From: Candidatus Binatota bacterium
GTDB taxonomy: Bacteria > Desulfobacterota > Binatia > UBA1149
Assembly: GCA_012960245.1 (NCBI GenBank)
Contig: DUBO01000051.1
Span: 60,887 to 124,886, forward strand
Direction: 5' to 3'
Length of the DNA: 64,000 bases
The notes under the pieces are model-generated. The model saw only the letters and a list, made by a program, of their open reading frames with translations. It was not told where the DNA came from and made no database searches. Shown in pieces: positions 1 through 64,000 of this stretch. Made by a program: the position numbers and the translations under genes. How positions within the stretch are numbered: the stretch's first letter is position 1; the number at the start of each line of letters is the position of its first letter.

Positions 1-6
1 ACGGGC

Positions 7-3000
7 GTGATGATACGCCCGAACGATCCCGAGGGTGTGCACACGGTGCAGCGCGGTGCCGGTTGCTCCGTTGACGTCGGTGGCAATGTGATCAACAACT
101 GCAGCCCTGACGTCCGCTTTACCAACGATCCTTCCAACTACACCTTCAACCATCTAACGGGTGTACCCTGGTGCTTACCGAGTACCGTTGCTCGGGATTT
201 CACCGACGAGAACGGAAACGTAGTAACGGCTCAGTCCGACGTGTTTGGCGAGGGCGACGCTCTTTGCCCGGCCAGCAACAAGGACGACTTCGATCCCGCA
301 ACCACCAACTGGGTGGTCCCGGATTCGAGGCGCTTCGTGCCGTTGGCGGTGGGAGACCCCATAGGAGCAGATGGTAACTTCGAGACCGTTAACGGAGTAA
401 CGTTCTTCTCGGCCCACACCATAGTCATAGAGCTGTCCCCAACGACCCGGGATGACCCCAGCCAGCCCGACTACCTGCTGGTGGCTGAAGTCGGAGGCGA
501 CGTTTCTGGTTTTTCCAACGCACGCTTGAAGGGGATGGCCATAGGCATGGACAGTTTTGAGTCGCAGGTCGACGTGGCGGTGATCGACATCGATCCGGCG
601 ACCAACGAGGACAAGGCGCGCATTGTATTAAGCACGGTGGGTAATCCGCATACCGTTTGCATGGGAGTGAACCCGCTGCTGCCCCCCGGCGGCTTACCCG
701 GGGCCGTTCCCTGCTCCGTAGACAACGGCGGTAACATATTCAAGATCATTTTTGACGTTGATTTTGTTGTCGGGGTGGGCCCAAAACGTTCGTTTTGCAC
801 CAACCTGTTCAACGCCGGGCTGAGGGCCTCGGCAGTTTGCAGCCTGGGTGAGGAAGTCGCGACGTTCTTACCGATAACGCGCGAAATGATAATGGTCAGT
901 CGCCACCAGGCGGTTGTTAACGCAGCCGGCTCCGGCTCTCTCAACATAAACGGAAATCCGGCCGTCCACGGTGAGTATCTGTCGCCGCAAGGCGTAGGTC
1001 ATCCCGAGTTCGACGAAGTGACTTTGACTAGTGTAGGCACTGCCTTTCAGTTTGACGGTATTCCCTGGAACCTCGACCGGCGCCTGGGCCCGGGTGGCTG
1101 CGTGGACACCGACGGCGACGACGAGGTCGATTGCGAGAGCCTGGTTGACTTTCCGGTGGGTAGCTTTGGCCTGGATCCTTTTCCTTGGGATCCGTTGGAT
1201 CCCAGGGTGCGTGGTCCCCGCCTGGACGGCGACAATGTTGACTTACCGCTGGGGAGTGCACACCGCGTTCTGAGTCACTGGCCCCACAGTCCCGGCGCGG
1301 CCGCGGTGGTCGACGCCCAGGGGAATGTAATAACTCCAGCGATTGCGCCCGACCAGATTCCGTGGCCGCCTGCAACGGCTGCAGGACAAGAAGGGGGAGT
1401 TCTCGACTGTAGTGACGGTGACCCCTGCACGGTTGATTCCTGCGATGAGCATGAAGGCTGCTCGCATGTGCCCTCGACGGGTGACAATTGCGACGACGGA
1501 GACGCCTGCACATTGGGCGACGTCTGTAACGCCGGTGTGTGTGAATCCGGATCGCTTGATTGCACCGATAACACTTGCACGGCCACGTGCGACGACGGCA
1601 ACGACTGCACGGACGACGGTTGTGCTGCCGGTGCCTGCACGACGACCAACAACGTGGTGCTTTGCGACGATGGAGATGAGTGCACGACGGGCGACAGCTG
1701 CAACGGCGCCGGTGTTTGCACGGGAGGCGTTCCGCCGATCTGTGACGACGGCGATCCCTGCACGGCCGACAGCTGCGATTCGCTGCTCGGATGCGTTGAT
1801 TCCTTCGCGGCAAGCGGCACCTCCTGCGATGACGGCGACGCTTGCACGAGCAATGACCAGTGCGACGGGCTTGGTGACTGCCAGGGGGGCGGGGCTACCG
1901 GCTGCGACGATAGCAATCCCTGCACCGACGATTTCTGTAACTCCGCGGGAGGTTGCTTGAATGTATCCAACTCCGCGCAATGCTCAGACGGCGACGCGTG
2001 CACGGTGGACGACCTGTGTTTAGGCGGACTGTGTGTTTCCGGAGCCACGGACGACTGTGACGATGGTGACATCTGTACGGTTGATAGTTGCGATGCGGTT
2101 GGCGGTTGCGCCAACACTTTCGCTGGCGGGGCTTGCGACGATAACAACCCCTGCACCGACGATGTGTGCGACGCTTTAGGCGGTTGCGTGAGTACGGCCA
2201 ACGCGGCTTCTTGCGACGACGGTGACCCTTGCACTACTGGAGATAGTTGCCAGGCGGGCGCCTGCGTTGGCGGAGGTCCGACCGACTGCAGTGACGACAA
2301 CGTCTGCACCGACGACAGTTGCGGCGTGGGTGGCTGTGTACACACTGCCAACGTTGCCGCTTGTGACGACGGCAACGACTGCAACACGACCGACTTGTGC
2401 ACCAATGGGGTATGCGTTGGTAGCGGCACCCCGAATTGCGATGATTTGAACCTGTGTACTTTCGATTCCTGCGACCCGATCTTGGGTTGTACCAACGATC
2501 CCAACACGTCGGCCTGCGACGACGGCGACGCCTGCACGGAGAACGATACTTGCGCTAACAGCGGATGCTCGGGCTCGGTGGTTGCGCCTGCCTGCGGCAA
2601 CGGTTGCATAGAAGCCACAGAGACCTGCGGCGAGCCCGACATGGTGGGCTGCGTTTTGGGCGAGACTTGTGGCGCTGCGTGTACCTGCGAGGCCCAGAAC
2701 TGTGCCGTCCTGTTGATGACCGGCCCGCCGGCCCTGCCAGCTGCCGGCCAGCCGCTGGTGCTCTTCGTGAAGCTCAACGTAGGGACGATCCCCTTGGGTA
2801 GCTATGCTGTAGACCTGTCCTGGGATCCGGTTGTGTTGCAGCTCGACTCGGTAGCGGGTGGCAGTAATGCGCAATTCGGTGGAGCGCCTACCTGCAACAT
2901 AAACAACGCGGCCGGCACGGCCAGCTGTGTTGGTTTGAACGCCTCGGCGCTGAACCTCCCGTTTGGCGAGGTGCAAGTGGCTAACCTCAACATGACCGTT

Positions 3001-6000
3001 GTAGACGCGTCGGCCGGCGAGGCCACCGTGTCGGTGACCGCGGGCGTGATGAGCGATACCGCGGGCGACCCGCTTCCGGCTTGCAACGCGAGTGCTGACC
3101 TGACCGTGCTTAGTGGTTGCGGCGACGTTAACGGTGACAGCAACGTCAACATTGTCGATGCCCTGCTCACGGCCCAGTTCCAGGTCGGGCTGCGAACATG
3201 CAGCCAGATGGCCCGCTACGACGCCTGCGACATCTCGCCTGCGCCCACCGGCGACGGCTCATGTAACATTGCCGACGCGTTGAGGATGGCCCAGTGCAGT
3301 GTTGGCTTGATATCCTGCGACTTCGTCTGTTCGCCCCTGGTGTGCTCTGAACCAGCGGGCGCCATGATGATAGACCTCGGCGGCGAGACCGCGGATCTTC
3401 ACCTGCCCAGCGGGCAGGCGGAGGTCAGCATCTCGCTGCCCGGGGGTACCCCGAGCCCCGGGCAGGTGATAACAGGCGAGCTGGTCATCGACACCGGCTC
3501 GTCCCTGGGTGCGTACGGGATCGACATAATCTGCGATCCCGCACTCATGAGGATCGTGCCTCCGGTGGCGGGGGGCACCACGGGGGAGTTTTCGGGCTCG
3601 CCCGTGCAGAACGTTTCGGGCTGCAGCGCCAGCCTGAGTGGCTTCCAGTTCTCTAACCTCGCCGGTCCCAGCGGACTTGTGAGCGTGGCCAGCGTGCAGT
3701 TCGAAGTCCTGGCCTCGGCCACCCCGGGCGGCACCAGCCTGGTTGACCTGGCTACCACAGTGATGGTGGATACTAGCGGAAACCCTATTTTAGCCACCGA
3801 TCTTGATAGCACGGTAACTATCGGTGGCGGCTGCGGAAACGGAACACTTGAACTCGGCGAGCAGTGCGACGACGACAACAATGTCAACGGCGATTGCTGC
3901 TCGGCCTCCTGTAACTTCGAAGTCGGATCATGCTTCGACGGCGACTCCTGCACCACCGGCGATACCTGCCAATCAGGTTCCTGCGTGGCTGGAGCAACCC
4001 TTGATTGCGACGACAATAATCTTTGTACCGACGATAGCTGTGATTCTTTGAGCGGCTGCGTGAACGTGGCCAACACGGTTTCCTGCGACGATGGCGATGC
4101 CTGCACCGAGAGCGACGTGTGCTCGGGTGGAAGCTGCCAGTCCGGCGCGGCGGCCGACTGTAGCGACGGTAATATCTGCACCGTTGACTCCTGCAACTCT
4201 GCTTCAGGCTGCCAGAATCAGCCTTCTAACGCGGCCTGCGACGATGAAAATGCTTGCACCGACGACAGCTGCGCGGCCAATGCCTGCAGCAGCACGCCCA
4301 ACTCGGCCTCCTGTGACGACGGTGACGCTTGCACCACTACTGACACCTGCGCGGCGGGTAGCTGCTCGGGTTCGGCCGTAGACTGCGACGACGCCAACTT
4401 GTGCACTACCGATTCCTGTGATGCTGCCAGCGGTTGTGCGTACGCGGCCAACTCGCTCGCCTGCGACGACGGGGTCAACTGTACCACCGGCGATACCTGC
4501 TCTGCTGGAATCTGCCAGGCTGGTGCTCCGGTAGTCTGTAACGACGGTGACGTCTGTACCGACGACCAGTGCAACGAGGCCGACGGAACCTGCTCCAGTT
4601 TTGCTAACACGGGGCCAGCCTGCGATGACGGCGATGCCTGCACCACGGGCGACGCCTGCTTCGGCGGCAACTGTGTGGGTGGCGCGGCGCCGGACTGCGG
4701 CGACGGCAACGTTTGCACTGATGACGTTTGTAACTCGGCCAGCGGTTGCTCCAACCCGGCCAACACGGTTGCCTGCAACGACGGTGACGCCTGCACCACC
4801 GCTGACACCTGTTCTGCGGGTTCCTGCGTGGGCGGAGCGGCTCCCGATTGCAACGACAGTGATCTTTGCACTGCCGACAGCTGCGACTCGGGCTCGGGCT
4901 GCGTGAACACGGATATATCGGCTGACTGTGGCGACGCTAACGTCTGCACTACCGACAGCTGCGATGCGATCCAGGGTTGCATAAACGCGCCCAACACGGT
5001 GGCTTGTGACGACGGTGATGCCTGCACACAGGTAGACAGCTGCGATGGCGCTGGCGCCTGCGCTGGATCTGACCCGGTGCTGTGTACGGCCAGTGACCAG
5101 TGCCACGACGCGGGCAGCTGTGCCCCGGCCAGTGGCCAGTGCAGTGACCCTGCTTCGGCTGACGGTACGCCCTGTGATGATGGCAACGCCTGCACGACCA
5201 ACGACAGCTGCCAGTCCGGCACCTGTGTCGGCGGCGCGGCACCGAACTGTGACGACACTAACGTCTGCACTACCGACAGCTGCGATGCAGCCAGCGGTTG
5301 CCAGCACGTGCCGGTGGCGCTGTCTTGCGATGACGGCGATGCGTGCACGGTTGCCGATTCGTGCAGCGGCGGCGTCTGCTCGGGTACGACTCGTGATTGC
5401 AACGACAGCAACGGCTGCACAAACGACAGTTGCGATCCGGCCTCGGGTTGCGCCAGCGTTGACAACACAGCGCCATGTGATGACGGAAACGCCTGCACCA
5501 CGAGTGACACCTGCGCCGGTAGTTTCTGCGTTGGTGGAGTAGCTCCTGAATGCAACGACGGCAATGGTTGCACCACCGACAGTTGCGACACAGCGTCGGG
5601 CTGCCTTTACTTGGATAACTCGCTCGCCTGTGATGACGGTAACGCCTGCACGGACAACGACAGCTGCTCAAGTGGGCAGTGCCAGGGCGGCGGAGCTGCG
5701 AACTGCGACGACTCCAACTCTTGCACGGTTGATCTGTGCGACTCGGCTACCGGTTGCCAGCACTTCAACGTAGCCATCGCGTGCGATGACGGCAACGCCT
5801 GCACGACCGACGACCAGTGCAGTAGCGGTGCTTGCGTAGGCGGCGCCCCGCCCAACTGCAACGATTCAAACGTTTGCACTGACGATAGCTGCGATGCCGG
5901 CCTGGGCTGCGTAAACACAAACAACACGGCCCAGTGCTCAGACGGCGACGCTTGCACCACCAGCGATATCTGTTCGGCTGGCAATTGCGGCGGTACCGAC

Positions 6001-6996
6001 ACGTCGGCGAGCGATTGTGATGACAGTAATGTGTGCACCACTGACAGCTGCAACGCGGTTTCTGGTTGCGCCAACGTGGTCAACGCGGTGGCTTGCGACG
6101 ACGGAGACACTTGCACGACGGTTGATCTCTGTGTCGATGGAGCCTGCGTGGGTACGGTTCCGCCCGATTGCGACGACACCAACGGTTGCACGGACGATAC
6201 CTGTGACAGTGCTACCGGTTGCGTGAGCACCGACAACACGGCCTCCTGCGAGGACGGCAACGCCTGCACAAGGGACGATACCTGCCAGGCGGGATCCTGT
6301 GTGGGCGGTGCGGCGCCCGACTGCGACGACGATAACGAGTGCACGGAGGATACCTGTGACGCTGCCTCGGGCTGCGCGCACGGTAACAACACCAGTAGTT
6401 GCGACGACGGCGATTCCACCTCGGTGGGTGACCAGTGCTTAGCGGGCAGCTGCGTGTCGGGTAACTTCGGCTGCCCGGCAGCCCCGGCGCCCGACTGCAC
6501 CCAGCCTTACTTCGAGCGTAAGTCCAAGCTGCTGCTTAAGAACAACAGCCTGGACAGCAAGGACAAGTTGCTCTGGAAATGGGCCAAAGGTGGTGCCACG
6601 ACCACGGCAGATATGGGCGACCCATCGGCCACTACCGAGCACGCACTGTGCATCTGGGACGAGGTAGGCGGTACGCCCGCCCTGGTCATGGAAAACCACG
6701 TCCTGCCGGGCAACGGTTGGCAAGTATCGGCTTCGGGCATTCAGTACAAGGACCGCGTAGGCGCTCCGGACGGCGTGGCTAAGCTGAAGATGAAGGCCGG
6801 GCCCGACGGCAAGGCCAAGATCCTGATCAAGGCCAAGGGCGCCGCCACGGGTCTTGCGGCCATGCCGCTGTCGCTGGACGACAAGCTTACAGTGCAGTTG
6901 GTGAACAACTCGGGCGGATGCTGGCAGTCGGATTTCGCTGCGCCGACCTCGCGTAATAACCCGGCATTGTTCAAGGGAATTTCTTCCTTCAGGTGA
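7..6996 (+). CDS. Giant secreted modular protein, probably 5'-truncated at the window edge. It has an unknown N-domain, CTDC-type Cys-rich repeat block 1, cohesin-like domain 1, a dockerin-like module, cohesin-like domain 2, CTDC repeat block 2 (about 35 units), and a conserved ~170-aa C-terminal domain shared with the next gene.
   Basis: The 2329-aa ORF is open to nt 1 (GTG at 7, no upstream stop, no signal peptide), so it is likely partial. Tandem 24-25-aa repeats of the form CDDGxACTxxDxC...GC fit the Dictyostelium CTDC (PF00526-like) spacing. One unit at ~3826 is CGNGxxExGEQCDDDNNVNGDCC, which is myxo disulfide-repeat-like. A DVNGDSNVNIVDALL dockerin Ca-loop lies at 3124. LSWDPVVLQLDSVAGG and GIDIICDPALMRIVPPVAGG are cohesin-like beta-sandwich motifs. 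The C-terminal KLLWKWAKG...CWQSDF block aligns with the C-terminus of the 7263..12509 protein. Confidence 0.8.
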   Translation: MMIRPNDPEGVHTVQRGAGCSVDVGGNVINNCSPDVRFTNDPSNYTFNHLTGVPWCLPSTVARDFTDENGNVVTAQSDVFGEGDALCPASNKDDFDPATTNWVVPDSRRFVPLAVGDPIGADGNFETVNGVTFFSAHTIVIELSPTTRDDPSQPDYLLVAEVGGDVSGFSNARLKGMAIGMDSFESQVDVAVIDIDPATNEDKARIVLSTVGNPHTVCMGVNPLLPPGGLPGAVPCSVDNGGNIFKIIFDVDFVVGVGPKRSFCTNLFNAGLRASAVCSLGEEVATFLPITREMIMVSRHQAVVNAAGSGSLNINGNPAVHGEYLSPQGVGHPEFDEVTLTSVGTAFQFDGIPWNLDRRLGPGGCVDTDGDDEVDCESLVDFPVGSFGLDPFPWDPLDPRVRGPRLDGDNVDLPLGSAHRVLSHWPHSPGAAAVVDAQGNVITPAIAPDQIPWPPATAAGQEGGVLDCSDGDPCTVDSCDEHEGCSHVPSTGDNCDDGDACTLGDVCNAGVCESGSLDCTDNTCTATCDDGNDCTDDGCAAGACTTTNNVVLCDDGDECTTGDSCNGAGVCTGGVPPICDDGDPCTADSCDSLLGCVDSFAASGTSCDDGDACTSNDQCDGLGDCQGGGATGCDDSNPCTDDFCNSAGGCLNVSNSAQCSDGDACTVDDLCLGGLCVSGATDDCDDGDICTVDSCDAVGGCANTFAGGACDDNNPCTDDVCDALGGCVSTANAASCDDGDPCTTGDSCQAGACVGGGPTDCSDDNVCTDDSCGVGGCVHTANVAACDDGNDCNTTDLCTNGVCVGSGTPNCDDLNLCTFDSCDPILGCTNDPNTSACDDGDACTENDTCANSGCSGSVVAPACGNGCIEATETCGEPDMVGCVLGETCGAACTCEAQNCAVLLMTGPPALPAAGQPLVLFVKLNVGTIPLGSYAVDLSWDPVVLQLDSVAGGSNAQFGGAPTCNINNAAGTASCVGLNASALNLPFGEVQVANLNMTVVDASAGEATVSVTAGVMSDTAGDPLPACNASADLTVLSGCGDVNGDSNVNIVDALLTAQFQVGLRTCSQMARYDACDISPAPTGDGSCNIADALRMAQCSVGLISCDFVCSPLVCSEPAGAMMIDLGGETADLHLPSGQAEVSISLPGGTPSPGQVITGELVIDTGSSLGAYGIDIICDPALMRIVPPVAGGTTGEFSGSPVQNVSGCSASLSGFQFSNLAGPSGLVSVASVQFEVLASATPGGTSLVDLATTVMVDTSGNPILATDLDSTVTIGGGCGNGTLELGEQCDDDNNVNGDCCSASCNFEVGSCFDGDSCTTGDTCQSGSCVAGATLDCDDNNLCTDDSCDSLSGCVNVANTVSCDDGDACTESDVCSGGSCQSGAAADCSDGNICTVDSCNSASGCQNQPSNAACDDENACTDDSCAANACSSTPNSASCDDGDACTTTDTCAAGSCSGSAVDCDDANLCTTDSCDAASGCAYAANSLACDDGVNCTTGDTCSAGICQAGAPVVCNDGDVCTDDQCNEADGTCSSFANTGPACDDGDACTTGDACFGGNCVGGAAPDCGDGNVCTDDVCNSASGCSNPANTVACNDGDACTTADTCSAGSCVGGAAPDCNDSDLCTADSCDSGSGCVNTDISADCGDANVCTTDSCDAIQGCINAPNTVACDDGDACTQVDSCDGAGACAGSDPVLCTASDQCHDAGSCAPASGQCSDPASADGTPCDDGNACTTNDSCQSGTCVGGAAPNCDDTNVCTTDSCDAASGCQHVPVALSCDDGDACTVADSCSGGVCSGTTRDCNDSNGCTNDSCDPASGCASVDNTAPCDDGNACTTSDTCAGSFCVGGVAPECNDGNGCTTDSCDTASGCLYLDNSLACDDGNACTDNDSCSSGQCQGGGAANCDDSNSCTVDLCDSATGCQHFNVAIACDDGNACTTDDQCSSGACVGGAPPNCNDSNVCTDDSCDAGLGCVNTNNTAQCSDGDACTTSDICSAGNCGGTDTSASDCDDSNVCTTDSCNAVSGCANVVNAVACDDGDTCTTVDLCVDGACVGTVPPDCDDTNGCTDDTCDSATGCVSTDNTASCEDGNACTRDDTCQAGSCVGGAAPDCDDDNECTEDTCDAASGCAHGNNTSSCDDGDSTSVGDQCLAGSCVSGNFGCPAAPAPDCTQPYFERKSKLLLKNNSLDSKDKLLWKWAKGGATTTADMGDPSATTEHALCIWDEVGGTPALVMENHVLPGNGWQVSASGIQYKDRVGAPDGVAKLKMKAGPDGKAKILIKAKGAATGLAAMPLSLDDKLTVQLVNNSGGCWQSDFAAPTSRNNPALFKGISSFR
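1400..2575 (+). repeat. CTDC-type Cys-rich coding tandem repeat block 1 (about 15 units of ~72-75 nt) inside the giant protein gene
   Basis: Read directly from the translation: a repeating CxDGDxCTxxDxC / CDDxNxCTxDSCDxxxGC pattern. Confidence 0.8.
3826..6475 (+). repeat. CTDC-type Cys-rich coding tandem repeat block 2 (about 35 units, organised as a ~150-nt super-repeat of two alternating subtypes)
   Basis: The motif ...CDDGDACTTxDTCxAGSCVGGAAPDCDDxNxCTTDSCDAASGC... is reiterated with highly similar nucleotide sequence. Confidence 0.85.
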
Positions 6997-7262
6997 CACG
7001 GCGAACTGGTGATTGTTCACCCGCCGCGTCGCCCAGGGGGGGCGAGTCGACGTCGGCCTGCCTTTGGCAACGGGGATGCCAGGGCAGCCGCGTCGACGAA
7101 GGATCCCGAAACCGGCAGAGCAGACGCTACAGCGTTTAACCGTGACGCATAATTACCCGTTCGGGGGGCGAGACAGTTTCCGAAATGGGGGCTAACGTCA
7201 TTAGCAAGGATAGTCAGGGGGGGGGTCCTCCGATGTTCTAAGTTTTTTGGAGGTCTTGTTCG

Positions 7263-10200
7263 ATGTTTGTATTCTCGGTTGTTACTAACGGTTTCTTTTC
7301 TCGTGCTGCTGTCTCGACAGCAGCCCTGGCCCTTATTCTCGGCTCGGCCGCTACGGCATTCTCACAGCCGGCACCGCCGCCTGCAGGTGAACCGTTGTTT
7401 GCCCCTCCACCGTCGTCGCTCAAGACGGCACTGGTTCCCGAACCGTCGACGCTCGCCGAGTACGTTGTCGACAAGCAGGCCGCCATCACCCTGGGGAAGG
7501 CCCTTTTCTGGGACATGCAGGTGGGCAGTGACGGGGTGCAGGCCTGCGCTTCCTGCCACTTCAGCGCGGGCGCCGACAGCCGCGATAAAAACACCGTTAG
7601 CCCAGGCCCCAACGGGGTGTTTGACAGCCTGGGGCCCAACGGGACGCTGACCGCTGCCGACTTTCCATTTACGAGTTTTGCCGACAACGACAACCGCCTC
7701 TCGACTCGTATTCACTCTGACGATGTCGTCGGTTCGCAGGGCGTTCACAAGGTCGATTTCCTTGACGTAGTGCTCGGTAGTCCCCTGGCCTTCGACCAGG
7801 GAACCGTGCTGCTCGACCCCACCTTCCAGGTTGGCGGGGTAAACACCCGGCAGTCAACCGGCCGCAACACCCCGTCGACCATTAACGCGGTATTCAACTG
7901 GCGTAACTTTTGGGACGGTCGTGCCCAGCCGCTCTTCAACGGTGTCAACCCCGGTGGCGCACACGATCCGTCAGCCCGCGTGATCGAAATACTCGCTGGT
8001 AGCGACGGTGTCCTCGGTACCCTAGACGACACCGTAGAGGCGGTGTCGGTGCTCATAGACAACGCCAGTCTTGCTTCGCAGGCGGTGGGTCCTCCCAACA
8101 GCGAAGTAGAGATGGCCTGGGCTGGGCGTATTTTTCCCAAGATAGGTAAGAAGATGCTTGCGCCCGGAATCATTCCGCTGGCCAAACAGCTGGTTCACTC
8201 CAGTGATAGCGTGCTGGGCGCGCTGGCCAAGACCAACACCAACCCCAACCTTCCGGGCCTCGATGCGAGCTACGAGACGCTCATACAGCAGGCTTTTGCG
8301 CCCCAGTGGTGGGATTCGGACAAGGTCGTGACTTTTCCCGGGACGGTTGCCTGTGGCGACACGCTCGGCATCGATGCCTCCACCTGCGCGGGCTTCCCGA
8401 CCATTTCTGATCCCACCGGTGCGCTGCTGACAACGAATGAGTACACGTTGATGGAGGCCAACTTTTCGCTTTTCTGGGGACTGGCTGTGCAGTTATACGA
8501 GGCCACCCTGGTATCGGACGACTCGCGTTTTGACCAATTCATGGACGGCGGCGGCATAGGCGGCAACACCGAGCACCTGCTCAACGCCGAGGAGAGGTTG
8601 GGCCTGGATGTTTTTCGCAACATCGGCTTCGCGCCGGGCGTCAGCGCCGGGCTCTGCGTAGGTTGCCACGTGGGCGCGGAGATGACGGCCGCGGCTACCG
8701 CTGCCATCAACTCGCTGGAGCCTTTTTTCCCGGGTGAACCGCCTCCCGTGCCCGAGTTACCGGTCGAGCAGATGCTCATGGCCTTCGGCGTGGGGCTCAA
8801 CAATCTGAACTTCCAGACAGATCCGCTGGCCATACTGACGCCCGAGTTTGCCGGGGTTCTGACCTTTGACCCGCGAGGATCGTTGATGCAGATCACACAG
8901 GACTCGGTGCCCACCGGCGCCTGCAACCTGGACGGGAGCTGCCCCAATGTCACCACAGCCGGTTTCGACGGAGTGCCGGGTACCGGTGACGACGGCAGTG
9001 TTCCCCAGCATTGCACCTGCAACAATTTTGACACAGCGACCCAGACCTGTGTTTCCGAGGGATGTGCGCCGGCCATTTTTACCCGCGACTACCTCGGTAC
9101 CCCCGGCCAGACCCAGCTGGGTGCGACCCCCCCCGCCGACTGCGGCGTGGGGTCGACCCTGAGCGCCCAGCTGTTTCCTACCGGCGCCGGTTCGCTCGTA
9201 AACCCCTTGTCGTTCGCCAGCGCGCTGTTCGTGCAGCAGCCTGACTGCGCGGCCGACCTGTCGACCGGTACGCTCGGCCTCGCGCCGGGCGACTACAGCT
9301 TTTTTGTAGACGGCATAAACCGCGGCACCATGCGCGTGATTGCCGACGTGATCTATGACTTCGGCTTCTACAACATTGCAGTGACCCCGACCTTCGACGA
9401 CGTGGGCGTGGGTGGCGATTCGCCTCCAGGTCAGCCGATATCGGTTGCCAGGCGCGCGGTCATGATGGCCGACGGAGAGCCTTGCGGCCAGGACCCCATT
9501 AACAACCCGCTGGTCTGCGACATGCCCGAACTCACGGGCGCGTTCTGCCTGCCCGGTGTGAGTGGCAACTGCACCATCCAGGATCCGTCGTTCGTGGCGC
9601 CCGGCACTCTCGAAGTGGTTGACGGTGCCTTCAAGGTGCCCCAGCTGCGCAACGTGGAACTGACTGGTCCGTACTTTCACAACGGTGGCAAGGGCACCCT
9701 CGGCCAGGTCGTTGATTTCTACAACCGTGGAGGCGACTTCCACGAGGACAACCTTCTGGAACTGGCACCGGAGATAATCTTTCTTGCCATGCCCCAGGTT
9801 GACCGCGACGCGTTGGTGGCCTTTCTCAAGACGCTCACCGACGAAAGGGTGCGCTACGAGGCAGCTCCCTTTGACCATCCGGAAATTTCGATACCCGTTG
9901 GCCAGGTTGGTGATGACCTCGCCGTGAGCGACACCAACTTTGACGGTAACGCTGACGATGTCTTCATGCACCTGGCAGCCGTTGGCGCACCGGGTAACTG
10001 CACGGGCGTAGACGGCTCAGCTCGCAGCTGTGATGACAACAACTCGTGCACAGATGACAGCTGCGTGCCCGAGTTCGGTTGCGTGAACGCACCCAATACA
10101 GCGCTCTGTAATGATGGTGACTCCTGCACCACGGCCGACCAGTGTGATGGAGCCGGCGGTTGTGCGGGCGTAGACACATCGCTGGTCGATTGTGACGACG

Positions 10201-12509
10201 CGGACGTGTGTACCGATGACAGTTGCGATGCGTTTGCCGGTTGCACGAACAGCTTCAATGCGTCCGGCTGTAGCGACGGCAACGCCTGTACCACGGGTGA
10301 TACCTGCAACGCGGGTATCTGCGTTGGTGGACCGCCACCGGCTTGTGACGACGGCAACGTTTGTACCGCAGATCTTTGCGATAGCAGCGTGGGCTGCGTG
10401 TCGTTGCCTACGTCGGTGAGTTGTGACGACGCGGATCCTTGCACGATCGATGACTTCTGCGTCAACGCTGCCTGCGTGGGCTCCACGCCCCCGGACTGCA
10501 GCGACGGCAATGTCTGCACGGACGACAGTTGCGTGAGCGCGGCCGGTGGCTGTGTGAACCTGCCCAACTCGGCGCCCTGCGATGATGGCGATGCCTGCAC
10601 GACCAACGACACCTGCCAAGCCGGTGTCTGCGTGGGTGGCGCGGCGCCCGACTGCGACGATGTCAACGGTTGCACCGACGACACTTGTGACAGTGCAATC
10701 GGCTGCGTAAGCGCAAACAACACGGTGTCTTGTGAGGACGGCGAGTTTTGCACCGACGGCGACCAGTGTTCGGGTGGCTCCTGCCAGCCGGGTGCGGCCA
10801 GGGATTGCTCGGATGGCAACGCCTGCACGACAGACAGCTGCGATGACGCTGCCAACCAGTGCCAGCACGTGGCCGACGATGGCTTCTGCGATGACAGTAA
10901 CCCCTGCACGAACGATTTCTGTTCGACGGCAACGGGCTGCTTCTACCAGGATAACGGCTTTGCCTGCGACGACGGGGACGCCTGCACGACCATCGACACC
11001 TGCCAGGCCAGTGTGTGTGTGGGTAGCACGCCGCCCAACTGCGACGATGGAAACGGTTGCACCGACGACGTCTGCGACAGCGCGACGGGCTGTGCGAACA
11101 ATGACAACACTGCCCTTTGCAGCGACGGCGACGCCTGTACTACCGGCGATGCCTGCTCGGCGGGCAGCTGCTTTGGCGGCGCCGCGCCTGATTGCGACGA
11201 CGGTAACGTGTGCACGGCCGACACCTGCGACACAGCCCTGGGTTGTCAAAATACCAACGTAGCTGTCGCCTGCGACGACGGCGACGCCTGCACCACGACC
11301 GATACTTGCTCGGCCGGCGGTTGCGTGGGGGGTGCTGCCCCTGATTGTAACGACGCCAACGGCTGTACCGATGACGTCTGCAATAGCGCGACGGGTTGTT
11401 CCAATACTGACAACACCACGGCCTGTGACGATGGTGACGCTTGCACAACCGGTGATATTTGCGCGGCTGGTTCGTGTGCCGGTGTAGATACTTCGGCCCA
11501 GGATTGCGAAGACGGAAATTCCTGCACGCTGGACTTCTGCAACCCTGCGAGCGGTTGCGTGAACGCTGCTACGGCTGGTAGTTGCGACGACGGCGACGCC
11601 TGCACGGATGACGACCAATGTATCAACGGGTCCTGCTTAGGCGGAGGCGCGCATGATTGTGATGACGCCAACGGTTGCACCGACGACAGTTGCGACAGCG
11701 CGACTGGTTGTGCCAACAGCGACAACACGGCCGCCTGCGACGATGGCGACGCCTGCACCACGGCTGATACCTGTGCGGCGGGTAGCTGCGTGGGCGGGGT
11801 CGCGCCGGATTGCGACGATGGCAACGGTTGCACCGACGACACCTGCGACAGCACGAGTGGCTGCGCTTACTCTAACAACACAGCCACTTGCGATGACGGC
11901 GAACCGCTCACCCCGGTAGACCAGTGCATCGCCGGCCAGTGCGTGGGCAGTGGATTGCAGTGCCCCGTACAACCAGTGGCGGGTTGCCGACAGCCGGTCA
12001 AAATTGGCAAGGCCAGGCTGGCGCTCAAAAAGAATGCTGTGGTGACGGCCAAGGACCGCATGAAGTGGAAGTGGGCCAACGGGTCTGCCACCGCGGCCGC
12101 CGACTTTGGTGACCTCGTTGGTGGTAGCGGTGAAGGTCTCGCCATTTGCTTCTACGATGAAGTTGCCGGCCAGGCCTCGCTTGTGATGGACCAGCTGGTG
12201 CCCGCGGGTGGCAGCTGCGGCGGCAAGGATTGTTGGGTAGAAACACCCAGGGTCATTAAGTTCAATGATCGATCGGGCGCAGCCAGCGACGGGATAACGG
12301 CATTAACTATCAAGCCCGGCGCCGACGGCAAGGCCAAGATCAAGGTCAAAGGCTCTGGTACGCGACTGGGAGTGGGTTCGCTGCCCCTGTCGATGGACAC
12401 CAAGGCTACCATGCAGGTCATAGCCGAGCCTGGTAGTTGCTGGCAGGCCGATTACTCGTCAGCTGCCAAGAACACCGACGGGCAGTTCAAGGCCAAGAGT
12501 TCGAATTGA
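7263..12509 (+). CDS. Secreted di-heme cytochrome c peroxidase (CCP/MauG family) domain with large insertions, fused to CTDC-type Cys-rich repeats (about 10000-11930) and the shared C-terminal domain (about 11957-12509)
   Basis: A GGAGG RBS sits 8 nt upstream and the N-terminus looks like a signal peptide. Heme motif 1 ([23 protein letters not shown]) is at 7545-7559. Heme motif 2 (GLCVGCH) is at 8655-8669. The CCP signature [31 protein letters not shown] is at ~9640-9730. These are followed by ~25 CDDGxACT-type repeats. The C-terminal KWKWANG...CWQADY block is homologous to the C-terminus of the upstream gene. Confidence 0.85.
   Translation: [1748 protein letters not shown]
10000..11935 (+). 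repeat. CTDC-type Cys-rich coding tandem repeats in the peroxidase fusion gene
   Basis: Same repeat family as 1400-2575 and 3826-6475; some units are near-identical at the nucleotide level. Confidence 0.8.
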
Positions 12510-13042
12510 TGTCGAGTCTCCGGCTTGAAGAATATGCGAAGAAAGCCCTGCTCGGGGTAGCGGTAGCCATGATTTTGGCGGCTATCGCGACCCCTGGCCT
12601 GGCTGTCGCCTCCTCATCCGACTTGGACAAGTGCAAGTTAGCCATCGCGAAAGCCGACTCCAAGTACGTGGGCAAGTACACCAAGGCCTCGCGACGGTGC
12701 ATGGACGACGGGGGCTCTGCTTCTGCCTGTATGGGTAGTACTGGCGGTGACGCTCGCTTTGTGGCCGCAGTGGGCAAGGCTCAGTCGCGGGCGAACAAGC
12801 TGGTCCTGAAAAAATGCTCCGCCTGGGGGGCCGCTGAAAAGGTTCGCTACGACCTCGGCTACGGTTCCAGCTGCCCAGGCATCGCCCAGCCCGGTAACTG
12901 TGATTTCGAACTTTCGGGGCTCGATATGCAGGGGGAAGACAATGACCTGCTCGAGTGCCTGGGGTGTCTTCATTCTCACATGGCCGAATGTTTGACTGCT
13001 GCTGCCTACAATATCGCCGTGCCTGGAGGTCGTTGTTTCTGA
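12509..13042 (+). CDS. Small secreted Cys-containing domain protein (177 aa), paralogous to the N-terminal domain of the downstream multicopper-oxidase fusion
   Basis: The ATG overlaps the TGA stop of the peroxidase gene (TGATG), which implies translational coupling. There is a signal peptide (MSSLRLEEYAKKALLGVAVAMILAAIATPGLAVA). The conserved pattern KC..RC..SC..KCS..DLGY.S.CPG....CDF..G.D..GE.ND.L.CL.C matches residues ~50-170 of the 13068 protein. Confidence 0.6.
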   Translation: MSSLRLEEYAKKALLGVAVAMILAAIATPGLAVASSSDLDKCKLAIAKADSKYVGKYTKASRRCMDDGGSASACMGSTGGDARFVAAVGKAQSRANKLVLKKCSAWGAAEKVRYDLGYGSSCPGIAQPGNCDFELSGLDMQGEDNDLLECLGCLHSHMAECLTAAAYNIAVPGGRCF

Positions 13043-13067
13043 CCAGCAGAAGCAGCCGAAGTCCGCG

Positions 13068-16000
13068 ATGAACAATTCTCAACCATTTTATCTACCGGTC
13101 TTCAAGACGATTCGGACAGCGCTGTTATGTTCGGTGTTGATGCTGCTTGTTCCCTTGACGGCAGTGGGCGCCGAGCAACAGCAGGCAGGGGATAGATTTC
13201 CTTCTAATCCGCTAGGAGCCTGCAGCACCAAGCTTGCTGCAGGAGGAGACAAGCTGTTCAAAAAGGCGGCCAGGGCACTGCAAAGATGCCAGAAGGCCGA
13301 CATGTCGACCTCGTGTCTACTCAACAGGCCGGCGAGCGTAGCGGGCGAGCTGTCGGGCTACGCGACCAAGGCACGACGTTCGATGGCGGGCAAGTGTTCG
13401 CGTATTAATTATGATTTGGCTGGATACCCTTCCACCTGTCCGGGTTTCGGAGACGCTTGTGATTTTACCGTGGCTGGCTGGGATGTCACCGGCGAAAAGA
13501 ACGACATGCTTGACTGCCTGCTTTGCATGTACGACGCAGCAGCGAGGCGGAGCCTTGAACTGCAGGTCGTGGTACCGCGTTGCGGCGACGGCATGGACAA
13601 CAGGCTCGACGAAATTTGCGATGACGGTAACGATGACAGTAACGACGCCTGCCTCGGAGACTGCCGCGCGGCGAGCTGTGGTGACGGTTTTGTCTGGGCC
13701 GGCCAGGAGAGCTGCGACAACGGTGACGCTAACTCCGATACAGAGGCAGATGCCTGTCGCAGCGATTGCACCCCTGCGGTCTGCGGTGATGGGACGGTAG
13801 ACAGCGGCGAAGAATGCGATGACTCGGGTGAATCGGCCAGCTGCGACAGCGATTGCAGCCTGGCTGTCTGCGGTGACGGTACCGTAAATGCCTCGGCCGG
13901 CGAGACTTGTGACGACACGGGTGAATCGGCTAGCTGCAACAGCGACTGTACGGTGGCCTCCTGCGGTGACGGCACGACTAATGGCACGGCCGGCGAATCC
14001 TGTGATGACGGCAACGGGGATAACACCGACGCCTGTCTCAACGATTGTTCCCCAGCCTCCTGCGGTGACGGTTTCACATGGGCGGGCTCAGAAGACTGCG
14101 ACGACGGGAATGCCGACAACAATGATTCCTGCCTGGACAGTTGCACAGCGGCGACTTGCGGCGATGGTTTTGCCTGGGCGGGCACCGAAGAATGCGACGA
14201 CGGCAACGCCGACAACGGTGACTCCTGCCTGGATAGTTGCGTCACCGCGACCTGTGGCGACGGCTTTTTATTCTCGGGCAGCGAGCAGTGCGACGACGGA
14301 GCGGCCAACTCTGATACCGCGCCCGACACTTGCCGCTCTGATTGCGAACTGCCGAGCTGTGGTGACGGGGTAGCCGACAGTGCGGAGCAATGTGATGATG
14401 GTAACGCCGACGACAACGACTCCTGCCTCGGCTCCTGTGTCGATGCGTCCTGCGGCGACGGTCATACCTGGGCTGGAATAGAAGCTTGCGATGCGGCTGG
14501 CTATAGCGCTTCGTGCAACCTGGACTGCAGCGTCTCGGTGTGCGGTGACGGCAAGGCCAACCCGGCGGCGGGTGAGGCCTGCGACGCGGCGGGCGAGAGC
14601 GCGGTTTGTGACCTCGATTGTAGTCTTGCGTCCTGCGGTGATGGAACGATGAACACGACGGCAGGCGAGGCTTGCGACGCGGCGGGTGAGAGCACAACTT
14701 GTGATCTCGACTGCAGCCTTGCCTCCTGCGGTGACGGAACAACGAACGCCACGGCAGGCGAGACCTGCGACACGGAAGGCGAAAGCGCCTCCTGTAACGC
14801 CGACTGCAGTACTGCCGCCTGTGGTGACGGCAAGGTCAACAGCAGCGCGGGCGAACAGTGCGATGCGGCGGGAGAATCTGATTTATGCGACGGCGATTGC
14901 ACGGTGGCTGCCTGTGGCGACGGCACCACTAACGCTACTGCCGGCGAGGCCTGCGACGACGGTAACAACAGCAACGGCGATGGCTGTCTCGATAGCTGTG
15001 CCACGGCCAGCTGCGGCGATGGCTTCGTCTTCGCGGGCGAAGAAGCCTGCGACGATGGCAACTCTTCAAACGCTGATGCCTGCCTGGCTGATTGTGCGGT
15101 TGCGAGCTGCGGCGATGGCTTTGTCTTCGTCGGCCAGGAAGCCTGCGATGACGGCAATTCCGACAACGGTGACGCTTGCCTCGACAGCTGCGAGACGGCG
15201 TCCTGCGGCGACGGTTTTCTGTTCGTCGGCGGGGAAGAGTGCGACGATGGCAACAGCAGCGACACCGACTCCTGTAGCGCGGCCTGTGATTCACAACGCG
15301 TAATTTCAGCCGGCGTGGTAGCGCTGGACCAGGTGCTTACCTACAACCGCTGGGGTAGCCACCAGGCTGCGGGGATGATTTTTGCGCTCCGGCGCGACGT
15401 GGTCGACATGGCCGGTAACCCAATAGGGGAGGGCGGAGTGCCAGGCCAGGTAATGCTCAGGCCAGGCAAGCGCCCGCGCCCGCTGGTGCTCAGGGCCAAC
15501 GAGGGGGATGTTCTGCAGGTCCACTTTACAAACCTGCTGGCACCGGCCAGGCCCAACGCCAAGGGAACGACCACGAGGCTGGCTTCGATGATGGTAAACG
15601 GCACGCGTGTGCTGGGCAACACCCACGACCCGGTCGTGACCGGGCTCGAGGGAATCGCACCGGGGCAGTCTACCGACTACTCGTGGAAGGCCGGGCACGA
15701 GGGCACAAAGTTGTTCTACAGCCTCGCCGGACCGGCTGGCGGTGGTGGCGACGGTGGCCAGCTTTCGCTCGGACTTTTCGGAGCTTTAAACGTCGAGCCC
15801 GAGGGCAGCAGCTGGTATCGCAGCCAGGTGACAGCGGCAGAGTTGGCGACGGCGCGGTCCCAGGCCGAAGCACCTGCGCTGCTTAACTACGACGCGGTAG
15901 ACATTGCAGGAGTGCCGGTGCTGCGCATGCTCGACGACGCCGGTGAACTTGTGCACTCTGATCTCAACGCGATCATCGCCTACGACCAAGCAGCAGATAA

Positions 16001-19000
16001 CGTGCAGTCGACCTCCGAGGCCACTTTCAGGGAGTTCTCGGTAATCTTTCACGACGAGATCGAGCTGACCCAGGGATACCCCCAACTTGATAACGATGTA
16101 CTCAAGCCGGTGAGCGATTCTTTTGCCATCAATTACGGCTCCGAGGGCCTGGGCTCGCGCCTGCTGGCCAACCGCCTGGGCGAGGGGCCGGCTGCGAACT
16201 GCCTGGAGTGCCCCTACGAAGAGTTCTTCCTCGAGTCAGCCGTGAGCGGTGACCCGGCCCTGCTGAATGTTTTCGAGGATGATCCCTCCAACGTTCACCA
16301 CAGCTATATCAACGACAACGTAAAATTCCGCAACCTGCACGCGGGCCCGAGAGAAACGCATATCTTTCACCTGCACGCTCACCAGTGGCTGGCCAACGCG
16401 GGTGAGGGTATCGACGACAACTCGGTATACCTTGATTCGCAGGCAATAAGCCCGATGAGTAATTTCACCTACGAGATCCAGTACGGTGGCGCGGGCAACC
16501 GCAACAAGGTCGTCGGTGATTCAATTTTTCACTGCCATCTCTATCCCCACTTTGCCCAGGGCATGTGGGAGCTGTGGAGAGCACACGATGTACTGGAGGA
16601 TGGAACCCGTCGCCTGATGGACGGAGAACTGGGACCGGGAACAAACCCGCTCACCGGGGTGACGGTTGGCGGCACGCCCATACCCGCGCTTGTTCCAATG
16701 CCCGACTACGCGATGGCCCCCGATCCCAGCTACGGGCCGAACGCATTGCCCGGGTATCCTTTCTACATGGCGCAGGTCGCGGGCCACCGGGCTCCACAAG
16801 CACCGCTTGACGTGGCCAGCGACGGCGGACTGCCGCGACACGTGTTTACTGACGGCGGCCAGCGAAGCACGGGTGCGGGGGCTGCCAGTTTTGATTTCCA
16901 CGTCGACGTGCAGGTCGCCAACATACAGGTGCTGCCCCAGGAGGGAACGGCGCTTGAGCAGGCCGCGATGGCTTTTCACGCCAGCCCCGGTGTGACTACC
17001 ACCACCCCCGAGGGTGACGCAGCTTTCTTTGAACTGAACGGCTTGCCTTCCACCGCCGGTGCCCCTTACGCTGAGCCCTGTCCGCCCCTATGCGGCAGCG
17101 CCCAGCAGGGCGAGTACCAAGCAGCTTGCATGGACGGCTGCACGGGCAAACCCTGGGATCCCGAGTGCTCATTGCGTTGTGAAGACTGCACCACGGCCCA
17201 CCGCACCTACCACGTGTCGTACATAGAGCTCGACCTGTTGGCCAACGCGGCCGGCTGGCACGACCCACAGGGGCGCATAAACGTGCTCGACTCAGACGTT
17301 TCTCTCTACGAGGGACAAACGACCACGGCGGATCCGTTTTTCTTCAGGGCTAACTCGGGTGAGTGCGTCACGTTCAAGCACACCAACCGCGCGCCCAAGG
17401 AGTTTGACCTGGATGATTTCCAGGTGAGGACGCCCGCTGATGTGGTTGGCCAGCACATCCACCTTGTCAAGTTCGATGTGACAAGCTCCGATGGCTCGGG
17501 CAACGGGTGGAACTACGAAGACGGTACTTACTCTGCTGAAGCCATCGCCGAATGGACGGCGGCCAGCAATGCTCTCGGTGGGTCGGCCACCTCGGGATAC
17601 GACGCGGCGGGCAACCCCGTCAACGTGTGGGGCGACGGCGCAACCTCGGGGGTGCCCACGACGCTGACGGCCGACGGTGGCTTTCAGACCACCACGCAGA
17701 GGTGGTGGGCAGACCCCTTGCTCAATAAGCATGGCCAGGACCGCAGCATAAGAACGGTGTTTACCCACGATCACTTTTTTCCGTCTACCGGCCAGCAGCA
17801 CGGTTTTTACAACGCGCTCACCATAGAACCTGCCGGTTCGCAGTGGCTCACGCCCGACCTGACCGATGATCTTTCGCTGCCGCTCGACCCCGCCCGCGGT
17901 GTGGGTACGCAGGCATACATAATTGCCGCGGACAGCAAGACCTGCACGGTGAGCGGGGAGGCGGTAGCCGTTGAACCGTTGCCCTGCAACTCGGACGCCG
18001 ACTGCCCTGAAGAAGAATGGTGCATGAATATGGACCACCGTGAGTTCATGATGGCGGTGGCCGATCTTGCACTTCTTTATACGCCCCTGGGTGTGCCCAT
18101 AGGCGCGCCGGCCCAGCCAGAGGCCATATCGAGTAAGGGTGGAACAGACGTAGTAAACTACCGTAACGAACCTTTTGCCGGACGCGGCGGCCCTCATCCC
18201 GATGCCGATTTGGATACGCTGAACTCGGGTAACGGCGTACCTTCCGGCGCGTTCAGCTCCTGGGTAAACGGCGACCCCTTTACCGAGATATTCAAGGCCC
18301 GCGAGGGCGAACGAATGCAGGTGCGGCTTATACAGGGCGCACAACAGGCCCAGCACAGCTTCAACCTTCACGGCGGGTTGTGGCCCGAGGCCATAGACGA
18401 CTCTGGGTCCCCGATGGTTCAGGGCCAACCCATAGGTATATCCGAACACTTCGAGTGCGACATGGGCGTGGCTCCGCCGGTGACCGGCGGCGGCGTGGCC
18501 GATTACCTGTACCATTTCGGCGCCAATGATCATTTGAACGACGGAAGCTGGGGTCTCATTCGCGTGTTTGCTGACGGGCTTTCTTTTGATGCCAGCGACT
18601 CTGAACTCAGGTCGGCGCAACTGGCCGCCGCGGCTGCCGGCGAGCGCAACGACTGCCTTGAGGATTCACCCGCGCGCTTGTTCGAGGTCGAAGCCTGGCG
18701 GGCCGCCGACCTGCTGCCCGGCGGCCGGCTGGTGTACAACCAGCGCGAGGACATTTACGACCCCAACGCGCGTATCTTCTTGCTGGCCGAGGACCGGGCC
18801 GCACTGGCGGCGGGTACCAAGGCCGTCGAGCCGCTCGTGCTCAGGGCCAACTCCGGCGACTGCATCACGGTGTCGTTGACTAACCACATGCCAGACACCG
18901 AGGTATCGATGCATCCGCAGCGCGTGTCCTACGACGTACGCTATTCTGACGGTGCCAACGTGGGCTTGAACTTTCTCCAGACCGCTATGCCCGGTGAGAC

Positions 19001-19706
19001 TATCAACTACCACTGGTTCGCCGGCTATACGTGGCACGGATTTTCCGAGCCTGAGGAGCTGGGTCCGGGCAACCTGCGCTCCTACGGCGACTTCCTGGTC
19101 GATGCTCGGCAGGGCTTGCTCGGCGCGTTGGTAATAGAAGAAGCCGGTGCCAGCTGGACCGACACCGTGACCGGCACGGCGGCTTCGTCGGGAACAGCGG
19201 TAGACGTGACCACGGCCTCTGGTGAAACCTTTCGCGAGTTCGTAGTTCTCTACCAGGAAGACCTGGACTTGTTCACGGGCCAGGGAAGGATTCCCGACGC
19301 CAAGGTCGATCAGGCCGAGAAGGCGTTCAATTACCGAACCGAGAATTTCTGGGCGCGGCTGGGCGTTCCTACTTCCGTAGACTTGAATGACGTGGCGTTT
19401 CCCTCCGATTTTTTCAGCGGCCCTATCGAGACACCTTTGTTCAGGGCAGCCGACGGGCAGAAGGTTCGTTTCCACGTACTGCAGCCCTCCGGCGGTCCCC
19501 TGCAGCACACCTTCCTCGTGCAGGGGCACGACTATCCGGACAACCGCCAACCGATGGCGGGCACCGGGGGGGCGAGCATTATAGCCCCCTTCGTGGCCCG
19601 TACCATGGACCTGGAAGGCGGCGCGCGCGCCGGCACATGGCTCTATCACGACGGCACGGGGTACGGTCGGGCGGGTGGCCTCTGGGGCCGGCTGGAAGTC
19701 GACTGA
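13068..19706 (+). CDS. Giant secreted fusion protein: N-terminal Cys domain, about 45 myxo-type disulfide-rich repeats (13590-15290) and a large multi-unit multicopper oxidase (15290-19706)
   Basis: Signal peptide-like N-terminus. Repeats of the form CGDGxVxxGEECDDGNxxxxDxCLxxC (TIGR02232-like spacing). Two cupredoxin domain-1-like segments (LVLRANEGDVLQVHFTNL, LVLRANSGDCITVSLTNHM), each followed by GLxGALxVEP. An HIFHLHAHQW (HxHxH) motif at 16355-16385 and a type-1 Cu motif HCHLYPHFAQGM at 16531-16566. Additional HIHLV, THDH and TWHGF His-rich motifs. Confidence 0.8.
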   Translation: MNNSQPFYLPVFKTIRTALLCSVLMLLVPLTAVGAEQQQAGDRFPSNPLGACSTKLAAGGDKLFKKAARALQRCQKADMSTSCLLNRPASVAGELSGYATKARRSMAGKCSRINYDLAGYPSTCPGFGDACDFTVAGWDVTGEKNDMLDCLLCMYDAAARRSLELQVVVPRCGDGMDNRLDEICDDGNDDSNDACLGDCRAASCGDGFVWAGQESCDNGDANSDTEADACRSDCTPAVCGDGTVDSGEECDDSGESASCDSDCSLAVCGDGTVNASAGETCDDTGESASCNSDCTVASCGDGTTNGTAGESCDDGNGDNTDACLNDCSPASCGDGFTWAGSEDCDDGNADNNDSCLDSCTAATCGDGFAWAGTEECDDGNADNGDSCLDSCVTATCGDGFLFSGSEQCDDGAANSDTAPDTCRSDCELPSCGDGVADSAEQCDDGNADDNDSCLGSCVDASCGDGHTWAGIEACDAAGYSASCNLDCSVSVCGDGKANPAAGEACDAAGESAVCDLDCSLASCGDGTMNTTAGEACDAAGESTTCDLDCSLASCGDGTTNATAGETCDTEGESASCNADCSTAACGDGKVNSSAGEQCDAAGESDLCDGDCTVAACGDGTTNATAGEACDDGNNSNGDGCLDSCATASCGDGFVFAGEEACDDGNSSNADACLADCAVASCGDGFVFVGQEACDDGNSDNGDACLDSCETASCGDGFLFVGGEECDDGNSSDTDSCSAACDSQRVISAGVVALDQVLTYNRWGSHQAAGMIFALRRDVVDMAGNPIGEGGVPGQVMLRPGKRPRPLVLRANEGDVLQVHFTNLLAPARPNAKGTTTRLASMMVNGTRVLGNTHDPVVTGLEGIAPGQSTDYSWKAGHEGTKLFYSLAGPAGGGGDGGQLSLGLFGALNVEPEGSSWYRSQVTAAELATARSQAEAPALLNYDAVDIAGVPVLRMLDDAGELVHSDLNAIIAYDQAADNVQSTSEATFREFSVIFHDEIELTQGYPQLDNDVLKPVSDSFAINYGSEGLGSRLLANRLGEGPAANCLECPYEEFFLESAVSGDPALLNVFEDDPSNVHHSYINDNVKFRNLHAGPRETHIFHLHAHQWLANAGEGIDDNSVYLDSQAISPMSNFTYEIQYGGAGNRNKVVGDSIFHCHLYPHFAQGMWELWRAHDVLEDGTRRLMDGELGPGTNPLTGVTVGGTPIPALVPMPDYAMAPDPSYGPNALPGYPFYMAQVAGHRAPQAPLDVASDGGLPRHVFTDGGQRSTGAGAASFDFHVDVQVANIQVLPQEGTALEQAAMAFHASPGVTTTTPEGDAAFFELNGLPSTAGAPYAEPCPPLCGSAQQGEYQAACMDGCTGKPWDPECSLRCEDCTTAHRTYHVSYIELDLLANAAGWHDPQGRINVLDSDVSLYEGQTTTADPFFFRANSGECVTFKHTNRAPKEFDLDDFQVRTPADVVGQHIHLVKFDVTSSDGSGNGWNYEDGTYSAEAIAEWTAASNALGGSATSGYDAAGNPVNVWGDGATSGVPTTLTADGGFQTTTQRWWADPLLNKHGQDRSIRTVFTHDHFFPSTGQQHGFYNALTIEPAGSQWLTPDLTDDLSLPLDPARGVGTQAYIIAADSKTCTVSGEAVAVEPLPCNSDADCPEEEWCMNMDHREFMMAVADLALLYTPLGVPIGAPAQPEAISSKGGTDVVNYRNEPFAGRGGPHPDADLDTLNSGNGVPSGAFSSWVNGDPFTEIFKAREGERMQVRLIQGAQQAQHSFNLHGGLWPEAIDDSGSPMVQGQPIGISEHFECDMGVAPPVTGGGVADYLYHFGANDHLNDGSWGLIRVFADGLSFDASDSELRSAQLAAAAAGERNDCLEDSPARLFEVEAWRAADLLPGGRLVYNQREDIYDPNARIFLLAEDRAALAAGTKAVEPLVLRANSGDCITVSLTNHMPDTEVSMHPQRVSYDVRYSDGANVGLNFLQTAMPGETINYHWFAGYTWHGFSEPEELGPGNLRSYGDFLVDARQGLLGALVIEEAGASWTDTVTGTAASSGTAVDVTTASGETFREFVVLYQEDLDLFTGQGRIPDAKVDQAEKAFNYRTENFWARLGVPTSVDLNDVAFPSDFFSGPIETPLFRAADGQKVRFHVLQPSGGPLQHTFLVQGHDYPDNRQPMAGTGGASIIAPFVARTMDLEGGARAGTWLYHDGTGYGRAGGLWGRLEVD
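13590..15290 (+). repeat. Myxo-type disulfide-rich repeat array (~108-nt period), coding
   Basis: CGDGxxNxxAGExCDxxGESxxCxxDCxxAxCGDG is reiterated about 45 times. Confidence 0.85.
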
Positions 19707-19756
19707 CGGCTATAGCCCGGCAACTGGCCCGGTCGCTGGCGGATTAATTTGTTCTG

Positions 19757-19807
19757 CCCCCCTAACGGGGGGTACGGGCCGCTGTTTCCCCGTTTGGGGG
19801 CTTGTTG
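19757..19807 (+). terminator. Two GC hairpins (CCCCCC-taac-GGGGGG; CCCC-gttt-GGGGG) followed by a CTTGTTG tail; candidate intrinsic terminator after the oxidase gene
   Basis: Inverted repeats read directly from the sequence. The T-tract is weak. Confidence 0.35.
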
Positions 19808-19847
19808 AACTCCCCCGACAGGGTAACTTTTTATAAGGGGTTACAGC

Positions 19848-21746
19848 TTGCGGGGGTTTCCTAAATACGAAAGAAAGGTGGGATTGTCGGTGGCGATCCT
19901 GTTGCCGCTGGCGATGGTTTTCGGCTGCCCGGTGCCGGTGGATGCCGCGGATTCCAAGCCTGCGGGCGTTGAATTCTCGGTACACAACCTGGATTCCAAG
20001 GCGGGTCAGGCAATCAGGGCGGGCGGGGACCTTCTGGTCAAGTTCAGACTGTCTGATCCCGATTCTGGCTTCGGACTGTCGCAGTTGCACCCGGCTGCCT
20101 GGCTCAGCCCGCGCGAGAAGGGCGCTCCCGCGCCGTCGCAGCAGGAGTGCGAAAACCTGATACGCGGCATGGGGCAGTTCGGTGTCACGCACGCCGACGA
20201 CGATCTCAACGGTTACTACATCCTCACCCTCAACGCTGACAATTCAGTCTCTATTCTCAACCCCATGGTCAGCCTGAACACTTCCAACCAGAAGGCCCAC
20301 ATTCTCCTGGACGGCGAGGCGCACGCATGGGATTTTGACCCCAACACGGCGCTGGCCTGGGTGACCTTGCCCGACGATAACAAGGTGGCCGTTGTTGACG
20401 TCAAGGGCCGACGAGTCGCTGCCTACCTGGCAGTGGGCAACGCGCCGCGGTCGATAGAAGTACAACCCGACGGTCGTTTTGTGTGGGTGGGCAACGACGA
20501 TTCGGGTACCGTCAGCGTGTTGGCCCCAAGCGGCCAAGGACAACTTCGTTCGATCGAAGTGGGGCGAGGCCCGATAGATTTTGCCTTCGACGAACAGGGG
20601 CGCTACGTGATCGTGTCAGCGGGGGGTGCCGGCCGCGTGTCGGTGATCGATACGGGGAGCATGAAAGTCGTATCTTCTCTCGAAGTGGGCGAAGGCTCAC
20701 TTCAGGTCGCCTGGGCAGAACTGGCCGGCGCTTTTTACCTGCTCAACCCTTCGCGCAACACGGTTACGGTCGCTTACCCCCGCGAGGGCCGGGCTGCCGT
20801 GGAGATCGATGTCGCCGAGGGCGCCACGACGATTGAAGCCGATCCGCAGGGACGCTGGGTATTCGTGATCAACCCCGAGGCGCGCGCGGTTGACATCATC
20901 GATACCGCAGCTGCGAGGCTGTCGCGCAGGGTAGCGCTCGAGGAAAAACCCAGCCACGTTCTTTTCAGCTCGATCTTCGCCTACGTCTACCACGCCGACA
21001 GTTCCAACCTGTCGCTGGTAAAGCTCTCTGCGCTTGCGGATGCTGAAGCTGCACCGGTGCTGATCATCCCCATGGGAGTTGAGCGACCCGAGGGAAGAAT
21101 GGTGCGCCCGGGCCTGTTGCCCATGGACATTCTGCCCGATGAGGGCGGCGCCGTGGTGGCCAACCCGGTCGAGAAGGTCATCTATTTTTACACCGACGGA
21201 ATGATGTCTCCGATGGGTTCGTTCAAGACATGGGCGTCGAACCCGCTGGGCGTGATTCTCTACGACCGCTCGCTGCGGGAGCGCGGCAACTCGGGCGTCT
21301 ACGAGACGGTTACCCGCCTGGACGAACCCGGGGTGTACGATGTTCCCTTCGTGCTGGGCAGCCCACGGGTAGTGACCTGTTTTGAGTTCGAGGTCGCGGG
21401 AGAGCCCGGGCACGGGGAAGCCGTGAAGCCGTTGTTCCGCGGACTGTTCGTGGGCGAGGATCTCGCCCCGGGTGACGAGGTGACCCTGCGCTACCAGGTG
21501 GTCGACGGTCGCGATGGCCGTCCCCTGACCGGTCTCGACGACCTGAGATTGATAACCTTTCGCGCGGGCGAGAACTGGAGCGCGAGGTCCTGGACCAAGG
21601 AAGTAGAAGACGGCGTGTACGAGGCGGGTGTCACCTTTCCGCGCGGCGGCCGTTACCTGGTGCAGGTGGAGGCACGCTCGCTGGGCATCGGTTTCGGCGA
21701 TGCTGGAAGGGACTACGCCGACGTGTCGCAGGGAGCGACGAGATGA
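19848..21746 (+). CDS. Secreted, possibly lipoprotein, YVTN-family beta-propeller protein with an Ig-like C-terminal domain
   Basis: Signal peptide with an FGC motif. Repeated segments of the form YVIVSAGGAGRVSVIDTGSMKVVSSLEVGEG are typical of 40-residue YVTN beta-propeller repeats. The stop overlaps the next start (ATGA). Confidence 0.7.
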   Translation: MRGFPKYERKVGLSVAILLPLAMVFGCPVPVDAADSKPAGVEFSVHNLDSKAGQAIRAGGDLLVKFRLSDPDSGFGLSQLHPAAWLSPREKGAPAPSQQECENLIRGMGQFGVTHADDDLNGYYILTLNADNSVSILNPMVSLNTSNQKAHILLDGEAHAWDFDPNTALAWVTLPDDNKVAVVDVKGRRVAAYLAVGNAPRSIEVQPDGRFVWVGNDDSGTVSVLAPSGQGQLRSIEVGRGPIDFAFDEQGRYVIVSAGGAGRVSVIDTGSMKVVSSLEVGEGSLQVAWAELAGAFYLLNPSRNTVTVAYPREGRAAVEIDVAEGATTIEADPQGRWVFVINPEARAVDIIDTAAARLSRRVALEEKPSHVLFSSIFAYVYHADSSNLSLVKLSALADAEAAPVLIIPMGVERPEGRMVRPGLLPMDILPDEGGAVVANPVEKVIYFYTDGMMSPMGSFKTWASNPLGVILYDRSLRERGNSGVYETVTRLDEPGVYDVPFVLGSPRVVTCFEFEVAGEPGHGEAVKPLFRGLFVGEDLAPGDEVTLRYQVVDGRDGRPLTGLDDLRLITFRAGENWSARSWTKEVEDGVYEAGVTFPRGGRYLVQVEARSLGIGFGDAGRDYADVSQGATR

Positions 21747-22381
21747 AACAAGGCTTGCTCACAGTGCTGCTATCGGCAGCGATGCTTGCTTGCCCGTTCT
21801 TGATGCGGGCGGCAACGGCCGCGGGCGTGAGCGCGGGGGGAAACGACGCTGGCGACGTCAGGCTTATCGACGTGCCGCTGCTCGACCAGGATGGCAAGCG
21901 CATGATGCTGGTCAGTGACCTGGTCGGGGAGAAGATCGTGGTAATGAACTTCATTTTTACTACCTGCCCGTCGGTGTGCCCCATGCAGTCTGCAATTTTT
22001 GCAGGCCTGCAGAAGGAGCTGGGTGATCGCCTGGGCAACGAGGTCAAGCTGTTGAGCCTGAGCATAGACCCGGTCACCGATGTGCCTGCGAGGCTGGCGG
22101 AAACCGCCGCTCGCTACGGGGCGCGAGAGGGCTGGACCTGGCTCACGGGCGAGAAGGCCGACGTCGACAGGGCCCTGGTCGGCCTGGGTGCGTACTCGAG
22201 CGAGGTTGAATCGCACCCGGCGATGATCCTGGTGGGAGACGGCAGCACGGGCGATTGGACACGCTTCTATGGTTTTCCGCGTCCGGTAGACGTGCTGGCC
22301 CGAGTGGACGCGCTCGTCGCGGCACGGATCGCGGGGCCGGGAGCGGTTGCCGCGGAGCCGGCAGAAGAAAACCAGCGATGA
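21743..22381 (+). CDS. SCO1/SenC family copper chaperone (thioredoxin fold, CxxxC)
   Basis: VVMNFIFTTCPSVCP...LLSLSIDPVTDVPARL...GWTWLTG is the SCO1/SenC signature. ATGA overlap with the upstream gene. Confidence 0.8.
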   Translation: MKQGLLTVLLSAAMLACPFLMRAATAAGVSAGGNDAGDVRLIDVPLLDQDGKRMMLVSDLVGEKIVVMNFIFTTCPSVCPMQSAIFAGLQKELGDRLGNEVKLLSLSIDPVTDVPARLAETAARYGAREGWTWLTGEKADVDRALVGLGAYSSEVESHPAMILVGDGSTGDWTRFYGFPRPVDVLARVDALVAARIAGPGAVAAEPAEENQR

Positions 22382-23043
22382 AATGCTCGAGCTCTAAAAC
22401 TTCGACGATTAGTTTCGCAACGGTGAGCGTGACGGCCCTGGTGTGCTTTCTGCTGCTCGGTGTAACCCGTTCCGCCGCGGCCGCCGCCGCCGAGACTCAA
22501 GCTACTACCACCCCCGTTTCTGTCACTGCCGCCCGCGACGGAGACGAGGCCGCGCGAAGCTGGTTCACCGAATCCATCTTGCTTGACCAACGCGGTCGAG
22601 AGCTGAAGTTCTACAGCGATGTTCTCAAGGACCAGGTAGTGGTCGTCAACTTCATCTTTACCCGTTGCCCCGGCACTTGCCCGGTGCAGACGGCCAAGAT
22701 GTCGGAACTCTACAAGGAACTCGGTGGAGAAATGGGGCGGACGGTGCGCTTCGTATCGATTTCGGTAGACCCCGACAACGACACACCGGCGAAGTTGCTT
22801 GAATTTGCAGACCGCTACAAGGCTGGTGACGGCTGGTTTTTTCTTACGGGTGAGCAAAAAAGTCTCGACCAGGTAACGCGCAGGCTCGGTGCTCACAATA
22901 GTCTTGCCGAGGCGCACTCGCCCTTGTTCCTGCTCGGAAATGTCAGCCGCGAACACTGGGTCAAAATGCGCCCGAGCGCTTCGGTGGCAACGCTGGCGGG
23001 TGAAGTACGAAAACTGCTCGCGGTCGATAAAGAAGATGGCTGA
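22378..23043 (+). CDS. Second SCO1/SenC family copper chaperone paralog
   Basis: Internal ATG at 22378 (MKCSSS..., signal-like TM segment) overlapping the upstream stop (ATGA). VVVNFIFTRCPGTCP...FVSISVDPDNDTPAKL...GWFFLTG. Confidence 0.8.
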   Translation: MKCSSSKTSTISFATVSVTALVCFLLLGVTRSAAAAAAETQATTTPVSVTAARDGDEAARSWFTESILLDQRGRELKFYSDVLKDQVVVVNFIFTRCPGTCPVQTAKMSELYKELGGEMGRTVRFVSISVDPDNDTPAKLLEFADRYKAGDGWFFLTGEQKSLDQVTRRLGAHNSLAEAHSPLFLLGNVSREHWVKMRPSASVATLAGEVRKLLAVDKEDG

Positions 23044-24673
23044 CAGGATGACGGCGGCACTGCCAGCGCGGTTACTCGTCGTGGCGGCGCTGGGTGGGGT
23101 GCTGGTTGCCTTGGTTGCCGATCCGGCAGTGGCTGGCTGGGGCGAACAGGAGCAGCGCGGCAAGTCGGTTTACGAGCAGGGCAGGGCCACGGGCCAGGTG
23201 AAGGCACTGCTGGCGGGGCCGGGCCTCGAAGTCGATGCGGCCCAGTTTCCCTGCGTAAACTGTCACGGCCACGACGGCGCGGGTGTCATTGAAGGTGGCG
23301 TCACCACTGCCGACATCAGGCCGTCGCGCTTAGCGTTCGCGGCCGATGCCACCAGGGACTTCGGCAGGCAGCGGCCGGCCTACGACAACGAGGCGCTGGC
23401 AATGGCGATCAGGTCGGGTCTCGACCCAGGTGGCAACAGCCTTCACCCGGCCATGCCTCGCTACCGTATCAACGACGACGACTTGGCCGACCTGCTGGCC
23501 TACATGCGCCACCTGGGGCGAGAGCCTGTAGCAGGGGTAGCAGAAGATGCGGTGAGGGTCGCCGCGTTGCTGCCTTCCGCTGGACCGCTGGCCGCCCCCG
23601 CCCGCGAGGTTGAGCGTGTGCTCGCGGCCTTCGAAGAATACACCAACGAACAGGGCGGGGCCTACGGTCGGCGCTTGCTGCTGGAGCTCAAGCACTACGA
23701 TCCGTCGGTGGATGCCGGTGGCGTTGCCGCGGTGGACGAGTTGCTGGCGGGCGAACGCCCGTTCTGCCTCTTGTCGAGCATGGGCCTGGGGGCCGCTGCG
23801 TTGGCCACGCTTGAACAAGCCGGCGTTCCGCTGGTCGCGCCGCTGGCGGTACCTGCCAGTGACGGCTACGGCGCCGCCCGAAACACCTTTTTTGTTTTTA
23901 CCTCCGTGGCCGACCAGGCCAGGGTATTGGTCGATCATCTGGTGGCCGAGCTACCCGGCCTGGGCGGGGGCGCGGTGCTGCTGCACGACTCTGGTCCCGA
24001 GGGGCTGGCGGGCAAGCTGGGTGTAGAAAGCCAACTGTCCGGCTACGACCAGACGCTGTCGGCGAGTATCCAACTGGCAGCTGCGGGAGGCGTTGAGTCT
24101 GTCGTGGCGGAGCTCGTCGCGGCCGGAACAGCGGGCCAACGGCCCTCGGCTGTATTTTTCTTTGCCGATGGAGAGCGAGCGGCAGAGTTCCTGCGCCTGG
24201 CCGCTGCCGAAGACTGGCACCCGCTGCTGTTGGGACCCGCCGAAAGGCTGTCCCCCGGCCTGGCCGGCCTGCCCCCGGCTTTGCTCGCCGGACTGCGCCT
24301 GGTTTCGCCTGCCGGGGTGCCGGACCTAGACGCCGGCCGTAGCAGGGAGTTTCTCGCGGTGATGGAAAGAGAAGGAATTGCGGGGAGCTACCGCGCGTTT
24401 CAAATCTCGGCCTGGGCTGGAGGCTTGCTGCTGAGAGAAGGGTTGCGGAGATCTGGCCGTCGTCTTACCACACCTCGTTTCATGGCATCGCTCACCGGCC
24501 TGCGCGGGTTCGATACCGGCTTGCTGGCGCCGTTGTCATTTGACGAAAACAGCAGGGTGGGTGTGGCCGGCGCCACGGTGCTGCGGTTTTCAACGGCCGG
24601 CCCGGGCTTGTCGGTTGCCCGTAGATGGCGCGAACCCCTGGCGGCATCCGCCGTTGTAGAGCCTCAACTGTAA
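23036..24673 (+). CDS. Periplasmic mono-heme cytochrome c domain fused to a type-I periplasmic binding protein (Leu/Ile/Val-binding-like) fold
   Basis: Start MADRMTAALPARLLVVAALGG overlaps the upstream stop by 8 nt. A CVNCH heme motif is followed by a Met-containing loop. The remaining ~450 aa has a PBP-like alternating alpha/beta pattern. Confidence 0.65.
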   Translation: MADRMTAALPARLLVVAALGGVLVALVADPAVAGWGEQEQRGKSVYEQGRATGQVKALLAGPGLEVDAAQFPCVNCHGHDGAGVIEGGVTTADIRPSRLAFAADATRDFGRQRPAYDNEALAMAIRSGLDPGGNSLHPAMPRYRINDDDLADLLAYMRHLGREPVAGVAEDAVRVAALLPSAGPLAAPAREVERVLAAFEEYTNEQGGAYGRRLLLELKHYDPSVDAGGVAAVDELLAGERPFCLLSSMGLGAAALATLEQAGVPLVAPLAVPASDGYGAARNTFFVFTSVADQARVLVDHLVAELPGLGGGAVLLHDSGPEGLAGKLGVESQLSGYDQTLSASIQLAAAGGVESVVAELVAAGTAGQRPSAVFFFADGERAAEFLRLAAAEDWHPLLLGPAERLSPGLAGLPPALLAGLRLVSPAGVPDLDAGRSREFLAVMEREGIAGSYRAFQISAWAGGLLLREGLRRSGRRLTTPRFMASLTGLRGFDTGLLAPLSFDENSRVGVAGATVLRFSTAGPGLSVARRWREPLAASAVVEPQL

Positions 24674-24763
24674 AACACCTCAATATTCACTGGGCTAAGC
24701 TGGGCTGTACGGCCCTTGTGGTGTGCAGGCGGTATCAACACAAAGATATCTGCAGTGTTTATC

Positions 24764-24769
24764 TATAAT
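24764..24769 (+). promoter_or_regulatory. Exact TATAAT -10-like hexamer in an AT-rich island upstream of the protease gene
   Basis: Sequence tttatcTATAATtcgg lies in an otherwise ~68% GC context. The -35 is not convincing. Confidence 0.3.
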
Positions 24770-24876
24770 TCGGATTTTATCACTATGCGGCGCTTCCCTA
24801 GCTTCGGGCTAGCTGTTATCTGCCCGTCTCCCCTGCAGTCTTTTGTCTGGAAGACAACGGGGGGCTGGAGTGTCAG

Positions 24877-26523
24877 GTGGTTCCCATTCGGTACAGGATC
24901 AGGTCGGCCGCGATTGCGTGCGCGCTCGTGTTGGCCATTGTGTTTACTGCCGCTTTGGCTACCGGGGCTGCCAGCGGGAGGATAGTCAACGGTACCGCGA
25001 CTTTTGACTATCCCGAGGTGGGAATGCTTCTGCACGGCAGCAACCCGTGGAACTCGGGCATGACCTGCAGCGGCACGCTTATCGGTTGTCGTAGTTTCCT
25101 GACCGCGGCCCACTGCGTCTGCCCTTGGTCCGGTGGGCAGTGCCAGGGAGCGGGCGCACCTTACAAGGGCCTGTACTCAGTTTACCTGCAGGGCTCAGGC
25201 GTGTACCGGGCTGAATCGGTGCTGGTGAACCCGGGCTACAGCTACCCTGTTGGCGATCTCGCGGTGGTGACCCTGGATCGCCCGGTAGAAGGAATTGTGC
25301 CCGCCGCGATGGTCGGCGTCACACCGGCCGTGGGCAGCGCGGCAGTATTGGTAGGCTATGGTCGCACCGACGGCGCGGCCTCTGATTTTGGCATCAAGCG
25401 GATGGGGGACGTCACCACGGTTGGCTGCGAATCGGGCTACGACAACGGCAACATCTGCTGGAACTTTGACGGCAGCACCTCGAATACTTGTCACGGCGAT
25501 TCCGGTGGCCCGCTGTTCGTTGACCAGGGAGATGGCCCGAGGCTGGCGGGCGTGACCTCGGGTGGTACCCGCTCCGACTGCGGTCCCGGTGATCACAGCT
25601 TTGACACCAGCGTCGCCGCCTGGGCTGACTGGGTGAACAGCATTGTCGATGAAGCCGCCGGCTGCGAAGGAGCCGAACAACAGGCAGCCGTGATTTTTGA
25701 CGCATCGGCCAACGTGGGCTTTGCTGATGCCCTCGCGGACAAGAAGGACCAGGACCACCACCAGTTTACCGTACCGGCTGGTTCGTCCGCGGTGGCAGCA
25801 ACCCTCAATTCCGTCGATGACAGTCACAGCGACCTGGACCTTTACCTGCGCGCAGGGGCGCCGGCAACCGAGGCTGACTTCGATTGCCGCAGTATTGGAG
25901 GTGGCCCGTTCGGCCACTGCTCGGTCACTGAACCCCTCGCTGGTGACTGGTACGCGATGGTTGCCTCTGCCAAGGGCGCAGCCGAGTACCAACTGCTGGC
26001 AGTGTCGCTGCCCAGTCCGGCATCGTCCTGCGGCGATGGGCTGCGCGAATACGGAGAAGAGTGTGACCAGGCCGACGACCAGGCCTGCCCAGGGCAGTGT
26101 GACTCGTCCTGTGCCTGTCCGCAGGCTTGTTCGGCTAATCTCTTCGAAGTTCGCAAGTTAGAGTCCCGTGGAGGGAGGCTTGCCCTCAAGGGTCTGCTCC
26201 TGGATTACTTTGGCGATTTTACCAGTGCAGATCCCAGGCTCAATCTATCTCTCGCCGAGGTTGGTGCCCCGGAGGGCCAGGGCTTGTTTATTGCCAGCGA
26301 CGATACCGGTTGGAACCGCTCGCGGCCGGGGCGCGGACGTTACACCTGGAAGGGAAGCGCCTACGGTCTACCCGCCAAGCTCAAACTAGTGGACCGGAGC
26401 CGTAGGAAGTCGGTCTGGAAAATCAGCGCTCGCTTGAGCCTTGACGGTGGCGATGTGGTCCCCGCGGCCAGCCTGCGACTGGACTTTGCCGGACTCTGCG
26501 CTCTTTCGAACGGCTCGCGCTGA
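24877..26523 (+). CDS. Secreted trypsin-like (S1 family) serine protease with a pre-peptidase C-terminal-like domain and a C-terminal myxo-type Cys repeat
   Basis: GTG start with a signal peptide. IVNG...TAAHCV (catalytic His) and GDSGGPLF (catalytic Ser ~25497). A PPC-like segment DHHQFTVPAGS...DLDLYLR. A C-terminal CGDGLREYGEECDQADDQACPGQCDSSCAC. Confidence 0.85.
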   Translation: MVPIRYRIRSAAIACALVLAIVFTAALATGAASGRIVNGTATFDYPEVGMLLHGSNPWNSGMTCSGTLIGCRSFLTAAHCVCPWSGGQCQGAGAPYKGLYSVYLQGSGVYRAESVLVNPGYSYPVGDLAVVTLDRPVEGIVPAAMVGVTPAVGSAAVLVGYGRTDGAASDFGIKRMGDVTTVGCESGYDNGNICWNFDGSTSNTCHGDSGGPLFVDQGDGPRLAGVTSGGTRSDCGPGDHSFDTSVAAWADWVNSIVDEAAGCEGAEQQAAVIFDASANVGFADALADKKDQDHHQFTVPAGSSAVAATLNSVDDSHSDLDLYLRAGAPATEADFDCRSIGGGPFGHCSVTEPLAGDWYAMVASAKGAAEYQLLAVSLPSPASSCGDGLREYGEECDQADDQACPGQCDSSCACPQACSANLFEVRKLESRGGRLALKGLLLDYFGDFTSADPRLNLSLAEVGAPEGQGLFIASDDTGWNRSRPGRGRYTWKGSAYGLPAKLKLVDRSRRKSVWKISARLSLDGGDVVPAASLRLDFAGLCALSNGSR

Positions 26524-26533
26524 GCGCTTTTTT
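26512..26533 (+). terminator. Weak GC stem plus T6 run immediately after the protease stop
   Basis: gcgcTGAgcgcTTTTTTgg; the stem is very short. Confidence 0.25.
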
Positions 26534-26566
26534 GGGCCGGTGGGCTGCGTGGGCCCGGGCGCTGTC

Positions 26567-26596
26567 TTGACTAGCGGGCTAAGCTGTCTCTATTGT
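26567..26596 (+). promoter_or_regulatory. Sigma70-like promoter candidate (TTGACT -35, 18-nt spacer, TATTGT -10) upstream of the FkbH-like gene
   Basis: Hexamers read directly from the sequence, ~30 nt upstream of the ATG at 26628. Confidence 0.35.
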
Positions 26597-26627
26597 CAAT
26601 GAGGTCGCCCGCGCGGCTGTTTCTCTC

Positions 26628-28487
26628 ATGGCAGGCAGCGACCATTCCAGGACCTTAAAAGAAAGCGTTCAGGCCTACCTGGCCGACGGTGACAAGGCTG
26701 CGGCCCATCGCCTGCTCGTTGAACGCTGCTTTGCAGGGGCCCCGGCCCACGAGTACCGCTGGTTGGCCGACCGGATGGCCGAGACTTCAGTTGATGCGGT
26801 TAGCTTGAAGGTCGCATTTCTTTCTACTTACACGGTTGAGCCCCTGCGCGAGCTTCTGCGCGCGCTCGCGCTGGCGCACGGGGTGACCGTGGAGCTCTAC
26901 TTCGGTGGCTTTGGCCAGCTGGAACAGGAGGTGCTGAAGCCGGGTAGTGGGCTCGCGGCGTTTAAACCCGATGCCGTGGTGCTGGCCTGGCGGCTTGAAG
27001 ACTTGCTGCCTGGCCTGTCCGGGGTCGGCGGTCGCGACGACGAAGACAGCGAGCTCGAGGCCCGCCTCGCTGTGTTGCTGGACGGGCTTGCCGACGGCTA
27101 CCGGGGGAGCACGGTACTGGCCCACACCTTTGATTGCCCAGCGGCTGTGCCCCTGGGGGTGGTCGACTACGAACAGCCCGGGGGGGTACGTGCGCGAGTC
27201 GAGCGCTTCAACGCAGTGCTTCGTCAATGCGCCGAGTCGAGGCCGGCGCTGCACCTGGTCGACACTGAGCGCGTGGCTCGGCGCGCGGGTGCCGCCTGGT
27301 TTCAACCCCGCCACTGGTACTCGGCGAGGGCACCGCACGGGCCGGCCGCCTTGCTGGAGCTGTCGCGCGAGTACGCAGCTTACCTGCGAGCGCTGGCCGG
27401 CAGGACGGCCAAGGTAGTGATGCTCGATCTCGACAACACGCTGTGGGGTGGGGTGCTGGGCGAAGACGGCGCCGATGGTGTTGAGCTGGGCCCCGACTAC
27501 CCGGGCAATGCTTTCGTGGCTTTCCAGCAGGAGCTCAAGGAGCTGGCGGCCCGCGGCGTGCTCCTGGTCCTCAACAGCAAGAACAACGAGGACGAAGTGC
27601 GAGGGCTCTTCGCTTCGCACCCCCACATGCTGCTGGGGTGGGGTGATTTTGCCGCTACCAGGGTCAACTGGCAGGACAAGGCGAGTAACACCGAGGAGCT
27701 GGCCGAAGAGCTGTCGCTGGGGCTGGACAGCTTTGTGTTCGTCGACGACAGCCCGCATGAGCTGGAGGTCGTTGGGTCGCGCTTACCGGGGGTGAGCACC
27801 GTGCAGGTGCCCGCCGAACCGGCCGAGCTGCCGGGCCTTCTCTCCCGCCGGGGCTACTTCGAATCCTTGTCGTTCAGCGCCGAAGATTCACGCCGCGGCG
27901 AACTCTACCGAGCCGAGGGAGAGCGTAAAACCCTGCGCGGCAGCAGTCGCTCGCTCGACGACTTCTACCGCTCTCTCAATATGCGATTGCGCGTGCACGA
28001 AGTGGGCGAGGGCGAACTGGTGCGGGTGGCCCAGCTCACGCAGAAGACCAACCAGTTCAACATGACAACGCGGCGTTACAGCGAAGCCGAGACCGCGTTG
28101 TTGTTGAATGACGATGCTACCGCCGTACGAGCTTTCTCGCTGGTCGATCGTTTTGGTGACAGCGGCATTGTCTCGGTCGTTATCGCGCGCGAGGGCTCCA
28201 AGGCATGGGAGCTGGACAGTTTTCTCATGAGCTGTCGGGTCATAGGCCGCACGGTCGAGACCGCCATCCTGGCGCTGATTGCCGACGAGGCCCGTGCTGC
28301 CGGTGCCGGTGCACTGGTCGGTGATTTTTTACCCACGAAAAAAAACGCACCGGCCTCCGGTGTCTACGAAGCTCATGGATTTGTTGAAAGCGGTGGTGCC
28401 GACAGCGAGGGGGGACAACGCTGGAGTCTGGACCTCGGCAGCGACTCGGTGCCTCGGGTGCCTGCCTGGATAGAGATAGCCGACTGA
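26628..28487 (+). CDS. HAD-IIIC / FkbH-like domain protein with a C-terminal GNAT-like acyltransferase domain
   Basis: KVVMLDLDNTLWGGVLGEDG...VLLVLNSKNNEDEV...FVFVDDSPHE matches the FkbH-like HAD motifs I-III. The C-terminal ~150 aa looks like a GNAT fold. Confidence 0.7.
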   Translation: MAGSDHSRTLKESVQAYLADGDKAAAHRLLVERCFAGAPAHEYRWLADRMAETSVDAVSLKVAFLSTYTVEPLRELLRALALAHGVTVELYFGGFGQLEQEVLKPGSGLAAFKPDAVVLAWRLEDLLPGLSGVGGRDDEDSELEARLAVLLDGLADGYRGSTVLAHTFDCPAAVPLGVVDYEQPGGVRARVERFNAVLRQCAESRPALHLVDTERVARRAGAAWFQPRHWYSARAPHGPAALLELSREYAAYLRALAGRTAKVVMLDLDNTLWGGVLGEDGADGVELGPDYPGNAFVAFQQELKELAARGVLLVLNSKNNEDEVRGLFASHPHMLLGWGDFAATRVNWQDKASNTEELAEELSLGLDSFVFVDDSPHELEVVGSRLPGVSTVQVPAEPAELPGLLSRRGYFESLSFSAEDSRRGELYRAEGERKTLRGSSRSLDDFYRSLNMRLRVHEVGEGELVRVAQLTQKTNQFNMTTRRYSEAETALLLNDDATAVRAFSLVDRFGDSGIVSVVIAREGSKAWELDSFLMSCRVIGRTVETAILALIADEARAAGAGALVGDFLPTKKNAPASGVYEAHGFVESGGADSEGGQRWSLDLGSDSVPRVPAWIEIAD

Positions 28488-28493
28488 ACCCGG

Positions 28494-29771
28494 TCAGGCT
28501 GCGCGGCTCGCGTGCTCGCTGCTACGCGCCGCGGCTGCGCGAGACATGCCGGTCGAGTCCAGCGCGTGGCCAATGAAATCGTTGACGCCCTGGTCGAGGT
28601 TGAACGACAGGTGCGTGCCCTGGTACCAGTGCAGGTTCGGTCGCTCCCAGTGGTGCCAGAGCTCGTTGACCTGTCCGCGAGAAACCAATCGATCCGCCAC
28701 GCCCGCAAATATGTGTCGCCCGCGGTGAGGCGTCCGGCAGGGCAGGGACATCGGTGAGATCACTCGCTGGAGGTTGTCGATCATCGTCCAGTTGACCCCC
28801 GCGCGCTCGAGCCAGGTGCGCACAGAGGCAGGCAGGTGCTCACGCGCCAGTGCCGAAAAACTGGTGGCGGGAATGCCGGCAATCACGCAGTCGAGCGCGC
28901 CGTCGAGGCTGCTCAGCAGCGAGGCGTGGTAGCCGCCCAGCGATATGCCGTAAGCGCCCGTCGACACCGCTTCGCCGGGTCCACGGACCCAGCTGAGCAG
29001 GCGGCGTAGATCCCAGATACCCTGCGATACCGCGAACAGCGTGTCCATGGAGTCGGCGACCATGAATCCCTCGCCGCTGCGATGGCGCCCGGCGCGCGGA
29101 CCGTGCAGGGGCAGTACGGGCATGACCAGGTTCAGCCCCAGCTCTTCGTGCAGGTAGCGGGCGTGGAAGGCCGCAAGCCCGGCCGAGGCCTGGCCCATGC
29201 GGTAGCCGTGTATGCACATCAGCCACGGCCGCGGGCGGTCGTGGTGTCGCAGCAGCCAGGCGTGTCCCTTACGGTTTGCGCTGCGGGCCAGCCAGCGGTC
29301 GGCGCCCGGCTCGCCGCTGCGCGGCTGGTAGTCACTGTCAAACTGCAGGTGCTCGACGTCGAGCCCCAGAACCCTGCGGCGAAAAATCTGCGGCGAAGTG
29401 ATCGGCGGTGGCTGGCGGTGGTAGAGAGCAGGATTGGCGCTCCAACCACGTGACTCGTACAACGCAGCTGCCTCCTGAAACTCACCTCGCACGCGGTGCA
29501 ATTCGGCGGCAGAGGGCAGGGGGAGGTTGGGTACGAGCATCGCCCGGACGGTTTCGTCTATGGCGACCTTTACGGCCATCGACAGGTTGGGTTTGACCAG
29601 CGGCATACCGTCACCGGGGCCACCGAGGCCGGCGAGATCGCGCCAGCTCAGGGCCATAAAGCCAGCCGTTCGCAGTCCCGGCATCGCGAGCGTAGCGCCG
29701 CGCTCGGCAATGTGCGCCAGCCTGCGTGCGAAATCGCTGTTGAGTACAGAAGCCTTGCTTGAAAAAGCCAC
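28494..29771 (-). CDS. Alpha/beta hydrolase fold protein (esterase/lipase-like)
   Basis: GISLGGY nucleophile elbow (GxSxG). Upstream HG-like oxyanion motif in WLMCIHGYRMG. Confidence 0.6.
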   Translation of the reverse strand: MAFSSKASVLNSDFARRLAHIAERGATLAMPGLRTAGFMALSWRDLAGLGGPGDGMPLVKPNLSMAVKVAIDETVRAMLVPNLPLPSAAELHRVRGEFQEAAALYESRGWSANPALYHRQPPPITSPQIFRRRVLGLDVEHLQFDSDYQPRSGEPGADRWLARSANRKGHAWLLRHHDRPRPWLMCIHGYRMGQASAGLAAFHARYLHEELGLNLVMPVLPLHGPRAGRHRSGEGFMVADSMDTLFAVSQGIWDLRRLLSWVRGPGEAVSTGAYGISLGGYHASLLSSLDGALDCVIAGIPATSFSALAREHLPASVRTWLERAGVNWTMIDNLQRVISPMSLPCRTPHRGRHIFAGVADRLVSRGQVNELWHHWERPNLHWYQGTHLSFNLDQGVNDFIGHALDSTGMSRAAAARSSEHASRAA

Positions 29772-29894
29772 GATTCACCCATGCTAGCCGACAGGGGGGC
29801 TGACTTCTATGGACTGTTCTGAGCTTTACCCGCGTGGCCTTTTTTCACGTTGTTTTACGGGTGGTTCGCAGCGAAAATATTTGGGGCAGCGGGC

Positions 29895-30641
29895 TTAGAA
29901 ACTCTCGCTCCACGGCCTCAGGTCAAGCTCGTGGGTCCACGCTGAGCGTGGTTGCAGGTGTACGTTCCACAGTGCATCGGCAATGGCGTCGGGGTCGAGC
30001 ATGCCACTTTCACCCTTCTGCTCTGCGAGGTCTGGAAAACGAGAGAGCAGGCGCTCGCCCGCGATACCGCCATCGACCAACATGTGGACAACGTGCAAGC
30101 CTTTCGGGCCCAGCTCCCTGGCCATGGACTGGGCCACCATTCTCAGGCCGGCCTTGGCCGCGGCAAAGGCACCGAAGGCAGCGCTGCCGCGCAGCGAAGC
30201 GCTCGCCCCGGTAAAGCTGATGGTGCCGCCCGCGGGAAGCATGCGTCGCGCTGCCTCGCGTCCGACCAGAAAGCCGCCGAGGCAGCCTACCTTCCAGGCT
30301 TTTTCGAAAACCGCTGTTTCGGTGTCTACGAAAGGCGATATGACGGCGTTGCCGGCGTTGTAGGCAACCAGCACCGGCGGTGACGACGCGTCGGCCTGCA
30401 CGCGGTCGAACAGGGCTGCTACCTGCTCTTCCCGGGTGGTATCGGTGGCCACGGCGACCGCTCGGCCGCCCTTGGCCGCTATGTCTTCGGCCAGTTCTTC
30501 GAGGCGCGAGAGAGTACGGCCGGCGGCATAAACCGTGGCCCCCGACGCTGCCGCCCGTCGGCAGATTGCTGCGCCCAGGCCACGCGCGGCTCCGACGCCG
30601 ACCACTACTACCGACTGTTGCTCAGGCACGGGTGCCACCAT
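29895..30641 (-). CDS. Short-chain dehydrogenase/reductase (SDR) family oxidoreductase
   Basis: N-terminal VVVVGVGAARGLGAAI Rossmann motif. YNAGN segment. About 250 aa. Confidence 0.7.
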   Translation of the reverse strand: MVAPVPEQQSVVVVGVGAARGLGAAICRRAAASGATVYAAGRTLSRLEELAEDIAAKGGRAVAVATDTTREEQVAALFDRVQADASSPPVLVAYNAGNAVISPFVDTETAVFEKAWKVGCLGGFLVGREAARRMLPAGGTISFTGASASLRGSAAFGAFAAAKAGLRMVAQSMARELGPKGLHVVHMLVDGGIAGERLLSRFPDLAEQKGESGMLDPDAIADALWNVHLQPRSAWTHELDLRPWSESF

Positions 30642-31371
30642 CCACGCGTATGTATTCGCCGTTGATGTGGATGCCGTCTTCGGAAACCAACATGGCCACC
30701 ACTCCTGCCACGGCTTCGGGCGGTCGTGCCCCGGTGAGCGACATTACCCGGTAGAGCAACTTGAGGTCAGCTCCCTCGGGAAATACGAAGTTCTCGGTCA
30801 TGCCCGAAGTGATGTCGCCCGGGCAGATCGCGTTTATTCTCAGGCCGCGCTTTCCGTATTCGACCGCCAGGGTGTAAGTCAGCGCCAGCACGCCGCCCTT
30901 CGATGCAGCGTAGGCAAGCGAAAACGGCTGTCCGCTCAGGCCGGCGATGGATGCCATGTTGACGATAGCGCCCTTCGTTTCGACGAGGTGGGGGAGCGCA
31001 GCCTGACACATGAGGAAGGTGCCGGTGAGATTGATGTCAATCATGCGCTGCCAGATTTTAAGGCTGACGTTGGAGGCTATGTCGGCGTGCAGCACACCGG
31101 CTATGTTGCAGAGCGCGTCGAGTCCGCCGTGACGTTGCACGGCCGCGTCCACGCAGGCGTCCACCTGCTCGGGATCGGCCACGTTGCAGATCATCGCCGA
31201 CGCTGTTCCGCCGTCAGCGCTTATGCTCTCGCAGGTGGCCGCGAGACCAGCCTCGTCGACGTCGCTCGCCAGTATCTTCGCGCCCTCTGACGCCAGCCTG
31301 ATGGCGGTGGCACGGCCTATGCCCGAGGCGGCGCCGGTAACAAGTATTGATTTTTTAACTAAGCGTTCCAT
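30622..31371 (-). CDS. SDR family oxidoreductase (3-oxoacyl-ACP reductase-like)
   Basis: Start chosen at MERLVKKSILVTGAASGIGRA (TGxxxGIG). NIAG and YAASKGG catalytic YxxxK. The long N-extension in the ORF track is probably spurious. Confidence 0.75.
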   Translation of the reverse strand: MERLVKKSILVTGAASGIGRATAIRLASEGAKILASDVDEAGLAATCESISADGGTASAMICNVADPEQVDACVDAAVQRHGGLDALCNIAGVLHADIASNVSLKIWQRMIDINLTGTFLMCQAALPHLVETKGAIVNMASIAGLSGQPFSLAYAASKGGVLALTYTLAVEYGKRGLRINAICPGDITSGMTENFVFPEGADLKLLYRVMSLTGARPPEAVAGVVAMLVSEDGIHINGEYIRVDGGTRA

Positions 31372-31385
31372 GCCTGGATGTTCTC

Positions 31386-33566
31386 CTACCAGAGGTAATG
31401 TAGCCCGGCCGACAGCGTACGCCGCTGACCCGGTTGAATGTAGTGGTCGTCGTCGCTGTCCGCCACGACGGTGGAAACGTGGCGCCGGTCGAGCAGGTTT
31501 TCTACTTCCAGCGTGATTTCGAGCTGCTCGTTCAGTTGCCAACCGGCGGCGAGGCTGTACAGTTCCCAGCCGGGTACCGCTTGCGTGCCGAGGCCATTGG
31601 CCGAGTAGTCGTTGACAAACTCCATGCCCGCGCGCGCCCAGCAACCGTCCTCGTGCTGGTAATCGAGGGCCACGCCGCCAAAGCGTGGCGGCACCGCCGG
31701 CATCTCGTTATCGCCGTACAGCGGGTCGTCGACGTAGTGAAATTCCACTGCGTTAAGGGTCAGTGACAGTTCCAGGCTGTCGTCGCCAGCACGTCCGCGG
31801 CGCTGGGCCAGCCCCCGCGCCAGCAGCAGGTCCAGGCCCAGCTCAATTCCCTGGTGCCGGGAGGCTGACACGTTGGTGAAACCGGGTATCGTGAAACCGG
31901 CGCCGGGAAAGGGAGTGGTGTTGATGTTTATTATCTCGTTGCGCAACTCGCTGTCGTAAACGGCGAGGTCCCATCGCAGCCGTTCGCCCTGCTGGCCGCG
32001 CCAGCCGGCTTCGAACAGCCAGGCGCGTTGTGGTCGCAGGGTGTCGAGATCGCTCTCGAGGTTTCCGGTCGACGTTATCTCGAGCAGCACTGCCGGCTCG
32101 TAGCTGTGCGACGCTGACAGGTAGACGTGGTGATTTTCGCGCGGGTGCCAGGAGAGTCCCAGCGACGGCGAGGCCGACCAGTAGTGGGTCCCGTCGTAGT
32201 CGTCCGACAGTCGGTCTTCGCGCGAGCGGTGCGAGTACTGCACGCGCGCCCCCAGGTCGAGGTCAACGCGCTGGCCCAGGCGGATGGACTGGTCGGCGTA
32301 AAAAGCCGCGTTAATGGCTTCGCCGACGAAGCGGCTGCGCAGGTCGCCACGCAGTCCGCCGTTGGCGCGGTAGAGTGAGCGCAGCTGGTGAGCCCTGGCC
32401 AGTTTAACCCCGGCGTCCAGTCGCCGAAGTCGCGAATCCGCGTCGCCCCGCGACAGCAGCCTCGCCTCGGCCGAGAGGTTGTCGAGCTGCCAGTCGATTA
32501 CACCAAAACTGAGAGGCTGGTCCATGTCTTCGTAAGCGGCTTGTCCAAACAACGACAGGGTGGACGACGGCGATAGCGGCACGTCCAGTCGGCCGGCGGC
32601 GCGGTAGTACTCGAGATCTCGCGCCGCGCCCTGGTCAACGTAACTCTGCTCGGCCGCGCGGTCGTCGATGGAATAACTGTCGGTGCAGGGCGCCGGCGGT
32701 GCGGGGCAAGTGGGCGTGAGAGCACCGGGCAGGTCGGTGTTGCTGTGCGCGTAAATGAAATCGCCTCTCAAGGAGCGGCCTTGTTCAAGGCGTCGTCCCA
32801 GTGACGCGTACACGCGCTGCCGGTCCCAGGCCGAGTGGCGGCGAAAGCCACCGCTACTGCTATGGCTGACGGCCAACAGCGAGTCCGTGTTCTCGTCGGC
32901 GTGGCCGGTGCTGACGTGAAGCTTACTGGTGTCCCAGCTACCGGACTCAAGCCAGGCTTCGCTCCCCGAACTCCCGTTGCCGGCAAGATCGTGGCCGGTG
33001 CGGGAGATCATGTTGATCGCACCACCGAGGGTGTCGCCGCCCCAGCGCCGGGCCTCGCCCCCGCGATAGACTTCAACCCTTCGCAGGTTGAGCAGGTCTA
33101 GGGCCTCGGTCTCGGTAAAACCGTCGGCACCGGTGAACGGAAAGCCATCGATGAGTACGGTCACGCCGCGTAGGCCGAAATTGCTGCGCAAACCCGAGCC
33201 CCTGATGGACAAGCGTTCCTGCTCGCCTGTGTAGCGACGCAGCAGGAGCAGGCCCGGTACCCCGGCAAGCACGTCCTTGAGGTCGCGCGCGCCTGATTTT
33301 TCGATATTTTCGCGGCCGACGAGGCTCACGCCACCCGGGCGCTGCTCGATCAGAAGGCGCGCGCTCTCTTCGTCGGCGAGGCGGTCATCGGCCAGGCGGT
33401 CGTCGTCGACCAGCACGGTCGGAAGCAGGGCGGCTTCTTCGCCGGCGGCGGCTTCTTCGCCGCCGGCCACCCCTGGCGACGCTGTCACGAGTGCAACCAG
33501 GCCGAGCGAGGCGAAGATAACAATGCGAAAACAAGATGCTGCAGGTAAGGCCAATTGAATTTTCAC
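31386..33566 (-). CDS. TonB-dependent outer-membrane receptor
   Basis: Signal peptide. Plug-domain motifs (VYRGG...GGAINMISR). C-terminal beta-barrel ending ...AGLHYLW with an aromatic terminal residue. Confidence 0.8.
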   Translation of the reverse strand: MKIQLALPAASCFRIVIFASLGLVALVTASPGVAGGEEAAAGEEAALLPTVLVDDDRLADDRLADEESARLLIEQRPGGVSLVGRENIEKSGARDLKDVLAGVPGLLLLRRYTGEQERLSIRGSGLRSNFGLRGVTVLIDGFPFTGADGFTETEALDLLNLRRVEVYRGGEARRWGGDTLGGAINMISRTGHDLAGNGSSGSEAWLESGSWDTSKLHVSTGHADENTDSLLAVSHSSSGGFRRHSAWDRQRVYASLGRRLEQGRSLRGDFIYAHSNTDLPGALTPTCPAPPAPCTDSYSIDDRAAEQSYVDQGAARDLEYYRAAGRLDVPLSPSSTLSLFGQAAYEDMDQPLSFGVIDWQLDNLSAEARLLSRGDADSRLRRLDAGVKLARAHQLRSLYRANGGLRGDLRSRFVGEAINAAFYADQSIRLGQRVDLDLGARVQYSHRSREDRLSDDYDGTHYWSASPSLGLSWHPRENHHVYLSASHSYEPAVLLEITSTGNLESDLDTLRPQRAWLFEAGWRGQQGERLRWDLAVYDSELRNEIININTTPFPGAGFTIPGFTNVSASRHQGIELGLDLLLARGLAQRRGRAGDDSLELSLTLNAVEFHYVDDPLYGDNEMPAVPPRFGGVALDYQHEDGCWARAGMEFVNDYSANGLGTQAVPGWELYSLAAGWQLNEQLEITLEVENLLDRRHVSTVVADSDDDHYIQPGQRRTLSAGLHYLW

Positions 33567-33651
33567 GAGTTTTTTAAAGCGACTCCCGTGGGCACGCGGG
33601 GCCGTGGGTTTCGTCGCTCGGGCCGCGCAGCTATATCACGGGGGCGGCTGC

Positions 33652-34338
33652 ATGAAACAAGAACCCCCAGTTCCGGGCCAGGTAGATGTGGCCAGCATAG
33701 GTGAAGACGTACCCCTGCTCGAGGGCATACGTACCACCTTGTCGATACGGCGGTTGCGCCCCGATCCGGTTCCGTCGGGCTTGCTGCGCAAGGTCTGCGA
33801 GGCGGGGACTTTTGCGCCCAGTGGCGGTAACCGCCAGCCCTGGACTTTCGTGGCCGTGACCGAGCCCGAACGCAGGGCCTGGGTGGCCGAACGCTACCGT
33901 GCCGCCTTTGACGCCTACATAGCGCCGGCCCGCGAGGCGGCCGAGGCGCCTGATTTTCCGGCTGCGAGGCGGCGTAACATAGAATCGGCCGCCTGGTTGT
34001 CCGATCACCTGCACGAAGTGCCCGTGCATCTTTTCGTGGCCGGTCGGCTGCGCCGCGGTGACCCGCAGTTCCAGTCGGTGTTTCCGGCCATACAGAACGT
34101 GTTGTTGGCCTGCCGTGCGGTTGGACTGGGTGCCTGCCTGACGATGCTGCACCTGGCCCACGGTCGCCAGGTGGACGAGTACCTGGGCTTGGCCGAGGAC
34201 AACCCGAGCTGCGCCCTGATAGCCGTGGGCTGGCCGGCGGTCGCCTACCGTCGGCCCGTACGCAGGTCCGTGGACGAGGTGCTGCATTTTGAACGCTACC
34301 GCGATGCCAACGAGAAAGACGGGAAGAAAAAAACTTGA
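33652..34338 (+). CDS. Nitroreductase family protein
   Basis: KVCEAGTFAPSGGNRQPWTF is the nitroreductase FMN-binding signature. Start taken at MKQEP. Confidence 0.7.
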   Translation: MKQEPPVPGQVDVASIGEDVPLLEGIRTTLSIRRLRPDPVPSGLLRKVCEAGTFAPSGGNRQPWTFVAVTEPERRAWVAERYRAAFDAYIAPAREAAEAPDFPAARRRNIESAAWLSDHLHEVPVHLFVAGRLRRGDPQFQSVFPAIQNVLLACRAVGLGACLTMLHLAHGRQVDEYLGLAEDNPSCALIAVGWPAVAYRRPVRRSVDEVLHFERYRDANEKDGKKKT

Positions 34339-34371
34339 AAGGACTGCCACGGGCAGGATGAGGCAGGCAGG

Positions 34372-35358
34372 ATGAAATACGGAATAGTACTCGCGGCCCC
34401 GACGATAGCCGACCAGGTGAGGGTGGCCCGGCGCGCCGAGCAGGCCGGCTTCGACTCGGCCTGGACGATAGAGTTTTTCAACCAGAACGGCCACGTGCGC
34501 CTGGCGGCCGTGGCCGCAGCCACCGAGAGCATCACGGTGGGTAACGCCATTGCCTACGCTTTTATGCGCACCCCCTTGCTGACCGCGTCGGCGGCCATGG
34601 ACATCGACGAGCTGTCGGGCGGACGCATGGTGCTGGGCCTGGGCAGCGGAACCCGCAGCATGAACGAACGTTGGTACTCATCTGCCTGGCAGACGCCGGC
34701 ACCCGCTAGAATGAAAGAAGTAGTGGCCCTGGTCAGGGCTGCCTTTGCCGCTTCAGGGGGTGGTGGGCTCAAGTTCGAAGGAGAGTTCTACAATGCCAAC
34801 GTTCCGCTCTACGCCCGGCCGGGAATGGTGCGCGACAGCATCCCGGTCTACGTGGCCGGCGTCGCTCGGCCCATGGTGCGCGCCGCGGCCGCGGTGGCCG
34901 ACGGCCTGGTTGGACACCCGGTGTACACCCGTAAGTATATTGCCGACAGCGTGCTGCCCATTCTCGAGGGTTCCGACTGCGAGCTGGCGCCTTACGTCAT
35001 CTGCTCGGTCAGCGACGACGTTGAGCAGGCCCGCAACGAGGCGCGCATGCAGATCGCGTTCTATTTCACTACCCGGCTCTACCACACCATCCTCGACGCG
35101 CACGGCTGGCGCGACAGGGGCGAGGTTATAGCGGCGGCTTTCAAGCGCATGGACTTTGCCGCCATGACCGCCGAAGTGAGCGACGAGATGATAGACGCTA
35201 TTGCCATTACCGGCCGCCCCGATGAAGTGCGCGACCAGCTGCGGCAGTGGGACGGTCTGAGTGAGCAGGTCTTGCTCTACCCCCCGACTGTAGGGGTGGC
35301 ACACGAGCGCGTCAGCGAAAATCTCGACGCCATGGTCGACGCGTTTGCCGTTTCTTAA
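34372..35358 (+). CDS. LLM-class (luciferase-like) flavin/F420-dependent oxidoreductase
   Basis: MKYGIVL...GFDSAWTIEFF...GRMVLGLGSGT matches the LLM TIM-barrel motifs. Confidence 0.75.
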   Translation: MKYGIVLAAPTIADQVRVARRAEQAGFDSAWTIEFFNQNGHVRLAAVAAATESITVGNAIAYAFMRTPLLTASAAMDIDELSGGRMVLGLGSGTRSMNERWYSSAWQTPAPARMKEVVALVRAAFAASGGGGLKFEGEFYNANVPLYARPGMVRDSIPVYVAGVARPMVRAAAAVADGLVGHPVYTRKYIADSVLPILEGSDCELAPYVICSVSDDVEQARNEARMQIAFYFTTRLYHTILDAHGWRDRGEVIAAAFKRMDFAAMTAEVSDEMIDAIAITGRPDEVRDQLRQWDGLSEQVLLYPPTVGVAHERVSENLDAMVDAFAVS

Positions 35359-35362
35359 GGGT

Positions 35363-36853
35363 TTACCTCAGGGTTCGAAGTCTCAGCAATACTTTTAACA
35401 GCAAGGCCGACGCGCGGTTCAATCGGCCTTTCTGCCACTGGTCTCCCAGTTTCTTCCATGCCTCGGCAACGGTTGGGTAGGGCTGGATGACCGAGGCCAG
35501 GGATCCGAGCGGAACAGCCGAATTAATCGCCTGGGTGACCTGTCCTATGGCTTCGCCCGCGTGGTCGGCCAGGAGGGTAGCACCCAGTATTCGACCGCCT
35601 CGGGCAGAGACGTGCACCCGGGCAAGACCCCTGGTGCTTCCGGCCAGCACCGAGCGGTCCAGGTCTTCGAGCGGCACGGTGAAAGTACTGATTTTTTTAC
35701 CCATCGACTGTGCCTCGTGGGCGGTCATACCGACGTGAGCAAGCTCGGGGCTGGTGTACGTGCACCAGGGTATGGTCAACCTGTCCACGCGTTCGCGTCC
35801 CCCGAAAAGGGCATTTCGAAGGACTATCCGCGCCATTGCGTCTGCCGCGTGGGTAAACTGGAAAACCGAACAGACGTCCCCCGCGGCATAAATCCTGCGG
35901 TTGCTGGTTCGCAGCCTTTCGTTAACGGTTATACCACCGGTCGTGTATTCCACCCCGGCTGATTCCAGCCCGATATCCTCTACCACCGGTCGACGTCCGG
36001 TGGCGACCAGGACCTGGTCAGCTTCGATTTCAGATCCTTCATTAGCTACTTCAACATTAAGTATAGTCGCTCGTTTACGGAGACTTACCCGCGACAAGTG
36101 GCAGTTGAGAATTAACTCTACGCCTTCGTTGGTCAGTGCCGACGCGAGTTGACGGGAAGCATCCGGGTCTTCGTTGGGGAGTATACGGTCGGCGCTGTCG
36201 ATCAGGGTGACGTGCGAACCGAGGCGGGACATCGCCTGCGACAGTTCGCAACCGATAGGACCGGCGCCGATCACGACGAGCCGGGCCGGTTGTTCTTCGA
36301 GGTTGAAGAAGTTCTCGCTGGTCAGGGGCTGTACGTCCGATAGGCCTGGAACCGGTGGTAGCGTGGGAACCGCACCGGTGGCGACCATCGCCCGCCGGAA
36401 GAGGAGCGTGCTTCCATCAACTTCCAGGCGGTCGGTGCCGGTAAACCGGCCGTGTCCTAGAAACACGTCTACACCGAGGTCTGTAAACCTTCTCGCGCTG
36501 TCTGCTTGTGCCAGCGTGGCCCTGATTTCCCTCATCCGCTCCATTACCGCGGAAAACTGGTAGAGCTCGGGGTCACCACCGGGATTGTCCCAGGCCTTCC
36601 TCGCCGCTTCGAGCAGCGCCTTGGAGGGCACACACCCAGAATTAAGACAGTCTCCGCCAAGAAGCCCTTTTTCGACCAGGGCAACGCGCGCGCCGAGGGA
36701 GGCCGCGCCGGCGGCCGCCACGAGGCCAGCTGGACCACCTCCGAGTACCAGGAGGTGGTAACGCCGTTTCGGGTCAGGGTTTGTCCAGTCCCGGGGGTGG
36801 ACGTGTTCAAGCAGCTCGGAATTGTAGCTGTCGTCGGGTGCCAGTTGGTTCAT
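35363..36853 (-). CDS. FAD-dependent pyridine nucleotide-disulfide oxidoreductase (class I: dihydrolipoamide dehydrogenase / mercuric reductase-like)
   Basis: YHLLVLGGGPAGLVAA FAD motif. GGDCLNSGCVPSK redox-active disulfide. A second Rossmann motif VVIGAGPIGCEL. HP motif in the C-terminal dimerisation domain (TYTSPELAHVG). Start at MNQLAPDD. Confidence 0.8.
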   Translation of the reverse strand: MNQLAPDDSYNSELLEHVHPRDWTNPDPKRRYHLLVLGGGPAGLVAAAGAASLGARVALVEKGLLGGDCLNSGCVPSKALLEAARKAWDNPGGDPELYQFSAVMERMREIRATLAQADSARRFTDLGVDVFLGHGRFTGTDRLEVDGSTLLFRRAMVATGAVPTLPPVPGLSDVQPLTSENFFNLEEQPARLVVIGAGPIGCELSQAMSRLGSHVTLIDSADRILPNEDPDASRQLASALTNEGVELILNCHLSRVSLRKRATILNVEVANEGSEIEADQVLVATGRRPVVEDIGLESAGVEYTTGGITVNERLRTSNRRIYAAGDVCSVFQFTHAADAMARIVLRNALFGGRERVDRLTIPWCTYTSPELAHVGMTAHEAQSMGKKISTFTVPLEDLDRSVLAGSTRGLARVHVSARGGRILGATLLADHAGEAIGQVTQAINSAVPLGSLASVIQPYPTVAEAWKKLGDQWQKGRLNRASALLLKVLLRLRTLR

Positions 36854-37854
36854 ACGAGGGCGCCCCCACAGCCGGATCCAACCCCGGCGGTGCAGCCGAG
36901 GCAATGGTCTCCCGTTACCACGTTCTGGTTCGCCAGGTCATCCAGGTCCGAGATCTGCCACACGTTGGCCCCGGTTTTGTCGGCGACGTTCGGAGCGAGT
37001 TCCAGCATCTGGTTGAAGTCACAGTCGTAAAGCCCTCCGTCCCACGAAACGCTGACCATGGAACGGCACATGAGGGAGGGGGCCGTGGCCGCATTGAAAG
37101 AATCAACAAGCAGTTGCATGTAGCTCTCGTACTGGCCGCGTTTATGCAGCCACTCAGCGAACCTGAGTACCGGTAGGTTGGTCAGGGTAAGCAGGTTGTT
37201 GAATTGTACCTGGTGTCGTTCGTAGAGTTCCTCTCGGTAACGCTTTTCAAGCTCATCCTGCGGCCCGGGAAGATGCGCACCACCGGGGTTGTATACCAGG
37301 TCGATGAAGAGGTTGGAGCCAGGCATGCCGTACCCCGTTGAGTTGAACAGTTTCAAGGCTTCGATGCTTCGCCCGTAGACGCCGTTTCCACGCTGGGCAT
37401 CAACGTTCTCACTGGTATAGCAGGGCAGGCTGGCCATGACGTGGACAGCGTTTGCGGCAAGGAAGTCCGCCAGGTCATCCATGCCGGGCTCCATCAAGAC
37501 CGTCAGGTTACAACGATCGATCACGTGTTTATTGAGCGCGCGGGATTGGCGGACGAGGTGCCGAAAGCCAGCATTAAGTTCGGGTGCACCGCCGGTGATA
37601 TCCACGGTCTTCACGCTGGTGCTGTTGGCTACAAGGTCCAGGATCCTGTCGATCGTTTCTCGGCTCATGTCCTCGGTCCGGGAAGGACCGGCATCGACGT
37701 GGCAGTGGGAACAGGCCTGGTTACATACTTTTCCTACGTTTACCTGGACAGTCGTAACCGCGCCGCGGGCCAGGGGGGCGAGGCTGTGGGCGGACAAGCT
37801 CGACTGGAAAACGCCCGTGTCCGGTTCCTGGGTGTGGGCGTTTCTGACTCGCAT
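36850..37854 (-). CDS. Radical SAM / Cys-rich domain protein of the ArsS-like (TIGR04167-like) family
   Basis: TTVQVNVGKVCNQACSHCHVDAGP (CxxxCxxC). C-terminal Cys-rich tail DHCLGCTAGVGSGCGG. The stop overlaps the downstream gene start (ATGA). Confidence 0.7.
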   Translation of the reverse strand: MRVRNAHTQEPDTGVFQSSLSAHSLAPLARGAVTTVQVNVGKVCNQACSHCHVDAGPSRTEDMSRETIDRILDLVANSTSVKTVDITGGAPELNAGFRHLVRQSRALNKHVIDRCNLTVLMEPGMDDLADFLAANAVHVMASLPCYTSENVDAQRGNGVYGRSIEALKLFNSTGYGMPGSNLFIDLVYNPGGAHLPGPQDELEKRYREELYERHQVQFNNLLTLTNLPVLRFAEWLHKRGQYESYMQLLVDSFNAATAPSLMCRSMVSVSWDGGLYDCDFNQMLELAPNVADKTGANVWQISDLDDLANQNVVTGDHCLGCTAGVGSGCGGALV

Positions 37855-37974
37855 CGGTAAAATAGTCCCCGGTATTCGCCGAAAAAGCGACAGAAATCGA
37901 TAGTTGCTTCACACAGATAGAGCGAAAGTGTTTAAGGGGCCGGTCTCTGTGGGACTGGCGGTAGGTATTTACAG

Positions 37975-38604
37975 GTGAACAGGCGGAAATTACTCTGGCT
38001 CGCATCGGCGTTACTCTACGCTGCTTTCGTTTGTTGGTATACGGATTTCGGAGGGCCTTTGCGACCGGCGGAAATCGAATATCACGTTGAACGCATGCAG
38101 GCCTGGGGGGCTCCGCCTTCCGCGGTAGGGCGCATGCGAACGTTCATGGAGAACGACAGCGGACGCCAGTTCCTCATGCTCAACGCCCTTGATATGGCCG
38201 ATAGCCCTTTGCCGGTCGAGGGCGCGGAACCGGGCGAAAGCGCCGAACAACTCATGGGCCGCTACATGGAATACATGTACCCGGAATTGTTTAAGCGTGC
38301 GTGTCACCCGGTGGTTTTTGGAGACGCGGTAAACGCGGCCATGGACGTGGTAGGATTAGAAGGAGTCGATAACTGGGACGCCGGTGCTATGCTACGCTAC
38401 CGTAGCCGACGCGACCTGGTAGAAATCGCGTCGAATCCAGAGATGGGTAAACGCCATCATTTCAAGGTCGCGGCGCTGGATAAGACCATTGCCTATCCTG
38501 TCGAAACACGGGTCTACCTGGGCGACGCCAGGGTCCTGGTCGGGCTGCTGTTGCTTTCAATTACGGCGCTGGTCGATATCGCCGTCTACGGTCGGCGCGG
38601 CTAA
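37975..38604 (+). CDS. Hypothetical protein with an N-terminal transmembrane helix
   Basis: ORF only. N-terminal KLLWLASALLYAAFVCWY. No recognisable motifs. Confidence 0.4.
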   Translation: MNRRKLLWLASALLYAAFVCWYTDFGGPLRPAEIEYHVERMQAWGAPPSAVGRMRTFMENDSGRQFLMLNALDMADSPLPVEGAEPGESAEQLMGRYMEYMYPELFKRACHPVVFGDAVNAAMDVVGLEGVDNWDAGAMLRYRSRRDLVEIASNPEMGKRHHFKVAALDKTIAYPVETRVYLGDARVLVGLLLLSITALVDIAVYGRRG

Positions 38605-39665
38605 CCACGGGCCAAGCCCGGCGCGGCCTTCCCGGTGGCAATCGGCAGATCGAGATAAGTCTTTACCCCGGGATCGGCCCTGCACACGGCCGGGATGGCG
38701 TTTACGTTGTGCATCGCGGTCGCCACGATTCCGCGGTTGCGGGCCAGTCCGGACTCTATGCTGTCTGGGTGAAGACCGTGAAACACGGTTTGCACGGGAG
38801 GGTCACCGTCTATGGCTATTTCGAAACGTTCACCTTCCGGACCGAAGTTCCAATCCGGATCGAGATGCTCTTCTCCCATCAGCCAGTTCACCCGCGCCGT
38901 GATTACCGGTGTGCCGTTCACGGTAGCCTGCCAGGTGAAGCGCTGGGCGGCCACTCGACCGGGCTGTATGGGGCCTATCGGTGAGTCGATGGGGTGGGTG
39001 GCAACGGCCATTTCGTGAAGGGTTCGCTTCTCGGCATCAACGGCGAAGCCCAGCGTGTCGGCTAACATGTTGACCGACTGCATGAAGCCGCCGCCGAGAA
39101 TGTCGAGCATTGGACTTTGCGCGGCTTGGTCGGGGGTGTGCCCGAACAACATGACGTCGCCTACCACGGCAGGCGCGTCGTAGGTTCTTATGTCAGAAAA
39201 TTCCTCGGCCCGTACGTGGGTGATCGAACCCGACAGCGCCGAGATCATCAGGGGGAATCGCTCGGTGATTCCTCCCGGGTGAATGCCGGTGCCGTGCAGG
39301 GTGGTACCACCGGTGCTGCAGGCAGCCTCCATTACCGCTGTGTCATCACCCGGGACCGGGTAGAACCAGCCCAGCGGCGTGACCACGTTTTTTCCGGATT
39401 CGAGCAGGGACACTACCTCGGAGGGAGTGGCCAGCAGGGGGCTGTAAAGAACACAGTCGGCCTCCGTGGCAAGTATCTCGTCGATATCATCGCTGGCGGC
39501 TACACCGATAGGCCCGATGCCCGCTATTTCACCGGCGTCTCGCCCGGCCTTGTCAGCCGAGTGAACCCAGCACCCCGCCAGTTCCAGTTCTGGATGGTTA
39601 ACGATTCCCTGTATGGCGGCGCAACCGAGTCCGCCGGTCGCCCACTGTATTACCCGGTATCCCAT
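38601..39665 (-). CDS. DapB-like NAD(P)-binding oxidoreductase (NAD(P)H-dependent amine dehydrogenase / dihydrodipicolinate-reductase-like family)
   Basis: N-terminal MGYRVIQWATGGLGCAAI Rossmann. Overall length and pattern resemble the DapB N/C domains. Confidence 0.5.
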   Translation of the reverse strand: MGYRVIQWATGGLGCAAIQGIVNHPELELAGCWVHSADKAGRDAGEIAGIGPIGVAASDDIDEILATEADCVLYSPLLATPSEVVSLLESGKNVVTPLGWFYPVPGDDTAVMEAACSTGGTTLHGTGIHPGGITERFPLMISALSGSITHVRAEEFSDIRTYDAPAVVGDVMLFGHTPDQAAQSPMLDILGGGFMQSVNMLADTLGFAVDAEKRTLHEMAVATHPIDSPIGPIQPGRVAAQRFTWQATVNGTPVITARVNWLMGEEHLDPDWNFGPEGERFEIAIDGDPPVQTVFHGLHPDSIESGLARNRGIVATAMHNVNAIPAVCRADPGVKTYLDLPIATGKAAPGLARG

Positions 39666-39840
39666 GTATAGGTCACCTCCTGGTTTGTTCGCGGTCTATC
39701 CGGGCTACCGGCAGTGTTCGCAAACGTTTTTTTAGGACGGGTCTCGCCTTTAGTCTAGTGGACGCCTGGACACTTGCTTGCCAACCGCCTCCACAGGGCC
39801 AGGTCGGGGTCGTGGGAGACAAAAGCCTGGCTGGCCGTTG

Positions 39841-42800
39841 CTACGTTGAAGGCTCGCTGAACCAGCGATAAAGCGCGGGGATCACCAGCAACGTAAGTAT
39901 GGTCGATGTCAGCAGGCCACCCACGACCACGGTGGCCAGTGGGCGCTGCACTTCGCTGCCGGTTCCGGTGGAGAACAGCAGCGGAAAGAGACCGAGCGCG
40001 GTGGTCGCGGCGGTTATGAGCACCGGCCTCAGGCGTTGGGTTGCGCCGCGCACCGACGCTTCGTTCACCGCTACGCCGTCTTTCACCAGTTGGTTGAAAC
40101 AGGTGACCAGCACCATGCCGTTTTCAAGCGCGATGCCGAACAGCGCTATGAATCCTACCGAAGACGGTACCGACAGGTTCTGCCCGGTTGCCCACAGGGC
40201 CACTACGCCGCCCACCAGGGCCAGCGGTATGTTGGCAATGATAAGCAGCGAGTTGGCTATCGATCCGAAACTGAGCAGCAGGAGGAAGAACACGATGAGC
40301 AGGGTGATCGGCACCACCACGGCCAACCTCTGGTTTGCTTCCTGCTGCAGGCGAAACTGTCCGCCCCAGGTCAGCAGGTAGCCTGGAGGGAGCGTGACCG
40401 CGGAGGCCAGCTCCTCGCTGGCTTCGGCCACGAAGGAGCCGATGTCACGGCCGACGACGTTGAGCTGGATGGTGATGAAACGCTGGTTGTCCTCTCGCGT
40501 GATCTGCCTGGGCCCGACTATTTCTTCTATGTGGGCAAGTTCGGACAGGGGCACGCGCACGCCCGAGGGCCCGTCGACCAGTATGTCGCCTATGGAGTTC
40601 GCCGTGCTGCGATAAGGTGCTGCAAAACGCACGTAGATATCGAAACGGCGGATACCCTCGAAGACCTGCCCGGCCACCTGGCCGCCGACCGCGGCACGGA
40701 TGGTTTTCTGCACGTCGGCCACGTTCATTCCGTAACGTGCCACCGCCAGCCGGTCGACGGTGATCAACAGTTGCGGCGTACCGGCCACCTGGTCGACCTG
40801 TACGTCAACGGCTCCCGGCACGGTCTCGACAATACGCTTGATTTCGTTGCCCCTGGCTATGAGTTCGTCGAGTTCGTCGCCGAAGAGCTTTATAGCCAGC
40901 TCGGCCCTGACGCCCTCCAGAAGCTCGTCCACCGTCATGGCTATGGGCTGGGTAAAGTTGGTGGCTATGCCGGGAATGTCGCCGAGGTCGAGGCGAATCT
41001 GTTCTTCGAGCTCGGGTTGGGTACTCGCGTTACGCCACTCGTCGCGGGGGTGCAGGAGGATATACATCTCGGCGCTGTTGACTGGATCGGTGTGGGCGCC
41101 GATTTCACCGCGGCCGATACGCGTCACCACGCCGCTAATTTCGGGGATCTTCATGAGCCTTCGCTCGACTATCATGGTCAGTTCGGTGCTCTTGGTGAGC
41201 GATACGGAGGGCGGCATCGTCAACCGCAGTACCATGGTGCCTTCCTGCAACCTGGGTGTGAACTCCGAACCGAGGCGGGGAAACACTGCCGCCCCGACAA
41301 GGAGCAGACCGACGGCAAGCGCGATGGCGTAACCCCGTCGCTGGACGAAGAACGAGACCGCCGGCTCGTAGTACGCGGTGAGCCGACGCAACACCGCACC
41401 GCGCGCGCCGCTTGTTTTCTGTCGACGCATGAGCAGGTCGGAAAGCGTGGGCGCGAGCGCTACGGCGAAGATCAGCGAGCCGAGCATCGCCAGTGCTACC
41501 GTGTAGGCCAGCGGCCTAAACGTTTTGCCCTCCACGCCTTGCAAGGTGAAGAGCGGGAGGAAGACGATAATGATGATCGATATGGCGAAAACGATAGGCC
41601 TGGCGACCTCGAGGCAAGCGCGGCAGACCACTGCAGTCCGCGACTCGTCGGGGTCGGCTTCGGCGAGGGCCCTGTCTACGTTTTCGACGATGACGATCGT
41701 GCCGTCCACCATCATGCCTATGGCTATGGCCAGGCCACCGAGCGACATGAGGTTGGCCGATATGCCGAAGTAGCCCATGCCGAGGGTCGCAAACAGGAAT
41801 GAAAATGGAATTGCCAGCGCCACGACGAGGCTCGCGCGCAGGCCGCCCATAAAGGCCATGAGCACCAGGGCCACCAGCAGAATACCCTGCACCAGCGCGC
41901 TCGTGACGGTGGTCACGCAGGCCTCGACGAGGGTTTTCTGCTCGTAGTACGGCACCAGGCTGATGCCGTCGGGCAGGATGCCGTTGATTTCTTCCATCTT
42001 GTCTTCGACCTGGCCGATGACGGTGGAGGAGTTGCTGCCGAAGAGCTTGACGACCATGGCTGAGACGACTTCTTCAGTGCCGTTTCTCGTCTGTACGCCG
42101 CGTCGCACCGCGCCGCCGATCTCGATGTCGGCGAGGTCGCTGAGAAACACCGGAGTACCGTCCTTGGATTTGACGACGATGTTCTTGAGGTCGTCAACGC
42201 CCGAGGCCAGGCCCACCGAGCGCACGATGTATTCTTCGTCGTTTTTCTCGATGAACTGCGCGCCAACGTTGAGGTTGTTCTCGCGTATGCGCTCGATGAC
42301 GTCGGCGATGGTCACGCCGTAACCGAGCAGGTGCTCGGGGTGAACGTTGACCTGGAACTGCTTTTCGTAACCGCCGATACCCAGAATCTCGGTCACGCCG
42401 GGAACGGTCTGCAGGTGAAATTTGACCAGCCAGTCCTGGATGCCGCGAAGCTCTTCGAGCGAGTAGTCACCGGTCGCGTCTTCGAGGTAGTAAAAGAGGA
42501 CCAGTCCCATGCCCGTGGAGATGGGGCCGAGCTGCGGTTCTCCGAATCCTTCCGGGATGAGCTCGCGCGCTTCCTGCAGGCGTTCGCCGACCACCTGGCG
42601 GGCAAAGTAAATGTCTGTTCCGTCTTCGAAGTAGATGTTGACGACCGAGAGGCCGAAGTTCGATACCGATCGGAGCCTGGTGACCTTCGGCAGCCCGTTC
42701 ATGGAGGCTTCGATGGGGTGGGTGACGTATTTCTCGACGTCGCCTGGTGCGAGGCCTTCGGTCTCAGTGAACACCTGCACGAGGTTGGGCGAGACGTCGG

Positions 42801-42915
42801 GGAACGCGTCGACCGGGAGCTCGCGGTAAGCCCGGTAGCCCGCGAGCCCTACGAGCAGGCCCAGCGCGAGCACGAGCAGTCGGTTGCCGAGTCCAAAGCG
42901 TATGAGTGTATCCAT
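39841..42915 (-). CDS. Heavy-metal efflux RND transporter, CzcA/CusA family (HME-RND)
   Basis: 1024 aa with 12 TM segments. N-terminal ...LPVDAFPDVSPNLVQVFTETEGLAPGDVEKYVTHPIE is the HME-RND signature. Confidence 0.9.
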   Translation of the reverse strand: MDTLIRFGLGNRLLVLALGLLVGLAGYRAYRELPVDAFPDVSPNLVQVFTETEGLAPGDVEKYVTHPIEASMNGLPKVTRLRSVSNFGLSVVNIYFEDGTDIYFARQVVGERLQEARELIPEGFGEPQLGPISTGMGLVLFYYLEDATGDYSLEELRGIQDWLVKFHLQTVPGVTEILGIGGYEKQFQVNVHPEHLLGYGVTIADVIERIRENNLNVGAQFIEKNDEEYIVRSVGLASGVDDLKNIVVKSKDGTPVFLSDLADIEIGGAVRRGVQTRNGTEEVVSAMVVKLFGSNSSTVIGQVEDKMEEINGILPDGISLVPYYEQKTLVEACVTTVTSALVQGILLVALVLMAFMGGLRASLVVALAIPFSFLFATLGMGYFGISANLMSLGGLAIAIGMMVDGTIVIVENVDRALAEADPDESRTAVVCRACLEVARPIVFAISIIIIVFLPLFTLQGVEGKTFRPLAYTVALAMLGSLIFAVALAPTLSDLLMRRQKTSGARGAVLRRLTAYYEPAVSFFVQRRGYAIALAVGLLLVGAAVFPRLGSEFTPRLQEGTMVLRLTMPPSVSLTKSTELTMIVERRLMKIPEISGVVTRIGRGEIGAHTDPVNSAEMYILLHPRDEWRNASTQPELEEQIRLDLGDIPGIATNFTQPIAMTVDELLEGVRAELAIKLFGDELDELIARGNEIKRIVETVPGAVDVQVDQVAGTPQLLITVDRLAVARYGMNVADVQKTIRAAVGGQVAGQVFEGIRRFDIYVRFAAPYRSTANSIGDILVDGPSGVRVPLSELAHIEEIVGPRQITREDNQRFITIQLNVVGRDIGSFVAEASEELASAVTLPPGYLLTWGGQFRLQQEANQRLAVVVPITLLIVFFLLLLSFGSIANSLLIIANIPLALVGGVVALWATGQNLSVPSSVGFIALFGIALENGMVLVTCFNQLVKDGVAVNEASVRGATQRLRPVLITAATTALGLFPLLFSTGTGSEVQRPLATVVVGGLLTSTILTLLVIPALYRWFSEPST

Positions 42916-42941
42916 CGTCGGTTTACCCGGCCGCCCCTTAG

Positions 42942-43943
42942 TCAGTGGCCGTGGCCCTGGTTGAGTTCTGAGCGTCCCAGCTCGGCCTTGAGAATGAACC
43001 CGCCGCTGGCCACGTAGGTTTCGCCGCTCGAGATGCCCGAAAGAACCTCGGCGTAGGTTGTGCTTCGACGCCCGAGTTCAAGTTGGCGGGGTTCAAACAC
43101 GCCGTCGCGCTGCACGAACACGACCGAGTGCTCGTCCACCGTCTGGAAAGCGGTGTTGGGCACGACCACGGCTACTTCTACCGAGGCGATGTCTACGCGC
43201 CCGGTCACGAACATACCCGGACGCCACTTGCCCGTGCTGTTGTCGAGCACGACGCGGGCCCGGGCGGTGCGGGTCTCCTCGTCGACCACCGGGCTGACGT
43301 AGGAAATGGTGCCGCGCGTGTCGGCCTGGTCGTGGCCCAGCGAGACCAGCACCGACTGGCCTACCTTGACGCTGGCAAGATCGCGTTGGTAGACGCTGAG
43401 CTCGATCCACACGTCGCCCAGGTCGGCGATGACGAAGGCCTGGGTCTGGCGGGTGACCGCTTCGCCGCGGGTGATATGCTTGTCTATTACAGTGCCGTTG
43501 GTGAGGGTCGATAAGCCGTAGGACGAGAGGCTTTCGCTGCTCTCGATTATTGCGAGCACGTCGCCGGCAGCGACCGTGTCGCCGATGCGGCTGCGAACTT
43601 CCTTGACGATACCCGCGTAGCGCGGCACCAGGTGGGCAATGCGGTCTGCATTGGGCACGACCTCACCCGGGAGTACCACCTCGGTGGCTATGCGGCCGTG
43701 CCCGGCTGTTGCTACCTTGACGCCGAACTCCAGTATGTGGTCTCTCGAGATCGTAACGGTGGTTTTGCCGGGAAGATCTTGTGCGTCTTGCGAATCATCG
43801 GCGTGTGCATCTGCTGCGTGGGCAGAGCTGCCGCGCTGGCCGTGGTGCTCGTCGTTGCCGCCGCTTGCGCCGTAGACAAGCAGTCCTGCAAAAAGCAGTA
43901 ACGCTGCCGTGTAGCTTAACTTGTTGAATCCAAGAACTTTCAT
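42942..43943 (-). CDS. Efflux RND periplasmic adaptor (membrane fusion protein, CzcB/CusB-like)
   Basis: Signal/TM segment, His-rich linker, and beta-barrel/lipoyl-like segments typical of MFPs. Sits in the operon with the RND pump. Confidence 0.8.
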   Translation of the reverse strand: MKVLGFNKLSYTAALLLFAGLLVYGASGGNDEHHGQRGSSAHAADAHADDSQDAQDLPGKTTVTISRDHILEFGVKVATAGHGRIATEVVLPGEVVPNADRIAHLVPRYAGIVKEVRSRIGDTVAAGDVLAIIESSESLSSYGLSTLTNGTVIDKHITRGEAVTRQTQAFVIADLGDVWIELSVYQRDLASVKVGQSVLVSLGHDQADTRGTISYVSPVVDEETRTARARVVLDNSTGKWRPGMFVTGRVDIASVEVAVVVPNTAFQTVDEHSVVFVQRDGVFEPRQLELGRRSTTYAEVLSGISSGETYVASGGFILKAELGRSELNQGHGH

Positions 43944-43944
43944 T

Positions 43945-45258
43945 TCAGGATCTCCTGTCGTCGCTGCGTATATCTTCGAGGCTGCTACCCACCAGTAGCT
44001 CCACGTCTACGGTGGCTGCGCGGTAGGCCGCCAGTGTGTCGATGTACTGGCTGCGCAGACTGAACAGTGTTTTGCGAGCATCGACCAGTTCGAGATAGCC
44101 GTAAACGCCTCGGCGGTAAGCGGTGGTGGCGCCCTCGAAGGCGTTGTGGGCCAGTGGTAGCACTTCGTCCCGCAGGGAGATGACCGCTGCCCGCGTTGAC
44201 GCGAGCGACTCGTAGGCCGTTGCCAGGCCGGTGCGCGCGCGCAGCCTGGCAGCCCGTTGTTCCTGGACGGTCTTGGCCAGCCGGCGCTTCGCTTCGAGTG
44301 TGCCTGCGCGGTTGCGATCAAAAATCGGCAGCGGCGCACTCAGTTCAAAGACAAAGGCCCTGCTGTCGCTTTCTCTCGACCAGCGGGGTCCGCCGGTGAG
44401 GGTGAGGTCGGGTGTAGAACGGGATTCGGCCAGTGCCAGTTGGCTGCGGCGCTGGGCCAGCTCGGATTCCCAGCGAGCGAGCGCGGGGGCTTGCTCTGCC
44501 AGTTGCTGCAATCGCGCTAACGGCGGCAGGGCGGGCGGGGCCGCGCGCAGTTGCCCGTCGGCCCGCGAGAAGTTATCGCTGCCGCTGCCCCAGGTAGCAG
44601 CGAGCCGTTTTCTCGCCGAGGCGAGTTCTGCCCGGTGTCGCTGCAGTGCGATCAGCGAGGCTGCCAGGGAAACCTCGGCGCGGTATTTTTCTATGCTCGA
44701 TACAGCGCCCGCGAGCAGTTGTTTTTCGACGGTTCGCAGCACGGTTTTTCCGACGGCTGCCAATTCCTCTGCCAGGGCGAGCCTCTCCTGCGCGGCCAGT
44801 ACAGCGACGAAGGCGCCTTCGACCTCGGCCAGGGTTTCAATTCTTGCGGCGCGCCAGGCCCAGGCCGATGCGTCTCGTTGGTGGCCGGCCAGTTGCCGCC
44901 GCTTGCCGCGCTTGCCGCCCAGCTCGATGAGCTGGGAGATGCGCAGGGTCTGCTCGGAGGCTCCGAAGCCGCTTTCTTCGTTGGTGCCGGCAAAGTTTTC
45001 TATTTCGAACGAGAGTTCCGGGTTGGGTAGCAGGCCAGCCTGCGACACCCGGGCTTCGCGCGCCTTGAGCTCCCAGGAAAACGTGGCGAGGCGAGGATTG
45101 TGTTCGAGGGCAAGCTGTATTGCCTGCTGCAACGAGACCGCAGCGCTGACCTCGGCATGTACTGTTGGCGCGGCTGCGTGCAACAGCAGTGCCGCGGCGA
45201 GCGCAGCGATGGTCGGCGCCTTACTTTGCGTCGTTTGTCCTTTGTTCTTCTGGGTCAT
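43945..45258 (-). CDS. TolC-family outer-membrane efflux protein (CzcC/CusC-like)
   Basis: LALEHNPRLATFSWELKAREARVSQAGLLPNPELSFEIENFAG is the OMF repeat signature. Start taken at MTQKNKGQ. Confidence 0.8.
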   Translation of the reverse strand: MTQKNKGQTTQSKAPTIAALAAALLLHAAAPTVHAEVSAAVSLQQAIQLALEHNPRLATFSWELKAREARVSQAGLLPNPELSFEIENFAGTNEESGFGASEQTLRISQLIELGGKRGKRRQLAGHQRDASAWAWRAARIETLAEVEGAFVAVLAAQERLALAEELAAVGKTVLRTVEKQLLAGAVSSIEKYRAEVSLAASLIALQRHRAELASARKRLAATWGSGSDNFSRADGQLRAAPPALPPLARLQQLAEQAPALARWESELAQRRSQLALAESRSTPDLTLTGGPRWSRESDSRAFVFELSAPLPIFDRNRAGTLEAKRRLAKTVQEQRAARLRARTGLATAYESLASTRAAVISLRDEVLPLAHNAFEGATTAYRRGVYGYLELVDARKTLFSLRSQYIDTLAAYRAATVDVELLVGSSLEDIRSDDRRS

Positions 45259-45366
45259 CAAGCGGTTCTCCGGTACGAGCAGGGTCGGGCCGCGAGCTAT
45301 CGCGCGGCCTTGCAGAAAGCCCACCACCGCCCGGGGGGCAGCTGCGGGCGCCAACGGGGTTGGCTG

Positions 45367-45792
45367 CTAGACTCGGAGGACGGTGCTTTTGATGAACGCG
45401 GCGTGCTGGGAGCAGTGGCCGGCGAGGAGGCAAAGAGCGCGGGCCGGTTGTCGGCCTGCTGTCGCCGGCGCAACGATGGCCGGCAGGGCGTGGGAAAAAA
45501 GCGAAGCGTCGCCGGGCTTTTCGTACTTGCTCGACAGCTGGCCGAGCAGGGGGATGTCGGTGCAGGCGTCGGAGGCCAGGGAAACGCCGCTGCTGTTGTG
45601 GCCGGCGGTGGCGTGGTCATCGGCCGCAGAGCCGGTCGTGTCGCAGGGAGCAGTTGCATGGGCGAGTTCTATGCCGCTGTGACCGTCCGGCCCCACGCAG
45701 TAGACCAGCTGGGAGCCCAGGCCCATGGTAAGCCCCAACCAGGCCAGCAGGCCAAGCGTTGCCATCGCACGTGCTGTGTTAACTGCTTTCAT
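45367..45792 (-). CDS. Small exported Cys/His-containing protein upstream of the efflux operon; possible periplasmic metal-binding accessory protein
   Basis: N-terminal signal peptide. Several His and Cys residues (HSGIELAHATAPCD, HATAGHNSSG). Position analogous to small periplasmic proteins upstream of czcCBA. Confidence 0.35.
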   Translation of the reverse strand: MKAVNTARAMATLGLLAWLGLTMGLGSQLVYCVGPDGHSGIELAHATAPCDTTGSAADDHATAGHNSSGVSLASDACTDIPLLGQLSSKYEKPGDASLFSHALPAIVAPATAGRQPARALCLLAGHCSQHAAFIKSTVLRV

Positions 45793-45867
45793 CTCTTCGC
45801 GTCGGGGAGGGCGGTGCCCAGTGGCGTCCGTCCAGCTCCATCGACTCTACCAGCCTAACACGGGTTT

Positions 45868-46719
45868 TTGCCTGCAGGGGATTGTTTTTCGGGGGGTTTT
45901 TTGTCCGGGCAACTGGTTACTTCCTGCCTATCGGTGCAAGGTGCTGCGGTGCGCGTTGTCATTCCTCTTCCGGCCGCCGACTTTGATCCCACCGAGGTCT
46001 CGGTGCCGTGGTCTATTCTGCGTGCCGAGGGCTACGAGGTCGTTTTTGCTACGCCCCTGGGACAGCCGGCTCATGCTGATGTGCGCATGCTCGATGGCAG
46101 GGGATTGCTCTTCTGGGCTCCCGTTCTGCGGGCTCGTCGAGAGGCCCGCGAGCTTCACGACGAGATGATCCGTTCGCCGGAGTTTCTCTCTCCGCTGTCC
46201 TGGTCGCAACTCGCGCAGTTAGAAGTCGACGGGCTGATTCTGCCGGGGGGACACGCGCCGGGGATGAAACCTTATCTCGAATCGCCCGAGGTGCAGGGCC
46301 TCGCGCTGCGCTTCTTTTCCGAGCGGAGGCCGGTCGCTGCTATCTGTCACGGCGTGGTGGTGCTGGCCAGGGCCGTTGATTCTGACACCGGTCGCTCGGT
46401 CCTTTTCGGTCGCAGGAGCACTTGCTTGACCAGGCCCATGGAAATGAGCGCCTGGTCGATGACCGCCCTGTGGCTGGGGAGATACTATCGAACCTACACG
46501 CAGACGGTTGAAGAAGAAGTGTGCGCAGCCCTGGGCGAGGGTAATCCGGGAGCCCCACCGCTTTTCAGTCGGGGACCTTTCGCGTTGTTCCGCGACGGAC
46601 CCGAGGTGACCAACAGGGGCTACACCGTGAGGGATGGGCAGTACCTTTCAGCGCGATGGCCGGGGGATGCCTACGCGTTTTCGCGTGATTTCGTGGAGAT
46701 GCTTGAAGACCGTCCGTAA
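45868..46719 (+). CDS. DJ-1/PfpI (type-1 glutamine amidotransferase-like) family protein
   Basis: PVAAICHGVVVL nucleophile-elbow Cys. An alternative GTG start at ~45948 (VRVVIPLPAADFDPTEV) is plausible. Confidence 0.55.
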   Translation: MPAGDCFSGGFLSGQLVTSCLSVQGAAVRVVIPLPAADFDPTEVSVPWSILRAEGYEVVFATPLGQPAHADVRMLDGRGLLFWAPVLRARREARELHDEMIRSPEFLSPLSWSQLAQLEVDGLILPGGHAPGMKPYLESPEVQGLALRFFSERRPVAAICHGVVVLARAVDSDTGRSVLFGRRSTCLTRPMEMSAWSMTALWLGRYYRTYTQTVEEEVCAALGEGNPGAPPLFSRGPFALFRDGPEVTNRGYTVRDGQYLSARWPGDAYAFSRDFVEMLEDRP

Positions 46720-46781
46720 CGCCCGGCCCGGCCCGACCAGTCGCGTCCTGCGGCGGTGCCGAGCACCGAGCCGCCGGCTGG

Positions 46782-47747
46782 TCAGACTTGAGGGAGTACT
46801 TCGCCGGCGATCAGTTTGAGGCTGGGCCAGGCCAGTTCCGGCGGTAAGCCGCCGCACAGGGGTTGGGTGATCAGGAAGCCGGTCTGCTTGATGTGCTCCA
46901 CGGCCTGTTGCGGGGTGAAGACGCGGTAGGGGCCCTGCTGCTCGCGGAGCTCGTCTACGCTGCTCGCCGTTGACAGGGTAACGGCCCTGTTGTGGTCGCC
47001 CAGCCAGGCCGCGTAGGAGCGCGCGTCGTGCAGCAGGTACGGCCCCAGTTCGGCCCACGCGCGGTCGGGGTCGCTGGCGACAAAAGCCGTGGTCACCGTG
47101 TCGCCGGGCGGGTTGATGCAGGCGCCCGGGGTGGTTCCGATCTTGCGGCATTCACGCTCGTAGATCTCGACCATCTCGCTGTTGGAGCCCTGGGTGAGCA
47201 TTCCCAGTCCGAAGCGCGCCGCCCGTCGTGCCGCCGCCCTGGTGTTTCCGCCCAGCAACAGGCCCGGGCCCTGGGGCGTAAGCGGCGTGGGGGTGACCCT
47301 GGCGTTGCGACCCTCGAACTCGAAAGGCTCTCCCGTCCAGGCCTGCCTCAGGGCTTCAAGACACTTGTCCATTCTCTTTCCCCGTTCGGCGAAGTCGTGG
47401 CCGAACATGGCGTATTCTTCGGGCCGGTAGCCGACCGCCAACACGTAGGACACGCGGCCGTTGCTGGCAATGTCGAGCACTGCCATCTCCTCGGCCAGGG
47501 CAACGGGATCGTGCAGTGGCAGCACCAGTGCCGCCAGTTGGATACCGATGCTGCGAGTCCTGCCAGCCATCGCGGCTGCCAGGATCAGCGGCGCGGGCAA
47601 GTAGCCGTCGTCGGAACCGTGGTGTTCCGATACGACCAGCTGCAGGCAGCCGTGTTGTTCCGCCCACTCGGCCATGTCGAGGGCGGCAGCGTAGAGGTCG
47701 GCACTACCCGCGGGGCTCATGGCCGGCAGTCGCATGTCGAAGCGCAT
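46782..47747 (-). CDS. LLM-class flavin/F420-dependent oxidoreductase
   Basis: MRFDMRL...LVVSEHHGSDDGYLPAPL...NGRVSYVLAVGY matches LLM motifs. Confidence 0.75.
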   Translation of the reverse strand: MRFDMRLPAMSPAGSADLYAAALDMAEWAEQHGCLQLVVSEHHGSDDGYLPAPLILAAAMAGRTRSIGIQLAALVLPLHDPVALAEEMAVLDIASNGRVSYVLAVGYRPEEYAMFGHDFAERGKRMDKCLEALRQAWTGEPFEFEGRNARVTPTPLTPQGPGLLLGGNTRAAARRAARFGLGMLTQGSNSEMVEIYERECRKIGTTPGACINPPGDTVTTAFVASDPDRAWAELGPYLLHDARSYAAWLGDHNRAVTLSTASSVDELREQQGPYRVFTPQQAVEHIKQTGFLITQPLCGGLPPELAWPSLKLIAGEVLPQV

Positions 47748-48132
47748 TATGAACAAGAGCGGTGTTCTCCTCGCCCGGCCGGGCGCGCCTACGCCGGGCG
47801 TAAAGGTTTTGCATGTGGCAGGGCGGTCCGCAAGCCGAAGGTGGCGAGCTGGCGAGGATCGGGAGAGGCAATAGCTCTCTTAAATCACCAACATCCAGAG
47901 AATGGGCTCCCCGCAGCAGTTTGAGTTGGAACCAAGCGCGGGAATGTCTCCGAAACTTGGAAGAGCTTCGCCGGGCTCTTTCGCAGTAGGCTGAAGAGCG
48001 GGTGTTGCGCTTGTTCCGAGGTCAGAGGTTCCGAAAGCAGACGGTCCCGTAGTGTCCTAAAACTCGGCCTAACGGATTTCGAAGCTGGGATTGCGAGGCA
48101 GCGTAAGGCCTCAGCTTAGTTTTCGCCCACTA

Positions 48133-48178
48133 CTGGAAAAACCGCGCACCGCCGACCATCAGTATGGTGACTGCGCGA
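48133..48178 (-). terminator. Candidate intrinsic terminator downstream of tRNA-Asn (minus strand)
   Basis: On the minus strand: hairpin ACCAT-actg-ATGGT flanked by GC pairs, then a TTTTT run. Confidence 0.35.
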
Positions 48179-48205
48179 TCCAAAAAAGTCCGTGTAGAAA
48201 AAGAG

Positions 48206-48281
48206 TGGCTCCCCGGGCCGGACTCGAACCAGCGACAAGGTGATTAACAGTCACCTGCTCTACCAACTGAGCTACCGGGGA
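48206..48281 (-). tRNA. tRNA-Asn (anticodon GUU), CCA encoded
   Basis: Reverse complement reads UCCCCGG UA GCUCAGUUGGUAGAGC AGGUGA-CUGUUAA-UCACC UUGUC GCUGG-UUCGAGU-CCGGC CCGGGGA G CCA, a cloverleaf with a 7/7 acceptor stem. Anticodon loop CU-GUU-AA. Confidence 0.9.
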
Positions 48282-48378
48282 TCGTTGGGCGAATCCCATT
48301 GTATAGCCCAGCCATGGCGAGCGGGCAAAAAAGATATCACGGCAAAGCGACCGAGCGGGGGGTGGTAGCGGGTTAAGC

Positions 48379-49809
48379 TCAGGGGTCTACGTAGCCAAGA
48401 TCGCGTAGCTTCTGCTTGAGCTCTTCGGGAATATCGTCGCTGCCTTCACCGTCGCTTTCGGCAGCTTTGTTACCGCGGCCCGGCCCTTTGCGATTGATCA
48501 GCTGGTTGGCCTCGGCCCATTCGTCCAGCCCCGCCGCCCAGGAGTATACGCCGTGGCGGCTCGGAAGGGCGTTGAGTTCTCCGGGATCAACGCCGAGATC
48601 GTAGGCCTCGTTGCTGTCTTCGTCGGTGTAGCGCACGAGCTTCTGCGAGCCGCGCCTTTCGGCGATGACCGCTCCCCGGCTACCTAGTTTGCCGGCCGCC
48701 GTACCGGCTTCGCTGTATATCGGGGTCTCGGTCGACCAGTTCGAAGCGGTGGCGACCGCGCCTGCACCCAGCAGCCCCACGAGCGACGGTCCTGGCATCG
48801 AGTGCTCTACTCCGACCAGCTCGAGCAGGGTGGACGGCACGCTTATCGACGCGGGTACGGGTTTTTTTATCCGTGGTCCGTGATCGGTGAGCCCGGGTAC
48901 GCGGAGCACCCAGGGCACGTTGACGACCTCGGCGTAAACAAAACGCACGTGGTCGCAGTTGCCGTGTTCAAAGAATTCTTCGCCGTGATCCGAGGTCACC
49001 AGCACCACGGTCTTGTCGGCGAGGCCGAGTTTGTCCAGCTCGTCCAGGAAACGGCCCACGTGGCGGTCGCCGCCGCGCACAGACGCGTCGTAGAGCGATA
49101 CAATGGCGTCCAGGTTGGCCGGCCGCTCGCGTTTATCGCGACCGCAAAAGCCTTTCGATTCTCTTCGCGAGACGTTGCCGAGGCCGAGTGCCTGGCGATC
49201 AGCCGAAGTGGAATAGTAGGGACGATGGGCGTTGTAGCCGTGCAGGAACAGGAAAAAAGGCCGATCCTGGTTGAGACGCAGCCAGTCGAGAGCGCCGTCC
49301 ATGTTGTGTTCAAAGCGCCGACCGTCGGCCTGGTAGACGTCAAAACCACGGGCAAACCCGAAGTGGGCCGACACAAATCCGCCCCCGGTGAAGGCCCCGG
49401 TCGCGTACCCGGCGTCTTTGAATTCTTCGGCCAGCATGCGCGCCGACTGAGGTAGCCGCCGCATGGCGGGATAGCGTACCACCCCGAGCACGCGCGGTTG
49501 CAGGCCGGTCATTATCGAGCCGTGGGCGGGTAGCGTCCACGGTGACTGGCTCACGGCTTGCTCAAAAAGCGCTGATTTAGCGGCGAGTTGATCCACCGAG
49601 GGTGAGGTGTCACGGGAGTAACCGTAGCAGCCCAGGTGGTCGGCCCGTACCGTGTCCATGGAAACCAGCACGACATTGCAGCCGGGGCAGGCCGCGGTGG
49701 AGAGGGTAGTGCCCGGGCCGGTGCCCGGGCGTTCGCTGCAGGACGCGAGCAGGGCCAGCAGGGTGCCGAGGCCGACGCGAAGCAGCCGTGGGAATAGAGA
49801 AAGGGTCAT
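48379..49809 (-). CDS. Sulfatase-like hydrolase/transferase (alkaline phosphatase superfamily)
   Basis: Signal/lipoprotein-like N-terminus. VLVSMDTVRADHLGCYGYSRDTSP is the metal-binding Asp motif of sulfatase/AlkP enzymes. The canonical CxPxR FGly motif is not obvious. Confidence 0.65.
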   Translation of the reverse strand: MTLSLFPRLLRVGLGTLLALLASCSERPGTGPGTTLSTAACPGCNVVLVSMDTVRADHLGCYGYSRDTSPSVDQLAAKSALFEQAVSQSPWTLPAHGSIMTGLQPRVLGVVRYPAMRRLPQSARMLAEEFKDAGYATGAFTGGGFVSAHFGFARGFDVYQADGRRFEHNMDGALDWLRLNQDRPFFLFLHGYNAHRPYYSTSADRQALGLGNVSRRESKGFCGRDKRERPANLDAIVSLYDASVRGGDRHVGRFLDELDKLGLADKTVVLVTSDHGEEFFEHGNCDHVRFVYAEVVNVPWVLRVPGLTDHGPRIKKPVPASISVPSTLLELVGVEHSMPGPSLVGLLGAGAVATASNWSTETPIYSEAGTAAGKLGSRGAVIAERRGSQKLVRYTDEDSNEAYDLGVDPGELNALPSRHGVYSWAAGLDEWAEANQLINRKGPGRGNKAAESDGEGSDDIPEELKQKLRDLGYVDP

Positions 49810-49955
49810 GCAGTGGCTATGATAGGCAGTCTGCGCGGGCGGGTCTATTCCGCCGGCGCTGAATCGCCGACCGGGGGCCTGGGGCTGGAAACGAAAAATT
49901 CTGCGGGCCCCGTGCTTCGTGGCAACTTGGGTCGGCCCAGGGAGAAAAACGAAAG

Positions 49956-51422
49956 GTGAAACGATCTACACCGGTAATTGTACTGGCCGCGCTGCTGGTA
50001 CTGGGCGTGCTGGCCCTGCCCGGGCAACGCGCCGGGACGCTGGCCCAGGGCCGTGTGCTCGTGCTTGGCGTGGACGGCGGCACCTGGGACGTGATCGTGC
50101 CCATGATCGAAGCGGGCGAACTACCGGCCCTGGCAGGCCTCTACCGGCACGGGGTTCACGGGATTCTCAAGACTCGCCCGCCGGTAATTTCGCCGGTGGT
50201 GTGGTCAACCATGTTCACCGGCAAGCTGCCCGCCGAGCACGGCGTCCTGAACTGGAAAACCTCCCACTCTACTCACCGCAAGGTCAAGGCAACGTGGAAC
50301 ATAGCCAGTGACGCAGGGCTTCGCAGCCACGTGTACAACGTGCCCGGGTCATGGCCGCCCGAGCAGGTCAACGGACGCATGGCTTCCGGTTTTCCACTGA
50401 GCGGTTCGACGATAGGCGGCAGCACCGGCGAGGTTTACGATCTTTCGCTGGCCGATCCCTCCGACGGCAACCGGATCTTCGAGGACAACGAGACGGCCAT
50501 CCGCGGGGCCGCCCGCGGCTTGGAGCCGGGGCAGTGGAGCGACTGGTTCGACGTTGGCGCGCTGCGCAAGCCAGCGCTCAAGGGGCGGATGCGCGTGCGC
50601 AAGCTGGCGCCCGACAGGATCTACGCTACACCGTTTTACAGGTCAGACGCGGGCCTGGTAGTTACCTGGCCCGAAGAACTGGCGGAGGAGCTCAGGGCCG
50701 AACTGGGGCAGGCTTACATTCCCGAAGGGCCAGGCTGGAGCCGCCACGCCGAACCTGACACCCCCACTTTCCTGGCCGAGCATCTCGCCCAGGTCTCGCG
50801 GCTGCAAAGCGGGGCGGCGGGTCTTTCGATTGCCGACGACTGGCAGCTGTTTATATACGTGCATACGCTCGTGGACCGGGTGTCTCACCCATACTGGGCC
50901 TACATGCGCCCGGACGACTACGAGGGCATGGATGCTGAAAAGGCGCGCCGTTACGGGGAGGCGGTGCCCGATGCCTACCGCGAGACCGACCGGCAGTTGG
51001 GGAGATTGCTCGCCGAAATCGATGACGACGTCTACGTGGTGGTGGTTTCAGACCACGGATTCAAGTCGAGCAAGAACCGCAGCCTGCTCATCGGCACGCA
51101 CGATTTTGACGGAATCTACCTGGTCGCGGGTCCGGGAATCGAGCCGGGTGACGGGCCCGAAACTAACATCGAAGACGTGGCACCCACGCTGCTTTACTTA
51201 CTGGGATTGCCCGGAGCGGCAGACATGGTGGGCAAGATATTCCCGCCCGTGGTCGATTCTCTCGGTGGAGGACGGCTGAAAGTTGCCAGCTACGAAGACC
51301 TGCAGCGACCGGGTAACGATCAACCGGTAGACAAGTCCACCTGGGAACAACTGCGAAGCCTGGGCTACGTGACCGGTGACCCGCCTGCGGCGCGCGAAAA
51401 CGAAGCCGGGCAGGCTCGCTGA
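49956..51422 (+). CDS. Alkaline-phosphatase-superfamily type I phosphodiesterase / nucleotide pyrophosphatase (NPP) family protein
   Basis: Signal peptide. VLVLGVDGGTWDVI...PVISPVVWSTMFTGKLPAEHGV is the NPP metal-binding core. DHGF later. Confidence 0.7.
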   Translation: MKRSTPVIVLAALLVLGVLALPGQRAGTLAQGRVLVLGVDGGTWDVIVPMIEAGELPALAGLYRHGVHGILKTRPPVISPVVWSTMFTGKLPAEHGVLNWKTSHSTHRKVKATWNIASDAGLRSHVYNVPGSWPPEQVNGRMASGFPLSGSTIGGSTGEVYDLSLADPSDGNRIFEDNETAIRGAARGLEPGQWSDWFDVGALRKPALKGRMRVRKLAPDRIYATPFYRSDAGLVVTWPEELAEELRAELGQAYIPEGPGWSRHAEPDTPTFLAEHLAQVSRLQSGAAGLSIADDWQLFIYVHTLVDRVSHPYWAYMRPDDYEGMDAEKARRYGEAVPDAYRETDRQLGRLLAEIDDDVYVVVVSDHGFKSSKNRSLLIGTHDFDGIYLVAGPGIEPGDGPETNIEDVAPTLLYLLGLPGAADMVGKIFPPVVDSLGGGRLKVASYEDLQRPGNDQPVDKSTWEQLRSLGYVTGDPPAARENEAGQAR

Positions 51423-51891
51423 TAAGAGTTTTGGCTCAGTGACGGACCGGTTCTTCGGCCCCGTCGTCCTCGAACACAATCTCGCCGTCGTTGACCAATG
51501 CCAGGACAACAGCGTCCAGGTCTGCCAGGGCTCTGCCCTTGAGGCTGAAATAGGTCACGCCGCGCCGTATGGCATCGGCCAGTTCCGTGACGAGAAACAC
51601 CGTATCGTGTGAGCTTCCGAGCAACTCGGCACCGGTAATAGGGGCACGCACAGTGGATGTGGAACGCGTCGATCTCATGTCCTTTTGAAACCAAGAAGTG
51701 TGCCACGGCGCCTCTTCGGTCACCCGCTTTTCCTGCGGGTTTGTACGCGGGTGTTCGATAGCGTCCACCGACAATCCTGCGCCTGGCCACCTGCGAGTTG
51801 CAGTTCTGCATGATCAGCCTGTTCGTTAATGGCACGCCGTTTGCTCACTACTGCGAGCCCTAGGGGCAGACAAAGGCGAGGAGAAAGAACG

Positions 51892-52050
51892 ATGACAAAA
51901 ATACTGAAACGGCTAAGGGACGATGAGCAGGGAGCATCCATGACCGAGTACGCGTTGCTGTTGGCAATGATTGCCCTTGGTACCGTGGGTGCGGTCACCG
52001 CTTTCAGTGACCAGATACTTACGCTCTTCAGTTCATTAGACCAGTTCTGA
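51892..52050 (+). CDS. flp: Flp/Fap family type IVb pilin (52 aa)
   Basis: MTKILKRLRDDEQGASMTEYALLLAMIALGTVGA is the Flp motif (G/ASMTEY). RBS GGAGAAAG upstream. Confidence 0.8.
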   Translation: MTKILKRLRDDEQGASMTEYALLLAMIALGTVGAVTAFSDQILTLFSSLDQF

Positions 52051-52278
52051 GGCAGGATCGTGACACCGCAATGCCCAGGGCAGCAAGTGGCAAAAATGTG
52101 CCGCTACAAGTCCAACAATGTCCGTTCAACGGGCGTGGCTGGCGCAGCGACGGCAGTAAAGCGCGGAAAAACGAGCCCTGGCAATAAATTCTCCGGTGGC
52201 ACAGAGATTGCTGTTTACCACCGGGAACAGACGGGCATCAAGCCCTGTTAACAAACGAAACCCAGGAGGAAAGAGAAA

Positions 52279-52449
52279 ATGGAACTTATCAAGGCACTGT
52301 GGAAAGACGAGCAAGGCGCTTCGATGGCCGAATACGCGTTGCTGATGGCTCTCATAGCCGTTGCGACGATTGGTGCGATCACCGCGCTTCGCGACCAGAT
52401 CATATCGATCTTTAACGACGCTACTACGACGCTGTCCACCGCCAGCTGA
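52279..52449 (+). CDS. flp: Second Flp family pilin (56 aa), absent from the ORF track (<60 aa)
   Basis: ATG at 52279 preceded by AGGAGGAAAGAG. MELIKALWKDEQGASMAEYALLMALIAVATIGAI. Stop TGA at 52447-52449. Confidence 0.75.
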   Translation: MELIKALWKDEQGASMAEYALLMALIAVATIGAITALRDQIISIFNDATTTLSTAS

Positions 52450-52469
52450 AGTGGTTGGGTCAAGTTGAG

Positions 52470-52506
52470 CCGGGTGCCGTCTCACCGACGGTACCCGGTT
52501 TAGCTT
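52470..52506 (+). terminator. Hairpin plus T-tract after the pilin genes (candidate attenuator/terminator before cpaA)
   Basis: CCGGGTGCCGTC-tcac-GACGGTACCCGG followed by TTTAGCTT. Confidence 0.45.
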
Positions 52507-52530
52507 ATGCTCACCGCAAGGTGACAAGAC

Positions 52531-53088
52531 GTGGAATACTCTCTTAATACACTTGTTGCGGTTCCCGCGCTGATTTTCATGTTCCTGGCTGCGGCCAGTG
52601 ACCTGAGGGCGCGCAGGATTTCCAACAAGCTTAATCTTTGCGCGGCCCTGCTCGGCGCCTGGTTGCACTTCGTGACCGGCGGCGTGGAGGGTCTCGGTAT
52701 GTCGCTGGGCGGTATGACCGCCGGTCTCGGCTTGCTGTTCGTGCCCTTCGCGGCGGGAATGGTTGGCGGCGGCGACGTCAAGTTTGCAGCGGCCGCGGGT
52801 TCCTTTCTCGGGGCCGGGCTGTTGTGCATCGGGCTGGGCGCTGGCGTGGTCCTGGCAGGCGCCGTGGGCGCCGGGTCGATACTGTGCAGTGGCAAGGCCA
52901 AGGCCGTAATGATCGGGCTCTGGGCTGATCTCAACATGATCGCCTCCGGGCAGAGGCCAGGGACTCTCAAGGCTGGAGAGGGCACGCGCACCATGCCCTA
53001 CGGATTGATGTTGGCAGTGGGCATGGCCGGGACGCTGGTTCATGCAACGTGGAGGATAGAAACATGGCTAGGCCCTTTGTCCTGGTAG
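52531..53088 (+). CDS. cpaA: Prepilin peptidase CpaA/TadV (A24 family)
   Basis: Polytopic membrane protein. AAASDLRARRISN and GGGDVKFAAAAG are the conserved Asp motifs. Confidence 0.75.
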   Translation: MEYSLNTLVAVPALIFMFLAAASDLRARRISNKLNLCAALLGAWLHFVTGGVEGLGMSLGGMTAGLGLLFVPFAAGMVGGGDVKFAAAAGSFLGAGLLCIGLGAGVVLAGAVGAGSILCSGKAKAVMIGLWADLNMIASGQRPGTLKAGEGTRTMPYGLMLAVGMAGTLVHATWRIETWLGPLSW

Positions 53089-53831
53089 TGGCTGGAGTGC
53101 TGTTCGCAGCGCTTGCCGGCCTTATGACTTTTTCATGGCTCGACGGCCAGGCCGGCTCACTTGATGCGCCGGTGTTGCAACACAGGAGCGTGGTGGTTGC
53201 CGCGCAGACGGTGGGCAGGGGCCAACTGGTAGAGCCGAGGCACCTGAAGGTCGTCGACTGGCCGGCCCACTCGGTACCCGAGGGGACCTACCATGATCCC
53301 AGCAAGCTTGTCGGCAAGGTAGCGAGGGTTTCCATCATGGCTAACGAACCCGTTACCGATGCTCGATTGTCGCGCAACCGCAGTACCAGTCTCCTTTCAA
53401 TGCTCGTGCAGCCCGGCAGGCGCGCGATCTCGGTTCGGGTGAATGAAGTTACCGGTATTTCCGGTTTCGTGGCCCCGAACAGCCGCGTGGATGTGCTCGT
53501 AACGATAGGGCGACGCGAAGAGCTCGAAGCGAGGTCAAAAGTCATCCTGCAGGACGTCAGGGTGTTGGCCATCGACCAGGAGGTCGAGCAGGTGGACAAC
53601 AAGCCGGTGACGGTAAAGACGATCACCCTCGACGTCACCCCGCGGCAGGCAGAAACCCTGACGCTGGCGGTTCACGAGGGCAGTCTCTACTTCGTCCTGC
53701 GTAACGACAAGGACGGCGACGGGGTAGTTACCTCGGGCAGGACAGTGAGCGAGGTGCTGGGCGGTTCATCGGGTAACCGCCACACGGTTGAAGTGATTCG
53801 TGGCAGCTCGGTAGAGAATTACATTTTCTGA
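53049..53831 (+). CDS. cpaB: Flp pilus assembly protein CpaB/RcpC
   Basis: N-terminal TM helix. SAF/BON-like repeats. Typical CpaB size and position. The start may be at MARPF (53064). Confidence 0.7.
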   Translation: MEDRNMARPFVLVVAGVLFAALAGLMTFSWLDGQAGSLDAPVLQHRSVVVAAQTVGRGQLVEPRHLKVVDWPAHSVPEGTYHDPSKLVGKVARVSIMANEPVTDARLSRNRSTSLLSMLVQPGRRAISVRVNEVTGISGFVAPNSRVDVLVTIGRREELEARSKVILQDVRVLAIDQEVEQVDNKPVTVKTITLDVTPRQAETLTLAVHEGSLYFVLRNDKDGDGVVTSGRTVSEVLGGSSGNRHTVEVIRGSSVENYIF

Positions 53832-53840
53832 GGAGGCGGG

Positions 53841-55049
53841 ATGGTCATGCAGAAGCAAGAAGAAAAACAGAACTCGTTGTTACGGCTTTCCGTTTCGGTC
53901 CTGGTGTCGGCGGCGCTGCTGCTGACAAGCGGGGCCCCGGTTTCAGCCGGCGACGCGGCCCTGGTGAGCAGGGTTTCACCTGTGAAGGCAGCCTATCGTA
54001 ACGACGAGGGGGACAAGGTGCTTCACGTCATGGCCGGTAAGACCGTGGTACTGGACTTCAAGGACCGCGCCAAGCGTGTAGCGGTGGCTAACAAGGACGT
54101 CGCCGACGTCGTGATAGCTACGCCCGAGCAGTTGCTGGTAAACGGCATTTCGGCCGGCGAGACCAGCCTCGTTGCATGGAGCGATAAGGGCAACTACAGC
54201 ATTTACAATATCGTCGTAACCGAGCAGGCCCGCGAGCAGGTGATGCTCGAAATCACGGTAGCCGAGGTCAACAAGGCCGAGCTCGAGAAGCGCGGCATAG
54301 ACATTCGCGCCATGGGGGGACAGTTCGGTGCCCTGAGCCAGGCCGGCGGCGTAGCCCCGGTGTTTGGACAGCACGCGCCTCAGGCCAACCAGCCTCCGTT
54401 CCCCGTGAGCCTGGGATCCGGTCTTTCGTTGGCGGTCGTGGATTTCAGCAACGACATAGCCGGTTTCATCAAGGCGACCAATGACGACAACGTTGCCCGT
54501 ATACTGGCCGAGCCCAAACTCCTCGCGCGTAGCGGCGAGAAAGCCAGCTTCCTTTCCGGCGGCGAGATTCCCATTCTTATCAGCGAAGACCAGCAGACAT
54601 CGGTCTCTTACAAGGAGTTCGGGGTGAAGGTCGATTTCGTTCCCGTCGTGGCCATAGACGGCACCATAGAGCTCGACGTTTTCGCGGAAGTCAGTGAGCC
54701 TGATTTTTCGCAGGGGGTCGAGCTGTTCGGCTTTACCGTACCAGCCTTTGTCAGTCGCCGAGCGCAGACGAGCGTGAGTCTTACGAGTGGCCGTAGCCTG
54801 GTAATTGCCGGTTTGCTCAAGACCACAGAGCGGGACTTCACCTCGAAGGTGCCCGTCCTCGGAAGCGTGCCGATACTAGGTGCGCTTTTCAGGCGCAGCG
54901 AGAAAGAAAAGTTTGAAACCGAGCTGATCATGGTGGTAAAGCCCGTACTGCTCGGTTCCGGTGGCTTCGATGCCTCGGCGACCGCCTCTCAAGGAGACGG
55001 AGCCGTGGACTTCATCCGCAAAAAGACCGAGGGATCCCAGCTTCGCTGA
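53841..55049 (+). CDS. cpaC: Flp pilus secretin CpaC/RcpA
   Basis: Signal peptide. BON domain. C-terminal secretin motif LVIAGLLKTTERDFTSKVPVLGSVPILGALFRRSEKEKFETELIMVVKP. Confidence 0.85.
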   Translation: MVMQKQEEKQNSLLRLSVSVLVSAALLLTSGAPVSAGDAALVSRVSPVKAAYRNDEGDKVLHVMAGKTVVLDFKDRAKRVAVANKDVADVVIATPEQLLVNGISAGETSLVAWSDKGNYSIYNIVVTEQAREQVMLEITVAEVNKAELEKRGIDIRAMGGQFGALSQAGGVAPVFGQHAPQANQPPFPVSLGSGLSLAVVDFSNDIAGFIKATNDDNVARILAEPKLLARSGEKASFLSGGEIPILISEDQQTSVSYKEFGVKVDFVPVVAIDGTIELDVFAEVSEPDFSQGVELFGFTVPAFVSRRAQTSVSLTSGRSLVIAGLLKTTERDFTSKVPVLGSVPILGALFRRSEKEKFETELIMVVKPVLLGSGGFDASATASQGDGAVDFIRKKTEGSQLR

Positions 55050-55067
55050 GGAATACGGAAACCGGCG

Positions 55068-56260
55068 ATGAAACGGGATAGTATCCGAACACTTACAGCC
55101 TTTAGAGGGCAGGACGATTCGGCCTTGAGGTCGGTGTTGGAATCCTTGCCCGGATTCGACGTAGAGGTATGCTCAAATTCTTACGAGCAAGTGCTCGCGC
55201 GCGGTGGTCTTGAAGACGTCCAGGCCGCGTTTGTCTACCTCGACGGAATCGAGGACGAGGGGCTCAAGCTCGTCGGACGGCTCATGGCCTCGCAGCCGGA
55301 CCTCGCGGTGTTCGTCGTGTCGGAGAAACCCGGTACCGACCTCGTCGTAAGTTCTATAAGGGCCGGGGCCGCCGACGTGGTGGCCGCTGACGCGGGAACT
55401 GCGGACCTTCTTAAGCACATGGTGCGCCTGGTCGAGGTGCGCCGAAAACGTCCGGGCGGAGGTTGTCACAAGCTGGTGACGGTGTTCTCGCCGAGGGGCG
55501 GTGTCGGCGTGACGACCCTGGCCATAAATCTCGCGGTTTCGCTCAAGCAGCAGACCGGGGCACGCGTCGCGCTCGTTGACCTCGACCTGCAGAACGGCGA
55601 AGTGCCAGCTTTTCTCAATTTCAGGCACCCCTATTCGATCCTCGACCTCGTAGAAAACGTGGACAACCTTGACCCCGTGTTCCTGCAGGCCACGCTCTAC
55701 CAACACTCGAGCGGGGTAGCCGTGCTACCCGCGCCCCCGATGCTGGAGGATTCCGAATCTCTTTCGGGTTCCGACGTCGCCGCGGTCCTCAAGGCGCTCA
55801 AGGCCCAGTATGACTACGTGGTGGTTGATACTCCGCCGGTGCTCAACGATGTCGTGCTTCCCGCCCTCGAGGCAGCCGAGCCCTTGTATCTCTTGACGGG
55901 AAACACCATCCCCGCCATCCGGGCGCTGCAGAGGGTGTGCGGGACACTGAAGAGGGTGGGATTGACGCCCGATAACATTAAGCTCGTGGTCGCCGGCGCA
56001 GCCGCGGCGGGGGAGGTGACCGACGATGACATCGCCGACGTGAGCAGGCTGCCGGTGAGCGGCTGCCTGCCCGCCGACCCCGTCGTTGCCGCCAGCGCCC
56101 TGGGCCAGGGCAGATCGGTGTTCGCCGCCGATGAGGACAGCAAGCTGGCGGTCGCAATACGCGCTATAGCGGCGCGACTGGCGGGCCCGGCTGCTGTTGT
56201 GCAGCCGCCGCAGCGACGAGGATTATTCTCCAGGTTCACGCCTGCAGGGGGTGCCAGCTA

Positions 56261-56261
<1 letters not shown>
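55068..56261 (+). CDS. cpaE: CpaE/TadZ pilus assembly ATPase-like protein (receiver-like N-domain plus MinD/ParA fold)
   Basis: [22 protein letters not shown] deviant Walker A. Confidence 0.8.
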
Positions 56262-57801
<1,540 letters not shown>

Positions 57802-57820
<19 letters not shown>

Positions 57821-58767
57821 CTTTCGGGCTTTCGTTGTCGGTGGCCTTGATGTCGGCCGGCATTATGGTGCGCTTGCGACGCGCGACCCAGCGGGAGGCA
57901 GTGCTCGACAGGTTGCGGGCCGACCCGGTGCTGTCGCTTAACGAAGATAGTCGTCGCAGTATCCTTCGCGACGCGCGATTGAGCGAAGTGAGTTTTATCA
58001 ACGAGCTACTCGAACGAATATCGCTCGTGCGGGTGCTCGAGCGCTGGCTGGTACAGGCTCGATGGAAGGTGCGGGCCGACGACGTGCTCCTGCGCAGCGT
58101 GCTCATGGGGCTCACCGGCGTGGTCTCGATGCAGTTGACCGTTGGCTCCACGCTGCTTGGTGTCGGGGTGGGCGCGGCCTTGGCCGGTTCGCCGGTGATG
58201 ATACTGCTCATGCAGCGAAAACGCCGTTTTGCCGCTTTCGACAGGCAGCTTCCCGACGCGCTGACGATGATGAAAAACTCGCTTCAGGCGGGCTACACTC
58301 TGAATAAAGCGATGCAGGTGATCGCCGAGGAAATGGAAGCCCCGGTGGGCGAGGAGTTCCGCGACACGGTCGAGGAAATGCGCCTCGGGGTACCCCTGTC
58401 CCAGGCCATGAACAACCTCCGTCGCAGGATCGAGAACAACAACCTCGATATTTTTATAACCGCGGTGCTCATTCAGTTCGAGGTGGGGGGCAGCCTCACC
58501 GAGTTGCTTGAAAACGTAAGCGAGACGATACGAGAGCGCTTCCGGATGGAGGGCGAGGTAAAGTCGCTCACCGCCGAGGGACGCATATCGGGTATCGTGG
58601 TTGGCGTGTTGCCCATCGCCCTGGTGGCCATCATAAGCGTGATGCAGCCCGACTACCTGGAGCCCTTGCTCGCTACCGAGACCGGGCACAAGCTGCTCGG
58701 GCTCGCCGCGGTGCTCGAGACCCTGGGTTTCTTAGCCATAAGGAAGGTCAGTCGTGTCAACTTCTGA
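57802..58767 (+). CDS. tadB: TadB (type II secretion system F-domain) inner-membrane protein
   Basis: GspF-like domain, 3-4 TM segments, position after cpaF. Confidence 0.8.
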
Positions 58768-58776
58768 GGGCAGCGC

Positions 58777-59718
58777 ATGACCCCGTTGTTGATATCCCTG
58801 GGTGCGGCGCTTGGCGGTGGCTTATTTTTTTCCGGCGTGGTCCTGGCTCTACGTAGCAGGAGAGACATGCAACGCAGGCTCGCGGTGGCGCTGCCGGCCG
58901 AAGGCGTCTCCGTGCTAGATGATGAAGAGCAGCAGAGCTTCGTATCCCGCTTGCTCTCCGACGTGGGTGCGTGGGTGGCAGACACCTTCGGCGCTCCGGC
59001 AGACGCTGCTGCGACTACGAAAGACAACAGTGACAGCGAGAAGTTGCTTTCTGCGGCGGGTTGGCGCGGTCCTCGAGCGGTGGCCCTCTACGCCGGCGCG
59101 AGAATGGGACTGGCCCTGTCGCTGGCGTTCATCGCCGCTATCGGGGCGCTCGTAAGCGGTGGCGAGCTAAGCCAGGCCGCCCAGTACGGTGCCTGCGGCG
59201 GCTTGCTCGGTTACTTCATCCCGCGCTTCGTGGTCGGCTCTCGTGCAAACAAGCGCAGGCTGTTAATAACCCGGACCTTGCCCGACGTGGTCGATATGTT
59301 CGTGCTCTGTGTCGAGGCGGGGCTGGGCCTGAACGCGGCCATGAAGCGGGTGGGCGACGAGCGCTCCCGCGATCCCGATGATGTCCTGGGCCGTGAACTT
59401 TCGTTGATGAACTACCAGCTGGCCTCGGGACGCAGCCGCGAAGACGCCTTTCTCGAGCTGGGCAGGCGCAACGACGCCGAGGACCTGAAGGCCTTTTCTT
59501 CTTTCATGGTCCAGAGCGACAAGCTCGGCACCAACATAGCCGACGCGCTGCGGGTTTTTGCCGGCGAGTCGCGGTCGCGGCGCAAGCAGATGGCCCAGGA
59601 AGCCGCCAACAAGGCGGCGGTAAAACTCCTGTTTCCCCTGGTGCTGTTTATCTTCCCCACGATGTTTCTCGTAATTCTCGGTCCGGCCATCATGAAGCTC
59701 CAAGCCGCCATGCCCTAG
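58777..59718 (+). CDS. tadC: TadC inner-membrane protein
   Basis: Second GspF-like protein (VLCVEAGLGLNAAMKRV). Confidence 0.75.
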   Translation: MTPLLISLGAALGGGLFFSGVVLALRSRRDMQRRLAVALPAEGVSVLDDEEQQSFVSRLLSDVGAWVADTFGAPADAAATTKDNSDSEKLLSAAGWRGPRAVALYAGARMGLALSLAFIAAIGALVSGGELSQAAQYGACGGLLGYFIPRFVVGSRANKRRLLITRTLPDVVDMFVLCVEAGLGLNAAMKRVGDERSRDPDDVLGRELSLMNYQLASGRSREDAFLELGRRNDAEDLKAFSSFMVQSDKLGTNIADALRVFAGESRSRRKQMAQEAANKAAVKLLFPLVLFIFPTMFLVILGPAIMKLQAAMP

Positions 59719-59775
59719 GCTCGAACGTCCTGGGCGGGGGTTAACGAGACAGCGGCGATGGTGTAAGTATCGCTC

Positions 59776-61779
59776 TTGCGACACCAAGGCACTTTCAAGC
59801 TCGAGACCGACTTCCGCCTGCAGGGCGATCAGCCCGCCGCCGTCCGCGAGCTCGTGGCGGGAATAGAGCAGGGCTTGGAGCACCAGGTGCTGTTGGGGGT
59901 CACCGGTTCGGGCAAGACCTTTACCATGGCCAACGTCATCGAGCGCCTGAACAGGCCCGCGCTCGTGCTCGCACCCAACAAGACCCTGGCCGCCCAGCTC
60001 TACAGCGAGTTCAAGCAACTCTTTCCCTCCAACGCGGTTCGCTACTTCGTTTCGTACTACGACTATTATCAACCCGAGGCCTACGTACCGAGCACCGATA
60101 CCTACATCGAGAAAGACTCGGCGATCAACGACGAGATAGACAAGATGCGCCACTCGGCCACCCGGGCGCTGCTGGAGCGCAGCGACGTGCTCATCGTGGC
60201 CTCGGTGTCGTGCATATACGGCCTCGGCACGCCCGAAGACTACTTCAAGATGCTGCTGTTTCTCGAGGAAGGGCAGCGTGCCAATCGTGACGAGGTCATG
60301 CGTAAGCTTGTCGCTATTAACTACCAGCGGGATGACGCCGACTTCCACCGTGGCACCTTCAGGGTCAGGGGCGATATCGTCGAAATATTTCCTGTCTACG
60401 AAGACGTCCGCGCCCTGCGCGTAGAGTTCTTTGACGACGAAGTAGAATCGATAAAGGAAATCGACCCGCTGCGAGGCACGGTCAACCGTAAGCTGGAAAG
60501 GCTGGTACTTTACCCGGCCAGTCATTACGTGACCACCGCGGAAAACATGAAAGTCGCCATCGAACGCATTCGCAACGAGCTGGGCCTGCGCGGCACCGAG
60601 CTGCGCGCCGAGGACAAGGCGCTGGAGGCCCAGCGGCTGGAGCAGCGGACCCTCTACGACATCGAAATGCTCGAAGAGATGGGCGTGTGCACCGGTATTG
60701 AGAACTACTCAAGGCACCTGGCCGGCCGGCATGCCGGGGAGACGCCGGCCACCCTGTTGCACTATTTTCCCGATGATTTCGTGGCCTTCCTCGACGAGAG
60801 CCACATCAGTGTTTCGCAGGTAGGCGGCATGTACCGTGCGGACAGGTCGCGTAAAAACACCCTGGTTGATTTTGGTTTCAGGTTACCGTCGGCGCTGGAC
60901 AACCGGCCGCTTACCTTCGAAGAATTCGGTGACGTGATGGGCCCCCTTGTCTACGTGTCGGCCACGCCCGGTGACTACGAGCTCGAGAAGTCGGCTGGGG
61001 TAGTGGTCGAACAGCTCGTCCGTCCTACCGGCCTGGTGGACCCAGAGGTAGAGGTGAGGGGGGCCGGCAACCAGGTAGACGACCTGCTGGACGAAGTTCG
61101 CTTGCGCGTCGAACGCGACCAGAGGGTGCTGGTCACGACCCTGACCAAGAAGATGGCCGAGGACCTGAGCGAGTACTACGACGAGCTCGGCATCAAGGTG
61201 CGCTACCTGCACTCGGACGTGGTCACCCTGGAGAGAGTGGAGATCCTGCGTGATCTGAGGCGCGGTGTGTTCGACGTGCTGGTGGGCATCAACCTGCTCA
61301 GGGAGGGGCTGGATCTTCCCGAGGTATCGCTGGTGGCGATACTCGACGCCGATAAGGAAGGTTTTCTTCGCTCCGCAAGGTCTTTGATACAAACCATGGG
61401 CAGGGCCGCACGCCATATAGACGGCAAGGTCATCATGTACGCCGACAGGATAACCGGCGCCATGGAGCAGGCGATGGACGAGACCGCCCGTCGCCGCGAG
61501 ATGCAGGAGGCATATAACAAGGAGCACGGCATCGAACCCCGGGGCATAGAGCGGGGCGTGGACGATCCGATGGTGCGCATGGCCGAGGCCGACTACGGCC
61601 CGATACCCGAGGTAGCCGAGTCGTCGGCTGATTATGGCGACGGCGGACTTCGCGCCGAGATCGAAAGCCTCAGGCGGCGCATGAAAGAAGCGGCCGCCGG
61701 AATGGATTTTGAAAAGGCGGCCGAGCTCAGGGACAAGGCCAACCGTCTCGAGCAGCAGGAGCTCGGGTACGGTGGCTGA
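59776..61779 (+). CDS. uvrB: Excinuclease ABC subunit B (UvrB)
   Basis: [27 protein letters not shown]. Walker [14 protein letters not shown]. Helicase motifs. C-terminal UVR domain ([17 protein letters not shown]). The apparent start is TTG at 59776. Confidence 0.95.
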
Positions 61780-63670
61780 CGGCCCACCCGCCGAGGACAA
61801 AAAAACCCCTACCACGCGGGAGAAGCTGGGGGCAAAGGTTGGCACGCTTCCCACCGGCCCTGGCGTCTACCTGTTCAAGGACAGCAAGGGCAAGGTGCTG
61901 TACGTCGGCAAGGCGCGCAGCCTTCGCCAACGCTTGCGCAGCTACCTCGCCGAGGGTGGTGACGGGCGCTACCAGTTGCGTTTCCTGATGCAGAAGGTCG
62001 CCGACCTCGAGACCCTCGTGACCGACGGCGAAGCCGAGGCGCTGATGCTGGAGGCCAACCTGATCCAGCAGTACAAGCCGCGGTACAACATACGCCTGAA
62101 GGACGACAAGAGTTACCTGTCGGTCAAGGTCACGAGCAAGGACGAGTGGCCGCGGCTGTTTCCGACGCGGCGTATCCAGCGCGACGGCAGCACCTACCTC
62201 GGCCCTTACCCGTCGGCGTCGGGCGTGCACGAAACCTTGTCTACCATACGCAGGGTGTTTCCGCTGCGCACCTGCTCGGATACCGTGTTTCGTAACCGTT
62301 CGCGTCCCTGCCTCGAGTACCAGATCAAGCGTTGCCTGGCCCCCTGCGTGTACGAGGTGGACAAGAAAGCCTACGCGCTTCATCTCGACGGGGCGGTAAA
62401 GCTTCTAGAGGGCAAGACCGACGGACTGTTGCGCGATATCGAGCGGCGCATGGCCGAGGCCGCTGCCGCCGAGGAGTATGAAGACGCGGCGAGGCTGCGG
62501 GACCGGGCGGCCGCGATCAAGACCGTGGCCGATAAGCAGAAGGTAGTGGTGCACGGCGGCGGCGATCGTGACGTTTTTGGCCTGGCGCGGGAAGGTGGAT
62601 TCGTCCAGGCCCAGGTGTTGCTGGTGAGGTCGGGACGACTGTCGGCCCACCTGTCTTACCAGTTTGACGATCACGATTTTCCCGACGAGGAGGTCCTCGA
62701 TTCACTGCTGGGACGCTTCTACGAGGGCGATCGCTATGTTCCCGCGGAGGTGTTGCTGCCCGTGGACGTCGAGGGTCGCGGCACCTTGGCCAGCGTTCTT
62801 TCGTCACGCCTGGGCAGGAAGGTGTCGGTGCTGGTACCGTTGCGGGGTGAAAAGAAACGCCTTGTAGAGATGGCCGTGCGCAACGCGGTGCACGCGCTTT
62901 CTGAACGCAGCGACGAGTCCCTGCGCCGCGAGAAGATGCTCAAGGAACTGCGCGACAGGTTGGGGCTGTCGAGTATCCCCAAGCGAGTGGAGTGCTTCGA
63001 TATCTCGCACGTCTCGGGCGAAGACGTTGTTGCTTCCATGGTGGCTTTTGACGAAGGCTTGCCCGACAGGTCGGGCTACCGCCACTACCGGCTCAAGGAA
63101 GTGCAGCGCAACGATGACTATGCGGCCATGAAAGAGGTGCTGCATCGCCGCCTGGTGCGAGGGGTCAGCGAGGGCGGCCTGCCCGACCTCTTGCTGGTGG
63201 ACGGCGGCAGGGGGCAGCTGTCGATGGCCGTGGAGGTGCTGCGCGAGCTCGGGGTCGAGGGGGTAGAGCTGGCATCGTTGGCCAAGGACAAGGTCAAGAG
63301 CGACGCTCAATCCGAAGAAATCGAGCGCAGTGAGGAGCGCGTGTTCAGGCCCGGGCGCTCTAACCCGATAAAGCTCAGGCGCAACTCCAACGCCTTGTTC
63401 CTGCTGCAGCGCTTGCGCGACGAAGCGCACCGTTTTGCGATTACCTACCACCGCAAGCTTCGTTCGAAGCGCCGCTTACGATCCGAACTCGACGACATCA
63501 CTGGCGTCGGCCCGTCCAGGCGAAAGGCGCTGCTGAGGCATTTTGGTAGCGTAAAGCGCGTGCGCGAAGCCGAGGTAGAAGAAATCGCCTCGCTGGCCGG
63601 TTTCGGTGACGAGTTGGCGGCCCTGATCAAGGCCGCCCTGCAGGCTGGTCCCTCGCGCGGCGACCGCTAG
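61772..63670 (+). CDS. uvrC: Excinuclease ABC subunit C (UvrC)
   Basis: GIY-YIG motif [30 protein letters not shown] domain. C-terminal HhH. A GTG at 61772 overlaps the uvrB stop by 8 nt; an earlier in-frame start is possible. Confidence 0.9.
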
Positions 63671-63771
63671 CCGACCTGGCAGGGCGTTATGACAGCCCCT
63701 ACATTACCGGCCGGGTATACCTTTGCCTTCAGCCCTTGAATGCCAGCCGCCGCTTGCGCTAATGGATAACG

Positions 63772-64000
63772 GTGGCGGTGTACCTGGCGGCGTTGGCAGC
63801 ATTTTCGGCGGCGTGGTGCTGCGCTGCGGGCCTGCCGGTACTGCCCGGGCAATGGTTCGAACGCCTCCTTCCCGCGCTGCTTTGCGCCGCGTGGGGGGGC
63901 TGCTCAGTGGCGCGGGGGCAGCTCAAGAAAAGAACACTGCTTGCGGTCGTGTTGCTGGCGCTGTTGGTGGGCTGGAGAGCGTTGCCACCGGTCGAACCCC
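63772..64000 (+). CDS. Possible 5' part of a small hydrophobic membrane protein (partial at the window end)
   Basis: GTG at 63772 opens a frame encoding VAVYLAALAAFSAAWCCAAGLPVLPGQWFERLLPALLCAAWGG...LLAVVLLALLVGW, which is TM-helix-like. No stop before the window end. Confidence 0.3.
   Translation, partial: MAVYLAALAAFSAAWCCAAGLPVLPGQWFERLLPALLCAAWGGCSVARGQLKKRTLLAVVLLALLVGWRALPPVEP

Follow-up and report, generated by a model that had tools for sequence, protein, structure and literature searches.

The region described here occupies the first 26,523 positions of a 64,000-nucleotide stretch of DNA (the window) from an uncultured marine (deep-sea) “Candidatus Binatota” bacterium that possesses outer-membrane-type genes, including those for a TonB-dependent receptor and RND efflux. 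ORF calling and translation recovered all open reading frames named in an earlier note on this DNA, and all lie on the + strand, as do the features below. Every domain listed in that note was also present, with HMM matches to Cohesin, Dockerin_1, CCP_MauG, Dicty_CTDC, TIGR02232, SCO1, and MnxG, and the signal peptides agree with the description of the proteins as secreted.

Protein 1 (1..6996; 5′ end cut by the window, full length of 2534 aa with a signal peptide) begins with a conserved secreted domain of ~640 aa, here termed P1N, whose last ~470 aa lie within the window (1..1410). This head is followed by a first Cys-rich repeat block of the Dicty_CTDC type (PF00526; 1411..2640), a cohesin-like module (2701..3084), a dockerin-like module with two Ca-loop/helix repeats (3103..3318), a second cohesin-like module (3388..3822; positions 4 to 136 of the 139 in the Pfam Cohesin profile), one CGDG-type repeat and a second Dicty_CTDC block (3868..6460; Pfam and regex), and a C-terminal beta-sandwich tail (6469..6993; tail HMM, E 1e-50). 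Over the whole protein, PF00526 scored 212 bits in the Pfam search, and a regex counted 46 CTDC units across aa 470 to 2108. Protein 2 (7263..12509; 1748 aa) consists of a signal peptide, a long di-heme domain of the MauG/MbnH type (7263..9977; CCP_MauG, 68 bits; TIGR04039, 77 bits), a stalk of the CTDC repeats proposed for both proteins (10029..11973; PF00526, 134 bits; 24 units by regex), and a C-terminal beta-sandwich tail (11982..12506).

The start of a gene for a small secreted Cys-rich protein (12506..13042; 177 aa) overlaps the protein 2 stop (ATGA). Profile searches returned no family match for this product, and it is a paralog of the N-domain of protein 3, which begins 25 nt further on; the proposed sharing of this domain is borne out by BLASTP (28% identity, E 3e-14). 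In protein 3 (13068..19706; 2212 aa), the N-domain is followed by a stalk of 18 CGDG...CDDGN (DUF4215/TIGR02232) repeats (13581..15303; TIGR02232, 107 bits; DUF4215, 95 bits) and a multicopper oxidase (MCO) region of ~1470 aa of the MofA/PpMnxG type (15303..19703; NF041487, 669 bits, E 1e-200).

Downstream lie genes for a YVTN beta-propeller with a C-terminal YtkA-like domain (19890..21746; TIGR02276, 66 bits; YtkA, 24 bits), two SCO1/SenC chaperones (21743..22381 and 22378..23043; PF02630, 62 and 72 bits), each starting within the stop of the gene before it, and a fusion of cytochrome c (CVNCH) with a periplasmic binding protein (23048..24673; Peripla_BP_6, 92 bits; Cytochrom_C, 29 bits). At these junctions, stop and start codons overlap or are 4 nt apart, as expected of the coupled set described earlier. 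The next gene (24877..26523) encodes a secreted protease of the trypsin type that also has a PPC domain and a single CGDG repeat (Trypsin, 72 bits; PPC, 40 bits), and a terminator-like hairpin lies at its stop.

The multicopper oxidase operon

Protein 3 contains the complete set of copper ligands (H1101/1103/1105, H1155-C1156-H1157..H1161..M1166, H1463/1465, and H1567/1569), every one of which, the HCH..H..M motif included, is present in all 21 family members compared; this supports the earlier identification of a large MCO with a T1 Cu site. At least 4138 homologs of the oxidase, with 40 to 50% identity over 97% of the query, were found, some of which carry the source annotation “manganese oxidase” or “manganese oxidation”; the nearest from cultured organisms belong to Sphaerotilus and Ideonella (43 to 44% identity over 97% of the query). 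Homology and ligand conservation place the protein 3 oxidase in the family of known or putative Mn(II) oxidases (PpMnxG/MofA). Nevertheless, its score of 669 is far under the NF041487 MnxG equivalog cut-off of 3100, set on a profile of 1894 positions that presumably fits the Pseudomonas-type MnxG.

The published mnxG operon of P. putida GB-1 encodes the Mn(II) oxidase PpMnxG, a YVTN propeller, two SCO1/SenC proteins, a cytochrome c/substrate-binding protein, and a SurA-domain protein. The first five gene types are found here in identical order, and the oxidases are homologous by the NF041487 match, with conserved copper ligands. The Binatota locus differs in the low equivalog score, in the ~745-aa N-terminal extension of protein 3 (small Cys-rich domain plus 18 CGDG repeats), in a sixth gene that encodes a trypsin-like protease rather than a SurA-domain protein, and in the two giant genes (P1N and di-heme enzyme) that precede the operon. 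The order of the oxidase operon recurs in 38 loci of Acidobacteriota, Myxococcota, Nitrospira, Planctomycetota, and Alpha- and Betaproteobacteria; the propeller gene directly follows the oxidase in 24 of these, and the cytochrome c/binding-protein fusion is of the same type and in the same position in 19. The core (13068-24673) is therefore an already known MnxG/MofA-type operon and is not new, contrary to the suggestion that the combination had not been described. The protease, which had been counted as part of the system, was not found beside homologous oxidases in the comparison of loci, and its membership is doubtful.

In the mofA-mofB-mofC cluster of Leptothrix and in the cluster of Geobacter OmpB, a MofA-family member needed for Fe(III) oxide reduction, the gene for a large secreted MCO likewise has a c-type cytochrome gene and a copper chaperone gene as neighbors, these being a MofC-like cytochrome c and SCO1 in the case of ompB (PMC5566968). 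Unlike those clusters, the Binatota operon has stalk fusions, lacks the FKBP-type mofB, and contains a propeller gene and a second SCO1 gene as in the Pseudomonas layout. The Bacillus Mnx complex (MnxG with the small MnxE/MnxF) may be compared by analogy only, as a Mn-oxidase-type MCO beside a small accessory protein; the 177-aa Binatota protein, however, is Cys-rich, secreted, and a paralog of the oxidase's own N-domain.

Family membership and operon layout make Mn(II) oxidation by this locus plausible. The score under the MnxG equivalog cut-off and the presence of Geobacter OmpB in the family count against a firm assignment of the substrate. Alternatively, the oxidase could take part in Fe redox chemistry like OmpB or act on phenols or humic substances instead of Mn(II): MofA homologs include OmpB and genes of Fe(II) oxidizers with the same cytochrome c/SCO1 neighbors (PMC5566968). 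Homologs of P1N in Sideroxyarcus and Nitrospirae, together with the low equivalog score, would also suit such a substrate. However, the genetically supported members with exactly this operon layout are Mn(II) oxidases, and one source sample is labeled GBIDBA, which we take to mean the Guaymas Basin plume, known for fast enzymatic Mn(II) oxidation. An iron or organic substrate consequently appears very unlikely.

Di-heme enzyme, repeats, and cohesin-dockerin modules

The di-heme domain of protein 2 contains two CxxCH motifs (C95-H99 and C465-H469) and the FWDGR Trp, in agreement with its description as a bona fide di-heme CCP/MauG domain. Its family comprises at least 7669 matches, relative to most of which protein 2 carries a ~190-aa insertion. 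Tyr820 is invariant across the family alignment and, in PDB alignments, aligns without gaps to MauG Tyr294 and to the Tyr of 6e1c, whereas the canonical peroxidase 1iqc has Met at this position. Protein 2 is thus a long MauG/MbnH-type di-heme enzyme and not MopA-like, and the analogy with MopA does not hold; an animal-heme-peroxidase identity was ruled out, with no such Pfam match to protein 2. Likeness to MauG, MbnH, and CorB/SACCP extends from the two CxxCH motifs, the FWDGR Trp, and the Tyr aligned to MauG Tyr294 to the genetic setting, as enzymes of the protein 2 type are encoded beside a conserved secreted protein in a copper-related context and known MauG-like enzymes are encoded beside their copper-binding substrates (PMC3912023). 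The protein 2-type domain is, however, about twice as long (650 to 900 aa), and protein 2 is far under the cut-off of the MbnH model (77 versus 363 bits). Furthermore, in neither sequence nor fold does the neighboring P1N resemble the adjacent substrates MbnP, MopE, and CorA (preMADH in the case of MauG).

The tails of proteins 1 and 2 match (41% identity, E 1e-55), so the ~170-aa C-terminal domain is indeed shared, but not as evidence of mix-and-match assembly: the tail is a promiscuous beta-sandwich present in >5000 protein clusters with unrelated heads and therefore provides no evidence of a link between the two proteins. The protease C-terminus was considered as a further copy, and comparison showed a different domain. 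The CGDG repeat is present in proteins 1 and 3 and the protease, as reported, but in only one copy each in protein 1 and the protease. A regex search of the other 37 kb of the window gave no such repeats. In Binatia and Myxococcota, repeats of the CTDC/DUF4215 kind occur commonly.

The two cohesin-like modules flanking a dockerin in protein 1 are real though weak, scoring at or below Pfam cut-offs. Module 1 scored 26.4 bits in the whole protein (cut-off of 24.1) and 21.2 bits as a segment; module 2, with 32% identity to module 1, scored 16.7 bits as a segment; and Dockerin_1 (cut-off of 22.9) reached 26.1 bits on the isolated segment and 17.8 bits over the whole protein. The PDB matches of a profile of both cohesin segments were cohesins only (best E 3e-4), and the eight matches of the dockerin segment were all dockerins (best E 0.0065). 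In addition, a further repeat protein encoded just upstream of the window ends in a dockerin. The one dockerin-like and two cohesin-like modules of protein 1 and this dockerin-ended neighbor resemble cellulosomal and non-cellulosomal cohesin-dockerin systems. Unlike in cellulosomes, the modules score at or under Pfam cut-offs, cohesins and dockerin share one polypeptide, the catalytic proteins have no dockerins, and the host has outer-membrane-type genes rather than the make-up of a cellulolytic Gram-positive bacterium.

The earlier note points to protein 1 as a scaffold that would dock a peroxidase and an oxidase, each acting directly on Mn(II) or phenolics as a cell-surface enzyme. The modules themselves, the Mn-oxidase type of the MCO, the secretion and adjacency of all of the proteins, and the dockerin-ended protein upstream fit this model, but Pfam searches detected no dockerin on either enzyme or on the protease, and the heme enzyme is of the MauG/MbnH type with a His-Tyr heme. 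Protein 1 also has its own ~640-aa head, which, unlike the cohesins, is conserved across lineages, and the shared tail is generic. The idea that protein 1 merely serves the two enzymes as a scaffold is therefore not supported, and the model as a whole seems improbable.

Association of P1N with heme and copper enzymes

No Pfam or NCBIfam model matched P1N in family profile searches, and comparison with the PDB gave no sequence or fold match except for OB-like subdomains. On these grounds P1N is classed as an unannotated family; it has at least 305 homologs (40 to 46% identity), which are joined to varied surface modules.

A di-heme enzyme was encoded within 10 kb of P1N in 22 of 78 metagenomic loci, in 13 of the 25 loci whose flanks reach 3 kb or more, and in 9 of the 15 whose flanks reach 6 kb or more, and the two genes were on the same strand in all 24 cases. 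Among the 78 loci, 15 contained an MCO and 14 an SCO1 gene, while di-heme enzymes, MCOs, and SCO1 were each absent from 42 control loci (724 kb). One contig (P0533) carries a fusion of P1N with the di-heme enzyme, with an MCO and then an SCO1-cytochrome c gene downstream; in Methylomonas sp. LL1, two P1N paralogs precede the di-heme enzyme, with an MCO and an SCO1-cytochrome c gene nearby; and the two genes are adjacent in a second Binatia contig. Conversely, a P1N-like gene was found in 5 of 38 MnxG loci versus 0 of 42 controls. P1N holds the sixth gene position in the MnxG-type operons of Variovorax and Roseicella, following the cytochrome c/binding-protein gene in Variovorax (hhalign probability of 99.7%, E 8.5e-27). 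Because the P1N family adjoins long di-heme enzymes, MCOs, and SCO1 genes in many unrelated lineages, a functional link between the heme enzyme and the copper oxidase is probable, and comparative genomics upholds this part of the original proposal.

Proteins 1 and 2 might instead be unrelated surface proteins that lie side by side without common function and appear related through the same lineage-wide repeats and tail. The wide occurrence of both tail and repeats is in line with this explanation, as are the 266-nt gap before protein 2, which makes its cotranscription with protein 1 uncertain, the scarcity of P1N and the long di-heme enzyme (1 of 38) in MnxG loci, and the lack of a di-heme enzyme or oxidase near ~40 to 50% of P1N loci with long flanks. 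However, P1N, di-heme, MCO, and SCO1 genes recur together in undecorated lineages, once as a fusion and once as a co-linear four-gene module, and never in the control loci; furthermore, the ATGA overlap and the 25-nt gap make protein 2, the small gene, and protein 3 a coupled or nearly coupled series. Chance adjacency is thus an unlikely, if still the least improbable, alternative to a linked system.

A role in copper acquisition or homeostasis can also be envisaged, with P1N as a surface copper binder matured by the MauG-like enzyme and feeding or buffering copper together with SCO1 and a cuprous-oxidase-like MCO. Such a role is modeled on the thought workings of MopE/SACCP, CorA/CorB, and MbnP/MbnH, in which the enzymes adjoin copper-binding substrates (PMC3912023); all partners here are copper proteins or chaperones, the ~900-aa MCOs adjoining P1N elsewhere score best against CueO/PhsA models, and some Binatota encode copper membrane monooxygenases (PMC8262859). 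Nevertheless, P1N does not resemble MopE, CorA, or MbnP, His and Met are rare among its invariant residues, most of which are Asp, Asn, Arg, Gly, or Pro, and the oxidase in the window is of the MnxG/MofA and not the CueO type. We regard this role as no likelier than docking on a protein 1 scaffold.

A proposed elaboration of a copper oxidase system

On balance, we favor, with only modest confidence, the explanation that region 1-24673 encodes a widespread type of extracytoplasmic copper-oxidase system that has been elaborated in this lineage. The SCO1 proteins would load copper into the oxidase, which may use O2 as the acceptor to oxidize a metal outside the cell, Mn(II) being the likeliest. 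As its His-Tyr heme resembles that of MauG, the di-heme enzyme would more likely oxidize a protein partner than detoxify H2O2, and the most promising candidate for this partner is the P1N domain, which is co-conserved. In this lineage the three heads (P1N, di-heme, and oxidase) have been set on long disulfide-rich repeat stalks, with the cohesin-dockerin-cohesin modules, the generic beta-sandwich tail, and the duplicated small N-domain as add-ons. Stalks and cohesin-dockerin contacts, including those with the repeat protein that is encoded immediately upstream of the window and ends in a dockerin, may hold the proteins together outside the cell. The new element is the pair of P1N and long di-heme genes, for which literature searches found no description and which accompanies copper oxidases in other phyla too.

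Gene order and the multicopper oxidase core

Open reading frame calling and translation place nine consecutive genes on the forward strand between positions 1 and 26523, and every domain named in the earlier note was detectable in Pfam and NCBIfam searches. Protein 1 (1 to 6996) begins outside the window, and in identical contigs it has 2,534 amino acids and a signal peptide. Protein 2 (7263 to 12509; 1,748 aa) ends in a stop codon overlapped by the start of a small gene of 177 aa (12506 to 13042), whose product is paralogous to the protein 3 N-domain (E value, 3e-14). Protein 3 (13068 to 19706; 2,212 aa) is followed, in order, by genes for a YVTN propeller protein that also has a YtkA-like domain, two SCO1/SenC proteins, a cytochrome c-Peripla_BP_6 fusion, and a trypsin/PPC protease, with junctions that overlap or are spaced by 4 nt. 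Pfam finds Dicty_CTDC repeats in proteins 1 and 2, and the CGDG/DUF4215 repeat occurs 18 times in protein 3 and once each in protein 1 and the protease. The same sequence (100% match) is present in several metagenome-assembled genomes, labeled Candidatus Binatota or Deltaproteobacteria by their sources, and in a JGI sample labeled GBIDBA, which we take to denote the Guaymas Basin plume.

The catalytic region of protein 3 matches the MnxG model NF041487 in six stretches (669 bits; E value, 1.2e-200) and lies below its curated equivalog cutoff of 3,100 bits, which makes it a relative rather than an ortholog-level member. The oxidase region (about 1,500 aa) has at least 4,138 homologs, 1,500 to 1,800 aa long, with 40 to 50% identity across 97% of the query; members occur in Sphaerotilus, Ideonella, Nitrospira, and Minicystis, and some homologs are called manganese oxidase by their sources. 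Cu-oxidase domains are present, and the copper ligand set is complete (HxHxH, HCHxxxHxxxxM at the type 1 site, HxH, and HxH) and 100% conserved in an alignment of 21 sequences, bearing out the proposed multicopper oxidase (MCO) with a canonical type 1 copper site.

The mnxG operon of Pseudomonas putida GB-1 encodes MnxG, a YVTN propeller, two SCO1/SenC proteins, a substrate-binding protein that includes a cytochrome c domain, and a protein with a SurA domain (PMC11409713, Table 4). By Pfam and NCBIfam assignment, the genes at 13068 to 24673 match the first five of these types in the same order, whereas the sixth gene here encodes the trypsin/PPC protease. Among 38 MnxG loci, one genome per species, those of Pyrinomonadaceae, Sorangium, Anaeromyxobacter, Nitrospira, Planctomycetota, Paracoccus, Mesorhizobium, and Variovorax have the oxidase gene followed by the propeller, one or two SCO1 genes, and the cytochrome c/binding protein gene in this order. 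Genes for a cytochrome c and SCO1 are also found in related MofA/OmpB clusters (He et al., PMC5566968). The core is thus an already known and widespread kind of operon in the published P. putida order, and because of this the suggestion that the combination had not been described is wrong for two-thirds of the region. The protease is not conserved beside homologous oxidases in the MnxG-type loci compared, and its role in the system is doubtful.

A terminator-like hairpin follows the protease gene and hints, weakly, at an end of transcription at 26523; the numbers of promoters and terminators in the scan were close to those in shuffled sequence. Directly 3' lies an FkbH/HAD-IIIC family gene (26628 to 28487; TIGR01686, 303 bits), preceded by a promoter-like site (26567 to 26596) and probably forming a separate transcription unit. 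An RND efflux system (39844 to 45354, reverse strand), comprising a pump (CzcA according to one source), a membrane fusion protein, and an outer membrane factor, is located 13 kb from the oxidase cluster and may have a part in metal handling. Other genes in the window encode a TonB-dependent receptor (31389 to 33566, reverse), a DUF3641-containing radical SAM protein (36853 to 37854, reverse), and Tad/Flp pilus assembly proteins (53049 to 59715, forward: RcpC/CpaB, secretin, ParA-like ATPase, CpaF-type ATPase, and TadB/C-type protein), the last followed by uvrB (59776 to 61779, forward).

The di-heme enzyme and its putative P1N partner

The head of protein 2 carries the di-heme CCP_MauG domain that had been proposed (PF03150, 68 bits), with two CxxCH motifs. 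It belongs to a family of long (650 to 900 aa) secreted di-heme proteins with at least 7,669 matches, many of them fused to surface or sorting modules. Both heme motifs (C95 to H99 and C465 to H469) and W217 of an FWDGR motif, the tryptophan located between the two hemes, are invariant in the family alignment. Tyr820 of protein 2 aligns without gaps to residue 294 of MauG and to a tyrosine of 6e1c, and the corresponding residue of 1iqc, a canonical peroxidase, is methionine. Tyr294 of MauG is the axial ligand that separates MauG-type protein oxidizers from H2O2-reducing peroxidases. Conservation of this residue indicates that the protein 2 head is likely a MauG/MbnH-type enzyme with a His-Tyr heme, in contrast to the His-Met heme of canonical peroxidases, and its score against the MbnH model TIGR04039 (76.9 bits) is below the cutoff of 362.85. 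The heme peroxidase had been likened to MopA, an analogy that fails because protein 2 lacks an animal heme peroxidase domain, as do all ten proteins searched (Pfam, E value of ≤0.01); the signature is of MauG type instead. A cysteine-containing insertion of about 190 aa (8790 to 9360; protein 2 residues ~510 to 700) separates the second heme motif from YDxGFYNI and, among aligned relatives, is partly present in one protein only (P0126).

The conserved head of protein 1 (P1N; the first ~640 aa) has no Pfam or NCBIfam match. It defines a family with at least 305 matches at 40 to 46% identity and many invariant residues, among them the tryptophan of GIPWNLDRRL. Its members are fused to Big_9/cadherin, FN3, TSP3 plus dockerin, PKD, or CTDC modules, and such fusions occur in Nitrospirae, Methylococcaceae, Sideroxyarcus, Pyrinomonadaceae, Planctomycetota, and Chloroflexota. 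Copper-binding proteins MopE, CorA, and MbnP are encoded beside MauG-like enzymes, which are thought to make their kynurenine ligand (PMC3912023). Comparison of P1N with these proteins as a possible counterpart gave no sequence or fold match; unlike in MbnH systems, the neighbor of the di-heme gene here is P1N and not a partner of the MbnP/MopE/CorA type.

The association of P1N with a di-heme gene extends well beyond this locus. On a second Binatia contig, the P1N gene adjoins a gene for a di-heme protein with CTDC repeats. On another contig (L093/L094), P1N is fused to a long di-heme domain and is followed by an MCO of about 900 aa and a SCO1-cytochrome c gene. Methylomonas sp. LL1 (CP064653, 130142 to 152337) has two P1N paralogs followed by a di-heme enzyme with TSP3 and dockerin modules, and 3 kb from these are genes for an oxidase and a SCO1-cytochrome c protein. 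The P1N alignment, used to scan metagenome contigs, detected 80 loci, or 78 once two close Binatia orthologs were set aside. A di-heme gene was located within 10 kb of P1N in 22 of the 78, always on the same strand. Among loci with both flanks of 3 kb or more the proportion was 13 of 25, and with both of 6 kb or more it was 9 of 15. An MCO was found in 15 of the 78 loci (two of MnxG type, one at 48% identity) and a SCO1 gene in 14, and several loci were colinear for di-heme enzyme, P1N, oxidase, and SCO1/cytochrome c. No P1N-like, di-heme, MCO, or SCO1 gene was present in 42 control loci (724 kb), which are those of 80 genome collection loci that had matched through one CGDG repeat only.

Six loci (L118, L123, L124, L140, L156, and L163) carry a colinear four-gene module consisting of a long di-heme enzyme, P1N, a CueO/PhsA-like MCO of about 900 aa, and a SCO1-cytochrome c fusion. 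A cultured methanotroph, Methylomonas sp. LL1, carries the module as well, so that it is not confined to metagenomes.

The first tblastn search, made with the truncated protein 1 head of the window, found no genes like those for proteins 1 and 2 beside homologous MnxG oxidases. Later searches with the full head and an HMM detected divergent P1N-like genes in or beside the MnxG-type operons of 5 of the 38 loci: Variovorax (L040, 20954 to 22525), Roseicella (L033, 20816 to 22369), Nitrospira (L015, 660 to 2237), Nitrosomonas (L026, 5226 to 6971), and one further locus (L035, 6763 to 9906). In Variovorax and Roseicella, the gene is directly 3' of the cytochrome c/binding protein gene, i.e., at the sixth operon position, and the Variovorax product matches P1N with an hhalign probability of 99.7% (E value, 8.5e-27). 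The sixth gene of the P. putida GB-1 operon (IMG 641547575) is annotated as having a SurA domain. Proteins 1 and 2 belong with the oxidase operon because P1N, di-heme, MCO, and SCO1 genes recur together across loci, and the link rests on these gene contexts rather than on shared decorations.

Cohesin-like, dockerin, and tail modules

Cohesin scores 26.4 bits over the whole of protein 1 (Pfam cutoff, 24.1), and as isolated segments the first and second copies reach 21.2 and 16.7 bits, the second spanning nearly the full profile. All PDB matches of a profile built from both segments are cohesins (best E value, 3e-4). Similarly, the dockerin segment of protein 1 scores 26.1 bits (cutoff, 22.9), shows two Ca-binding repeats, and matches only dockerins in the PDB. 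These weak but specific signals suggest that both module types are present.

Just 5' of window position 1 is a fourth gene for a Cys-rich CTDC repeat protein (L091, 205 to 1593; L090, 675 to 1745), which is incomplete in every assembly and in L091 coincides with a run of N.

The upstream repeat protein ends in a dockerin-like module (Dockerin_1, 20.2 bits); it and protein 1 are the only dockerin bearers at the locus, as proteins 2 and 3 and the protease gave no dockerin match in Pfam. With regard to the proposed docking scaffold, the cohesin-dockerin-cohesin block is probably real, but the enzymes and the protease lack the module through which they would dock. If the cohesins have partners, the best candidates would be the upstream repeat protein and protein 1 itself, and such contacts would build a matrix of cross-linked repeat proteins instead of docking the enzymes.

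The C-terminal domain of about 170 aa shared by proteins 1 and 2 (the tail; 41% identity) had been taken as evidence of mix-and-match assembly, a reading that does not survive an exhaustive search. The tail occurs in 5,156 cluster representatives (2,828 at an E value of ≤1e-10) and is at the extreme C terminus in 142 of 150. Pfam searches of 10 proteins and an alignment of 30 sequences found it on mutually unrelated heads (PD40, BNR, lactonase propeller, and disintegrin-like), usually preceded on its N-terminal side by a Cys-containing linker, and no Pfam or NCBIfam model matched this widespread module in the scans. Invariant residues are W29, W31, G34, C56, W85, and C153 (protein 2 tail numbering; family P0285 to P0434). 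AlphaFold2 models it confidently as a beta-sandwich (pLDDT, 95.6), for which no close relative was found in the PDB. As a generic secreted-protein module, the tail provides no link between proteins 1 and 2. The C terminus of the protease was also considered as a possible tail and was rejected, as BLASTP gave an E value of 0.45 and within the window the tail HMM matched only proteins 1 and 2.

Proposed function and significance

Homology and synteny with MnxG/MofA-type operons, secretion signals, intact copper sites, the MauG-type signature, and the recurrent P1N/di-heme/oxidase/SCO1 association are the observations from which a mechanism can be proposed. The SCO1 proteins would metallate the oxidase, which may oxidize Mn(II) outside the cell, with Fe(II) or organic compounds as less likely substrates. 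The di-heme enzyme could modify a protein partner, most plausibly P1N, and the stalks and modules would hold the parts in an extracellular layer. At its fullest, a form that is unlikely as a whole, this reading treats P1N and the long MauG-type di-heme protein as an undescribed enzyme-substrate pair, in which a protein-derived cofactor or cross-link would be put into P1N and which would serve as a widespread MCO/SCO1 accessory; in marine Binatota, stalk-borne parts tied by cohesin-dockerin contacts would then form an extracellular Mn-oxidizing assembly that could be one of the long-sought Mn(II) oxidases of hydrothermal plumes.

What is new is the stalk-fused architecture, the mnxG-type operon in Binatota, and the conserved accessory pair of P1N and di-heme enzyme. 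The main, broad genomic survey of Binatota (PMC8262859) mentions neither manganese nor multicopper oxidases. A literature search on Binatia with manganese and multicopper oxidase returned nothing, and searches found no description of the P1N/di-heme pair or of the recurring di-heme/P1N/MCO/SCO1-cytochrome c set.

Bacterial Mn(II) oxidation shapes trace metal and carbon cycling, and to our knowledge, the enzymes of deep-sea Mn(II) oxidation, including that in hydrothermal plumes, are largely unassigned. The locus offers a specific, testable candidate for the Mn(II) oxidation of plumes, from an uncultured phylum. The set of di-heme, P1N, MCO, and SCO1-cytochrome c genes spans phyla, and its cultured carriers (Methylomonas sp. 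LL1 and Variovorax) are open to experiment. Maturation of c-type cytochromes is required for Mn oxidation in Pseudomonas (PMC11409713), a need that the recurring gene set may explain. The additions of stalk, cohesin/dockerin, and tail provide an example of one lineage grafting modules onto secreted redox enzymes.

Follow-up and report, generated by a model that had tools for sequence, protein, structure and literature searches.

To our knowledge, studies of MauG-type di-heme enzymes have been confined to very few examples (MauG, MbnH, and BthA), each with unusual high-valent iron chemistry. RoxA is a secreted di-heme protein in which a core resembling cytochrome c peroxidase (CCP) lies beneath large insertions; its ligand and pocket chemistry differ from those of the enzyme described here. 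Bacillus MnxC is SCO1-like. The His/Met CCPs are soluble periplasmic enzymes that are recharged by small cytochromes or cupredoxins. MauG-type enzymes are set apart from them by a second heme (E heme) with His/Tyr instead of His/Met ligation, with consequences for its redox behavior (PMC11892367). Some are paired with copper-binding proteins: MbnH with MbnP (PMC11892367), and SACCP with MopE and CorB with CorA, SACCP being located at the cell surface (PMC3912023). Oxidase clusters of the mofA/ompB type include genes for a cytochrome c (MofC) and SCO1 (PMC5566968), and cytochrome c maturation genes are needed for manganese oxidation by Pseudomonas putida (de Vrind 1998, as cited in PMC11930936).

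Here we describe a gene that very probably encodes a secreted MauG-type di-heme enzyme of a long form, functionally tied to a copper oxidase. It lies in a 64,000-nucleotide stretch of DNA, referred to below as the window, and all features are given by their positions in the window, on its forward strand. The protein belongs to a much larger MauG-type branch that is conserved over many phyla. The repeated adjacency and fusion of this branch to multicopper oxidases, SCO1 proteins, and a protein family that we call X defines a testable multienzyme module.

The di-heme gene and its product

The whole gene occupies positions 7263 to 12509 (1748 aa plus stop, from the open reading frame list and translation) and encodes, in order, a signal peptide, a di-heme head, a Cys-rich stalk, and a C-terminal domain. 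The exact 1748-aa protein is found in public databases as HIF64443.1/MEO2136233.1, from a Candidatus Binatota MAG. Public records place it on 11 contigs and in a 90%-identity cluster of 20 members, so the gene is not an assembly artifact. The source belongs to a marine lineage of Binatota without cultured members. A scan for sigma-70 promoters and terminators between positions 6900 and 13100 returned nothing exceeding shuffled expectation.

The translation begins with a predicted Sec signal peptide (7263 to 7364; aa 1 to 34), with a putative cleavage site between SAATAFS and QPAPPP; residues 1 to 36 have AlphaFold pLDDT values below 50. The di-heme head, of about 910 aa, extends over nt 7263 to 9992. 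It is followed by a Cys4-repeat stalk (9999 to 11942) of 25 units, each 25 to 28 aa long and of two alternating types. Repeat parsing placed these four-cysteine units at aa 923 to 1543, with an even stalk Cys count, and the non-heme cysteines of the di-heme protein are also even in number. The stalk matches Pfam PF00526 (Dicty_CTDC) at 134 bits, far beyond chance, and its DNA has a 153-nt tandem period that equals two repeat units. The joining of a CCP to about 25 disulfide repeats had been called unusual in a first-pass annotation of this DNA. That is correct for the repeat type, since Dicty_CTDC occurs in 5 of the 120 best clusters, but many family members end in a C-terminal display module of one type or another.

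The C-terminal domain (11943 to 12506; about 190 aa) is shared with the giant protein encoded upstream, which ends at nt 6996: it is 39% identical to aa 2147 to 2329 of that protein, and it also occurs at the end of another homologue (P0003). Searches of Pfam, PDB sequences, and Foldseek gave this domain no assignment. The signal peptide, the even number of non-heme cysteines, and the display- or secretion-type tails found across the family make extracellular display the most likely predicted location of the enzyme.

The di-heme core

The head had been read as a di-heme domain with all hallmarks of the CCP/MauG superfamily, and these are all present: CxxCH motifs at aa 95 and 465 and the PQLRNVELTGPYFHNGG box at aa 793. 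Pfam, alignments to PDB sequences, AlphaFold, and Foldseek each back this identity. PF03150 (CCP_MauG) scores 68.3 bits (E = 1.5e-18) with the whole protein and 71.7 bits with the head alone, against a cut-off of 25.6 bits. Four core blocks (query residues 71-108, 197-225, 405-475, and 788-864) follow one another as they do in solved CCP, MauG, and MbnH chains (phmmer and family profile). Every motif is in register with these solved structures, and the inserts could be placed between them.

The motif of heme 1 (peroxidatic, or P, heme), C95-A-S-C98-H99 (7545 to 7559; CASCH, aa 95-99, within LGKALFWDMQVGSDGVQACASCH), is invariant in 114 sequences and aligns to the first CxxCH of 1iqc, 1eb7, and 6e1c. 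That of heme 2 (E heme), C465-V-G-C468-H469 (8655 to 8669; CVGCH, aa 465-469), is invariant in the same number of sequences and aligns to the second CxxCH of 1iqc, 1eb7, 9qdt, and 6e1c. Between them lies the core block RNTPSTINAVFNWRNFWDGRA (7848 to 7925; alignments to 1zzh, 1eb7, and 1iqc), in which N202 matches the Asn of the Ca site and W217 the inter-heme Trp (MauG W93); W217 is near-invariant in the 114-sequence alignment, and Trp stands there in 222 of 261 family sequences. In the distal-pocket motif SLASQAVGPPNSEVEM (8067 to 8114), which was aligned to "QAGGPPLNPIEM" of 9qdt and to MauG, residues Q273, P277, and E283 correspond to MauG Q103, P107, and E113. This motif is also near-invariant among the 114 sequences, and the Gln/Glu pair is present in 209/261 family sequences. 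Within the PQLRNVELTGPYFHNGG box (9639 to 9689; aa 793-809), T801 and P803 correspond to T275 and P277 of the MauG Ca site, and H806 is invariant. The head ends in a family-specific C-terminal extension with an APFDHP motif (9855 to 9992; conserved P869, D871, H872, and P873) that is absent from the aligned PDB chains.

The AlphaFold model of the head (pLDDT 82.9, pTM 0.84) has a predicted two-lobe, all-alpha cytochrome c fold. The best Foldseek matches were CCP, MauG, and MbnH only, at probability 1.00 and with target-normalized TM scores of up to 0.61 over both lobes.

Inserts and the long-form family

The spacing of about 370 aa between the heme motifs given in the first-pass annotation is right (370 aa, compared with ~145 aa in canonical enzymes), as is the large size of the domain (~910 aa, compared with a typical ~330). 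Insert A (7587 to 7847; aa 109-195) lies between core blocks 71-108 and 197-225, is about 70 residues longer than the same region of canonical CCPs, and contains family-conserved residues such as P135 and H137. Insert B (7926 to 8066; aa 222-268) runs from FWDGRA to the distal-pocket motif, where MauG has 5 residues. Insert C (8115 to 8459; aa 285-399), between E283/M284 and the helix FGLAVQLYEATL, is about 85 residues longer than in canonical CCPs; the helix itself aligns to all CCPs.

Insert D (8694 to 9623; aa 478-787) adds about 310 aa past heme 2 and is built of nested layers, as seen from alignment and a spacing census. The first layer is a family-level segment with a YDxGFYNIGVRPTxED motif, the second is a subgroup beta-sandwich of about 145 aa, and the third consists of Cys-rich pieces found in the query only (approximately aa 553-600 and 741-770). 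AlphaFold predicts strands at 631-699 and has low confidence at 566-621. Insert D had no Pfam match or PDB-sequence assignment, and Foldseek gave only weak Ig/filamin-like matches. The description of the insertions as unusually long needs to be divided: it is true only of some 210 extra residues past heme 2, while the long heme spacing is a family-wide trait, at 314 to 363 aa in all 120 best homologues.

We define the long-form family, for which there is no curated model, by a heme spacing of 314-370 aa, the YDxGFYNIGVRPT and APFDHP motifs, and inserts A to D, all of which the window protein has. About 1,100 clusters at 50% identity (1091) match the long form at E <= 1e-30. Its members come from at least 586 species genomes of many phyla, are common in soil and sediment taxa, and are 45 to 54% identical to the query in comparisons across many phyla. 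In a literature search covering mostly journals that are free of subscription, neither the long-form family nor X was described, nor was a module of di-heme enzyme and multicopper oxidase.

Large inserts around a CCP core, together with secretion, are also hallmarks of RoxA, and some family members have sub-threshold matches to the RoxA-like family PF21419. An alternative hypothesis is that the protein works outside the cell as an oxidase or oxygenase whose substrate is an organic polymer or small molecule (humic or phenolic material, or a polyisoprenoid as with RoxA), in a pathway to which the multicopper oxidase contributes as a laccase; many multicopper oxidases are laccases, and the prevalence of the family in soil and sediment would suit such a role. 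We consider it improbable. A relationship to RoxA is supported neither by the family profile run against PDB sequences nor by Foldseek, neither of which retrieved RoxA, nor by PF21419, which scores the query at 13.8 bits against a cut-off of 26.7. The Gln/Pro/Glu pocket and the Tyr ligand described below are conserved here, and RoxA is not known to share them. The oxidase encoded in the window is also specifically MnxG-like.

The predicted ligand of heme 2

The distal ligand, which had been left as Met, Tyr, or His, is predicted to be a Tyr of the MauG type and not Met. Residue-by-residue alignments place Tyr820 (9720 to 9722), the predicted sixth ligand of heme 2, at the position of MauG Tyr294 and of the Met ligand of the Nitrosomonas CCP 1iqc. 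This position is invariant in our alignment A1 and is Tyr in 237/238 family sequences and Met in none. The long-form family is thus MauG-type and not a family of canonical peroxidases, and the product of 7263 to 12509 is, by its predicted ligand, a MauG-type (His/Tyr class) di-heme enzyme. It departs from the canonical bacterial CCPs in having Tyr at the Met position, in its 370-aa heme spacing, and in its head of ~910 aa instead of 300-350 aa.

Long-form members are nearly always named "cytochrome c peroxidase" or left nameless, the window protein bears this name in NCBI and JGI, and the name carries a hypothesis of its own, that of an ordinary peroxide-detoxifying CCP with added decorations. 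The conserved peroxide pocket and a cytochrome c gene close by are consistent with this reading, which is nevertheless quite improbable given that Tyr and not Met stands at the E-heme ligand position in 237 of 238 sequences. In enzymes of the His/Tyr class, the E heme has a low potential and peroxidase turnover is poor (PMC11892367). A stalk of ~640 aa, secretion tails, and fusions to copper oxidases would also be unexpected in a periplasmic scavenger.

Neighboring genes in the window

The gene upstream (1 to 6996, truncated at the start of the window; the complete protein has 2534 aa) encodes a giant secreted protein that begins with the X domain, followed by cohesin/dockerin, a Dicty_CTDC stalk, and the same C-terminal domain as in the di-heme protein. 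The X domain was modeled confidently and has no solved structural relative; it received no assignment from Pfam, PDB-sequence, or Foldseek searches. The large inserts may form docking surfaces, as the first-pass annotation suggested; one version of this idea, with insert D as a docking domain for X, we rejected, as the length of insert D does not follow the presence of X: the distance from heme 2 to PxLRN is 113 to 157 aa in X-linked enzymes and reaches 328 aa in the window protein only.

Immediately downstream is a gene for a small secreted Cys-rich protein of 177 aa (12509 to 13042; known from its translation and called as a gene on public contigs), which is paralogous to the N terminus of the copper oxidase (28% identity, E = 3e-14, aa 9-172) and gave no PDB match and no Pfam or Foldseek assignment. 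The next gene encodes that oxidase, an MnxG-homologous multicopper oxidase of 2212 aa (13068 to 19706) with an N-terminal stalk of DUF4215/myxo-disulfide repeats. It matches MnxG (PDB 9bxa) at E = 1.2e-114 and Pfam Cu-oxidase_2 and Cu-oxidase_3, and scores 669 bits with the MnxG equivalog NF041487 (NCBIfam), whose cut-off is 3100. Since this oxidase is a clear MnxG homologue, the module is linked to extracellular oxidation of manganese or other metals.

Four further genes follow. A beta-propeller protein with a YtkA-like C-terminal domain (19848 to 21746; Pfam) precedes two SCO1/SenC copper chaperones. The first (21743 to 22381; PF02630, 62 bits) is called as a gene on public contigs, and its start overlaps the previous stop; the second (22378 to 23043) scores 72 bits with PF02630 on the open reading frame 22255-23043, its start being taken from the gene call on L091. 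The last is a fusion of a cytochrome c and a periplasmic binding protein (22889 to 24673; Pfam Cytochrom_C and Peripla_BP_6) that resembles MofC as described in PMC5566968, and its true start is probably downstream of 23040. All genes of the module lie on the same strand, in an order that is identical in both of the public contigs with gene listings (2/2); seven further places were grouped as similar. Among the scanned window genes, none belongs to mau or methylamine dehydrogenase, and no MbnP-like (by Pfam scans), MopE-like, or CorA-like partner was seen near the di-heme gene.

An electron-transfer conduit, in which the two hemes only pass electrons between the cell and either the multicopper oxidase or a mineral, is another reading of such a neighborhood. 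Clusters of the mofA/ompB type, including their cytochromes, have been proposed to serve extracellular electron transfer (PMC5566968), and fusion to the oxidase would bring the redox centers close. A pure electron carrier would have no purpose for a conserved open distal pocket (Gln, Pro, and Glu), however, and this protein has just two hemes on a 900-aa scaffold in a module with its own dedicated cytochrome c, so that we regard a conduit as very improbable.

Recurrence of the module

Multicopper oxidase genes were found within 10 kb of the di-heme gene in 19 of 80 species-level loci from at least seven phyla, by raw count. At those loci they often directly adjoin the di-heme gene, with SCO1 then following. 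A neighbor class that we labeled IIc, once considered as copper oxidases, consists of Big_9 plus CHRD proteins and was dropped from the count. Seven long contigs carry X-family genes; six of these also have the di-heme gene, adjoining X, and four have a multicopper oxidase.

Four natural fusions are evidence for the link between the di-heme enzyme and its partners that does not depend on base rates. Three join a multicopper oxidase to the di-heme enzyme, with an MnxG-like oxidase in L016 and P0303 and a three-domain oxidase in P0274, and the fourth, P0300, joins X to the di-heme enzyme. The oxidase partners are of three different types, so they may not have Mn(II) as a shared substrate, and the oxidase in the window falls below the MnxG equivalog cut-off (669 against 3100 bits). 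Some 70% of family loci lack both a multicopper oxidase and X within 10 kb, so the core function of the family cannot depend on them. No conserved partner gene was found at P0006, an ordinary full-coverage homologue, or at P0010, which has an even longer insert D.

These patterns bear on a further hypothesis, in which the enzyme is a maturase: long-range hole transfer driven by H2O2 would oxidize a side chain of the X protein or the multicopper oxidase, creating or completing a metal site. We hold this to be doubtful. It would parallel the action of MauG on pre-methylamine dehydrogenase and of MbnH on MbnP, and candidate modifications are Trp to kynurenine or a hydroxylated form, or a cross-link. 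The ligand set is MauG-type across the whole family. Where a function has been assigned to or proposed for a MauG-type enzyme, its target is a protein, and several such enzymes are partnered by copper-binding proteins; that the assigned functions all concern proteins and not metal ions favors a maturase. X adjoins the di-heme gene in 6/7 cases and the reverse is untrue, as would be expected if X were a substrate dependent on its modifier, and the SCO1 chaperones of the module point to copper-site assembly. Against this, the four independent fusions imply a 1:1 ratio with the oxidase or X that is unusual for a catalytic modifier, although possible if it acts in cis, and for most family members the neighborhood lacks a candidate partner gene. 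The residue just before the second CxxCH, where MauG has what we take to be its surface Trp199, is not Trp here (the sequence reads SAGLC), and no modified residue is known in MnxG-type oxidases.

Proposed function

Our best overall explanation, which we offer tentatively and rate just short of probable, is that the protein is a surface-displayed, peroxide-driven MauG-type oxidant within an extracellular oxidation module that includes the copper oxidase. It is likely that the di-heme enzyme is a missing partner in bacterial extracellular oxidation chemistry. We postulate that H2O2 would bind to a five-coordinate heme 1 in the pocket of Gln273, Pro277, and Glu283, as the alignments suggest. Two oxidizing equivalents could then be stored as a bis-Fe(IV)-like state, without the recharging by small cytochromes on which canonical peroxidases rely, because heme 2 is predicted from alignment to be His/Tyr-ligated and of low potential. 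The enzyme would be one component of a module with the X-domain protein, the MnxG-type oxidase, the SCO1 chaperones, and the cytochrome c.

More specifically, the enzyme might act as a co-catalyst that oxidizes an extracellular substrate which it shares with the copper oxidase, probably Mn(II)/Mn(III), and might in the process use up the peroxide by which the Mn oxide product would otherwise be re-reduced. This specific reading is a serious possibility that we would place rather short of probable. The module would then be, by analogy, a bacterial di-heme counterpart of the fungal pair of manganese peroxidase and laccase.

We further speculate that the long-form di-heme enzyme, X, and the multicopper oxidase with SCO1 make up an unrecognized and widespread extracellular oxidase system in which the copper oxidase cannot do without the di-heme enzyme, be it a co-catalyst or a maturase; in this broad form, the proposal is rather unlikely. 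If it also held for classical manganese oxidizers, the di-heme enzyme would be a candidate explanation for their long-unexplained requirement for cytochrome c maturation. Simpler versions occur in the cultured Pelotalea chapellei and Nostoc, as well as in several Verrucomicrobia MAGs, and the existence of cultured carriers makes the hypothesis testable by genetics and biochemistry.

Comparison with known systems

The solved His/Met CCPs give the strongest profile matches (E = 1e-35 to 1e-30) and top the Foldseek results, and they share the heme motifs, the Trp, and the Ca site with the window protein; they differ in having Met instead of Tyr as the E-heme ligand, a length of ~320 aa, and a heme spacing of ~145 aa. 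MauG (Paracoccus denitrificans, PDB 3l4m) has two c-hemes, the two-lobe fold, Tyr294 at the position of Y820, the distal Gln/Pro/Glu, the inter-heme Trp, and the Ca-site Thr/Pro in common with the query. The query nevertheless scores 56.5 bits with TIGR03791, against an equivalog cut-off of 443.85, and has no mau context in the window, and MauG is a protein of ~370 aa whereas the head described here has ~910 aa and is secreted on a stalk.

MbnH (6e1c) is the best single-sequence PDB match (E = 1.6e-13), yet the query scores 76.9 bits with TIGR04039, whose cut-off is 362.85, and MbnH does not have the long inserts. MbnH and the methanotroph surface or periplasmic di-hemes SACCP and CorB are, like the window protein, MauG-type enzymes found with copper proteins, and SACCP is also at the cell surface (PMC3912023, PMC11892367). 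Their partners are copper-binding proteins, whereas those in the window are a multicopper oxidase and the X protein. BthA (Burkholderia, 6nx0; profile E = 2e-15) is likewise an orphan MauG-type enzyme with extra sequence relative to CCPs, and it forms a stable bis-Fe(IV) state (PMC6405878). BthA does not have the inter-heme Trp and Ca site (PMC6405878, PMC11892367), both of which are conserved in the window protein; it is also 477 aa long, confined to Burkholderia, and set in another gene context.

At the level of the module, the fungal manganese peroxidase and laccase offer a possible functional analogy, in which a heme peroxidase and a multicopper oxidase, both secreted, act together extracellularly (bioRxiv 10.1101/2022.11.10.515945), although neither the folds nor the heme types are related. 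The Mnx cluster of Bacillus and the mofABC/ompB clusters resemble the module in gene content: its oxidase is an MnxG homologue, accompanied by SCO1-type chaperones and a MofC-like fusion as in mofA/ompB clusters (PMC5566968). The accounts of these clusters that were consulted do not describe a di-heme CCP/MauG-type gene or an X protein. In the window, unlike in the Mnx and mof clusters, a Cys-rich stalk is found on the oxidase, the di-heme enzyme, and X alike.

Architecture of the di-heme protein

The di-heme gene is a real gene, present as a single ORF (7263..12509, + strand) that encodes 1748 aa. An identical protein is public as HIF64443.1 and MEO2136233.1 from Candidatus Binatota MAGs, with 11 contigs in the index, and the near-identical cluster has 20 members. 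Read from the N terminus, a Sec signal peptide is predicted at aa 1-34, with the boundary falling between AATAFS and QPAPPP. The head domain carries the three CCP/MauG hallmarks recognized in the first-pass annotation, namely, the heme 1 (P heme) motif CASCH (aa 95-99), the heme 2 (E heme) motif CVGCH (aa 465-469), and the PQLRNVELTGPYFHNGG box (aa 793-809). Pfam CCP_MauG matched the protein at 68-72 bits, against a cut-off of 25.6. The head also contains 14 non-heme cysteines, an even number that fits the expectation for an exported, disulfide-bonded protein. It is followed by a stalk (aa 923-1543; Dicty_CTDC, 134 bits in Pfam) consisting of 25 four-cysteine units, each 25-28 aa, of two alternating types, and the DNA encoding this stalk has a period of 153 nt. 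The C-terminal domain (~190 aa) was without a Pfam match.

Single-sequence and profile searches of all PDB sequences identified four core blocks (query residues 71-108, 197-225, 405-475, and 788-864) that are colinear with canonical CCPs, YhjA, MbnH, MauG, and BthA. A profile of the long-form family, the di-heme relatives with wide heme-to-heme spacing, matched PDB sequences with E values of 1e-35 to 1e-15. An AlphaFold model of the head, built from 114 sequences, had a pLDDT of 82.9 and a pTM of 0.84; its significant Foldseek matches in the PDB were CCPs, MauG, and MbnH only, with target-normalized TM scores of ≤0.61 and both lobes aligned. By these alignments to solved relatives, which had been proposed earlier as a check on the assignment, the CCP/MauG motifs are in register. 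A relationship to RoxA was undetected by the family profile against PDB sequences, by Foldseek, or by Pfam.

Relative to solved CCP/MauG/MbnH structures, the head has four inserts, A (aa 109-195), B (aa 222-268, where MauG has five residues), C (aa 285-399), and D (aa 478-787), and a C-terminal extension (aa 865-910). The inserts are more than floppy loops, being rich in invariant or near-invariant residues, for example, YDxGFYNIGVRPTxEDxGxGG and APFDHP. Insert D is built of nested layers. The first layer is family-wide and places 98-120 aa between heme 2 and PxLRN; the second is a ~145-aa beta-sandwich common to a subgroup, in which this distance is 232-260 aa; the third, exclusive to the window protein, consists of two Cys-rich pieces (aa ~553-600 and ~741-770) and brings the total to 328 aa.

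A widespread long-form family

The heme-to-heme distance of 370 aa, which had been singled out as unusual, was confirmed, but the feature extends well beyond this protein: all 120 of the best homologues have spacings of 314-363 aa, which makes wide spacing a trait of the family. Family matches numbered >7,600 among 90%-identity clusters, 1,091 among 50%-identity clusters (E ≤ 1e-30), and at least 586 in species-representative genomes, and they include Cyanobacteria, Myxococcota, Verrucomicrobia, Planctomycetes, Acidobacteria, Nitrospirota, Chloroflexi, and Geobacterales. The usual member is 640-730 aa long and is named "cytochrome c peroxidase" or has no name.

The fusion to a Cys-rich stalk, also described at first as unusual, is indeed rare, with Dicty_CTDC in 5 of the 120 best clusters, every one Binatota-like, but other display modules take its place elsewhere in the family. 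These are Big_9/cadherin, PKD, DUF11/DUF7507, dockerin, TSP3, and PF18962/PF13860 tails, PF18962 being the type IX secretion tail. Given this variety of modules, surface display is a theme across the family, with a stalk chemistry that varies by lineage. We found no characterized long-form member in the open-access literature, and the BthA paper merely remarks on the existence of uncharacterized clusters in its PF03150 similarity network (PMC6405878). Within a known superfamily, the di-heme protein adds a new architecture to a large, uncharacterized branch.

A MauG-type enzyme

Canonical enzymes have a His/Met-ligated E heme, whereas in MauG-type enzymes this heme is His/Tyr ligated, has a low potential, and forms bis-Fe(IV) (PMC11892367). 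Residue alignment placed Tyr820 of the di-heme protein (...VVDFYNRG) on Tyr294 of MauG (...AILFYNKY; MauG residue numbers were read off the PDB chain) and also where the Nitrosomonas enzyme has its Met. In the same alignments, MauG Q103, P107, and E113 correspond to Gln273, Pro277, and Glu283, the inter-heme Trp position to Trp217, and the Ca-site residues to N202, T801, and P803. PDB titles in the Foldseek list (Y294H-, Q103N-, and P107S-MauG) confirm that the aligned sites include functional positions that have already been studied. The distal ligand, for which Met, Tyr, and His had all been considered, is conserved: among the 238 of 261 family sequences in which the ligand motif was found, Tyr occurred in 237, Phe in 1, and Met in 0. 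The Trp was present in 222 of the 261 sequences and the Q..E pair in 209. By the His/Tyr criterion (PMC11892367), the enzyme class is therefore corrected to MauG type, to which the long-form family as a whole belongs. With this correction and that of the family-wide spacing, the first-pass interpretation stands. The NCBIfam scores of the protein, far short of both the MauG and the MbnH cut-off, rule out orthology with either enzyme.

Collectively, the comparisons show a predicted exported protein with a two-heme CCP/MauG fold, a conserved putative peroxide pocket, a MauG-type Tyr, and modular surface display. We propose that heme 1 would activate H2O2 and that, because heme 2 is His/Tyr ligated, the enzyme would hold two oxidizing equivalents in a bis-Fe(IV)-like state and then pass them to a substrate, with no recharging by a high-potential donor. 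Relative to the shared-substrate and maturase readings discussed below, we consider it less likely that the enzyme acts in plain peroxide detoxification, in pure electron transfer, or in the oxidation of an organic polymer.

Genes linked to the long di-heme family

The linkage of long di-heme enzymes with multicopper oxidases, SCO1, and X (the N-terminal domain of the giant protein encoded upstream of the di-heme gene) is conserved. When neighbors were clustered for 80 species-level family loci, a multicopper oxidase gene lay ≤10 kb from the long di-heme gene in 19, spanning at least 7 phyla and three oxidase types. Three-domain oxidases lie immediately downstream, often with SCO1 next (Verrucomicrobia, Eisenbacteria, Myxococcales, and Cyanobacteria); paired small cupredoxin-type oxidases lie immediately upstream (Pelotalea chapellei, other Desulfobacterota, and one alphaproteobacterium); and MnxG-like giants occur in Anaerolineae. 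Among carriers of the module, P. chapellei DSM 13688 (locus L054) is in culture; the loci labelled Prosthecobacter and Chthoniobacter come from MAGs. About 70% of family loci have neither a multicopper oxidase nor X nearby, and the basic chemistry of the di-heme enzyme must therefore be self-sufficient.

The X family (123 members detected) is annotated "hypothetical" throughout; one member comes from "bacterium MnTg02" and others from Sideroxyarcus, Thiobacillaceae, and Nitrospira. X gave a confident model (pLDDT, 89.3; pTM, 0.88), for which Foldseek found no related solved structure (best E, 9e-3; TM ≤ 0.14). Of seven long contigs carrying X, six have a same-strand CCP_MauG gene ≤7 kb away, four have a multicopper oxidase, and three have SCO1.

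The strongest evidence of functional coupling is four natural fusions, because these are independent of the background frequency of oxidase genes. Two join an MnxG-like oxidase to a di-heme domain (P0303 and L016, 3652-12006), one joins a three-domain oxidase to it (P0274), and one joins X to it (P0300). The fusion proteins, from Anaerolineae MAGs and other metagenomic sources, are 2000-3800 aa long, with Ig-like spacers between the parts. Recurrent neighbors of long di-heme genes also include Big_9 plus CHRD proteins, at loci from Desulfobacterota and Nitrospirota (e.g., 5102-7105 in locus L054 of P. chapellei DSM 13688 and 6404-8113 in locus L032).

The gene series in the window

The di-heme gene belongs to a same-strand series. 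Upstream is the secreted giant protein (ending at 6996, +, and cut at the window start; 2534 aa in full), which comprises X, cohesin/dockerin, Dicty_CTDC repeats, and a C-terminal domain; its gene is complete at 2130-9734 of L091, a public contig with the same gene order. The ~190-aa C-terminal domains of the giant protein (6439-6996, +) and the di-heme protein (11943-12506, +) are 39% identical, and a homologue, P0003, terminates in the same domain. No obvious sorting signal was found in this domain, which may have an anchoring or assembly role.

Overlapping the di-heme stop codon is the start of a gene for a secreted Cys-rich protein of 177 aa (12509-13042, +), which was without a PDB or Pfam match and has a paralogue in the N-terminal ~170 aa of the oxidase (28% identity; E, 3e-14). 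Its place recalls the arrangement in Bacillus, where mnxG is preceded by genes for the small subunits MnxE and MnxF. The multicopper oxidase itself (13068-19706, +; 2212 aa) is clearly homologous to MnxG, the Bacillus Mn oxidase of known structure (9bxa; E, 1.2e-114), and its N-terminal stalk of ~700 aa consists of Cys-rich DUF4215/myxo_disulf_rpt repeats, unlike the Dicty_CTDC stalks of the giant and di-heme proteins.

Next come a beta-propeller/YtkA-like protein (19848-21746, +), two tandem SCO1/SenC chaperones (21743-22381 and 22378-23043, +), and a fusion of cytochrome c to a periplasmic binding protein (22889-24673, +), which is like the MofC described for mofA/ompB oxidase clusters (PMC5566968). 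The genes at 19848-24673 complete a copper-oxidase accessory set resembling that of those clusters.

The module is followed by a trypsin-like protease that carries a PPC domain (24877-26523, +). PPC-rich proteins were found directly downstream of long di-heme genes at five other loci, four from Myxococcales (L005, L008, L014, and L038) and one from a Deltaproteobacteria-labelled MAG (L012). A radical-SAM protein with a C-terminal DUF3641 domain (35363-37854, −), the ORF of which overlaps an adjacent pyridine-nucleotide disulfide oxidoreductase gene, is seemingly unrelated to the di-heme finding. The organism is diderm, as shown by two further sets of window genes, an RND efflux system (39841-45354, −; AcrB-like pump, membrane fusion protein, and outer-membrane factor) and pilus secretion genes of the Tad/Cpa type (53841-57820, +; secretin, ParA-like ATPase, and T2SSE ATPase). 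Among the scanned window genes, none was recognized as a dedicated exporter of the giant stalked proteins.

Possible function of the module

The combination of a di-heme enzyme with X, a multicopper oxidase, and SCO1 in one conserved module, together with the fusions, would surprise a specialist and is directly testable. We judge somewhat unlikely the main alternative to our preferred reading, namely, that the di-heme enzyme is a maturase in the style of MauG or MbnH, with X or the oxidase as its target. In its favor, each MauG-type enzyme with an assigned function modifies a protein, several are partnered with copper proteins (PMC11892367, PMC3912023), and the dependence is one-sided, with X relying on the di-heme gene. 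We tentatively prefer, as a possibility still short of even odds, that the di-heme enzyme and the copper oxidase oxidize one common extracellular substrate; since the module includes an MnxG homologue, this substrate would probably be Mn(II)/Mn(III). The di-heme enzyme would then also remove peroxide, a chemical re-reductant of Mn oxides. As a functional analogue of di-heme enzyme plus copper oxidase, we propose the fungal pair of Mn-peroxidase and laccase (bioRxiv 10.1101/2022.11.10.515945).

Follow-up and report, generated by a model that had tools for sequence, protein, structure and literature searches.

A small gene lying directly upstream of an MnxG-like multicopper oxidase gene in Binatia encodes, as a free and predicted secreted protein, the same eight-cysteine (8-Cys) domain that the oxidase carries fused at its own N terminus. 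This domain is an undescribed family, extracellular by sequence prediction, with no Pfam, NCBIfam or PDB entry. Each of the two proteins holds a single copy, so that a first-type (A) and a second-type (B) domain are divided over two genes, unlike the tandem pairs that characterize the rest of the family. As the locus splits A (oxidase) from B (small protein), a probable role for the small protein is that of docking subunit in a putative Mn-oxidising enzyme. The specific proposal that the free B protein binds the N-terminal A domain of the oxidase in trans, forming a split A-B pair with it and acting as an accessory subunit, is advanced tentatively, with confidence somewhat short of even. The features concerned lie as follows in the window, by which we mean the whole 64-kb stretch of DNA that was analysed:

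7263..12509, + strand: di-haem CCP/MauG/MbnH-like peroxidase, 1748 aa (CCP_MauG E=1.5e-18; MbnH family, NCBIfam, E=1.4e-21)
12494..12499, + strand: Shine-Dalgarno-like CAAGAG, still within the peroxidase gene near its end, 9 nt ahead of the small-gene ATG
12507..12511, + strand: TGATG stop/start overlap of the peroxidase gene and the small gene (peroxidase TGA 12507-12509, ATG from 12509)
12509..13042, + strand: small gene, 177 aa plus stop, free B-type 8-Cys helical domain, predicted secreted
12509..12610, + strand: predicted Sec signal peptide, residues 1-34, cleavage after AVA, read by eye from the sequence
12620..13024, + strand: free domain copy, B-type (broad family profile A4, E=5.9e-35)
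13043..13067, + strand: spacer of 25 nt from the small gene to the oxidase gene, without a terminator-like site
13068..19706, + strand: multicopper oxidase, 2212 aa (NCBIfam NF041487 MnxG; Pfam Cu-oxidase_3, Cu-oxidase_2)
13215..13568, + strand: fused domain copy, A-type, residues ~50-167, envelope 47-173 (profile A4, E=1.1e-27)
13575..15290 (approximate), + strand: acidic Cys-rich DUF4215/TIGR02232 repeat run linking the A domain to the catalytic region
19848..21746, + strand: beta-propeller (YNCE / cytochrome D1-like) plus YtkA-like protein (Pfam)
21743..22381, + strand: first SCO1/SenC copper chaperone (Pfam E=6e-17)
22255..23043 (mechanical ORF limits), + strand: second SCO1/SenC copper chaperone (Pfam E=8e-20)
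22889..24673 (mechanical ORF limits), + strand: cytochrome c and periplasmic-binding-protein fusion (Peripla_BP_6 E=6e-26, Cytochrom_C E=2e-6)

The initial annotation had described a 177-residue Sec-type ORF whose ATG overlaps the peroxidase stop codon, and both its coordinates and its anatomy are correct. The dN/dS of 0.32-0.40, obtained with orthologues at 77-84% identity, identifies the small gene as real. Its product is named in the database only as 'hypothetical protein [Candidatus Binatota bacterium]', and Pfam (E<=0.1), NCBIfam and PDB sequence searches returned nothing for it. The leader consists of an n-region with KK, a hydrophobic core of 22 aa and an AVA followed directly by SSS, a pattern kept in the orthologues; inspection of the leader revealed neither a lipobox nor a twin-arginine motif. 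The TGATG overlap is also present in three related loci (L019, L017 and L007), and in two more (L001 and L002) an ATC stands at the ATG position with a TTG start one codon upstream. In all five, the Shine-Dalgarno-like site reads CAGGAG.

That the same module occurs both free and fused, as had been suggested from the sequence, was borne out by BLASTP, phmmer and the family HMM. The small protein aligned to oxidase residues 1-200 with 28% identity over 180 columns (BLASTP E=4e-14) and matched the oxidase N terminus with a phmmer E-value of 1.2e-12, the domain common to both proteins spanning about 125 aa (oxidase residues 47-173). The reported motifs KC, RC, KCS, DLGY-S-CPG, CDF and GE-ND-L-CL-C were all found in the pairwise alignment of the two copies. 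The proposal had been made to depend on a resemblance reaching beyond the cysteine positions, and the significance of the alignment does extend beyond them. Once the eight Cys-Cys columns are taken out, identity persists in 30 of 118 columns (z=9.9, 20000 shuffles), and a Cys-masked local alignment scored 92 against 28 +/- 5 in Cys-preserving shuffles (z=12.3), a score reached by 0 of 3000 of them. The free and the fused copy are the only two in the 64 kb; neither phmmer nor the family HMM placed a copy in the peroxidase. The term paralog used in the initial annotation holds in the broad sense of homology but not in that of sister copies, as identity between free and fused copies is 26-34%, no higher than that of either to unrelated family members, and the two form a joint clade in 6 of 100 bootstraps.

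In order to delimit the family, a profile (A2) was built from free and fused copies of this locus type. Its exhaustive HMMER scan of 1.84 billion proteins (E<=1e-3) yielded 58 representatives. The family is visible only by such a scan: word-indexed protein searches gave five matches for the small protein and one for the oxidase N terminus, close relatives only, and the profile version of the word-indexed search gave 14 matches, mostly short fragments. A genome scan for related loci identified a single MAG, and a metagenome scan added the same lineage and three NHL tandem proteins only. Family members share the motifs LG(Y/F/W)xxxCP and ND(L/V)xDCLxC. Elsewhere, the domain is fused at the N or the C terminus to NHL propellers, a PHB-depolymerase-type esterase and other proteins; it is a rare but recurrent, predicted extracellular module that is not special to this operon.

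Among the representatives outside this locus type, two or more copies are present in 52 of 55, and in 43 of 55 fewer than 25 residues separate two full copies. For 85 of 86 tandem copies, the nearest neighbour holds the same position, first or second, and by this sequence measure the first (A) and second (B) copies are anciently distinct types. The fused copy of the window falls with the first copies, which make up 11 of its 12 nearest relatives, and the first-copy HMM gives it 59.5 bits versus 39.9 from the second-copy HMM. The free copy has second copies of tandem pairs as 10 of its 12 nearest relatives and scores about equally on the two HMMs (63.1 bits first-copy, 61.0 second-copy), so that only the nearest neighbours assign it to B. 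The same counts were obtained for the fused copy in all three lineages tested (11/12 first copies), with 8-11/12 second copies for the free one, although the 43 typing tandem proteins fall into few subfamilies and the neighbour counts are thus not independent.

The tandem A-B proteins have the same eight-Cys framework, motifs and predicted three-helix core as the window copies. They differ in carrying A and B on one chain, 0-9 residues apart, whereas the window has them on two polypeptides whose genes adjoin, B preceding A. This is the reverse of the tandem order, which argues against simple gene fission. An origin as a frameshift or fission artefact was likewise rejected, given the reversed order, a separate signal peptide on each protein, the retention of both in two lineages and a dN/dS below 1. 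Single-copy members are rare outside this locus type (3/55). Two of the family proteins were considered as further split pairs and set aside: in P0061 the A copy is complete but the second copy has decayed, and no partner gene accompanies it; for the single-copy P0056 no contig is on record.

The small gene lies directly 5' of an A-bearing oxidase gene in two lineages, both Binatia, namely that of the window and that of L011-L016, and these two make up the known range of the free-B/fused-A arrangement. Between them, the free copies and the fused copies are each ~47% identical, and the rate of divergence was the same for both halves. In the tree, the free copies group together in 87 of 100 bootstraps, the fused copies in 100 of 100. 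As each is cladal across both lineages, the split is older than the lineage divergence. In L011, the oxidase orthologue is longer (2823 aa, with about twice the repeats), and its spacer to the small gene measures 17 nt, again without a terminator-like site. The same strand, the 25-nt spacer and the lack of a terminator-like site in the window suggest that small gene and oxidase gene are co-transcribed.

The upstream neighbour is less constant. In L011, ~890 bp without a convincing ORF separate the pair from the preceding gene, which encodes a protein lacking any CCP_MauG domain. The coupling through TGATG is thus confined to one lineage, and since the distant lineage has no upstream peroxidase, the conserved partner of the small gene is the oxidase and not the peroxidase. 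The peroxidase overlap is one lineage's operon arrangement, outside the core system.

The free copy was modelled with AF2 from a 34-sequence alignment (pLDDT 89.3, pTM 0.83), a 7-sequence run having given a poor model (pLDDT 64). The model shows three long helices and a Cys-rich loop. The framework cysteines, C6, C28, C38, C67, C86, C95, C114 and C117 in mature small-protein numbering, are located at helix ends and in the loop. Across the 34 diverse sequences, six of these Cys positions never vary and the other two reach at least 90% conservation; both window copies have all eight, and an extra C-terminal pair brings the free copy to ten cysteines. The family alignment has no invariant His or Met. 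Because the conserved cysteines are even in number, sit at helix ends and in a loop and belong to proteins with an export signal, we infer that the eight form structural disulfides, a reading that is in part model-based. Haem binding by the free copy was rejected: its CLGCLH has the form CxxCxH instead of CxxCH, and at this position the fused copy lacks a His.

The oxidase is predicted to be composed of a signal peptide, the A-type 8-Cys domain, DUF4215/myxo_disulf repeats (TIGR02232 matches in eight stretches), presumably forming a disulfide-braced stalk, and an MnxG-like region of six cupredoxin-type domains with the copper-site motifs HLH 1101, HCH 1155, HIH 1463 and HDH 1567. It matches NF041487 in six stretches (E=1.2e-200, 669 bits) and stays below the equivalog cut-off of 3100; by profile comparison, it is a clear MnxG homologue, not an equivalog. 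Its putative substrate is Mn(II), which could alternatively be Fe(II) or an organic compound. In P. putida GB-1, the mnxG operon runs mnxG, YVTN beta-propeller, SCO1/SenC, SCO1/SenC, cytochrome c/substrate-binding protein and SurA-domain protein (PMC11409713 Table 4), and the five-gene order from the oxidase onward is identical here (PMC11409713). The sixth, SurA-type gene is absent from the Binatia locus, where a trypsin-like protease follows the cytochrome c/binding-protein gene instead. A further difference is that mnxG is described as the first operon gene in P. putida, with no small upstream gene reported (PMC11409713). Relative to P. putida MnxG, the Binatia oxidase is extended by a signal peptide, the A domain and the DUF4215 stalk, ~740 residues in all.

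A close parallel in gene position and proposed role is found in the Mnx complex of Bacillus sp. PL-12 (MnxE3F3G), in which small accessory subunits are encoded directly upstream of the Mn-oxidising multicopper oxidase and are bound to it (PMC5622069). MnxE and MnxF contain disulfides and have no characterised homologues (PMC5622069). The likeness of the small protein to MnxE/MnxF is one of gene position, directly upstream of a large oxidase gene, and of proposed role. However, MnxE and MnxF are not homologous to any MnxG domain, whereas the N-terminal domain of the Binatia oxidase has a homologue in the small protein. MnxG of Bacillus is moreover a spore-coat enzyme of ~138 kDa, and the Binatia oxidase resembles the Pseudomonas-type MnxG (NF041487), with a long Cys-repeat extension. 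Heterodimeric fungal laccases also have a non-catalytic helical small subunit on a multicopper oxidase (Pleurotus Nlac, PDB 8paq); no relationship to that subunit is claimed, as the structural match is at chance level (Foldseek E=8.8, TM-score 0.30).

On this basis, the small protein and the oxidase, each with its own signal peptide, would most likely both undergo export and oxidative folding, after which free B would dock in trans on the A domain of the oxidase, at the tip of its Cys-repeat stalk. Docking would restore the A-B unit, and the small protein, itself non-catalytic, would serve as an accessory or docking subunit, in a role likened to that of MnxE/MnxF in the Bacillus Mnx oxidase. 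The small protein may thereby affect assembly, anchoring or activity of the oxidase. A wider version, in which A and B are a dedicated heterodimerising pair, in cis in most proteins and split in the Binatia mnxG-type locus, is doubtful. It would amount to a new extracellular docking system with cohesin-dockerin-like logic, assembling a cell-surface metal-oxidising machine with the giant repeat proteins and the haem peroxidase encoded nearby.

The occurrence of the family on proteins unrelated to oxidases means that the domain may simply bind a third partner, with free and fused copies each attaching to the same target and not to each other. That target might be a component of the cell surface or matrix, the mineral product, or the giant CTDC/cohesin scaffold; the small protein would in that case belong to the surface or matrix in its own right, or else compete with the oxidase for attachment or regulate it. 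The portability of the domain, at either terminus of such unrelated secreted proteins as NHL propellers and the PHB-depolymerase-type esterase, agrees with this, as does a locus rich in repeat-rich extracellular proteins, one of them with a cohesin match. It leaves unexplained why one A and one B are kept in two divergent lineages when nearly all other pairs are in cis, and we consider it rather doubtful. The small protein could also be one more member of a secreted Cys-rich family that expanded in this lineage and be in the operon by chance, with no specific functional link. The low identity of free and fused copies and their poorly supported joint clade are in keeping with chance, and so is the lack of functional annotation for the small protein in Pfam, NCBIfam, PDB or protein naming. 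Such an accident is unlikely, however, given that same-strand adjacency (<= ~25 nt) has been kept at ~47% identity despite a changed upstream neighbourhood, that the A/B complementarity holds and that single-copy proteins are so scarce, the sole gene examined (P0061) having a decayed second copy.

The adaptor proposed in the initial annotation, linking peroxidase to oxidase physically or translationally, survives in part. Of the readings at hand, a role in binding or assembly is the best, supported by adjacency in two lineages and by the covalent pairing of A/B types in 52 of 55 other representatives, but the peroxidase link is absent in L011. For that link speak the TGATG overlap and the Shine-Dalgarno-like site within the peroxidase gene, both conserved in the window's lineage, and three genes on one strand with no terminator-like site between. 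With no domain copy in the peroxidase, and with the small-gene/oxidase pair kept in L011 behind a distant protein of another kind, an adaptor to the peroxidase is quite improbable. Least credible, at a very low probability, is that the small protein stores or delivers copper to the oxidase like Csp bundles or MnxE/F. A helical Cys-rich protein near a multicopper oxidase and two SCO1 chaperones would be well placed for this, and MnxE and MnxF bind copper (PMC5622069). Nevertheless, the even-numbered cysteines at helix ends and in the loop make a structural-disulfide pattern and not a Cys-lined core, no His or Met is invariant, and most fusion partners of the family have no need of copper. A Csp-type copper storage bundle was rejected on the same Cys positions, helix termini and loop, and because no Pfam family of any kind, hence no copper-storage family, was matched (E<=0.1).

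Large Mn-oxidising multicopper oxidases are hard to study, and the Bacillus enzyme is active only in complex with small accessory proteins of unknown ancestry. We know of no partners for the Pseudomonas-type MnxG. The present locus suggests that uncultured marine Binatia have a Pseudomonas-type mnxG operon in which the oxidase gained an N-terminal docking domain together with a matching free partner; a literature search on Binatia with manganese and multicopper oxidase found nothing relevant. Beyond the operon, the analysis brings out a new family of putatively disulfide-rich extracellular domains. It has a confident model, a framework of eight cysteines and two types, A and B, of ancient origin, and the split pair gives the first hint of its function. 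Should the pairing prove wrong, the small protein would be left as an unremarkable hypothetical secreted member of a rare family.

Further observations concern the neighbouring genes. The peroxidase is a large fusion with CxxCH motifs at 95 (CASCH) and 465 (CVGCH), a PF03150 score of 68.3 bits (above the cut-off of 25.6), 13 Dicty_CTDC Cys repeats (E=1e-39) and a C-terminal unnamed domain of ~200 aa. Long antisense ORFs across the repeats were rejected as by-products of GC-rich repeat DNA. Downstream of the oxidase gene, the order beta-propeller, SCO1, SCO1, cytochrome c/binding protein is also found in L017 and L018, and comparison with the L017 gene calls indicates that the true start of the second SCO1 gene is probably near 22380-22390.

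The small gene, which encodes a 177-aa protein carrying a free copy of an eight-cysteine domain, lies between a peroxidase gene and the gene of an MnxG-like multicopper oxidase that carries a fused copy at its N-terminus, in a window of about 62% G+C (64 kb). The ORF coordinates agree with the initial annotation that its ATG overlaps the peroxidase stop codon:

7263-12509, +, peroxidase ORF, 1748 aa, TGA stop at 12507-12509
12509-13042, +, small gene, 177 aa, ATG beginning on the A of the peroxidase TGA (TGATG)
9 nt upstream of the small-gene ATG, +, SD-like CAAGAG (CAGGAG in five related loci)
25 nt, spacer between the small gene and the oxidase gene
13068-19706, +, oxidase ORF, 2212 aa, with a separate leader of its own

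The small protein starts with a Sec-type leader (KK, a 22-residue hydrophobic core and AVA/SSS), and its gene shows a dN/dS of 0.32-0.40. Exact database matches are named 'hypothetical protein' and come from Candidatus Binatota or 'Deltaproteobacteria bacterium' MAGs. In one sub-lineage, represented by the related loci L001 (~9862-9867) and L002 (~823-828), ATC replaces the ATG of the junction and the apparent start is a TTG one codon earlier, which also overlaps the stop of the peroxidase gene; the start/stop overlap appears to be preserved despite the altered start codon. In the Cys-repeat regions (window 8270-11972 and 13409-15265, minus strand), numerous long ORFs of up to 533 aa, antisense and out of frame, were rejected as genes and regarded as by-products of repetitive GC-rich coding DNA.

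The presence of a common domain in the small protein and the oxidase N-terminus was borne out by BLASTP against oxidase residues 1-200 (28% identity, E=4e-14), with the motifs originally listed present in the alignment, and by phmmer (E=1.2e-12). The similarity extends past the cysteines, which confirms the shared domain: after removal of the eight Cys-Cys columns, 30 of 118 positions were still identical (z=9.9), and a Cys-masked local alignment scored 92 compared to 28 ± 5 for shuffles (z=12.3). No third copy was found within the 64-kb window.

No family in Pfam or NCBIfam matched the small protein, nor did any PDB sequence match the family profile. A profile built from the free and fused copies, run exhaustively with HMMER against 1.84 billion cluster representatives (E≤1e-3), identified 58 proteins, making this a rare family, and the domain is undescribed and constitutes a new domain family. 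Its fusion partners include NHL propellers, kelch, Big_2 or CARDB domains and a PHB-depolymerase-type esterase. An alignment of 34 diverse copies showed eight conserved cysteines, six invariant and two at ≥90%, and one nearly invariant glycine. An AlphaFold2 model from seven sequences was poor, and use of the 34-sequence alignment gave a pLDDT of 89.3 and a pTM of 0.83, and in it three long helices span residues 2-30, 46-70 and 111-131, and a loop with cysteines carries the LGYxxxCPG...CDF...GxxNDxLxCLxC motif. The conserved cysteines, even in number, are placed in this loop and where helices end; their arrangement and the export signal suggest four or five structural disulfides.

Close relatives with 77-84% identity, found in marine metagenomes and in a 'Proteobacteria bacterium NIOZ-UU50' MAG, retain the order peroxidase, small gene, oxidase. 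A second, distant lineage, from Candidatus Binatia MAG GCA_046754245.1 (L011-L016), encodes a free copy of 166 aa (47% identical) and, 17 nt further on, a 2823-aa oxidase whose fused copy is likewise 47% identical to that of the window; a β-propeller gene comes next. Its upstream protein harbors CTDC repeats and the C-terminal domain of the window's peroxidase (42% identity) and lacks a CCP_MauG domain, and no convincing ORF was found in the ~890 bp between that gene and the free-copy gene. On this comparison, the conserved partnership is that of the small protein with the oxidase, and the split arrangement is so far limited to these two Binatia lineages. Free copies and fused copies formed separate clades (bootstrap 87/100 and 100/100, compared to 6/100 for both jointly), and free-versus-fused identity (26-34%) equaled their identity to unrelated family members, indicating ancient, separately maintained lineages. 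The L011 oxidase (L011 5418-13889) is longer than that of the window owing to about double the number of DUF4215 repeats; stalk length thus differs between lineages, with the N-terminal domain and catalytic part retained.

Elsewhere in the family the domain occurs mostly in tandem. With the free and oxidase-fused copies of this locus type set aside, 52 of 55 representatives contained at least two copies, and 43 of the 55 had two full copies separated by fewer than 25 residues, either N-terminal after the leader or C-terminal. The nearest neighbor was the same-position copy of another protein for 85 of 86 copies and the sister copy on the same protein for one, marking first (A) and second (B) copies as different, ancient types. 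For the oxidase-fused copy of the window, L002 and L011, 11 of the 12 nearest relatives in each lineage were A copies, and the first-copy HMM scored 58.4-59.5 bits compared to 39.9-49.7 bits for the second-copy HMM. B copies made up 10 (window), 11 (L002) and 8 (L011) of the 12 nearest relatives of the free copy, for which HMM scores (first-copy 63.1-69.7, second-copy 61.0-68.6 bits) do not discriminate type. By nearest-relative typing, the locus therefore encodes a single A and a single B, each on its own polypeptide. What is new here is a multicopper oxidase whose putative small partner supplies the complementary half of a two-domain module that is split in this locus.

Domains that are joined in other proteins often interact where they occur separately. 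By this Rosetta-stone-like logic we tentatively propose, as the best-supported reading, that the free B protein binds the oxidase A domain in trans, a reading supported by the conserved adjacency and the equal divergence of both halves. Following export of both proteins, free B would pair with the A domain to reconstitute the A-B unit, and the small protein would sit at the end of the oxidase's stalk of Cys repeats, serving there as an accessory or docking subunit. We infer this function from architecture alone. The accessory-subunit reading has precedent in the Bacillus Mnx enzyme, in which contiguous mnxE, mnxF and mnxG are all required and MnxE3F3 binds MnxG (PMC5622069); the small protein is analogous, not demonstrably homologous, to MnxE/MnxF. 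The split pair offers a clear, cheap, testable hypothesis along with the new domain family.

A common third partner bound by both free and fused copies is a less likely explanation, and it is rather improbable that the small protein and the oxidase have no specific link. The adaptor between peroxidase and oxidase that the initial annotation suggested fares worse still: the peroxidase carries no eight-cysteine domain and is absent from L011. Copper handling by the small protein is the least probable, given its Cys pattern, the fact that no His or Met is conserved, and the many non-copper fusion partners of the family.

The oxidase comprises a signal peptide, the shared domain, acidic Cys repeats (DUF4215/TIGR02232) and a multicopper oxidase region with HxH and HCH copper motifs, and matched the NCBIfam MnxG model with E=1.2e-200 (669 bits; equivalog cut-off 3100). 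Downstream lie genes for a β-propeller/YtkA protein, two SCO1/SenC proteins and a cytochrome c/periplasmic-binding-protein fusion. From the oxidase onward (window 13068-24673, +), the gene order is that of the Pseudomonas putida GB-1 mnxG operon, namely mnxG, YVTN β-propeller, SCO1, SCO1 and cytochrome c/substrate-binding protein (PMC11409713 Table 4), identifying the locus as a Binatia version of an mnxG-type operon. This variant of the Pseudomonas-type operon is putatively Mn(II)-oxidizing, an activity we infer, and the shared gene order suggests that uncultured marine Binatia may oxidize Mn(II); we found no paper linking Binatia with Mn oxidation. A trypsin-like secreted protease with a PPC domain (window 24877-26523, +) follows the operon, whereas P. 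putida has a SurA-domain gene in this position, and is itself followed by a 619-aa protein without a Pfam family (window 26628-28487, +).

The peroxidase (window 7263-12509, +) is di-heme CCP/MauG/MbnH-like (PF03150, two CxxCH motifs) with 13 fused Dicty_CTDC repeats, and has ~124 cysteines within one secreted protein. A giant secreted protein (window 7-6996, +; at least 2329 aa, probably truncated where the window begins) contains 14 such repeats and a Cohesin-domain match (26.4 bits, cut-off 24.1). Its last ~200 residues match the peroxidase C-terminus (window 11880-12506; 40% identity, E=3e-50), and the L011 upstream protein has the same domain (L011 3400-4005; 42%, E=2e-55). This unnamed module common to three CTDC-repeat proteins is possibly a sorting or anchoring domain. 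In the distant lineage, an unrelated ~260-residue domain replaces the peroxidase's catalytic N-terminal part, with repeats and C-terminal domain retained, which resembles an exchange of heads on a shared stalk. Unrelated genes elsewhere in the window (31386-33566, 36850-37854 and 39841-45354, all on the minus strand) encode a TonB-dependent receptor, a radical-SAM/DUF3641 protein and an RND efflux triad of AcrB-type pump, HlyD-type adaptor and outer-membrane factor.
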